Virus record (IMG/VR): IMGVR_UViG_3300034759_000204
From: an uncultured virus (IMG/VR IMGVR_UViG_3300034759_000204)
Lineage: Duplodnaviria; Heunggongvirae; Uroviricota; Caudoviricetes
Direction: 5' to 3' (one strand)
Length of the DNA stretch: 20,000 nucleotides
Of the stretch, positions 1-20,000 are shown one piece after another. Positions within the stretch are counted from its first letter, which is position 1. Each line of letters begins with the position of its first letter. The notes below the pieces were generated by a model. The model was not told where the DNA came from, did no database searches, and worked only from the letters and a program-made list of their open reading frames with translations. Both the position numbers and the translations under genes were made by a program.

Positions 1-2
1 TA

Positions 3-2129
3 AAAAATTTAGTATCTGCTAATTTTGGCAGTTTTACTTGCCATTATGACGCAAGTACAATCTTAAATGACGAAGTTATAGAACAAATATATAACAAAAT
101 AGAAAACTATCTCCCAAACTAGGCTTGTTATATACAAGATTATTACAGACCTTGTGGTTGTGATAATGAATGTGACATACATACTTGTAGATGTGATGGT
201 AGATGTCATGGATATTCTAGCTGTGATTGTAATAGCAGACAGTATAACTTTACTTGTGACTGTTACCAAGTAGCTTATGGTGGTACATGCACATGTTATG
301 AATGGAGCTACGAAACATGTGAATGTTATTGGTAGCACTATGGCTATTGTGTGACAGATGGTTGTTATTGTAATGGGACATGTTATGAAGATAATATTTG
401 TTTTCCATATTATACATGTGTGTGTGATAACGTAGCTCATATAATCCCATGTTCATGTGACAACTAGTGCCATGGTTTTTCTGCATGTGATTGTGACTTT
501 ACATGTGATGGATATGATGCTTGTTCTTGCCATAATTCCTGTCATGGTTATTCGGCATGCAGTTGTGATGGCCCATGCGATATATATGGCTGTGGTTGCT
601 ATAATACCTGTCATGGCCATTCTACATGTAGTTGTAACAGCAGATGTTATGGTGGATATTCTACTTGTAGCTGTAATAATACTTGTGATGGCTATTCTAG
701 CTGCAGTTGTAATAACACTTGTTATGGTGGATATTCTGATTGTTATTGCAATTATGCAAAGTATGGATATGTTGGGTGTTCATGCAATAATACTTGCTAT
801 GGTGGATATTCTACTTGTAGTTGTAATAATACTTGTGACGGTTATTCTAGTTGTACATGTAATAACAGATGTTATTTATATTCATGTCCATGTGATGGAG
901 CCTGTAATTAGTATAGTAGTTGTTCCTGTAATGACAGATGTTATGAATATTAGTATAATTATTGTCAATGCTATAATACTTGTTATGGATTTAGTTCGTG
1001 TAGTTGCAATAATTCAAGTTATTCTAGCTGTTATTGTGATGATAGTTGTTATGGATATTCTTCCTGCGATTGCAATAGTACATGTTATGGATATGATGCT
1101 TGTTCTTGCCATAATACCTGCTATCCTTTTACCCCATGCGGTTGTGATAATTCATGTTACGGATTTGATGCTTGTTCTTGCCATAATACCTGTGATGGCT
1201 ATTCGGCATGTAGTTGTAACAACAAATGTGATGGATATGACGCTTGTTCTTGTCATAATGTCTGTTATGGTTATTCTATATGTAGCTGTAACAACACATG
1301 TGATGGATATAGTTGCGACTGTGATAACACATGCGATGGTTATTCTTCATGTAGTTGTAATAATACTTGCTATGGTGGATATTCTACTTGCAGTTGTAAT
1401 AACACTTGTGATGGTTTTATTGCATGTAGTTGCAATAGCATATGTGATGGATACGGTTCTTGTGTCCCTTATGGAGAAGTATGTTAGTGTAATGCACAAG
1501 AAGATGGTACTTGTACCTGTGAAAGTGCATACAGATATGCAACATGTACATGTTATTATGTCAAATATAACTATAATGAATTTTGTGAAACTTCATGTTA
1601 TTCATTTAATGTTTGTAGTTGTAATAATGCATGCTATGGAGAAACATGCTCATGTAATAATATTTGTCATGGATATGAAGCTTGCGATTGTTATGATAGA
1701 TGTTATGAATATGATTGTTCTTGTAACTACTAGACATATGGGTTTCAATGTTAGAATTGCTATTCTTCTAATTATAGTTGTTCTAGTTTTGAATATAATT
1801 GTTAGTGTGATATTACATGTGATAGTTATGATTATTGTCCAACACATAATACATGTTCTGCATTTAGCACATGTGACTGTTTTGCTACTTGTTATGATGA
1901 TACTTCAATTAATACATGTACTACATTTACACCATGCAATTGCGATATTTCATTGTATGATGGGTGTACAAAATACGGAATATGTTCGGCCAATGAAGGG
2001 GGCGTTTGCACAAGTCATGTTGAACCATAGGCATGTGATGGATATACATAGCCACAGCCTACTGAGGACACATCAGTTACATGTACATCAGATGGTACAA
2101 TTGATTGTACAAGTTATGTGCCACAGTAA
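3..2129 (+). CDS. 5'-truncated giant Cys-rich repeat protein (>700 aa, C-x-C-x-x-x-C-x-G-Y-x-x repeats); candidate radical SAM substrate
   Basis: Frame 3 has no TAA/TGA from the window edge to TAA at 2127-2129 and contains 11 in-frame TAG. It reads ...CSCNNTCYGGYSTCSCNNTCDGYSS... for dozens of 12-13 aa units and lies directly upstream of an rSAM/SPASM gene. Confidence 0.9.
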
Positions 2130-2237
2130 ACTATCATTTTGCTAAAGACTCAATGGTTTCCTTAAATGAATTTTAAATAAAACTGTTAAAACAAATTATA
2201 ATTTAAGTAGAAAATTATATAAAGGAGTTAATTTTTA

Positions 2238-3821
2238 ATGGATGATAAAAATCTTAAAACAGGTAAAAAAGGTAAAAGTTTAAAAGAATTAGGTTTAAAA
2301 ACAAGAAACTTGAGTTTAGATATGACTGAAGGTTGTAGTTTAAGATGTAAATATTGTTTTGCCGATTTTGCTGCTGAAAAAAGAGAAAATAGAAAGCTAA
2401 CAGAAGATGTTATGAAAGCTGCCATTGATTGGTTATTTGATGATGGGACATCTGGGACTACAGAAGAAGTTAACAAGGAAGGCGGATTAGGGTTCGAACC
2501 ATGGGGCGGTGAGCCATGGCACAATTTTCAAATGTTACAAAAAGCATATGAATATTTTGAAAAGAAATCTAAAGAAACTGGTAAAAAAATAGGGCATATA
2601 GGTGGAACAACAAATGCTGTAGAATTTACTGAAGAAAGATTAAAATGGTGTAAAGACCACAACATTACTTGGCTAATATCGTTAGACGGCATAAAAGAAA
2701 ATCACGATAAACAAAGAGTATATGCTGATGGTAGTGGAAGTTTTGATGTTGTTGATAAAAATGTTGATTTATACAAAAAAGTATATGGGTTTGCCCCGCA
2801 GTTAAGAATGTCTTTACATCCAGATTATATTGATAATATTTATAAAAGTTATGAGTATGTGTTAGGTAAAGGTGTAAAATCTTATTTCTTTTCCCCAGTC
2901 TTTGAAGCTAACTGGACTGAAGAAAGTTTTAAAGAATTAGAAGATCAAATAGTTAGGTTATATGAAAAATTAATATTAGATTATAAAAGTGGTTTCCCTA
3001 AAGTAGATAATAAATTTATAGACGATATGATTTATTATATATTAGGTGCACAAAGAAAAGGTATAAATTTAGATGAGATTGAAAAGACAGGATCATATGA
3101 TGTAAATTTAAATGGCCTATCAAAAGGTATGCATTTACCAAAACCATGTGGTGCTGGAACCTCATATTTTGGAGTTACTGTAGAAGGACAAATTTTTGTA
3201 TGCCATAGATTTAATAAACATGGATTGGATCCTAAAAAAATTGGCTTTGATAAAAGATATGGTTGGTTAGGTAATGTGTGGGAAGGTATACATAATGTAG
3301 ATTTAGTAAATGAACTTAAAAATTGGGATGTAAAAGATTTAGAACATTGTAAATATTGTAAGTTAAAGTATTACTGTAAAGGAAGTTGTTATGCTTCAAA
3401 TTACGATAATACTGGTAATATTAAAGGATATCATAAAAATGCTTGTAAAATTAATTTTGCTTTATATAACGCTGCTTTAAGAATAATTGATTTATTCAAA
3501 AAGAATAATATGTTTGATTATGAAAAAAATGATATTATTTTCCCACAACAAAATTTTGGTAATTCATTTCAAGGTAGAAATGGACAAAGTATTAATTCCT
3601 GTATGTGTAATAACGCAACTTATTATTTCAATGGATTAGAACAATTATTATCTGATGAAAAGCCTGAAAATGTAGAAGATCTTAAAATGCAAATACTAGA
3701 TGGCGGAATTAATGTGCTACTTGATATGTACCAAGAAGTTAAAATGAATAAGGGTAATAATAGACAGTTCAATAACCCTAAAAGTAATAACATAAAAAAG
3801 AAATTTAATTTCAAATTGTAA
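2238..3821 (+). CDS. Radical SAM/SPASM domain protein (peptide-maturase/anSME-like), 527 aa
   Basis: SD AAGGAG at ~2222. Motifs: CSLRCKYC (CxxxCxxC), WGGEP, TTN, ISLDG, SPASM PCGAG...G.IFVCHRF and CKYC-x5-CKGSC...C. No internal TAG. Confidence 0.95.
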   Translation: MDDKNLKTGKKGKSLKELGLKTRNLSLDMTEGCSLRCKYCFADFAAEKRENRKLTEDVMKAAIDWLFDDGTSGTTEEVNKEGGLGFEPWGGEPWHNFQMLQKAYEYFEKKSKETGKKIGHIGGTTNAVEFTEERLKWCKDHNITWLISLDGIKENHDKQRVYADGSGSFDVVDKNVDLYKKVYGFAPQLRMSLHPDYIDNIYKSYEYVLGKGVKSYFFSPVFEANWTEESFKELEDQIVRLYEKLILDYKSGFPKVDNKFIDDMIYYILGAQRKGINLDEIEKTGSYDVNLNGLSKGMHLPKPCGAGTSYFGVTVEGQIFVCHRFNKHGLDPKKIGFDKRYGWLGNVWEGIHNVDLVNELKNWDVKDLEHCKYCKLKYYCKGSCYASNYDNTGNIKGYHKNACKINFALYNAALRIIDLFKKNNMFDYEKNDIIFPQQNFGNSFQGRNGQSINSCMCNNATYYFNGLEQLLSDEKPENVEDLKMQILDGGINVLLDMYQEVKMNKGNNRQFNNPKSNNIKKKFNFKL

Positions 3822-3840
3822 AAAAGGAGGGAATTTAAAG

Positions 3841-4101
3841 ATGGCTTTATCAGCAGAATTAATTATTAATGATACAGATTATTCTGATAAAATAACAGAT
3901 ATAAATTTTATTGATAAGAGAACACAAACTGACTACCTGATCACTATGGAAAAATACTATATAACAGATCCATTACCTTCTAATTAGTCTATAACTCTTA
4001 AATTCAATGATATATTAATAATTGAAAACAGTACAAATATAGACTTTGAAATTAATACTAGAAATCTAGGAACGACTATAAGAATTAAAGTTGAAAAATG
4101 A
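3841..4101 (+). CDS. Small hypothetical protein (86 aa, one TAG read-through)
   Basis: SD AGGAGG upstream, ATG 3841, in-frame TAG 3985-3987, TGA 4099-4101. Starts MALSAELIINDTDYSDKITDI. Confidence 0.8.
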
Positions 4102-4142
4102 GGCAGGGCGATTGTCCTGCTTCATTATTATTATTTTTTTTT
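4099..4142 (+). terminator. Probable intrinsic terminator
   Basis: TGAGGCAGGGC-GATT-GTCCTGCTTCA hairpin followed by a T-rich tract. Confidence 0.65.
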
Positions 4143-4172
4143 AGTTAATTGTTACTGAGGTGATATAAAATC

Positions 4173-7100
4173 ATGCCTAGCTTAATTAATGAATATAATG
4201 CTATTTATACATTATATGATAATATATTCCCATTTTAGGGTTAGAAAAATTAGCAATTAATAGAGCCATAGACTACTAATTTAATAGGTAATGGAAATTT
4301 ATAGTTAGATTCTAATGCTGATAATATTTCTGATTTTTTTAATGCTTCTACTCTAACTTTTGTTAATATTAATGATATTTTTTCAAAAACATATAATGTA
4401 TTAAATTATTAGACACAAAAAGGTTTTTATATAAATATAACAAATAAAACTACTCAAACAACTTAGTATTCATAGCTTAAAATATATTCTAATAATATAA
4501 ATATTCAATAGAGTACTACTTATAACCTATCTTTACAAGGTAAATTAGATAATTCTGTTTTAATTGTGTTTTAGGAAATATATGATAGTACTAACACATT
4601 AATACAAAATCAACAACTTAATTTATCTGAAGTTCTTATAATGAGTGATAATACTAAAATATATTCAGGTTCTGTTATTTAGCCTTAGAATTCTTCATAT
4701 ATAAAATTTTCTTTTGAAATAAGAATACCACAAAAAAGTCAAGGGTCTTAGCTATTAAACAATGTACAATTAGAAAACAGAAATTATTGGACTTCATTTT
4801 AGAATCCAACAAATCCTTAGAATCTTATTATAACTGATATTGGTGAACATTTTTCCTTAACTAACACTGGTTATTTTTATATTCCTACATCTAAAAAACA
4901 AAATTATGAATAGAATTTAATTTCTATAGGAAAACCTTTTGAATAGAATAGTATAACTTTATATTTTGAAAATTCATATTAGACCCTTGCTGTTAAAATC
5001 ACTGATAATACTGGATAGATTGTTTTTGAACATCATAATATTAGTTATGATTAGCTATGGAATTATTTTTAGTTAGCTTACAGACAAAATGGTGTTGGTA
5101 TAGATTTAAAACTTTTTATCAACAACACAAAAGTATTTGAACAAAATATATAGGAAATAAATTTAGATTATAACAACACATAGTTTAAAAAAGTATATAT
5201 AGGCCATAGTTATTCTGAGAGTCAATAGATAAATCAACTAAATGGTTTTGTTTCTGTTATAAAAGGTGTTGGAAGTTATATATTAGATGACGAAATACTT
5301 AATATTTATAATAATAAAAAAATATATTCTTCAACAAGATCTTTAGTACGTAGTGCTGATATAAATGCAACATTACTTGGTGGGTTATCTCCAAGCGAAT
5401 TTGCAACGTCAACACATAGCCACGACGATAGATATAGAAATAAAGTAGAATCAGATAATACATATGTTTTTAAACATGGTGACACATTAACTGGTACATT
5501 AACCGCCCCTACACTTCAAATAAACGATGGGAATACCAAAATACTAGAGGGTGGTACAAATAGTGTAAGAATACAAACTAATTCTGGGTATGTTGATATT
5601 GGCCCTCAGAATACTTCCTTGTCACATTTTAATACCGACAGACCAAAATTCTATTTTGGCAAACCTGTTCAGATTAATGGTAATATAGAAAGTGATGGCG
5701 GTACTAGAACGATAACAGGGTTTAATCTATCTGGTAATGCATCTACATAGTCTAAACTAGAAACCGCTAGAACTATTAGCTTAACAGGTGATGTTACTGG
5801 TTCAACGACTTTCGATGGATCGTAGAATGTTTCTATAACCGCTACCGTTGCTAATGATTCACATACACACGATACTAGATATTATACTGAATCAGAAGCA
5901 GATAGTAGGTTCGTAAATGCCTCTGGTGATACTATTACTGGTACATTAGCATACAATGATGTTTCAAGATATTGGTTATCTACTGCTACCAACTATGGAA
6001 TTTATTGGGAAACTACTAACCACGAACTTGAATTTCATGGAGCTGGGGTAGATAAATTTCATGTTGATTTAGATGACGGGAACACTTGGATTGGCGGTAC
6101 TTTAAGCGTTTCTGGTGCAATAACTGGTTCACTTTCTGGTAATGCGTCTACATAGTCTAAGTTGCAAACAGCTAGAACTATTAGTTTAGCAGGTGATGTT
6201 ACTGGCTCAACGACTTTCGATGGATCGTAGAACGTTTCTATATCTGCTACTGTTGCAAACGATTCACATAGCCATAGCAATGCTACTATCACATCTGTCG
6301 ATTGGAGTAAACTTACTAATGTACCTGATCCAACAATTACTTTAAGCGGTGATATAACTGGTTAGTAGACTATGACAAATCTCGGGAGTATAACTATAAC
6401 TGCTACCGTTGCTAATGATTCACATACACACGATACTAGATATTATACTGAATCAGAAGCAGATAGTAGGTTCGTAAATGCCTCTGGCGATACTATTACT
6501 GGTACATTAACATACAATGATGTTTCAAGATATTGGTTATCTGCTGCTACCAACTATGGAATTTATTGGGATACTACTAACCACGAACTTGAATTTCATG
6601 GGGCAGGGGTAGATAAATTTCATGTTGATTTAGATAACGGGAACACTTGGATTGGCGGTACTTTAAGTGTTTCTGGTGCAATAACTGGTTCACTTTCTGG
6701 TAATGCGTCTACATAGTCTAAGTTGCAAACAGCTAGAACTATTAGCTTAGCAGGTGATGTTACTGGCTCAACGACTTTCGATGGATCGTAGAACGTTTCT
6801 ATATCTGCTACTGTTGCAAACGATTCACATAGCCATAGCAATGCTACTATCACATCTGTCGATTGGAGTAAACTTACTAATGTACCTGATCCAACAATTA
6901 CTTTAAGCGGTGATGTAACTGGCTAGTAGACTATGACAAACCTCGGAAGTATAACTATAACTGCTACCGTCGTTGACGACTCACATACACACGATACTAG
7001 ATATTATACTGAATCAGAAGCAGACAGCAGATTCGTTAATGTAGCAGGCGATACTGTTACAGGATAGCTTACTTTTAGTGGCAACACCTCTTTCAATAAT

Positions 7101-7697
7101 GTGATGAATATAAATTCAGAAATGAGAATTGAAAATTAGAATCCTTCTGTATATATATGGAATAATTAGGGTGGGGCTTAGAATTTATATTTTGGAGAAA
7201 ATACTAGTTCTGGATATGGATTACATTTATATTGGGATTCCTCATATACCACATACTTAAAATCAAGGCATTAGGGTGTTGATACTAATGTATTTCATAT
7301 TGATACAAGAAATTAGGATTTTGTATTAGACCAACCTTTAATTTCTACATATGGTGAAAATGGTGGGTTATATATAGGGACTAATGGAAGTAAGCCACAA
7401 ATAACAACAGTTAACGGGGAACAAATGGTTCTTAGATCAAATGAAATAAGATTTGCTGATAATATCTAGTGGGGATATGATTCATTTAGTGGGATTAAAT
7501 ATGATTCAGTTAACAAAAAGATGTACATTGGTGGGTCAAACAGTTCTCATTTTACTTCTAGTACTAATCCTCAAGATATAGATGTAGAATTTGATGGTGT
7601 AAATGATGTAAAAGTAAATGGTACTTTGACTATTCAAGGTTTTACTATACAATATAATTAGAGTGATGAATCTTTTGATTTCATATATTTAGGGTGA
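4173..7697 (+). CDS. Phage tail fibre / receptor-binding protein (~1174 aa, many TAG codons)
   Basis: SD GAGGTG, ATG 4173, no TAA/TGA until TGA 7695-7697. Fibre repeats GNAST*SKLQTARTISLAGDVTGSTTFDGS*NVSI, HxH motifs (DSHTHDTRYYTESE), GDTxTGxL and C-terminal IQYN*SDESFDFIYLG. Confidence 0.88.
5835..6956 (+). repeat. Near-identical 561-bp in-frame tandem duplication (5835-6395, 6396-6956; partial third copy to ~7065)
   Basis: The same sequence recurs at a 561-nt offset, mirrored by the duplicate antisense ORFs 6059-6292 and 6620-6853. Confidence 0.93.
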
Positions 7698-7702
7698 TAA
7701 TA

Positions 7703-10591
7703 GTGAGTTAGGTTGTTGGTAAACTTAAAAATAACTCTTTATATACAAAAAAAGAAATATCAGAAACACAGCCACCAGAATACGATAAACTTATTCTTTA
7801 TTTATCACTTCAAGGTTATTTATTAGATACTAAAAATTACCTTGAAGATGTTGGATTAGATAAATTTAATGCCTCTTCTGGTATTAATACTTATTGGATT
7901 AATATGACACAAGATGGTACTTTTTTAGGTAATCCTATTTATAGAGTTGAAAAAGGTAGTTCTGATGATGGATATTTTTATAGATACAATATTAGTGGTT
8001 TAGAAAAAATATAGGAAGCTGAAGAATATGTACTAACAGGTATATTCAAATCATCTAATTCTAACGAAACAATAGAAGCAATCGATCATCCATATTAGGG
8101 TGGAGGATCCCCATGGACATAGGGCAATCATATCCCGCCTTATGAATCATACGACGATAGATATTATTTAGGTGATGGTTGGTGGAGATATATTTATAGA
8201 TTTAAAATAGATAGAACACAAATAACTAATTAGGCTTATAAAAATAATTTATATTTTGGATTTCAATGGTATTGGTAGGACACTGGGCAATATGTTTGGG
8301 GTACATAGCCTTAGTTATATGTTGGAAATTCTAAAAAAATTTATCAAGGGCATAAATCTTCTTATTCATATGATAATCTAATTAGTTATAAAGATTAGTT
8401 AAGTTTTGAAGGACCTATAACTAATCAAATTTCTATATCCAATATGAATAATTATCCTATTGGTTATACAGGAAATGTATGTGGATTTAGTAATAATTTT
8501 GAAGAAAGGTTTGGTTAGGGTAATTGGAATACTAAAATAATAAAATAGGATAATTGTATTATACCTGAAATACGAAAAGCACAAAGAATAATAACAACTT
8601 AGAGTGGTTGGGGTGGATGGACTGCTGGCAATATCGGTAATACTTCTGGGGATATTACTTATGGTGTTTTAATACGTCTACATTATGGTGAAATACAATT
8701 TGGTGATTTAAATACTTCTAATAGATTGTATATTAACTCAAACTACTATGAACAAAAAGGAAAAAAATTAGGAGAGTGGATTTGGTAGTGTGGAACATTT
8801 TTAGGTTCTACTGGTGGTAGACATCTTTATTAGAATGGAATTACTAAAGCTGATATTTAGTAGGTTTAGATTTATAATACAAATCAACAATTAAGTTATG
8901 TAGATGGCAGTAAAGATTAGAGTTATCTTGATTTACCTGTTGATGTTTTTAACAAATTTAAAGATGAAATAACAGTAAGTTTTATATATGAACCTTTATC
9001 TAATTATTCATATGGAACATGGCCATAGATTTTTACATTAAATTGGTGGATTAGTGGGAATACAAATGATTGGTTTGGAATATATAGAGGTAATGGATGG
9101 AGTTCATAGGATTCTATTACTTTTAGTGTAGTAGATGGAACTAGATAGTATTCAAAAGGTACTTCTATGACAGGTATTAATTCTAGATTAAATCATAAAC
9201 TTTTTATATAGATGTCTTATAGTAAACTTAATAAAAATTTATAGATATTTGTTAGAGATATTAATACTAGTGAAGATTTGTTAAAAACAAATATTTCTTT
9301 ACAAACAGATTTTTCATTTGATAAAACATTCAGCTATTAGAAATTAGGTTATTTAAATCAAGGGTCAGATTAGCAAAATTAGAAAATTACTAATTTCAGT
9401 TTTTATCATAAAAGTTTTAATTAGGATAAATTATATACTTTAATACCAAGAGTATTTTAGATTGATAAAAATGGATTTCTAAAAACAAAAGAAATTCAAG
9501 AACCTCATGATTTATTAACAGAATATGGGCCAACATAGTTTGAAACTGGTTAGTTTGGTGGGATTTATGGGACGTATACTCAAACAAATATTAGTGTGTC
9601 TGTAGTACCAAGAAAATTTAAAACACCATATTCTTACTTTATTAAAAGAACTCCTAATATTACTGATACTGGTAGCACTTCACAAAACTGGGGTGGATTA
9701 AAATTATCATTCCCAGATGACAAACAATGGGAAGAAAATCAAACTTATAGAGTGAGTTTTTGGTATACTGGATATTCACAGCATACAATAGAAATTTATT
9801 TTGCTTATAATATTGGTTATACTACGATGGGAGTTGGATTAACCAAAATTTCTTTGCCTTCTATTACTAATTAGTTCGTTGACGAAGATGGGTGGAAATA
9901 TTATGAATAGGAGTTTACTATACCTAATGGATTTATATACCAAACTGGAAGCGATGGTAATATATACTACTGTATGAGAGAATTTAAAATAGGTTATAAT
10001 TATACTACTACTGATGAGTATGGAACTAGACTTTATGTTAATGATCTTAAAATAGAAAGAATTTCTAAAAACAATGAATATAAAAAAACTAGAGGAATAA
10101 AAAAGTATGGTGTTTATATAAAAGAATGGATAGAAAATAACAAATTTACTGATGTTTATATTGTAGGTACAGCTTTATAGTCTACATATCCAGAAAACAG
10201 AACTAATGGTAATAGAATTTTAAAAATAAATGGAACACAAATTTATAATACAACAGGAAGAGGTTTAAGATTAACAATCTTTGATTCTAATTTTACTGTT
10301 ATTAGTGATACCACTTATGATGTATATGGTGATGATGTGTAGAGAACAAATCTAGCTAATTAGTTAATTTAGATTGATAAACAAAAATATTGGTAGTTAA
10401 CTTCATATGATTAGGTTAATTCAAATATAGACTTGAACAATTAGATGTAGAGTTTAGGCTCTAAAATTTGGCCTTTATCTTATAGATCACCTTATTAGGC
10501 TGTTGGTAAAGGGCAGAAGATTATAAAAGAAGATGGATAGATGAATAACGTAAATTATGTTAGTAAATAGGTAATTAATATTAAAATTTAA
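7703..10591 (+). CDS. Large tail-associated protein (~962 aa) with beta-rich, carbohydrate-binding-like domains and a C-terminal ILEI/GG-lectin-like domain
   Basis: GTG 7703 just after the upstream stop, open through TAG to TAA 10589-10591. It subsumes track ORFs 9596-9874 and 9974-10180. C-terminus GRGLRLTIFD...TYDVYG...TSYD*V...RSPY*AVG resembles ILEI/PANDER domains. Confidence 0.8.
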
Positions 10592-10603
10592 TGAGGGATA
10601 AAT

Positions 10604-12121
10604 ATGGCTGATTTATCTAATGGGACAACAATAGGTGGATTTAGATAGTTACATGAGAATTTATAGAAACCAACATTATTTGACGATTTAACAGTTCCTA
10701 CACTTCAAATAAACGATGTTAATACCAAAATATTAGAAGGCACGTCCAATAGTATAAGAATACAAACTAATTCTGGGTATGTTGATATTGGCCCTCAGAA
10801 TACTTCCTTGTCACATTTTAATACCGACAGACCAAAATTCTATTTTAACCAACCTATTCAGATTAATGGGAATATAGAAAGTGATGGCGGTACTAGAACG
10901 ATAACAGGTTTTAATCTATCTGGTAATGCTTCTACATAGTCTAAGCTACAAACCGCTAGAACTATTAGCTTAGCAGGTGATGTTACTGGCTCAACGACTT
11001 TCGATGGATCGTAGAACGTTTCTATATCTGCTACAGTCGTTGATGACTCACATAGTCATAGCAATGCTACTATCACATCTGTCGATTGGAGTAAACTTAC
11101 TAATCTGCCTGATCCAACGATTACTTTAAGCGGTGATGTAACTGGTTAGTAGACTATGACAAACCTCGGAAGTATAACTATAACTTCTACCGTCGGCGAT
11201 GATTCACATAGTCATAGTAATTCCACAATTACATCTGTTGATTGGAGTAAACTTACCAATGTACCTGATCCAACAATTACTTTAAGTGGTGATGTAACTG
11301 GTTAGTAGACTATGACAAACCTCGGAAGTATAACTATATCTGCTACTGTTGCTAATGACTCACATACACACGATACTAGATATTATACAGAATCAGAAGC
11401 AGATAGTAGATTCGTTAATGTTACTGGAGATACTATGACTGGTAATCTTACAATATTAAAAAACAAACCATGGTTAACTTTAGATAGTTCTAGTTCTGGT
11501 GATAATTTAAACGAACAATAGGCTGGCATAAGTATAGGTGAAGCTGGAACTGGAGGTTAGTCATTACATTTAGTATATACTGGTGATGGCTATTAGTATA
11601 TAGGAATGGGTTCTACATCCCCTATTCCTTAGTATAAAGCTATGCGATTTCATTATACTAATAATAATGTACTTTTCTATGGCACTATAACAGCAACAAA
11701 AGTCTATGGTGCAGTCTACAACGACTATGCTGAATATAGAAGTTCTGATGAGCCTATAGATTTTGGTTATGTATAGATAGAAGATGAAAAAGGTAATGTA
11801 ATTAAATGTAATGAAGATAGAAGTAAAAAAGTATAGGGAGTGAGTACTGATACTTTAGGATTTTAGATTGGAAAACAAAAAGATACTGATACTCCTATTG
11901 CTGTTGCTGGTAGAGTTTTAGTTTATTAGATTGATAAACATAAACTTAGAATTGGTGATTAGGTGTGTTCTACTAAAGAAGGGAAAGTTAGAAAAATGAA
12001 ATGGTGGGAAAAGATATTTTTTCCAGAATAGATTGTTGGTTATGTTAGTGAATTTCCTGATTATGATATATGGGGTAGTGATAATATTAAAGTTAATGGT
12101 AGGATTTGGATTAGAATTTAA
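10604..12121 (+). CDS. Tail fibre protein (~505 aa) with a C-terminal intramolecular-chaperone/peptidase-G2-like domain
   Basis: SD GAGGG. N-terminus MADLSNGTTIGG recalls T4 gp36-like starts. Shares fibre repeats with 4173-7697. C-terminus VYGAVYNDYAEYR...DTLGF*IG...PIAVAGRVLV...GD*VCS...VNGRIWIRI, then TAA 12119-12121. Confidence 0.87.
11048..11360 (+). repeat. 156-bp (52 aa) tandem repeats SHSHSN.TITSVDWSKLTN.PDPTITLSGDVTG**TMTNLGSITI
   Basis: TCACAT unit starts at 11048, 11204 and 11360. The same module occurs inside the 561-bp repeat. Confidence 0.85.
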
Positions 12122-12205
12122 AAAAAATCTAATAACAGATAATAAAGAAAATTTCTGTGTTAATTATTTATTGAAAATATTTTATAACATAAAAAGGTGA
12201 TTATA

Positions 12206-13342
12206 TTGTTTGTACAACCATATATTAATTATAGAGATGGTGAAGGATTAAGATTAATTATAGGTTATAGTAAATGTGACCTTAATTGTAAAAATTGCCA
12301 TTTAACCAAAGATGAAAATGTTAGTTTTGAATATATTTTAAATCTTCTTGATAATATAAAAACAACAGGCTATTTGTAGAAAATGCCATTGTAGTTTTCA
12401 GAACAATTATCTTAGATGACTTATGATAAAACTGTTGGTTACAATAAATATGGATTTGTAAATAATGAAATAGAAGAAAATAAACTAGGGATCCCTATAA
12501 TTGGCATAACAATTGGAGGCGGTAATGCTTTATCAGACACAAATATAAATTACACAGAAAAGATTTTACAACATAAAAATGTTGACAATTAGATTATTTA
12601 TTTAGGATATACAAAGGAATATATAAAACAAAAACATTTAAATTTTTTAAATAAACATAAGAATAAAATAAAATATATAAAAATTGGCCCTTATATAGAT
12701 GAGCAAAAAAATTATGGAATATATTATGGTTCTTTAAATCAAAAAATATATGATATAGAATTAAACAATATTGAAGAACTATTACCATATAAAAATGTAT
12801 TAAAAATTGATAATTCTAAGAGAGAAGAAATTAAAAAATTTTTTGATAACAATAAATTTTATGATGACCTAATAGAATTAAATACGTTCTAGGGAGAATA
12901 CATTGGTTATAATTTCTAGTTACCTAATGAATTGTCAAATTCTGTTATTTTGTCTGAGACAAAAAAATATGTACTAGGAATAAATAATATTTTTGGTTTA
13001 TGGTTAATAAATAATTTAGAAACACCATTTTTAACTTTTGAAATAGGTAATTATACAAAAAGTCAGATATATGGTATGTATATTTAGATGCAAAAATATA
13101 ATAATGATTTTTAGATAGAAACATTTTTTAAACATATAAAAGATAAATAGGTAATAAAAAATGGATAGAAAATTCAAGTAGATACTATTTTTGATAATAA
13201 TTTAAGATTTAAAAGAAATTATAATGATTTATATCTATTAAAAAAACTGTTTATGAATAGTTTTTATGAAACAAATTATAATAACTACTTTTTGCAAAAT
13301 GAAAAAACTTCAAATATATTTTTTGAATCATTTTTGAGGTGA
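12206..13342 (+). CDS. NrdG-like radical SAM protein (anaerobic RNR activase fold) with a long C-terminal extension, ~378 aa
   Basis: SD AGGTGA then TTG 12206 (alternative GTG 12197). Motifs DGEGLR, CDLNCKNCH, GITIGGGN, IYLGY and YIKIGPYI...GSLNQKIYD match the NrdG layout. Open through TAG to TGA 13340-13342. Confidence 0.78.
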
Positions 13343-13347
13343 TATAA

Positions 13348-14040
13348 ATGGCAATTGCATTAGAATAGATAACAACATCATATTCTATAACTGGAGGAGA
13401 ATTAATTAGAGCAGAAATAAGGACATAGTTGAATAAAGCAAAAAACAATGCAGCTGATTATGGTTACCCTATCAGTGGTTTTGTAGATTCTGATATAATA
13501 TATGGGAATAGCCAATTTAGATTAATTTAGAATTCATATTAGACTATATCTTCTACTATGGGTTTTGGGAATGCTCCACCTTCCAGCTCATATTTTGATA
13601 CAAATGATACTATAGATGATGCATATGTGTCACCCTTAGTTTCTTCTATAAAGTATTATTCAACTTGCCGTTGTAATTATAACAACTATTATAAATATCA
13701 ATATTGTGTAGAAAAAGGGACATGCACATGTAATACTCGTTAGACTCGAAGTTGTTCATGTAATGTAAATTTTTTTTGTACTTGCCAAACTGTATATGCT
13801 ACAGATATTAGAGATTATAATTATTGTAGTGTTTGTAGTAGCAATTACGTTTCTTGTTCATGTAATAAATACTTTGGCTGTGTGGAACGTAGAACTTTGG
13901 ACGAAATACAAGGGTGTTAGTGTAATTCAGATAAAGATACAAAAACAAATTTATGTAGTACAAATTTACGGAACAGTAGTTGTTTAAATGGATGTACTTG
14001 TAATGCTGATGGGTGTAGATGTAACTCACAACTAGTTTAA
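13348..14040 (+). CDS. Second Cys-rich protein (230 aa): Cys-free N-terminal half and CxCN-rich C-terminal half; candidate rSAM substrate
   Basis: SD GAGGTG, ATG 13348, TAA 14038-14040. Contains CRCN, CTCN, CSCN, CTCQ, CSCN, C*CN, CTCN and CRCN motifs. Confidence 0.85.
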
Positions 14041-14054
14041 TAAAGGAGATTATT

Positions 14055-14564
14055 ATGTTTGAAGATTATATAAATTTATTGTTCAACAAAAAAATTGAAT
14101 ATAAAGATTTATTAATACCTGAAGAATTTATAGATAAATAGCAATTATTGTTTGATGAAATAATTAATTATTAGTTATATAATGATTTTGATGTTGAATA
14201 CAAAAAAAATCATCAGATTTAGAACATGAAACTAAAAGACGACATAATAGAATATATTTCACCTTTAGGTATTACAGTACAACTAGAAAAAAAGTTTGAT
14301 ACTTTAAAAAAAAATTAGGAATATTATAATTCAATTAGAGACGAAATGTAGAAAATAAAATGTACAAACTGTCAGTTACAATAGTATTGTCCATATGATA
14401 TACCTACTATAGATCAATGTGGATTTACTATAAAGTTTTAGGCATTATTATATAGAAATTTATTAGTTATATATGAAAATAAATACGTTAATAACAAAAA
14501 AGAACATATAAAACAAATAGATATTTGTAAAGATTTTAAGGCTGGTGTTATAAATGAGTTATAA
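14055..14564 (+). CDS. Hypothetical protein with a SPASM-like C-x2-C-x5-C motif (169 aa)
   Basis: SD AAGGAG, ATG 14055, TAA 14562-14564. Motif KCTNCQLQ*YCPY...QC. Overlaps the start of the next gene. Confidence 0.75.
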
Positions 14565-15786
14565 AGATTTCTTAAAAGATATATCAACAATCACTTTAAT
14601 TATGACTACTGATTGCAATTTGAGATGCAAATATTGTTTTACGCAAAACTATGGTTATAAACCAGAATATGTAGATTAGAAAGTATTTATAGATTTTATA
14701 AACGAATTATAGGAAATCAAAAATGGAGGTAGTATAGAAAATACGTTTTTTGGTGGTGAACCATTTTTACATTTAGATTAGATGAATGAAATTTAGGAAT
14801 ATTATTAGAAAAAAAATTTTGTTCATTCTAACACAAGAATATTATTTAGTGCTGTTACGAATGGCACTATTATAAATGATAAAATCGTAGACTTTATAAA
14901 TAAATATTTATATAACATACAATTTAGTATAGATGGTTCTATTAAAACTCAAGATAAATATAGAGTTACATAGAATGATAGAGGTTCTTATTATTTAATA
15001 CTAAATTAGATAAGTAAAAATTTAAAAAACATAAATACAAATATGTCTATTAAACAAACGTACTAGCCATATGGTTAGTTGAATATATTAGAAAATTATA
15101 AAGACTAGTATTAGAATTTCTTCCATCCTTTAAAGGATATAACTTTTACATCTATGATTATAAGAAGTGTCGATGTATTTGAACAAGAAGAACAAATATA
15201 GTACATAGACGAATATGCCAAAACATATGATTGGTGGTATGAAAATTTTGTTAAAAAAGGATTTTATAAAGAATAGACATTTTTTGGAGAATTTACTAGA
15301 AATGTGCAGGATATAAATGGTACTTTGAACAATTTCTTTACAACAGAAAATAAAACCCCATGTGGTTAGGGAAAATCACTTTTCGGCATTGATCAAAATG
15401 GTAATTTGTATCCATGCCATCATTTCTAGTATAGCGAACCTGGATATACTGACTTTAAACTTTTAACATACAAACAAAACGGTGATTTATCAAAAATAGA
15501 TTTAGAAAAATTGCAATAGTTTAATTCATATAATCTAACAAAAGGTCCCTGTAATCATTGTTAGGCTTCTTAGAATTGCTATTATTGTCTAGCTGAAAAC
15601 TATCAATACAGGAAAAATTTGAATATGCCTGATAAAAAACTATGTTTAGTTGGTAGAAGTGAAAACTCTATTCAACAAACTTATTATAAAAAAATTTTAT
15701 AGACAAATAATGATTTTATAGATTATATTAATTCATTTGAATATACAATACCTCAAAATAACATTGTTAATTATAGTATGATCTGA
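14554..15786 (+). CDS. Second radical SAM/SPASM protein (410 aa, 19 in-frame TAG)
   Basis: Motifs CNLRCKYC, FFGGEP, VTNGT, FSIDG, PCG*G...NGNLYPCHHF and CNHC-x5-CYYC. TGA 15784-15786. Confidence 0.92.
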
Positions 15787-15813
15787 ATTTTTTTAAAAAG
15801 AGGGTGTTATTAA

Positions 15814-16089
15814 ATGCAAAAAATTTATATAAATAATATAGATTTAACTTATAAATTAGAATCACTACAAATGGAGTATAATAGTTATACACAAACAACA
15901 ACATTTATTGTTATATAGAAAGATATGATTGTATTTAATGAAGTTCACAACGTGATAACTAATAATACAAATTTTATAGTAAAAGTTGTTGACGAAGAAA
16001 CAGGGAAATCAATAGAATATAGTATTAATGAATAGAGTGACAGAATAGATTTAATAACATCTAATAACACTATTATTTTAAAGGGGTAA
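15814..16089 (+). CDS. Small hypothetical protein (91 aa)
   Basis: SD GAGGGTG, ATG 15814, two TAG, TAA 16087-16089. Confidence 0.78.
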
Positions 16090-16095
16090 TTAAAA

Positions 16096-16356
16096 TTGAT
16101 AAAACTTATAGTTGATGGCAAACCTTTTGAATATGACTTTTATTCAATAGATGGCGTTGATAATAAAACTGTTTATACTTTTCACAAACACAGCATAAAT
16201 TTTGAAGATATTGTTAATATGAAGGTTAACAATGCTCAAATAATATATGATAATGTTGACCTTTTGGCTGGTAAAAAGTATACTATAAGAAAATAGATTG
16301 ATTATGATAAAAATACTAATTATAAAGTAATAAAAATTCAAATTGAAACTGAATAA
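16096..16356 (+). CDS. Small hypothetical protein (86 aa)
   Basis: TTG 16096 after AAGGGG. The track ORF extends through TAG 16294-16296 to TAA 16354-16356, abutting the next SD. Confidence 0.78.
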
Positions 16357-16373
16357 TAAGGAGGTAATAAAAT

Positions 16374-16748
16374 ATGGTAATTAAATTATATGATAACACA
16401 AATACTGAATTTGGCAGTATACAAGCAGAACCAGCTTATATAAAGTATAATTTGAAATATGATGAGGAAAAACAAAGTTTTTTTGGATATTTTGAATTAC
16501 TTAAAAGTGAATAGGATATGATAACTAACCTCAAACTTTTACAACATTCTACTAATCAAAATTTTTCTCATTTCACTGTTTCAAATGAAGATGGTACAGA
16601 ATTATATAGTATATCTATGTTATTTTAGAAAAATCAAGTTATTAATATTGATAATGGTGAACTTTATATTAGGATGGATATTGAAATTAATAATGAAAAC
16701 ATGGATACATATATTAATTTTTTAAACACAAATAACATAACTATATAA
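16374..16748 (+). CDS. Hypothetical protein (124 aa)
   Basis: Strong SD AAGGAGGT, ATG 16374, two TAG, TAA 16746-16748. Confidence 0.8.
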
Positions 16749-16761
16749 TATTTAAAAGTAC

Positions 16762-16788
16762 AGAGGGTCGGCATAATACCGACCCTCT
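16762..16788. terminator. GC-rich hairpin, probable terminator (T-tract on the minus strand)
   Basis: AGAGGGTCGG-CATAATA-CCGACCCTCT, a perfect 10-bp stem directly after the plus-strand gene run. Confidence 0.7.
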
Positions 16789-16850
16789 CTTGAGTTGTCA
16801 ATCTCGAAAATGACCTCGTTTCCATTCCTTATAGGTAGTTATCTGATATA

Positions 16851-16879
16851 ATTATACTATACAATTTTAAATTTGTCAA
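16851..16879 (-). promoter_or_regulatory. Consensus sigma70/sigmaA promoter TTGACA-17-TATAAT
   Basis: The plus strand has ATTATA at 16851-16856 and TGTCAA at 16874-16879 with a 17-nt spacer. Confidence 0.75.
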
Positions 16880-16901
16880 TATTTTTTAGGAGGTTTAAAT
16901 A

Positions 16902-17204
16902 TTGAAAATTGAAGGTGCACAAAAATTAGGTGGTAAAGTAGCTGTTATTTTATACTACGATAAAAAAGAAAAATTGTATTATTCATACATCTATTCGTTT
17001 GGTACTATGCTGTATGGGGATACATTAGAAGAATGTATTGAAGAAACTTTAGAAGTGTTGAAAGAATATAAAGAATTACTAGATAATGGGAAAATAAAAT
17101 TTAGTTCACTTAAAAAAAAAGAAAGTTTTTCAAAAACAATACAGTTATACTGGGGTTTGCTGAAAACCAAAATTATTTCTTTTTTTCTAACAAAAAACCA
17201 GTAA
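16902..17204 (+). CDS. HicB-like (UPF0150) antitoxin-domain protein, 100 aa
   Basis: SD AGGAGG, TTG start. YYDKKEKLYY...GTMLYGDTLEECIEETLEVLKEY matches the HicB N-terminal G(D/E)TxEE pattern. No TAG. Confidence 0.65.
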   Translation: MKIEGAQKLGGKVAVILYYDKKEKLYYSYIYSFGTMLYGDTLEECIEETLEVLKEYKELLDNGKIKFSSLKKKESFSKTIQLYWGLLKTKIISFFLTKNQ

Positions 17205-17334
17205 TTAGTCCTAAAATTTGTTCTTTTGTAAAATTTTTTTCTTCTATTTCTTTTAGAAATTCTAATTCTTTTTCTGTTAAAGTATAACCTTCTATTTCTA
17301 AAGTTTGTTTTATATATTTAAATTTATCAAACAT
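17173..17334 (-). CDS. Small VbhA/FicA-like antitoxin candidate (53 aa)
   Basis: SD AAGGA. MFDKFKYIKQTLEIEGYTLTEKELEFLKEIEEKNFTKEQIL... contains the (S/T)xx(I/L)EG inhibitory motif. Confidence 0.55.
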   Translation of the reverse strand: MFDKFKYIKQTLEIEGYTLTEKELEFLKEIEEKNFTKEQILGLITGFLLEKKK

Positions 17335-17349
17335 TCAATCAATCCTTTT

Positions 17350-17502
17350 TTATCTAATACTGTAATAATAATTTTCTTCCTCTTCAATTCTAAGATAAGG
17401 AAATCTTATATATTGTCCATCAATATTTATTTCTGCATATTTTCCTTCTTTAGTAAGTTGTAAAAAAGTTAGTAAAACTTCTTCTTTTTCTTTACTTACC
17501 AT
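17350..17502 (-). CDS. Small hypothetical protein (50 aa)
   Basis: SD GAAGGCGG. MVSKEKEEVLLTFLQLTKEGKYAEINIDGQYIRFPYLRIEEEENYYYSIR, TAA stop. Confidence 0.6.
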   Translation of the reverse strand: MVSKEKEEVLLTFLQLTKEGKYAEINIDGQYIRFPYLRIEEEENYYYSIR

Positions 17503-17608
17503 ATTTTCCGCCTTCTTTCAACGAATTTTATAAATAATAAAAAAGGCCAAGGCTCACAAAGAATACCCTGGCACTGACTACTAAAACTAAATTAACAGTA
17601 TTTTTTCA

Positions 17609-18004
17609 TTAAATTTCAATAGTAGTTCTCATCATGAAGTACCATCCTTGAAAAGTTTCTGGTTCATTCTTTTCAACATCTTTCCAAGAAATTGTTTCAA
17701 AAGTAGTTCTTTTTGTGTTTGCGTTTTTACCAATATATTTATCTTTATATATCTCTTCATCTTCTTCTTCATATTCATCATCATATTTTCTTTTAATTTG
17801 TGTATATTCGTCTTCAAACCAAAAAATAAATGATTCTTCAATCAAATTTTCTTCATTTTCAAAATAACAAAATTTTAATTTCACACCATTTATAAGTTTT
17901 TTGAAATAAACTTCATTACAATACATTCCAAAATTTGTTTGTCCTCTTTTAGGCATAACTTGATAATAATCTTTAACTATTTTTTTAAATTCTTCTTTTG
18001 TCAT
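17609..18004 (-). CDS. Hypothetical acidic phage protein (131 aa)
   Basis: SD AAGGAG, ATG 18004, TAA stop, natural amino-acid composition, no TAG. Confidence 0.8.
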   Translation of the reverse strand: MTKEEFKKIVKDYYQVMPKRGQTNFGMYCNEVYFKKLINGVKLKFCYFENEENLIEESFIFWFEDEYTQIKRKYDDEYEEEDEEIYKDKYIGKNANTKRTTFETISWKDVEKNEPETFQGWYFMMRTTIEI

Positions 18005-18127
18005 AATATATCTCCTTATTAAAATTATTTTTTTTGTTATTAGATATTTTAATTATACTATTCATATATAGGATAATTAAACTTTGTTAATTTGTATTTG
18101 AGAAAATAAAAAAGGAGGAACAAAAAA

Positions 18128-18442
18128 ATGAATGAAATTTTATTTTGGGTATTAGGTTTTGGAATTATTTTGTTGGTTGGATGGTTATTGTCAAAAGATA
18201 AGGTTAAAGATGTTCTTGATACAGTAAAAGAAGTTGCTGAAATAGTTGTTGGTGAAACTGAACAATTGTCTAATTTTAATGAAATGACTAGCGAACAGAA
18301 AAAGGAATATTAGATGAGTAGAGCTAAGATTATTTTAGAAAAATTAGGAAAATCTAACGCAATTTCAGATGAAATGCTTTCAAGTGCTATTGAATAGGCT
18401 GTGTTATAGATGAACCTTTTTCGTCCAAAAGAAAAAGATTGA
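18128..18442 (+). CDS. Phage holin, LL-H-like family (104 aa)
   Basis: SD AGGAGG and an N-terminal TM helix. VGETEQ...EQKKEY*...LEKLG...SAIE*AVL*MN matches the LL-H holin pattern. TGA 18440-18442. Confidence 0.82.
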
Positions 18443-18749
18443 AATATTAGAATTAACTGATGTTAAAGATTTATATAATGCTATTAAAAGCCAGAATGGT
18501 ATTAGTGTTTTAAATGTATTAGCTAATATGCTAAAAAATAAATTTGGTTTTAAAACAATAGTTATCAATAACACACTTTATTTTTAGAAAGGTAATTTTG
18601 AAATTCCTATGTCTGGTAGTAAATGGATTGAAAGTTGGAAAGATCAATATTTTAAAACAGAAATCAAAATTACTGAAGATCAACTAAAATAGAAATTAGA
18701 TGATAGTTTTAGAAATGGTACTTCTATTAGACTTGGAGATATTTTTTAA
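18438..18749 (+). CDS. Hypothetical protein, start uncertain
   Basis: Frame is open 18414-18749 (two TAG) and fills the gap to the next SD. There is no canonical start before ATG 18528. Confidence 0.55.
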
Positions 18750-18767
18750 AAAAGGAGTTGATAAATT

Positions 18768-19169
18768 TTGGATTTTATAACCGATAATTGGATTCAAATT
18801 TTAATCTCTTTAGCTTTGGCTGCTGTGTTTTTTATTCCTGTTAATAATGCAATTAATTACTTTATGTTTGAAGAACAACCCTCGGAAATTATATTTGAAA
18901 TTGATTAGCAAGTATAGGAAGGAAATATGGTTGTTTTGATAGAAAATTAGAATTAGGATGAAGTTGAAATGTTTTTTAATTCTGATATATTGAGTTTTGA
19001 AGATACTCAAGATGGTGTTGTTATAATTTTTAAAGATTCAAAAACACAATATTTGTTTAAAGATTTGACTTTTGAACAATTATTACCAATATTAAATATG
19101 AAAATATTAGATATTTATTATAATCAAACATCTAACACAACATTTTTATATTTAAAAGGAGTTGATTAA
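18768..19169 (+). CDS. Membrane-anchored hypothetical protein (133 aa)
   Basis: SD AAGGAG, TTG 18768, N-terminal hydrophobic segment WIQILISLALAAVFFIPV, four TAG. Includes track ORF 18969-19169. Confidence 0.75.
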
Positions 19170-19171
19170 TT

Positions 19172-19735
19172 TTGCCAAAATCAGTTAATTTAAAAAGTTT
19201 AAAACCTGGAGATATTTTATTATTTAAAACAGGAAATTAGCTTAATTAGCCATATAATTTTGTTAAAAAAGTTTATGGCTAGACTATGTAGAATTTTCTA
19301 ATTAATAACCTAAAAAATGACTATATACATGCTGAAATTTATTATGGAGATCTTTATGGGCTTGGAGCTACTTAGAGTGGTAGTAGATTTGGGAAATATA
19401 GTTTAGAGTTGCTTTCTAACTTAACTATTATGAGACTGAAAGATAAAGAAATAGATCAAGAATTAATGAGAGAATAGATAAATCAATTTCATAATTTAGA
19501 ATATGACTTTGATTCTTTAATTAGAAATAGTATATCTGAAATACTTAACATAGTTAAATTAGAAAAAGTTTTAGAAAATTTGTATGAAATTGAAACACCA
19601 AACTAGCTGATTTGTTCTGAACTTGTCTAGCGTGTGTATACTGAATATGGAGAACCATTGTTTGAAAGAGAAGATTGGGTTTCACCACAGGATTTATTTG
19701 AAAATCCCAAACTAGAAATTATATATACTGTTTAA
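19172..19735 (+). CDS. Permuted papain-like amidase (YiiX/YaeF, peptidase C92-like), 187 aa
   Basis: SD AAGGAG, TTG 19172. Motifs LKPGDILLF, HAEIYYG, YDF, ICSELV*RVY and VSPQDL. TAA 19733-19735. Confidence 0.85.
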
Positions 19736-19741
19736 TCTTTT

Positions 19742-19769
19742 AAAGAGCCTTAAAAGGCTCTTTTTTTTT
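19742..19769 (+). terminator. Intrinsic terminator
   Basis: AAAGAGCCT-TAAA-AGGCTCTTT followed by a T-run. Confidence 0.85.
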
Positions 19770-19825
19770 ACATAAATCAACCCCATTGTTTGTTCTGATG
19801 TTAATTTATCTATGAACAAACAATT

Positions 19826-19902
19826 GGGGGCGTAGCTTAATAGGCGAGAGCAGTGGTCCCTAAAACCATTGGGTGTGGGTTCGAATCCCATCGCCTCCAC
19901 CA
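19826..19902 (+). tRNA. Amber-decoding tRNA, anticodon CUA, with alanine identity elements (tRNA-Ala(CUA))
   Basis: Cloverleaf: acceptor GGGGGCG/CGCCTCC (G3:U70), D-stem GCTT/GAGC, anticodon stem GTGGT/ACCAT with loop CC-CTA-AA (CTA 19860-19862), T-arm GTGGG-TTCGAAT-CCCAT, discriminator A and encoded CCA. Confidence 0.95.
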
Positions 19903-19905
19903 TTT

Positions 19906-19934
19906 AAACAGAGGATTAATCCTCTGTTTTTTTT
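19906..19934 (+). terminator. Intrinsic terminator after the tRNA
   Basis: AAACAGAGGA-TTAA-TCCTCTGTTT followed by a T-run. Confidence 0.85.
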
Positions 19935-19951
19935 ATTTTTATCAGAAAACA

Positions 19952-19993
19952 AGCAAGAAGACTCCCACCTCTTTAGGTGGGAGATGAATTGCT
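19952..19993. mobile_element. Probable IS200/IS605-family subterminal hairpin (element end)
   Basis: AGCAA...CTCCCACCT-CTTT-AGGTGGGAG...TTGCT resembles tnpB-associated IS ends of low-GC bacteria. No transposase lies within the window. Confidence 0.5.
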
Positions 19994-20000
19994 AACATAG

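Follow-up and report, generated by a model that had tools for sequence, protein, structure and literature searches.

Probable use of TAG as an alanine codon in the tail and lysis genes of an uncultured phage

What does the amber codon mean in the uncultured virus IMGVR_UViG_3300034759_000204 (Caudoviricetes)? The DNA analysed here, a stretch of 20 000 nucleotides referred to as the window, had received a first-pass annotation from its letters alone, in which most plus-strand genes appeared to be broken only by TAG and the codon was proposed to be read as alanine. In the accessible text of the preprint of Borges et al. (10.1101/2021.08.26.457843), TAG to Gln and TGA to Trp are the only recodings of stop codons seen in phages, and our literature search found no paper reporting TAG as an alanine codon in phages; the novelty claimed for the proposal agrees with both. 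The window most probably covers the block of tail, accessory and lysis genes from a phage that uses UAG as an ordinary alanine codon and carries its own tRNA(CUA), a usage that would lie outside the published meaning of TAG in phages (glutamine).

Reading frames and stop codons

When TAG is read through, the window contains 19 contiguous ORFs, 18 on the plus strand and one on the minus strand, with a coding density of 93.0 per cent. These read-through ORFs comprise 6184 codons, of which 179 (2.9%) are in-frame TAG, spread over 16 of the 19; in-frame TAA and TGA are absent from all 19. The ORFs end in TAA (14/19) or TGA (5/19), never in TAG. Under translation table 11, the plus strand falls into fragments from position 3841 onward, and its ORFs of at least 60 aa total 5952 nt, or 29.8 per cent of the window, even with the wrong-frame ORF 457-2145 included. 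TAG is equally frequent in frame (179) and in the two other frames (160 and 162), whereas TAA and TGA occur out of frame only. A start is visible in 18 ORFs, of which about 14 are preceded by a GGAG/GAGG-type ribosome-binding site, as judged by eye in the upstream 20-mers. The description of SD-led genes interrupted by TAG alone, contiguous on read-through and ending in TAA or TGA, is thus borne out, and the ten codons cited in its support are in frame as given (nine TAG, and GCT at 3153).

That the TAGs are untranslated, in decayed pseudogenes or through an assembly or sequencing artefact, would fit the breakage of the genes under table 11 and nothing further. The probability of this is negligible: a single stop codon type of the three interrupts the frames, read-through gives tightly packed ORFs with family matches over their whole length, ten independent contigs share the pattern with conserved TAG columns, and a matching tRNA(CUA) is encoded.

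Gene content

The window is recognizable as phage DNA by tail fibre matches in PHROG, a holin that passes its Pfam cut-off and a protein homologous to the endolysins of phages. All ORFs described here are on the plus strand, with one exception. The first, cut at its 5' end by the window, codes for a Cys-rich repeat protein (3..2129; 11 in-frame TAG, stop TAA), and this Cys-rich frame matches the Cys-rich tail of the ORF at 13348-14040. The rival TAG-free frame at 457-2145 was rejected, its translation being a low-complexity hydrophobic sequence. There follow rSAM1, a radical SAM/SPASM maturase-like protein of 527 codons without TAG (2238..3821; stop TAA; PF04055, phrog_1802), whose top NCBIfam match is the PapB ranthipeptide maturase at 200 bits, under the cut-off of 340, and an ORF of 86 aa (3841..4101; one TAG, stop TGA).

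The tail genes are the richest in TAG. They include a tail fibre of 1174 aa (4173..7697; 42 TAG, stop TGA) matching phrog_11011, long tail fiber distal subunit (E = 1.6e-84); the tail-associated protein orf965 of 965 aa (7694..10591; 43 TAG, stop TAA; phrog_38688 and the tail protein phrog_5911); and a second fibre protein of 505 aa (10604..12121; 18 TAG, stop TAA), several homologs of which carry PF13884. With 135 homologs, orf965 supplies most of the informative TAG columns.

An NrdG-like radical SAM activase-like ORF of 381 aa (12197..13342; 10 TAG, stop TGA; PF13353, phrog_626) scores 36 bits against TIGR02491, under the cut-off. It is followed by an ORF of 230 aa whose C-terminal half is rich in Cys (13348..14040; six TAG), an ORF of 169 aa (14055..14564; seven TAG) and rSAM2, a second radical SAM/SPASM maturase-like protein of 410 aa (14554..15786; 19 TAG, stop TGA). 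Three small ORFs (15814-16089, 16096-16356 and 16374-16748, with two, one and two TAG) precede orf100 (16902..17204; 100 aa) and the minus-strand orf131 (17609..18004; 131 aa), both TAG-free. The lysis genes are a holin of 104 aa (18128..18442; three TAG, stop TGA; phrog_608; PF09682 at 32.4 bits, cut-off 24.9) and a cysteine-peptidase-like putative endolysin of 187 aa (19172..19735; eight TAG), with small ORFs at 18528-18749 (two TAG) and 18768-19169 (four TAG) between them. The putative endolysin matches Marinitoga and Oceanotoga phage genes by tblastn, one of them annotated 'Cysteine peptidase, putative endolysin'.

If TAG is counted as alanine, the ORFs contain 179 TAG and 151 GCN alanine codons, TAG making up 54 per cent of the total, and TAG would be the majority alanine codon of an AT-rich genome. 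GCN alone represents 2.44 per cent of codons, and GCN plus TAG 5.3 per cent; with TAG as glutamine, the proteins would contain 5.4 per cent Gln and just 2.4 per cent Ala. The TAG-rich genes are poor in GCN: rSAM2 has 4.6 per cent TAG and 1.0 per cent GCN, against 3.4 per cent GCN in the TAG-free rSAM1.

The tRNA(CUA) gene

The sole tRNA found in the window by ARAGORN and Rfam (RF00005, 65.5 bits) lies on the plus strand at 19826..19902 and has the anticodon CUA. It folds into a cloverleaf with a 5-nt variable loop. The acceptor stem is paired at 7/7 positions, the 5' GGGG pairing with CUCC (G1-C72, G2-C71, G3.U70 and G4-C69), and is followed by A73 and an encoded CCA. According to the accessible text of PMC9976931, the bacterial alanine identity set consists of A73, G2-C71, G3.U70, G4-C69 and G20, with no element in the anticodon, and all known prokaryotic tRNA-Ala keep G1-C72, G2-C71, G3.U70 and A73. 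As read from its sequence, the acceptor end of the tRNA(CUA) is this AlaRS identity set. The minor element G20 is less clear: the D loop has one extra base, and position 20 (own numbering) is C, with G next to it. The anticodon loop of 7 nt, CCCUAAA, carries C33, where nearly all known tRNAs have U33; like the doubtful G20, this counts against alanine as the meaning of TAG.

The control set was a phage tRNA cluster with 30 ARAGORN calls, 29 of which were compared after its own CUA tRNA had been left out. Within it, just tRNA-Ala(UGC) and a single tRNA-Trp, the latter with G73, have G3.U70. The body of the tRNA(CUA) is not of the glutamine type: the control tRNA-Gln has U1, A3-U70 and G73, as opposed to G1-C72, G3.U70 and A73 in the window, which argues against the reading of TAG as glutamine (NCBI table 15), in which a host GlnRS, or else the Glu/amidotransferase pathway, would charge the tRNA with Gln on account of its CUA anticodon. 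Glutamine is the sole meaning of TAG published for phages in the accessible texts of Borges et al. and of Peters et al. (PMC9523058). Serine is likewise disfavoured at this level: the tRNA(CUA) carries G3.U70 and has no long variable arm of the kind seen in bacterial tRNA-Ser (85–91 nt in total for the three control tRNA-Ser).

The gene is flanked by two terminator-like hairpins with T runs on the plus strand, one 3' of the lysis genes (19742..19763) and one directly 3' of the tRNA (19906..19929), so arranged that the tRNA(CUA) may form a separate small unit just downstream of the lysis genes. Host AlaRS should load it with alanine, since this enzyme does not read the anticodon and the alanine acceptor identity is present. 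The charged tRNA would then place Ala at every UAG, UAA and UGA terminating the genes. Such a scheme would further involve efficient decoding and some way to avoid or out-compete host release factor 1; against it, no feature of the window explains how this factor is kept off 40 or more UAG per gene.

Comparison with distant homologs

TAG behaves as alanine in alignments with distant homologs. Three proteins with 80 TAG were analysed, and the 67 columns with at least eight aligned homologs were kept (13 dropped). Five close relatives were left out because automatic translation had put Q at their TAG positions. The scores, in nats, are Ala +12.1, Val −23.4, Thr −25.8, Ser −32.6 and Gln −35.8, placing Ala 35 nats above Val, 45 above Ser and 48 above Gln, and masked sense-codon controls were correctly recovered in 33 of 35 cases; the Codetta-like tabulation proposed in the first-pass annotation thus comes out in favour of Ala. 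Alanine is also the plurality residue in 18 of the 67 columns (Ser in 8, Val in 7). The fit of Ala per TAG column is 0.18 nats, compared with 1.24 for GCT columns, so TAG lies mostly at weakly conserved positions. CAA columns here are weakly conserved too, and a few TAG columns are rich in Gln (e.g. Q in 9/12 homologs at orf965 position 392), as a glutamine codon would allow.

The signal is uneven among proteins. When the columns are limited to the 34 of rSAM2 and the 505-aa fibre, Ala exceeds Val by just 3.3 nats. Several rSAM2 TAGs fall, against alanine, on columns conserved otherwise in SCIFF-type maturases (W 105/117, F 103/116, V 110/111, R 90/117 and K 79/104). In the alignment of the two paralogs, two rSAM2 TAGs stand opposite rSAM1 Ala, as had been pointed out: PCG-TAG-G faces PCG-GCT-G, and RVT-TAG-ND faces RVYADG. 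The further examples cited as family positions that are normally alanine hold in part. Five are dominated by Ala among homologs: NAST*SKL of the fibre (A 61/82), GF*IG (A 45/78), SYD* (A 79/93), CSELV* (A, G and A in three phage homologs) and, counted with them, PCG*G (C 63, A 31 and S 18 of 117, with GCT in the paralog). The positions FDGS*N (G 25, A 19, S 17 of 86) and GD*VCS (P 20, C 20, A 18 of 77) are mixed. The two holin examples were examined via the whole-protein profile score alone, which is best with Ala.

For this scoring against PHROG profiles, TAG was set in turn to each of 11 residues in four proteins. Alanine is top for orf965 (81.2 versus 77.0), the holin (49.7 bits; Ser 46.6, Gln 42.8) and the endolysin-like protein (62.0 versus 60.2), and ties with Thr and Glu for rSAM2 (125.1, 125.2 and 125.5). 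Over the four proteins the sums are, in bits, Ala 318.0, Thr 302.3, Ser 302.2 and Gln 295.9, the last 22 bits lower than Ala.

Comparison with related contigs

All ten related metagenomic loci, representing four clades, are TAG-rich (e.g. 39 TAG in 971 codons and 45 in 962). When representatives of the four clades are aligned with one another, TAG most often faces TAG itself (214), followed by S (52), A (35), T (16) and G (16); relative to background, A is enriched 8.0-fold, S 2.9-fold and Q 1.6-fold. The partners of GCN alanine codons are A (46), TAG (35) and S (19), TAG being nearly as frequent as GCN. In an empirical likelihood comparison, Ala is best, with Ser 80 nats and Gln 169 nats below, and leave-one-codon controls gave the correct residue in 37 of 39 cases; the likelihood margins are inflated, since the pairs counted among relatives lack phylogenetic independence. 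The alanine reading of TAG is supported by this exchange with GCN in the ten contigs, together with the tRNA(CUA), the column tabulation and the profile scores, and the code would be common to a family of related phages.

A different possibility is that TAG encodes some other small residue, above all serine, with Thr and Val as further candidates. Serine is the most frequent amino acid opposite TAG (52 pairs; with one count per column, Ser 35 and Ala 26), Ala taking the lead only once its 2 per cent background is corrected for; it comes second in every family likelihood ranking, and its codon TCG is one mutation from TAG. Val is second in the distant-homolog test, and Thr equals Ala on the rSAM2 profile. 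True Ser codons, on the other hand, pair with Ser, then with Thr and Asn and not with Ala, and the GCT and GCA controls rank Ala first and Ser second, the very order obtained for TAG. We regard this substitution of another small residue for alanine as very unlikely.

Six close relatives together align at 123 TAG positions, 13 of which are changed, to D, K, E and N (two each) and to R, P, A, L and S; Ala appears in one only, which speaks against TAG as an alanine codon. Public database proteins of these relatives have Q at the other 110 of the 123 positions, as assigned by automated translation. This assignment fits the glutamine reading; given the likelihoods above, we judge glutamine to be highly improbable.

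TAG is conserved between clades (214/434 pairs) about as well as Ser (358/704) and Thr (338/632). This bears on the possibility of mixed or conditional decoding, in which some UAG would end translation or be decoded by several tRNAs, and the codon would chiefly time the expression of late genes and not be a clean alanine codon. Three of the 19 ORFs of the window, which lacks the replication and early region, are free of TAG (rSAM1, orf100 and orf131), and the absence from rSAM1 has P = 4e-8 at the TAG rate of the other genes; the accessible text of Borges et al. describes early/late mosaics in recoded phages. In addition, C33 may weaken the tRNA(CUA), and nothing in the window accounts for release factor 1. 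Full-length products of genes with 42 and 43 TAG nevertheless need nearly every UAG to be read, TAG is kept like a sense residue, and the base following TAG shows no bias (p = 0.23). Mixed decoding has a very low probability in our estimation.

Relation to known recoded systems

As far as accessible accounts of table 15 phages go (crAss-like, Lak and other gut clades), the window resembles them in that structural and lysis genes contain in-frame TAG and end in other stops, a tRNA(CUA) is phage-encoded, a synthetase of the host would have to charge it, and some genes lack the recoded codon. It differs from them in the residue, probably Ala and not Gln, in the alanine acceptor stem and in the share of TAG among the codons of its amino acid (54%).

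The classical E. coli suppressor set includes alanine-inserting amber suppressors (tRNA-Ala with anticodon CUA). Engineered alanine suppressors have been described as well (PMC11662663). The principle is the one proposed here: AlaRS recognizes G3.U70 and ignores the anticodon, so that CUA on an alanine body inserts Ala. Unlike these laboratory suppressors, the tRNA(CUA) of the window is a natural phage gene, on which phage genes would depend at 179 positions within the window alone.

CUG specifies alanine in Pachysolen (NCBI table 26), and TAG is reported to do so in some green-algal mitochondria. In these systems, as probably in the phage, an alanine tRNA whose anticodon had changed took over a codon, which it could do since AlaRS takes no account of the anticodon. 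They differ in being eukaryotic nuclear or organellar genomes, whereas here a virus would have a code unlike that of its host.

The best DNA match of the tRNA(CUA) in the phage collection is a tRNA(CUA) of cultured T5-like Aeromonas phages (76.6% identity, seven records), e.g. OP820700 69783-69857, annotated tRNA-Pyl, and MK318083, annotated tRNA-TERM. It likewise has 5' GGGG, G3.U70 and A73, and it adjoins tRNA-Ala(UGC). It has U33, as opposed to C33 here, and the records are annotated under the standard code.

Gene organization and in-frame TAG codons

Read with translation table 11, the plus strand past position 3841 holds short ORFs only, and the ORFs of at least 60 aa total 5952 nt (29.8% of the window), including one wrong-frame ORF (457–2145). 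The latter, a TAG-free frame, was rejected as an artefact of a repeat. When TAG is read as a sense codon, 19 contiguous ORFs cover 93.0 per cent of the window, in line with the first-pass annotation, which had described most plus-strand genes as interrupted by TAG alone.

In-frame TAG codons are present in 16 of the 19 ORFs (179 of 6184 codons), with up to 42 and 43 in single genes: the tail fibre gene (4173–7697 (+)) and orf965, which encodes a tail-associated protein of 965 aa (7694–10591 (+)). There is no in-frame TAA or TGA in any of the 19 ORFs, which terminate in TAA (14) or TGA (5); inside the plus-strand genes, these two triplets occur out of frame only, and TAG is found 179 times in frame versus 160 and 162 times in the other frames. 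The nucleotide 3′ of TAG shows no bias (p = 0.23). All of the codons singled out in the first-pass annotation lie in frame as described. Its two paralogue controls, in which TAG codons of the radical SAM/SPASM maturase-like gene rSAM2 (14554–15786 (+)) face alanines of the paralogue rSAM1 (2238–3821 (+)), are borne out in the alignment. It is nearly certain that TAG is a sense codon in this genome.

Three ORFs are free of TAG: rSAM1, orf100 (16902–17204 (+)) and orf131 (17609–18004 (−)). They may have been acquired recently, or their expression may precede the availability of the tRNA; the window spans tail, accessory and lysis genes and does not extend to the early region. The absence of TAG from the 527 codons of rSAM1 is highly improbable by chance (P = 4e-8); its neighbours and its paralogue rSAM2 (19 TAG) are TAG-rich. 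Either rSAM1 is a recent arrival from a genome with the standard code, or its product has to be synthesized in the absence of the suppressor tRNA.

Residues facing TAG in related loci

When metagenome contigs were scanned with the alignment of orf965, ten loci of 53–87 per cent identity emerged, forming four clades. The orf965 orthologues are all rich in TAG (e.g. 39 in 971 codons in locus L009 and 45 in 962 in L012), and those of full length terminate in TGA. In the codon alignment of the family, 101 columns contain at least one TAG and 14 contain TAG alone. Among the four clade representatives, the partners of TAG are TAG itself (214), Ser (52), Ala (35), Thr (16), Gly (16), Leu (13) and Gln (12); against background, Ala is overrepresented 8.0-fold, Ser 2.9-fold and Gln 1.6-fold. 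The partners of GCN alanine codons are GCN (46), TAG (35) and Ser (19). Conservation of GCN alanine is 27 per cent if TAG is treated as foreign and 47 per cent if TAG is counted as alanine; the values for Ser, Thr and Gln are 46–53 per cent.

Serine outnumbers alanine when the companions of TAG are counted once per column (35 versus 26), an excess attributable to the fourfold higher frequency of Ser and to its distance of a single mutation from TAG. In an empirical likelihood derived from the clade pairs, Ala ranks first, with Ser 80 nats and Gln 169 nats lower; these margins are overstated because the pairs share ancestry, and the ranking is clear. Leave-one-codon controls were assigned correctly in 37 of 39 cases, and the alanine codons GCT and GCA reproduced the order seen for TAG, with Ala in first and Ser in second place.

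Residues facing TAG in distant homologues

Public full-length relatives of these proteins (P0001–P0003, P0121, P0241 and P0376) carry Q at 110 of 123 aligned TAG positions, summed over the six. This is the expected product of automatic translation with table 15 (TAG = Gln), and five close relatives with Q at TAG were therefore left out of the three homologue sets. Substitutions at TAG positions among close relatives are uninformative as to the residue.

The proteins rSAM2, a 505-aa fibre (10604–12121 (+)) and orf965, with TAG masked as X, were aligned by blastp to 370 homologues. Of their 80 TAG codons, 67 had at least eight aligned homologues and were kept; 13 were dropped. Tabulated over these 67 columns, Ala scores best (+12.1 nats), followed by Val (−23.4), Thr (−25.8), Ser (−32.6) and Gln (−35.8), as the first-pass annotation had anticipated. 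Ala is also the plurality residue in 18 columns, Ser in eight and Val in seven. The same procedure recovered 33 of 35 masked sense codons, the misses being TCT (assigned to Thr) and CTT (to Tyr).

Most of the Ala signal comes from orf965, with Ala in 79 of 93 homologues at TAG position 907, 56 of 72 at 935, 56 of 96 at 890 and 9 of 11 at 380. With rSAM2 and the 505-aa fibre alone, Ala leads Val by only 3.3 nats, and several TAG codons of rSAM2 fall in columns occupied by W, F, V, R or K in SCIFF-type maturases. The per-column fit is 0.18 nats for TAG as Ala versus 1.24 for GCT, from which it appears that TAG-encoded alanines lie mainly at weakly constrained positions.

The search with a further protein, the endolysin-like ORF (19172–19735 (+)), gave one close relative only, and three Marinitoga/Oceanotoga phage homologues, which use the standard code, were compared instead. 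They carry A, G and A at the TAG after CSELV, A, E and A at the TAG before LICSE, and A, T and A at a third; the remaining three columns are D/A/D, L/D/L and Q/E/Q. Ala is thus the plurality residue in three of six.

Profile scores and codon composition

Four proteins were scored against PHROG profiles with TAG set in turn to 11 residues. Ala ranks first for orf965 (phrog_38688; 81.2 bits, Thr 77.0), the holin (18128–18442 (+), phrog_608; 49.7, Ser 46.6) and the endolysin-like protein (phrog_1128; 62.0, Lys 60.2), and is tied with Glu and Thr for rSAM2 (phrog_1802; Glu 125.5, Thr 125.2, Ala 125.1). The four-protein sums are 318.0 bits for Ala, 302.3 for Thr, 302.2 for Ser, 297.2 for Lys and 295.9 for Gln.

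GCN constitutes 2.44 per cent of codons, TAG 2.89 per cent and CAA + CAG 2.5 per cent. TAG-rich genes are poor in GCN (4.6% TAG and 1.0% GCN in rSAM2; 4.5% and 1.1% in orf965), and the TAG-free rSAM1 has 3.4 per cent GCN. With TAG read as alanine, this residue makes up 5.3 per cent of the total, and TAG provides 179 of the 330 alanine codons.

The tRNA with anticodon CUA

One tRNA was found in the window with ARAGORN and Rfam, at 19826–19902 (+), with anticodon CUA. It is flanked by terminator-like hairpins at 19742–19763 and 19906–19929. The gene is 77 nt long, the variable loop has 5 nt, and A73 is followed by an encoded CCA. All seven pairs of the acceptor stem are formed, among them G1–C72, G2–C71, G3·U70 and G4–C69. 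The bacterial alanine identity set listed in PMC9976931 comprises A73, G2–C71, G3·U70, G4–C69 and G20, with no anticodon element; the same source describes the first three acceptor pairs and A73 as conserved in all known prokaryotic tRNA-Ala. The window tRNA departs from a textbook tRNA-Ala in its anticodon loop CCCUAAA (19858–19864), which has C33, and in that G20 is not clearly present. U33 is nearly universal in tRNAs.

As a control for the acceptor elements, we used the 30 ARAGORN calls in the tRNA cluster of a cultured Aeromonas phage (L002, from OP820700). Within this cluster, G3·U70 is confined to tRNA-Ala(UGC), one tRNA-Trp (with G73) and the phage's own CUA tRNA. The latter is the closest match of the window tRNA in the phage collection (76.6% identity, seven records) and has U33, whereas the window tRNA has C33. 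Such CUA tRNAs occur in cultured T5-like Aeromonas phages at positions 4001–4075 of L002 (OP820700 69783–69857) and in six other records, where they are labelled tRNA-Pyl, tRNA-TERM or tRNA-OTHER, or are unannotated. With G3·U70 and A73, and about 200 bp upstream of tRNA-Ala(UGC), they look like alanine-type amber suppressors in phages that can be grown.

A single hit of the anticodon arm among viral contigs (L001), with neither a tRNA nor similarity to the window, was rejected as a chance match. The window tRNA has no match in E. coli genomes, and no tRNAs were found on the ten related contigs, which are short.

Probable reassignment of TAG to alanine

The alanine identity elements of the tRNA and the Ala-like behaviour of TAG positions in all three types of comparison back the reading of TAG as alanine put forward in the first-pass annotation, and we consider it highly probable on this genomic evidence. 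At the sequence level, these data show that the sense use of TAG is conserved across the phage family and that the phage tRNA predicted to read it has alanine identity elements. The tRNA(CUA) would be charged with alanine by the host AlaRS, as this enzyme ignores anticodons, and would decode UAG efficiently despite C33. Release factor 1 would have to be avoided, above all in the genes with 42 and 43 UAG codons.

The system appears to operate like those of known TAG-recoded phages. It differs from table 15 in both defining respects, since TAG does not favour Gln columns and the tRNA is not of the Gln type. Publications and annotation software alike treat stop recoding in phages as TAG = Gln or TGA = Trp. 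Borges et al. (preprint 10.1101/2021.08.26.457843) mention these two as the sole recodings observed in phages, and the available text of Cook et al. (PMC11210395) gives Gln, Trp and, for Lak phages, an unknown residue, with nothing further. The novelty proposed in the first-pass annotation is in line with the literature searched, which holds no report of TAG/UAG as alanine in phages or bacteria; the supplements of recoding papers, which lay outside the search, could hold one.

If true, this would be a third meaning of a stop codon in phages, and recoding would not be limited to amino acids whose synthetases accidentally tolerate a new anticodon; the code would exploit 'the one synthetase' that ignores it. 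It would also provide an alanine amber suppressor of natural origin and a case in nature in which, under AT pressure, a stop codon has turned into the majority codon of an amino acid. We think it likely that a family comprising four or more clades (protein identities as low as 52%, 30–41% GC) has long used UAG as alanine, that UAG overtook GCN as the main alanine codon in the AT-rich window phage, and that the cultured Aeromonas phages with an alanine-type CUA tRNA may open the system to laboratory work.

Alanine lends itself to codon capture, as the anticodon is not read by AlaRS, and stop-to-Ala phages may for this reason be common. They would currently be hidden by pipelines that apply code 15, placing Gln at 3–4.5 per cent of positions. 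If TAG is alanine, the public entries for the relatives carry a wrong residue at about that proportion of positions, to the detriment of structure prediction, family models and proteomic searches.

Phage genes and possible host

The block is phage-like: it has matches to tail-fibre PHROGs (phrog_11011, E = 1.6e-84), its holin scores above the Pfam cut-off, and the endolysin-like ORF is homologous to a gene from a Marinitoga phage with the annotation 'Cysteine peptidase, putative endolysin'. The sole GenBank phage relatives of this cysteine peptidase are four Marinitoga/Oceanotoga (Thermotogota) viruses (30–33% identity), which gives a weak hint as to host or habitat. The best match of rSAM1 among genome contigs, at 32 per cent in a Clostridiales MAG, provides no clue to the host. 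For orf965, no relatives were found among viral contigs, and tblastn against GenBank phages gave only a match to Bacillus phage Basilisk with 14 per cent coverage; the holin had no match in phages by tblastn.

Cys-rich proteins and a minus-strand element

Two pairs of genes for a Cys-rich protein (3–2129 and 13348–14040) and a radical SAM/SPASM enzyme (2238–3821 and 14554–15786) sit among the tail-fibre genes. One of the Cys-rich proteins has at least 708 aa and consists of short Cys-rich repeats with Asn, Asp, Thr and Tyr; neither matches Pfam, PHROGs or NCBIfam. Among NCBIfam models, rSAM1 and rSAM2 both score best against the PapB ranthipeptide (thioether) maturase, with 200 and 163.5 bits, below the cut-off of 340. 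A phage protein may be cross-linked here by thioether bonds.

Between two plus-strand genes, the region 16755–16879 carries on the minus strand a perfect sigma-70-type promoter (16879–16851; TTGACA, 17 nt, TATAAT) directed at a strong hairpin whose T run is weak (16788–16762). The predicted transcript of about 60–90 nt has a fold z-score of −2.9 and matches no Rfam family at E < 0.6. A small RNA is one possible reading of this element, and a bidirectional terminator accompanied by a divergent promoter is another.

What the first reader, a model, noticed from the sequence alone, without database searches (positions are those of the whole stretch)
3..3821. Giant CxCxxxC-repeat protein paired with a radical SAM/SPASM enzyme in a phage
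Seen: a protein over 700 aa, about one quarter Cys across its repeat core, with dozens of C-S-C-N-N-T-C-(Y/D/H)-G-Y units, directly upstream of an rSAM/SPASM gene. It is invisible to standard gene calling. Established: SPASM rSAM enzymes install thioether or C-C crosslinks in Cys-rich peptides (sactipeptides, ranthipeptides), which are usually far shorter. Inference: an iteratively modified, RiPP-like protein. Its position next to tail-fibre genes, with no transporter or protease in view, suggests a crosslinked or metal-loaded virion component rather than a secreted bacteriocin.
Basis: partly seen in the sequence, partly recalled or inferred. Interest (0 to 1): 0.82.

Follow-up and report, generated by a model that had tools for sequence, protein, structure and literature searches.

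The report
Phage cysteine-ladder protein with radical-SAM maturase
A large uncultured phage encodes a long cysteine-repeat protein next to its tail-fibre genes and a dedicated iron-sulfur enzyme that probably staples it with peptide-antibiotic-type cross-links, and the phage appears to read the stop codon TAG as alanine (a related lineage seems to do so for TAA too).

Summary
Confirmed, with corrections. Bases 3-2129 encode 708 aa (145 Cys; 34 CxCxxxC units, shuffled mean 6.8), open only if TAG is read through. The start lies outside the window; homologues suggest about 875 aa. A radical SAM/SPASM gene follows 108 nt later: CteB/PapB-like, seven SPASM cysteines, no RRE, below every family cut-off. 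The pair is tightly linked: 35 of 35 informative metagenome loci found by the enzyme have the repeat gene upstream, and 5 of 5 standard-code phage records found by the repeat alone carry the enzyme. In several of those the ladder sits inside fibre-like proteins. The enzyme's own tail holds a substrate-like CxC motif. Best reading (about 0.45 overall): iterative Cys-to-Asn/Asp thioether stapling of a tail appendage; no modification is shown. Closest known: archaeal CrpA/CrpC. TAG here looks like Ala, not Gln: a tRNA-CUA with G3:U70, and TAG at conserved Ala columns. A sister lineage uses TAA and TAG for Ala, almost without GCN codons. This scan noted phage radical-SAM/Cys-fibre cassettes and TAG=Ala before on other DNA; my look-up found no TAA=Ala note.

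The parts
3..2129 (+). 3' part (708 aa of about 875) of the Cys-ladder protein: end of a helical segment, about 34 C-x-C-[N/D]-x-x-C-[Y/D/H]-G units, degenerate Cys-rich C-terminus; 11 in-frame TAG, read as Ala
   Evidence: no Pfam, NCBIfam or PHROG family
2238..3821 (+). Radical SAM/SPASM maturase, 527 aa: CxxxCxxC at C33/C37/C40; seven SPASM Cys (304, 322, 371, 374, 380, 384, 403); no N-terminal RRE; C-terminal tail with substrate-like CxC (C455/C457, invariant in 21 of 21 aligned); no TAG codon
3841..4101 (+). 86-aa ORF of no known family, directly after the enzyme in the window's sub-clade (L001-L004, L006-L010); role unknown
4097..4126 (+). Intrinsic-terminator-like hairpin (13 bp) closing the ladder-enzyme-small ORF unit
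   Evidence: 3 sites found in 1-4300, 1.2 expected by chance
4173..7697 (+). Long tail fibre protein, 42 in-frame TAG (context)
   Evidence: phrog_11011 E 1.6e-84
10604..12121 (+). Second tail fibre protein, 18 in-frame TAG (context)
   Evidence: phrog_11011 E 2.2e-33
13348..14040 (+). Second candidate substrate, 230 aa: helical N-part, then 8 CxC motifs, 7 of them CxCN, none CxCxxxC
14055..14564 (+). 169-aa ORF with a four-Cys C-terminal cluster between the second substrate and the second enzyme; no family
14554..15786 (+). Second radical SAM/SPASM enzyme, 410 aa, 19 in-frame TAG, 25% identical to the first
19826..19902 (+). Amber-suppressor tRNA (anticodon CUA) with a G3:U70 pair and A73, the alanine identity; ARAGORN labels it Pyl from the anticodon alone

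Best explanation
A phage protein-maturation system. The ladder gene makes a large late protein: a jelly-roll domain, a short helical segment, then dozens of C-x-C-[N/D]-x-x-C units. The neighbouring radical SAM/SPASM enzyme binds SAM on its core cluster, holds a substrate Cys thiol on an open-site auxiliary cluster, takes an H atom from the beta-carbon of a nearby Asn/Asp and closes a thioether, unit after unit. The product is a stapled, redox-stable appendage of the tail fibre apparatus; unlinked Cys may bind metal. SHOWN: the repeats, the enzyme's fold and cysteine set, gene linkage in both search directions, fusion of the same ladder to fibre-like domains in other phages. INFERRED: that the enzyme acts on the ladder (about 0.85), that the bond is a thioether (about 0.75 given that), that the product is in the virion (about 0.7). 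The register is open: Cys1 to position 4 (as in CrpA), Cys1 to position 5 (PapB CX3D) or position 4 to Cys7 (NxxC). The full-length protein needs the phage's own tRNA-CUA, which most likely inserts Ala at TAG (about 0.9).
For: Linkage: 35 of 35 metagenome loci with at least 250 nt upstream of the enzyme have 3 or more CxC motifs there; 8 of 43 loci were too short, and many loci are near-copies in about five sub-clades. Reverse search by the repeat motif alone gave 6 viral loci; 5 of 6 hold the enzyme family within 8 kb (L045 and L049 look like one phage), and 5 of 5 whole records searched hold it. Background: 30 of 50,697 annotated phage records match the enzyme at all. Cultured Campylobacter phage CP220 has a protein with 19 CxC (18 CxC[ND]) 2.2 kb before a distant homologue. 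Enzyme: best family PapB (200 bits), best fold CteB 5WGG (E 3.6e-20), SPASM Cys aligned to CteB. The enzyme tail carries CxC motifs like the substrate's in the window and in L044-L047. Acceptor: N/D follows 375 of 487 CxC in 27 ladder proteins against a background of 10-29%; 33 of 34 window units have N/D at position 4 or 5. Virion link: homologue P0072 residues 19-109 match a tail-protein PHROG (E 4.7e-10), P0089 an adsorption protein; in L047 the ladder protein has a C1q domain; window, L007, L013 and L039 place the pair beside fibre genes. Precedent: CrpC cross-links a Cys-repeat protein (PMC13692751).
Against: No biochemical or proteomic data. The enzyme is below every maturase cut-off (PapB 200 of 340), and SPASM enzymes also make C-C bonds or formylglycine; anSME ranks next in the fold search. 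There is no RRE, so substrate recognition is unexplained. C380 is not invariant (Asp in P0009). In L048 the enzyme lies about 22 kb from the repeat gene, and Phass-1 has a distant homologue with no CxC protein within 5 kb. The fold matches of the N-terminal domain are weak and generic (CBM35-like, E about 3e-5). In L003, L022 and L040 the genes following the enzyme are not fibre genes. The 11 CP220 virion bands listed in PMC2853527 include no protein I could match to its CxCN protein.
Confidence: 0.45

Rival explanations
1. The enzyme does cross-link the ladder, but the product stays out of the virion: an intracellular or released metal-binding protein, as suggested for CrpA.
For: 145 Cys leave many thiols free even after one link per unit. 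PMC13692751 suggests metal binding for CrpA. Some ladders are short stand-alone ORFs (L048).
Against: Ladders recur inside fibre-, C1q- and adsorption-type proteins and beside fibre genes. The gene carries TAG codons like the structural genes.
Confidence: 0.18
2. The enzyme modifies a virion ladder by other radical chemistry: Tyr/His C-C or C-O links in the C-[Y/H]-G-Y part, or Cys to formylglycine as anSME does.
For: Tyr sits at position 8 in 57% and position 10 in 36% of 487 units. anSME is the second fold match.
Against: Cyclophane maturases score far lower (YhhB 39, FxsB 35 bits) than PapB (200). The second substrate keeps CxCN in 7 of 8 motifs but lacks the C-Y-G-Y part.
Confidence: 0.15
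3. The ladder is unmodified and folds through metal-thiolate or disulfide bonds; the enzyme has another substrate and only travels in the same late operon.
For: No modification is shown. L048 has the genes 22 kb apart. Large phages can hold many radical SAM genes (11 in CP220, PMC2853527).
Against: Adjacency in 35 of 35 loci, presence in 5 of 5 unrelated records, two separate ladder-enzyme pairs in this window, and the substrate-like motif in the enzyme tail.
Confidence: 0.14
4. A precursor of secreted RiPP bacteriocins, cut into many small cross-linked cores.
For: Tandem similar cores and a RiPP-type maturase. A weak papain-like ORF lies 15 kb away.
Against: No transporter among 16 ORFs scanned. 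No spacer between units. Ladders sit between folded domains in other phages.
Confidence: 0.04
5. Artefact: the Cys frame is broken by real stops, and the coding gene is the 562-aa shadow frame at 457-2145.
For: Table 11 lists the shadow ORF and not the Cys frame.
Against: Third-position excess in the Cys frame. Standard-code phages encode the same ladder without stops. TAG fills nearly all long genes and a suppressor tRNA is present. Related contigs from three studies cover both genes.
Confidence: 0.02

Closest known systems
CrpA/CrpC of Methanococcus voltae (TIGR04463; PMC13692751, abstract and sections 8, 12, 14 read)
   Same: Large Cys-repeat protein beside a radical SAM/SPASM enzyme with seven SPASM Cys; iterative thioether links on a protein; Cys three residues before a polar acceptor.
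   Different: Archaeal chromosome; 17-residue repeat; CrpC has an RRE. Here a phage tail region, a 12-residue CxCxxxC unit, no RRE, 58 bits against a cut-off of 525. No mention of phage in the paper's text or three supplements.
PapB/PapA and CteB/SCIFF ranthipeptide maturases (PMC10177961, passages read)
   Same: Best HMM (PapB 200 bits), best fold and only PDB sequence hit (CteB); same SPASM cysteine set; Cys with Asp/Asn four residues on in many units.
   Different: Below cut-offs (340, 425). CteB's first 96 residues have no counterpart. The substrate is about 875 aa with over 30 units, not a short leader-core peptide.
NxxcB/NxxcA (PMC9389541, passages read)
   Same: Radical SAM beta-thioether between Cys and Asn; 26 of 34 window units contain [N/D]xxC.
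   Different: Streptococcal short peptide. The window's second substrate has CxCN without the later Cys, so the NxxC register is not general. No sequence comparison with NxxcB was run.
CXXX-repeat system (TIGR04115 maturase) and CcpM/Clo7bot Cys-rich peptides
   Same: Cys-periodic targets next to a SPASM enzyme.
   Different: 88 of 350 and 126 of 500 bits; the ladder matches no NCBIfam model.
TAG-recoded 'code 15' phages (Borges et al., 10.1101/2021.08.26.457843, passages read)
   Same: Low-GC phage, in-frame TAG in structural and lysis genes, own tRNA-CUA.
   Different: That survey reports only TAG to Gln and TGA to Trp against standard-code hosts. Here the evidence points to Ala. One phage tRNA-CUA of 29 tested inserted Ala in cell-free assays (PMC12636597); UAG=Ala as a code is established for Hydrodictyaceae mitochondria (PMC6821328).

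Membership tests
Radical SAM/SPASM superfamily | CxxxCxxC core motif and Radical_SAM model above cut-off | tested here: met
   C33/C37/C40; PF04055 36.2 of 29.5 bits
Radical SAM/SPASM superfamily | Seven-Cys SPASM domain | tested here: met
   TIGR04085 43.2 of 27 bits; C304, 322, 371, 374, 380, 384, 403 align with CteB
PapB family ranthipeptide maturase (NF047865) | Score at or above 340 bits | tested here: not met
   200 bits; standard-code homologues 198-233
PapB/CteB-type maturases | N-terminal RRE domain | tested here: not met
   Core starts at residue 23 against residue 97 in CteB; the model shows no such domain. That CteB's N-part is an RRE is recalled.
Ranthipeptide system | Enzyme-made Cys-S to non-alpha-carbon thioether | not testable with these tools
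   Needs mass spectrometry
Ranthipeptide system | Short leader-core precursor with protease and exporter | tested here: not met
   Substrate over 700 aa; no transporter among 16 ORFs; DNA upstream of base 1 unseen
CrpC family (TIGR04463) | Score at or above 525 bits | tested here: not met
   58.4 bits
CrpC family (TIGR04463) | Large Cys-repeat protein encoded next to the enzyme | tested here: met
   35 of 35 informative loci
CXXX-repeat system (TIGR04115) | Maturase at or above 350 bits and a target matching its models | tested here: not met
   88.3 bits; ladder has 0 NCBIfam hits
Phage tail-fibre accessory protein | Homology to virion tail proteins | tested here: inconclusive
   Homologue P0072 hits a tail PHROG (E 4.7e-10); window part has no hit; fold matches weak
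Phage tail-fibre accessory protein | Presence in purified virions | not testable with these tools
   Needs proteomics
Code-15 phages (TAG=Gln) | TAG at conserved Gln positions; Gln-type suppressor tRNA | tested here: not met
   In conserved enzyme columns TAG faced Ala 51 of 57 times and Gln never; CAA/CAG control faced Gln 29 of 38; tRNA has G3:U70 and A73
TAG=Ala code | tRNA-CUA with G3:U70 | tested here: met
   Window, L003 and L004; G3:U70 as the main AlaRS element from PMC5389517
TAG=Ala code | Ala found at TAG in the protein product | not testable with these tools
   Needs proteomics or a reporter assay

The most novel reading that the evidence does not exclude
Many unrelated phages build part of their host-binding apparatus with RiPP chemistry: a portable C-x-C-[N/D] ladder, inserted into fibre and spike proteins, is stapled dozens of times by a phage-specific, RRE-less radical SAM enzyme that carries a copy of the motif in its own tail. 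The clade in this window also shows a stepwise code change: TAG becomes Ala through a G3:U70 suppressor, and a nested lineage moves Ala almost wholly to TAA and TAG, drops GCN codons and the GpC step, and keeps TGA as its only stop.
Probability: 0.4. Interest if true: 0.93.

Novelty: new variant of a known kind. Interest (0 to 1): 0.8.

Why it matters
Enzyme-made thioether links on large proteins have few proven cases (PMC13692751 names QHNDH and a few others), and my searches found none for a virus particle. If right, phages harden or tune tail appendages with a chemistry that needs no disulfides, which would suit anaerobic habitats, and the enzyme would be a processive, leader-independent cross-linker. 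A cultured phage, CP220, carries a related pair, so the idea can be tested now. Separately, databases translate this clade's TAG as Gln (P0006, P0009-P0015 show Q at Ala columns), and a phage lineage reading TAA as Ala would be a code I found no report of.

Tried and rejected
TAG=Gln, my first reading, was rejected. The shadow ORF 457-2145 was rejected. Viral-contig scans with the enzyme, the L022 capsid and the L009 terminase found no relative, so no whole genome of this clade could be read; no own genome is held and L020 lies in no held record. Host, release factors and a tRNA-UUA are therefore unknown; ARAGORN found a tRNA in only 2 of 37 loci scanned, none in the TAA group. The genome contigs motif scan gave 1 hit (L050) with no repeat ORF, a chance match. 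One search is weak on its own: TAG sites gave Ala as majority at 15 of 58 and Gln at 0, but the CAA/CAG control gave Gln at only 1 of 28. The Ala/Gln budget (5.8/2.4% or the reverse) does not decide. Promoter-like sites are at chance level (32 against 31.4). The Atlas gave only sub-0.9 hits to unnamed viral clusters for L046 and nothing for the small ORF homologue. Two human-gut 'phage' hits have SCIFF-like peptides beside the enzyme, a different system. RNA-run contigs cover parts of both genes but cannot show transcription. The wide structural search was busy and not run. No complex prediction was sent. The tree is the quick version only. PMC12801897 was not relevant.
Full report
OBSERVATION. 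The window is a low-GC phage late region: long tail fibres at 4173-7697 and 10604-12121 and a holin at 18128. Almost every long gene is open only if TAG is read through. Frame +3 from base 3 to 2129 gives 708 aa with 145 Cys, 34 CxCxxxC units and a dominant 12-residue period, far above shuffles (mean 6.8, max 15 of 2000). The gene has no ATG in the window and aligns from about residue 165-175 of full-length homologues, so the protein is about 875 aa; a related contig runs 1012 nt upstream of base 1. Table 11 shows a 562-aa shadow frame instead; substitutions against L001 fall mostly on third positions of the Cys frame (65/57/101). Related contigs from three studies cover both genes, with joints inside the ladder that suggest unit number varies between strains.

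THE ENZYME. 2238-3821 starts 108 nt after the ladder gene. It has the CxxxCxxC motif and seven SPASM cysteines that align with CteB, its only PDB sequence hit and best fold match (5WGG, E 3.6e-20; model pLDDT 77.5). PapB is the best family at 200 of 340 bits, and all maturase cut-offs are missed. It has no N-terminal RRE. PMC10177961 (passages) describes an open site on the first auxiliary cluster of PapB and Tte1186 and Cys-to-Asp links in CX3D; the seven-Cys set here fits that, by inference. After the SPASM domain lies a CxC motif (C455/C457) that is invariant in 21 of 21 aligned homologues and recurs once or twice in the tails of four standard-code homologues. It resembles the substrate unit; self-modification, a pseudo-substrate or a metal site are all possible.

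LINKAGE. A protein search gave 20 close homologues (44-90% identity) among 25 hits. Their alignment found 43 metagenome loci. All 35 with at least 250 nt upstream hold a CxC-rich frame there; 8 were too short. These are not independent: they form about five sub-clades. The reverse test used only a repeat-motif DNA pattern: 6 viral loci, all read in the standard code, 5 with the enzyme family within 8 kb at E under 1e-57 (L045 and L049 appear to be one phage), and 5 of 5 whole records hold it (about 22 kb away for L048). Only 30 of 50,697 annotated phage records match the enzyme. Of four of these examined, CP220 has a CxCN-rich protein 2.2 kb upstream, two have SCIFF-like peptides, and Phass-1 has no CxC protein within 5 kb. 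The window holds a second pair: a 230-aa protein with 7 CxCN among 8 CxC motifs and a second, distant SPASM enzyme.

WHERE THE LADDER SITS. A search of cluster representatives gave 46 hits; of 11 read, several carry the ladder at the end of, or inside, long non-Cys proteins. P0072 residues 19-109 match a tail-protein PHROG and P0089 an adsorption protein. L047 has a C1q domain at cut-off, L046 and P0071 weaker ones. The missing N-terminal part, modelled from L009 (pLDDT 73, 7 rows), is a beta-sandwich plus three helices with weak CBM35-like and tail-protein matches. The pair adjoins fibre genes in the window, L007, L013 and L039, and lies 6 kb from a terminase in L009. This makes a virion role likely but not shown; I could not match any listed CP220 virion band to its CxCN protein (PMC2853527, passages).

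MECHANISM. Across 27 ladder proteins, N or D follows 375 of 487 CxC motifs and Cys stands at position 7 in 345; 33 of 34 window units have N/D at position 4 or 5. Three registers have precedent: Cys-x-x-acceptor in CrpA (PMC13692751, sections 8, 12, 14), CX3D in PapA and Asn-x-x-Cys in NxxcA (PMC9389541, passages). The second substrate keeps CxCN without the later Cys, which favours the first Cys as donor. I put enzyme-acts-on-ladder at 0.85, thioether at 0.75 given that, and virion location at 0.7: about 0.45 together. Rivals are a non-virion metal-binding product (0.18), other radical chemistry (0.15), no modification (0.14), a bacteriocin precursor (0.04) and artefact (0.02).

THE CODE. The tRNA at 19826-19902 has anticodon CUA, G3:U70 and A73; a different tRNA-CUA in L003 and L004 has the same pair. 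PMC5389517 (passages) calls G3:U70 the main AlaRS element and shows such amber tRNAs inserting mainly Ala. In the enzyme alignment, TAG codons in columns at least 80% conserved faced Ala 51 of 57 times (6 columns) and Gln never; the CAA/CAG control faced Gln 29 of 38 times. Eight of the ten reference rows were database proteins whose code I could not check; with only the two DNA-checked rows, TAG faced Ala 62 of 95 times and Gln never. In pairs of related genes, TAG's partners were Ala 16, Ser 14, Thr 12, Gln 3 of 101. Against distant standard-code loci the window's TAG sites gave Ala as majority at 15 of 58 and Gln at 0, but the Gln control was poor there (1 of 28). I put TAG=Ala at about 0.9. 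The first enzyme has 0 TAG among 18 Ala codons against 174 of 302 in 13 other window genes (P 4e-7; L003 likewise), so here it could be made without the suppressor; other sub-clades have 6-16 TAG in it.

A SISTER LINEAGE. In 21 of 33 loci examined (L018-L036, L038, L041; many near-copies) the enzyme gene holds 19-34 in-frame TAA, 0-5 TAG, no TGA and at most one GCN. TAA faced Ala 64 of 106 times in conserved columns. L022 encodes a T4-like major capsid protein and baseplate hub under this reading, with read-through sites opposite Ala of T4 gp23 at several places, and its GpC observed/expected ratio is 0.02. On the quick enzyme tree this group nests among TAG-only loci. No tRNA-UUA or host was found.

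NOVELTY. Nine literature searches, over open-access papers and preprints only, found no account of a radical SAM enzyme modifying a phage structural protein and no phage code with TAA or TAG as Ala. The Crp paper does not mention phage in its text or three supplements. Borges et al. (passages) report only Gln and Trp against standard-code hosts. One phage tRNA-CUA of 29 inserted Ala in vitro (PMC12636597, passages and supplement search), and UAG=Ala is known from green-algal mitochondria (PMC6821328, passages). This scan's earlier notes describe similar cassettes and TAG=Ala on other genomes; they gave me the CrpA paper and the GpC lead, and are not counted as support. Look-ups for TAA=Ala and for this enzyme's sequence found no match. 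Verdict: real, conserved, a new viral variant of radical-SAM protein cross-linking, unproven at the bench; interest 0.8.

Noticed in passing
L018-L036, L038, L041 (e.g. L022:245-1858, L022:2540-3934 minus strand): T4-like phage lineage that appears to read both TAA and TAG as Ala, with almost no GCN codons, TGA as sole stop and GpC observed/expected 0.02-0.10. No tRNA-UUA found.
   Followed up: partly
window 19826-19902; L003:3433-3507; L004:3920-3994: Amber-suppressor tRNAs with alanine identity (G3:U70, A73), labelled Pyl by ARAGORN; databases translate this clade's TAG as Gln.
   Followed up: yes
window 13348-15786: Second cassette: 230-aa CxCN protein, 169-aa four-Cys ORF and a second SPASM enzyme on a long branch.
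   Followed up: partly
window 2238-3821; L003:892-2448: The first enzyme avoids TAG (0 of 18 Ala codons) while its substrate and neighbours use it; possibly lets the enzyme be made before the suppressor acts.
   Followed up: partly
window 3600-3611 and tails of enzymes in L044-L047: Substrate-like CxC motif in the enzyme's C-terminal extension, kept across distant phages.
   Followed up: partly
L044:2479-3282, L045:5856-6779, L046:3026-3853, L047:12651-13442, L048:6671-7540: An ORF with an HxGH-like motif (weak cytidylyltransferase or pantoate-ligase hits in four of five) lies beside the enzyme or the ladder in the standard-code phages; L044, L046 and L047 also hold a further SPASM enzyme.
   Followed up: no
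L007:803-2584, L009:7649-9933: The ladder gene is split into two tandem ORFs in these loci but is one ORF in the window and in P0072.
   Followed up: no
window 12197-13342: NrdG-like radical SAM protein with a long C-terminal extension, just before the second cassette.
   Followed up: no
window 19172-19735: Weak permuted papain-like protein (NF008552 E 0.0025; phrog_1128), 8 TAG.
   Followed up: no
L061:2149-3753 (CP220 gp140): Cultured Campylobacter phage protein with 19 CxC motifs 2.2 kb before a radical SAM gene: a ready test system.
   Followed up: partly
L003:3972-5306, L040:8269-9516 minus strand: ORFs that look like IscB/RRXRR mobile nucleases (recalled, not tested) with 2 and 0 TAG, as expected of recent imports.
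   Followed up: no
window 5700-7100 and 10900-11450: Long internal duplications within and between the two tail-fibre genes (80% identity over 260 aa).
   Followed up: no

Follow-up and report, generated by a model that had tools for sequence, protein, structure and literature searches.

An amber-reading tRNA with alanine identity elements in a TAG-rich phage genome and the probable use of TAG as an alanine codon

The window and its tRNA gene

The stretch of DNA analysed here, hereafter the window, comprises 20,000 nucleotides from an uncultured virus of the Caudoviricetes and is phage-like in its genes (tail fibres, holin), with 28% G+C. Its 19 ORFs hold 179 in-frame TAG codons against 151 GCN codons, TAG being found in 16 of the 19, and alanine accounts for only 2.4% of the residues if TAG is not counted. 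Reading through TAG raises the coding cover from 0.23 to 0.88, and reading through TGA leaves it at 0.23; on a looser measure, the baseline of 0.35 becomes 0.92 with TAG, 0.43 with TGA and 0.81 with TAA. The window thereby combines the features of stop-recoded phages, namely a gain in density upon read-through of one stop, phage genes and a cognate suppressor tRNA.

On the forward strand, TAG is found in two tail-fibre-like genes (4173..7697, 42 in-frame TAGs; 10604..12121, 18 TAGs), a tail-associated gene (7694..10591, 43 TAG vs 11 GCN), a radical SAM gene (14554..15786, 19 TAG vs 4 GCN), the holin (PF09682; 18128..18442, 3 TAGs) and the gene just upstream of the tRNA (19172..19735, 8 TAG vs 2 GCN). 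Another radical SAM gene (2238..3821, forward strand) is free of TAG and readable without the tRNA; the absence of TAG from its 18 alanine codons, all GCN, has a P of about 7e-7, and no relatives of this gene were found in the viral contigs. Very Cys-rich repeat proteins adjoin both the TAG-free and the TAG-rich radical SAM gene (3-2129 with 2238-3821, and 13348-14040 with 14554-15786), and such a combination in the tail region resembles a RiPP-like modification module. A stop-free shadow frame of 562 codons (457-2145) overlaps the Cys-rich gene and is probably a by-product of its repeats. Avoidance of GpC was considered as a driver of TAG use and rejected: rho is 0.92 for the window, where GpC exceeds expectation at codon positions 2-3 and 3-1, and 1.07 for Aeromonas phage AhSzw-1.

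The sole tRNA gene of the window lies at 19826..19902 on the forward strand and was recovered by ARAGORN with the anticodon CTA, as well as by a whole-model match to RF00005 of Rfam (65.5 bits, E 1.7e-12). The pairs of its acceptor stem, as read off the letters, are G1-C72, G2-C71, G3:U70 (19828:19896), G4-C69, G5-C68, C6-G67 and G7-C66, followed by the discriminator A73 (19899) and an encoded CCA, which confirms the cloverleaf with CUA, G1-C72, G2-C71, G3:U70 and A73 that an earlier note on this DNA had described. The free-energy fold is by itself unremarkable (z -1.24). Three departures set the tRNA apart from the consensus of its family: an extra C following G18-G19 in the D loop, a U:G pair at 13-22, and C33. 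The last of these belongs to an anticodon loop of the form C32 C33 CUA A37 A38, in which C at 19859 replaces the near-invariant U33 of canonical elongators. U33 has been called almost invariant (PMC5041475), and a natural yeast tRNA with C33 is nearly normal in function (PMC13492127).

Pyrrolysine tRNAs have G73, a short D loop without G18-G19, a 3-base variable loop and no TTC. The label Pyl given by ARAGORN derives from the anticodon alone, and a pyrrolysine identity is contradicted by A73, the GG of the D loop, the 5-base variable loop, the TTC and the canonical fold. The bacterial alanine identity set, in the part of the source available (PMC9976931), consists of A73, G2-C71, G3:U70, G4-C69 and G20, with G3:U70 governing alanylation. 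All four acceptor elements of that set are present in the window tRNA, which supports the alanine identity proposed earlier; as for G20, the extra C sits between G19 and the G preceding A21. The glutamine elements given in the same part of that source, G73, U1-A72 and G3-C70, which would characterize a code-15 suppressor, are absent. Among tRNAs from six phage-type loci, the nearest ordinary one is Ala(UGC) at 0.71 identity, the next being at 0.64. A general scan of viral contigs for amber tRNAs listed 120 of at least 120 loci, 29 of these 120 lacking a CUA tRNA, and among the matches listed only 1 of the 93 CUA tRNAs parsed has G3:U70, so its occurrence in the window tRNA is not due to chance. 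The commonest acceptor type among the matches listed in that scan (L038-L157; 31/93) has G1-C72, C2-G71, G3-C70 and A73 and matches neither the glutamine nor the alanine set.

A hairpin search recovered three terminator-like hairpins against 0.3 expected in shuffles. One of these (19742..19770, forward strand) closes the upstream gene run, and the tRNA is therefore probably its own transcription unit; another (19906..19935, forward strand) lies directly 3' of the tRNA. The leader contains an inverted repeat (19781..19829, forward strand), in which 19781-19795 can pair with 19814-19829. The calculated probability of the G3:U70 pair is 0.0 for transcripts starting at 19770 and 19781, and 0.93-0.97 for all seven starts from 19785 onwards; in this folding model, the leader repeat would sequester G1-G4 of the tRNA in any transcript beginning at 19781 or further upstream. 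The leader 19781-19829 yielded no sigma-70 consensus promoter, and several relatives have such a promoter in place of the leader repeat. Further downstream, a hairpin-bearing repeat (19938-19997), which resembles an insertion-sequence end, recurs in several G005 contigs and is covered very deeply in runs X1 and X3.

The residue encoded by TAG

Over 58 TAG columns in three genes of the window, aligned with distant homologues, alanine scores +8.4 and the next residue, valine, -35.8, with control codons being recovered in 46/46 cases; a separate scoring over 43 TAG columns gives alanine 1.1 and glutamine -29.0. The reading of TAG as alanine in these proteins, as advanced in the earlier note, is thus upheld by the homologue columns. 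Two tail genes supply this signal, those at 7694..10591 (alanine +19.5, next valine -9.5) and 10604..12121 (alanine +8.0, next serine -7.4). The homologues of the radical SAM gene at 14554..15786 (28% identity) are too distant to tell the residue: TAG favours valine there, with alanine outside the top four, and the glutamine control fails too. Internal repeats, in which the residue opposite TAG is TAG 12 times, Ser and Thr three times each and Ala never, are uninformative.

The same tRNA type occurs in five cultured T5-like phages of Aeromonas, namely AhSzq-1, AhSzw-1 (our locus L005), Akh-2, TS3 and AhP_Mru1. About 100 kb of the 116-kb AhSzw-1 genome, and 50 kb of Akh-2, were compared with stretches of 50 kb from each of four T5-like phages that use the standard code. 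Opposite TAG of AhSzw-1, alanine fills 38% of 488 cells and glutamine 4%, and in the columns with at least three references agreeing the residue is alanine in 18/30 and glutamine in 1/30; the corresponding shares for Akh-2 are 42% and 4%, with alanine in 24/30 conserved columns. The controls in this comparison are 50% alanine at GCN and 40% glutamine at CAR. In AhSzw-1, TAG is missing from the DNA polymerase, ligase and origin-binding genes, and tail genes have up to 84 (in the fibre gene). The complete AhSzw-1 record gave no match to the AlaRS, class Ic synthetase or RF-1 domain families, and the lack of an AlaRS match makes the AlaRS of the host the likely charger. Worded as a possibility in the earlier note, charging by host AlaRS with no phage synthetase finds support in this relative by mechanism, as far as domain searches can tell. 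Contigs with the amber tRNA and the tRNA cluster of AhSzw-1 were also encountered in a Phocaeicola MAG (L008, L012), where they are probably misbinned phage DNA.

Automatic tools read TAG as glutamine (code 15) or, by the ARAGORN label, as pyrrolysine. Glutamine is found at all TAG sites of the closest database proteins (19/19 and 18/18), and Cook 2024, in the part available, lists the three Shenzhenvirus genomes AhSzq-1, AhSzw-1 and Akh-2 under table 15, i.e. TAG as Gln (PMC11210395); the accessible portion of the Akh-2 paper makes no mention of recoding. However, those glutamines are presumably what a code-15 gene caller prints, and P0001-P0003, P0121 and P0241 were left out of the residue inference because they are probable code-15 translations, as were seven further matches in which at least 40% of the TAG sites show Q. 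The independent homologues give alanine, TAG in the window proteins does not align with glutamine, and the tRNA has a canonical, not Pyl-like, fold and no glutamine elements. We therefore regard the glutamine or pyrrolysine reading as highly improbable.

Related tRNAs and the alleles of sister strains

We scanned viral contigs, genomes and metagenomes with a motif for amber tRNAs having the acceptor stem of the window tRNA. This yielded 7 viral loci (4 with a true CUA), 8 genome loci (5 with CUA) and 57 metagenome loci, whose tRNAs comprise 26 distinct sequences. By density, 29 of the metagenome loci are TAG-recoded, 9 belong to an ochre family, 11 are unclear or unrecoded and 8 are too short; none of 31 control pieces is TAG-recoded. 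One locus, L010, is genuinely related to the window, with radical SAM proteins 71-73% identical and a U33 allele of the tRNA. Four loci (L013, L015, L161 and L168) carry G3:U70 amber tRNAs without a recoding signal, and in the gut phages G001/G002, whose amber tRNA is of this kind, 17 exchanges link TAG to Gln codons and 4 to Ala codons; hence, the tRNA predicts but does not prove that TAG encodes alanine. TAG of G001/G002 scatters against standard-code relatives, with little glutamine and no clear residue, and when the recoded loci were all compared with one another, the counts were small and mixed, most often led by Ala or Ser.

These exchanges bear on an ambiguous UAG, read chiefly as alanine but to a real extent as Gln, Lys or Tyr, which has to be weighed because the synthetases for these three amino acids also recognize U35 and A73 (listed as their elements in the available part of PMC9976931). 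It is also favoured by the lower conservation of TAG than of GCN columns (modal Ala 16/58 vs 20/26) and by the mixed insertion at UAG in E. coli, where allo-tRNAs with G3:U70 and CUA insert mainly Ala, along with traces of Asn, Gln and Lys, as given in the accessible portion of PMC5389517. Yet, the runners-up at TAG columns of the window (Val, Ser, Thr and Gly) are the usual substitutes of alanine, and the 4% share of glutamine at TAG in the T5-like comparison is close to the 2-3% at GCN columns. A substantial ambiguity hence appears unlikely to us, and alanine remains the preferred reading.

The ochre family consists of nine loci with 24-26% G+C (L158, L163, L170, L182, L192, L196, L201, L209 and L212), in which one to three ochre (UUA) tRNAs with G3:U70 and A73 accompany the amber tRNA. 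GCN codons are nearly absent from these loci, which show strong GpC avoidance (rho 0.14). The T4-gp17-like terminase of L196 has 60 TAA, 10 TAG and no GCN codons; opposite its TAA, alanine fills 25% of 747 cells and glutamine 7%, and alanine is modal in 12 columns. It is likely from these sequences that TAA and TAG both encode alanine in this family and that TGA is its sole stop. Also encoded in L196 is a protein with an RF-1 domain (17095-18159, reverse strand; domain match of 102.9 bits) with GGQ and SPT motifs, whose gene has no internal TAA or TAG and ends in TGA. Its SPT stands where RF2 has SPF. No alanine-type ochre tRNA was found in the viral contigs, and UAA as Gln was sought and not found in one jumbo-phage survey, in the part of it available (PMC13037316). 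If confirmed, the ochre family would represent a reassignment of UAA in a prokaryotic virus.

U33 is present in all 26 related tRNA types, although the scan motif permitted C, and C33 is unique to the window allele; it recurs in record 7 of run X1, a contig without any difference from the window, X1 possibly being the window's own source. Sister strains retain the tRNA gene at the same position, and their contigs (runs X1, X5 and X6) are interrupted between 19861 (U35) and 19862 (A36), with the lengths for X5 record 24 implying an insert of about 1.0 kb in the anticodon. Loose ends from X6 have U33 and fold into a hairpin of six pairs whose junction carries a U:G pair; they terminate with a hairpin capped by GAAA and a last G. 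These features we take to be hallmarks of group I introns, and the insert of the sister alleles appears intron-like, the putative group I assignment being based on its ends. The intron end was found neither in the viral contigs nor in 230 loci, and the 105 matches from a scan for split tRNAs, of which many are the ends of tmRNAs, include no split amber tRNA. As C33 would mismatch in the junction hairpin, we speculate that it marks an escape from the intron. Related contigs are present in the RNA run X6; contigs cannot demonstrate expression.

A different consequence of these departures would be that TAG is alanine but the window allele is a weakened or secondary copy, with another suppressor elsewhere doing most of the decoding. 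C33, the extra D-loop C and U13:G22 are compatible with this, as are the leader hairpin able to trap G1-G4, the tandem amber copies at L178, L184, L185, L202 and L203, and the window being 20 kb of a genome. In contrast, the allele retains an intact acceptor stem, T arm and CCA, the gene is flanked by terminators of its own and kept in place by sister strains, and C33 is tolerable (PMC13492127). We consider a weakened allele rather doubtful, and somewhat less so than an ambiguous UAG.

Alanine insertion, competition with RF1 and precedents

We regard it as probable that the phage amber tRNA, charged by host AlaRS, inserts alanine at UAG. This account is computational, drawing on the anatomy of the tRNA, the in-frame TAGs, the alignment with alanine, and the same tRNA type and code in unrelated phages; the charging, the activity of the C33 allele, the timing and the overcoming of RF1 competition are what we infer. 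In the proposed mechanism, host AlaRS would charge the tRNA through G3:U70, A73, G2-C71 and G4-C69 without reading the anticodon, and once the tRNA is abundant ribosomes would put alanine at UAG. UAG would then serve as the commonest alanine codon of the phage in tail, lysis and many other genes, with few genes being TAG-free. The tRNA would outcompete RF1 late in infection, and TAG-free genes such as 2238-3821 could be read without it; RF1 might be overcome by a high dose of the tRNA, a further anti-RF1 function, or both.

By arithmetic, genes with 42-43 TAGs would give 1%, 11% and 65% of full-length product at read-through of 90, 95 and 99% per codon, respectively, which means that RF1 must be outcompeted or disabled. 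The earlier note had held that this one gene could implement the code: its alanine identity, TAG as alanine and the role of host AlaRS stand, but sufficiency is called into question by these yields, C33 and the unrecoded loci, and the genome beyond these 20 kb may encode a second suppressor or a release factor. That the tRNA is necessary but insufficient, an RF1 inhibitor, RF2 or host shut-off being needed as well, has in our estimate slightly better than an even chance, and is compatible with the main explanation. The yields calculated for genes with 43 and 84 TAGs point this way, as do the RF2 of certain Lak and Agate phages with recoded TAG (Borges preprint 10.1101/2021.08.26.457843, available part) and the RF-1-domain gene beside the ochre-family tRNAs. 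On the other hand, the complete AhSzw-1 has an 84-TAG fibre gene yet no RF-1-domain match, though a novel inhibitor would be invisible to that search.

Several known systems resemble this arrangement. As described in the parts of the sources available, code-15 phages (crAss-like, Lak, Agate) likewise have a phage CUA tRNA, TAG-rich structural and lysis genes, a TAG-free subset and a presumed host synthetase; the window differs in that the residue is alanine, set by the acceptor stem, and TAG is the majority codon for it. In the accessible portion of the Borges preprint (10.1101/2021.08.26.457843), the reassignments observed where the code of the phage differs from that of the host are limited to TAG to Gln and TGA to Trp. 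The same codon meaning and kind of tRNA, derived from tRNA-Ala, are found in mitochondria of the green algae Hydrodictyaceae and Neochloris, where UAG is alanine and is read by an alanine-type tRNA(CUA) (PMC6821328, available part). There, however, the code is that of a whole organelle with an altered release factor, whereas the phage must impose its code against a presumably standard host RF1. The allo-tRNAs that insert mainly alanine in E. coli share G3:U70 and CUA with the window tRNA, but, in the portion of PMC5389517 available, have an engineered anticodon and an 8/4 or 9/3 fold, unlike the canonical 7/5 fold and naturally recoded genome here. In the literature searched, which leaves most subscription papers outside, we found no report of UAG as alanine in phages.

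We lean towards a broader proposal, taken as a whole: as AlaRS ignores the anticodon, alanine-identity tRNAs would be a repeated, one-step phage route to the capture of stop codons; TAG would be alanine in many lineages mistranslated as code 15, including the cultured Aeromonas phages; one family (L158, L196, L209 and kin) would use TAA and TAG as alanine and TGA as sole stop, with near-total loss of GCN and a phage release factor; and tRNA supply in the window lineage may be gated by a group I anticodon intron or the leader hairpin. The finding would add a codon meaning, with a clear molecular cause, to the phage repertoire. As the arrangement is shared by laboratory-grown Aeromonas phages, TAG as alanine is directly testable, and the cultured Shenzhenvirus phages would give bench access to a phage code switch in a standard-code host, with the tRNA alone set against RF1. 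Pipelines that print Gln at each recoded TAG corrupt the protein databases for these lineages. Separately, we observed two terminases, P0376 and P0377, that have 1 and 0 Ala and 48 and 43 Gln, respectively, and are probably from further phages of this kind stored as code 15.
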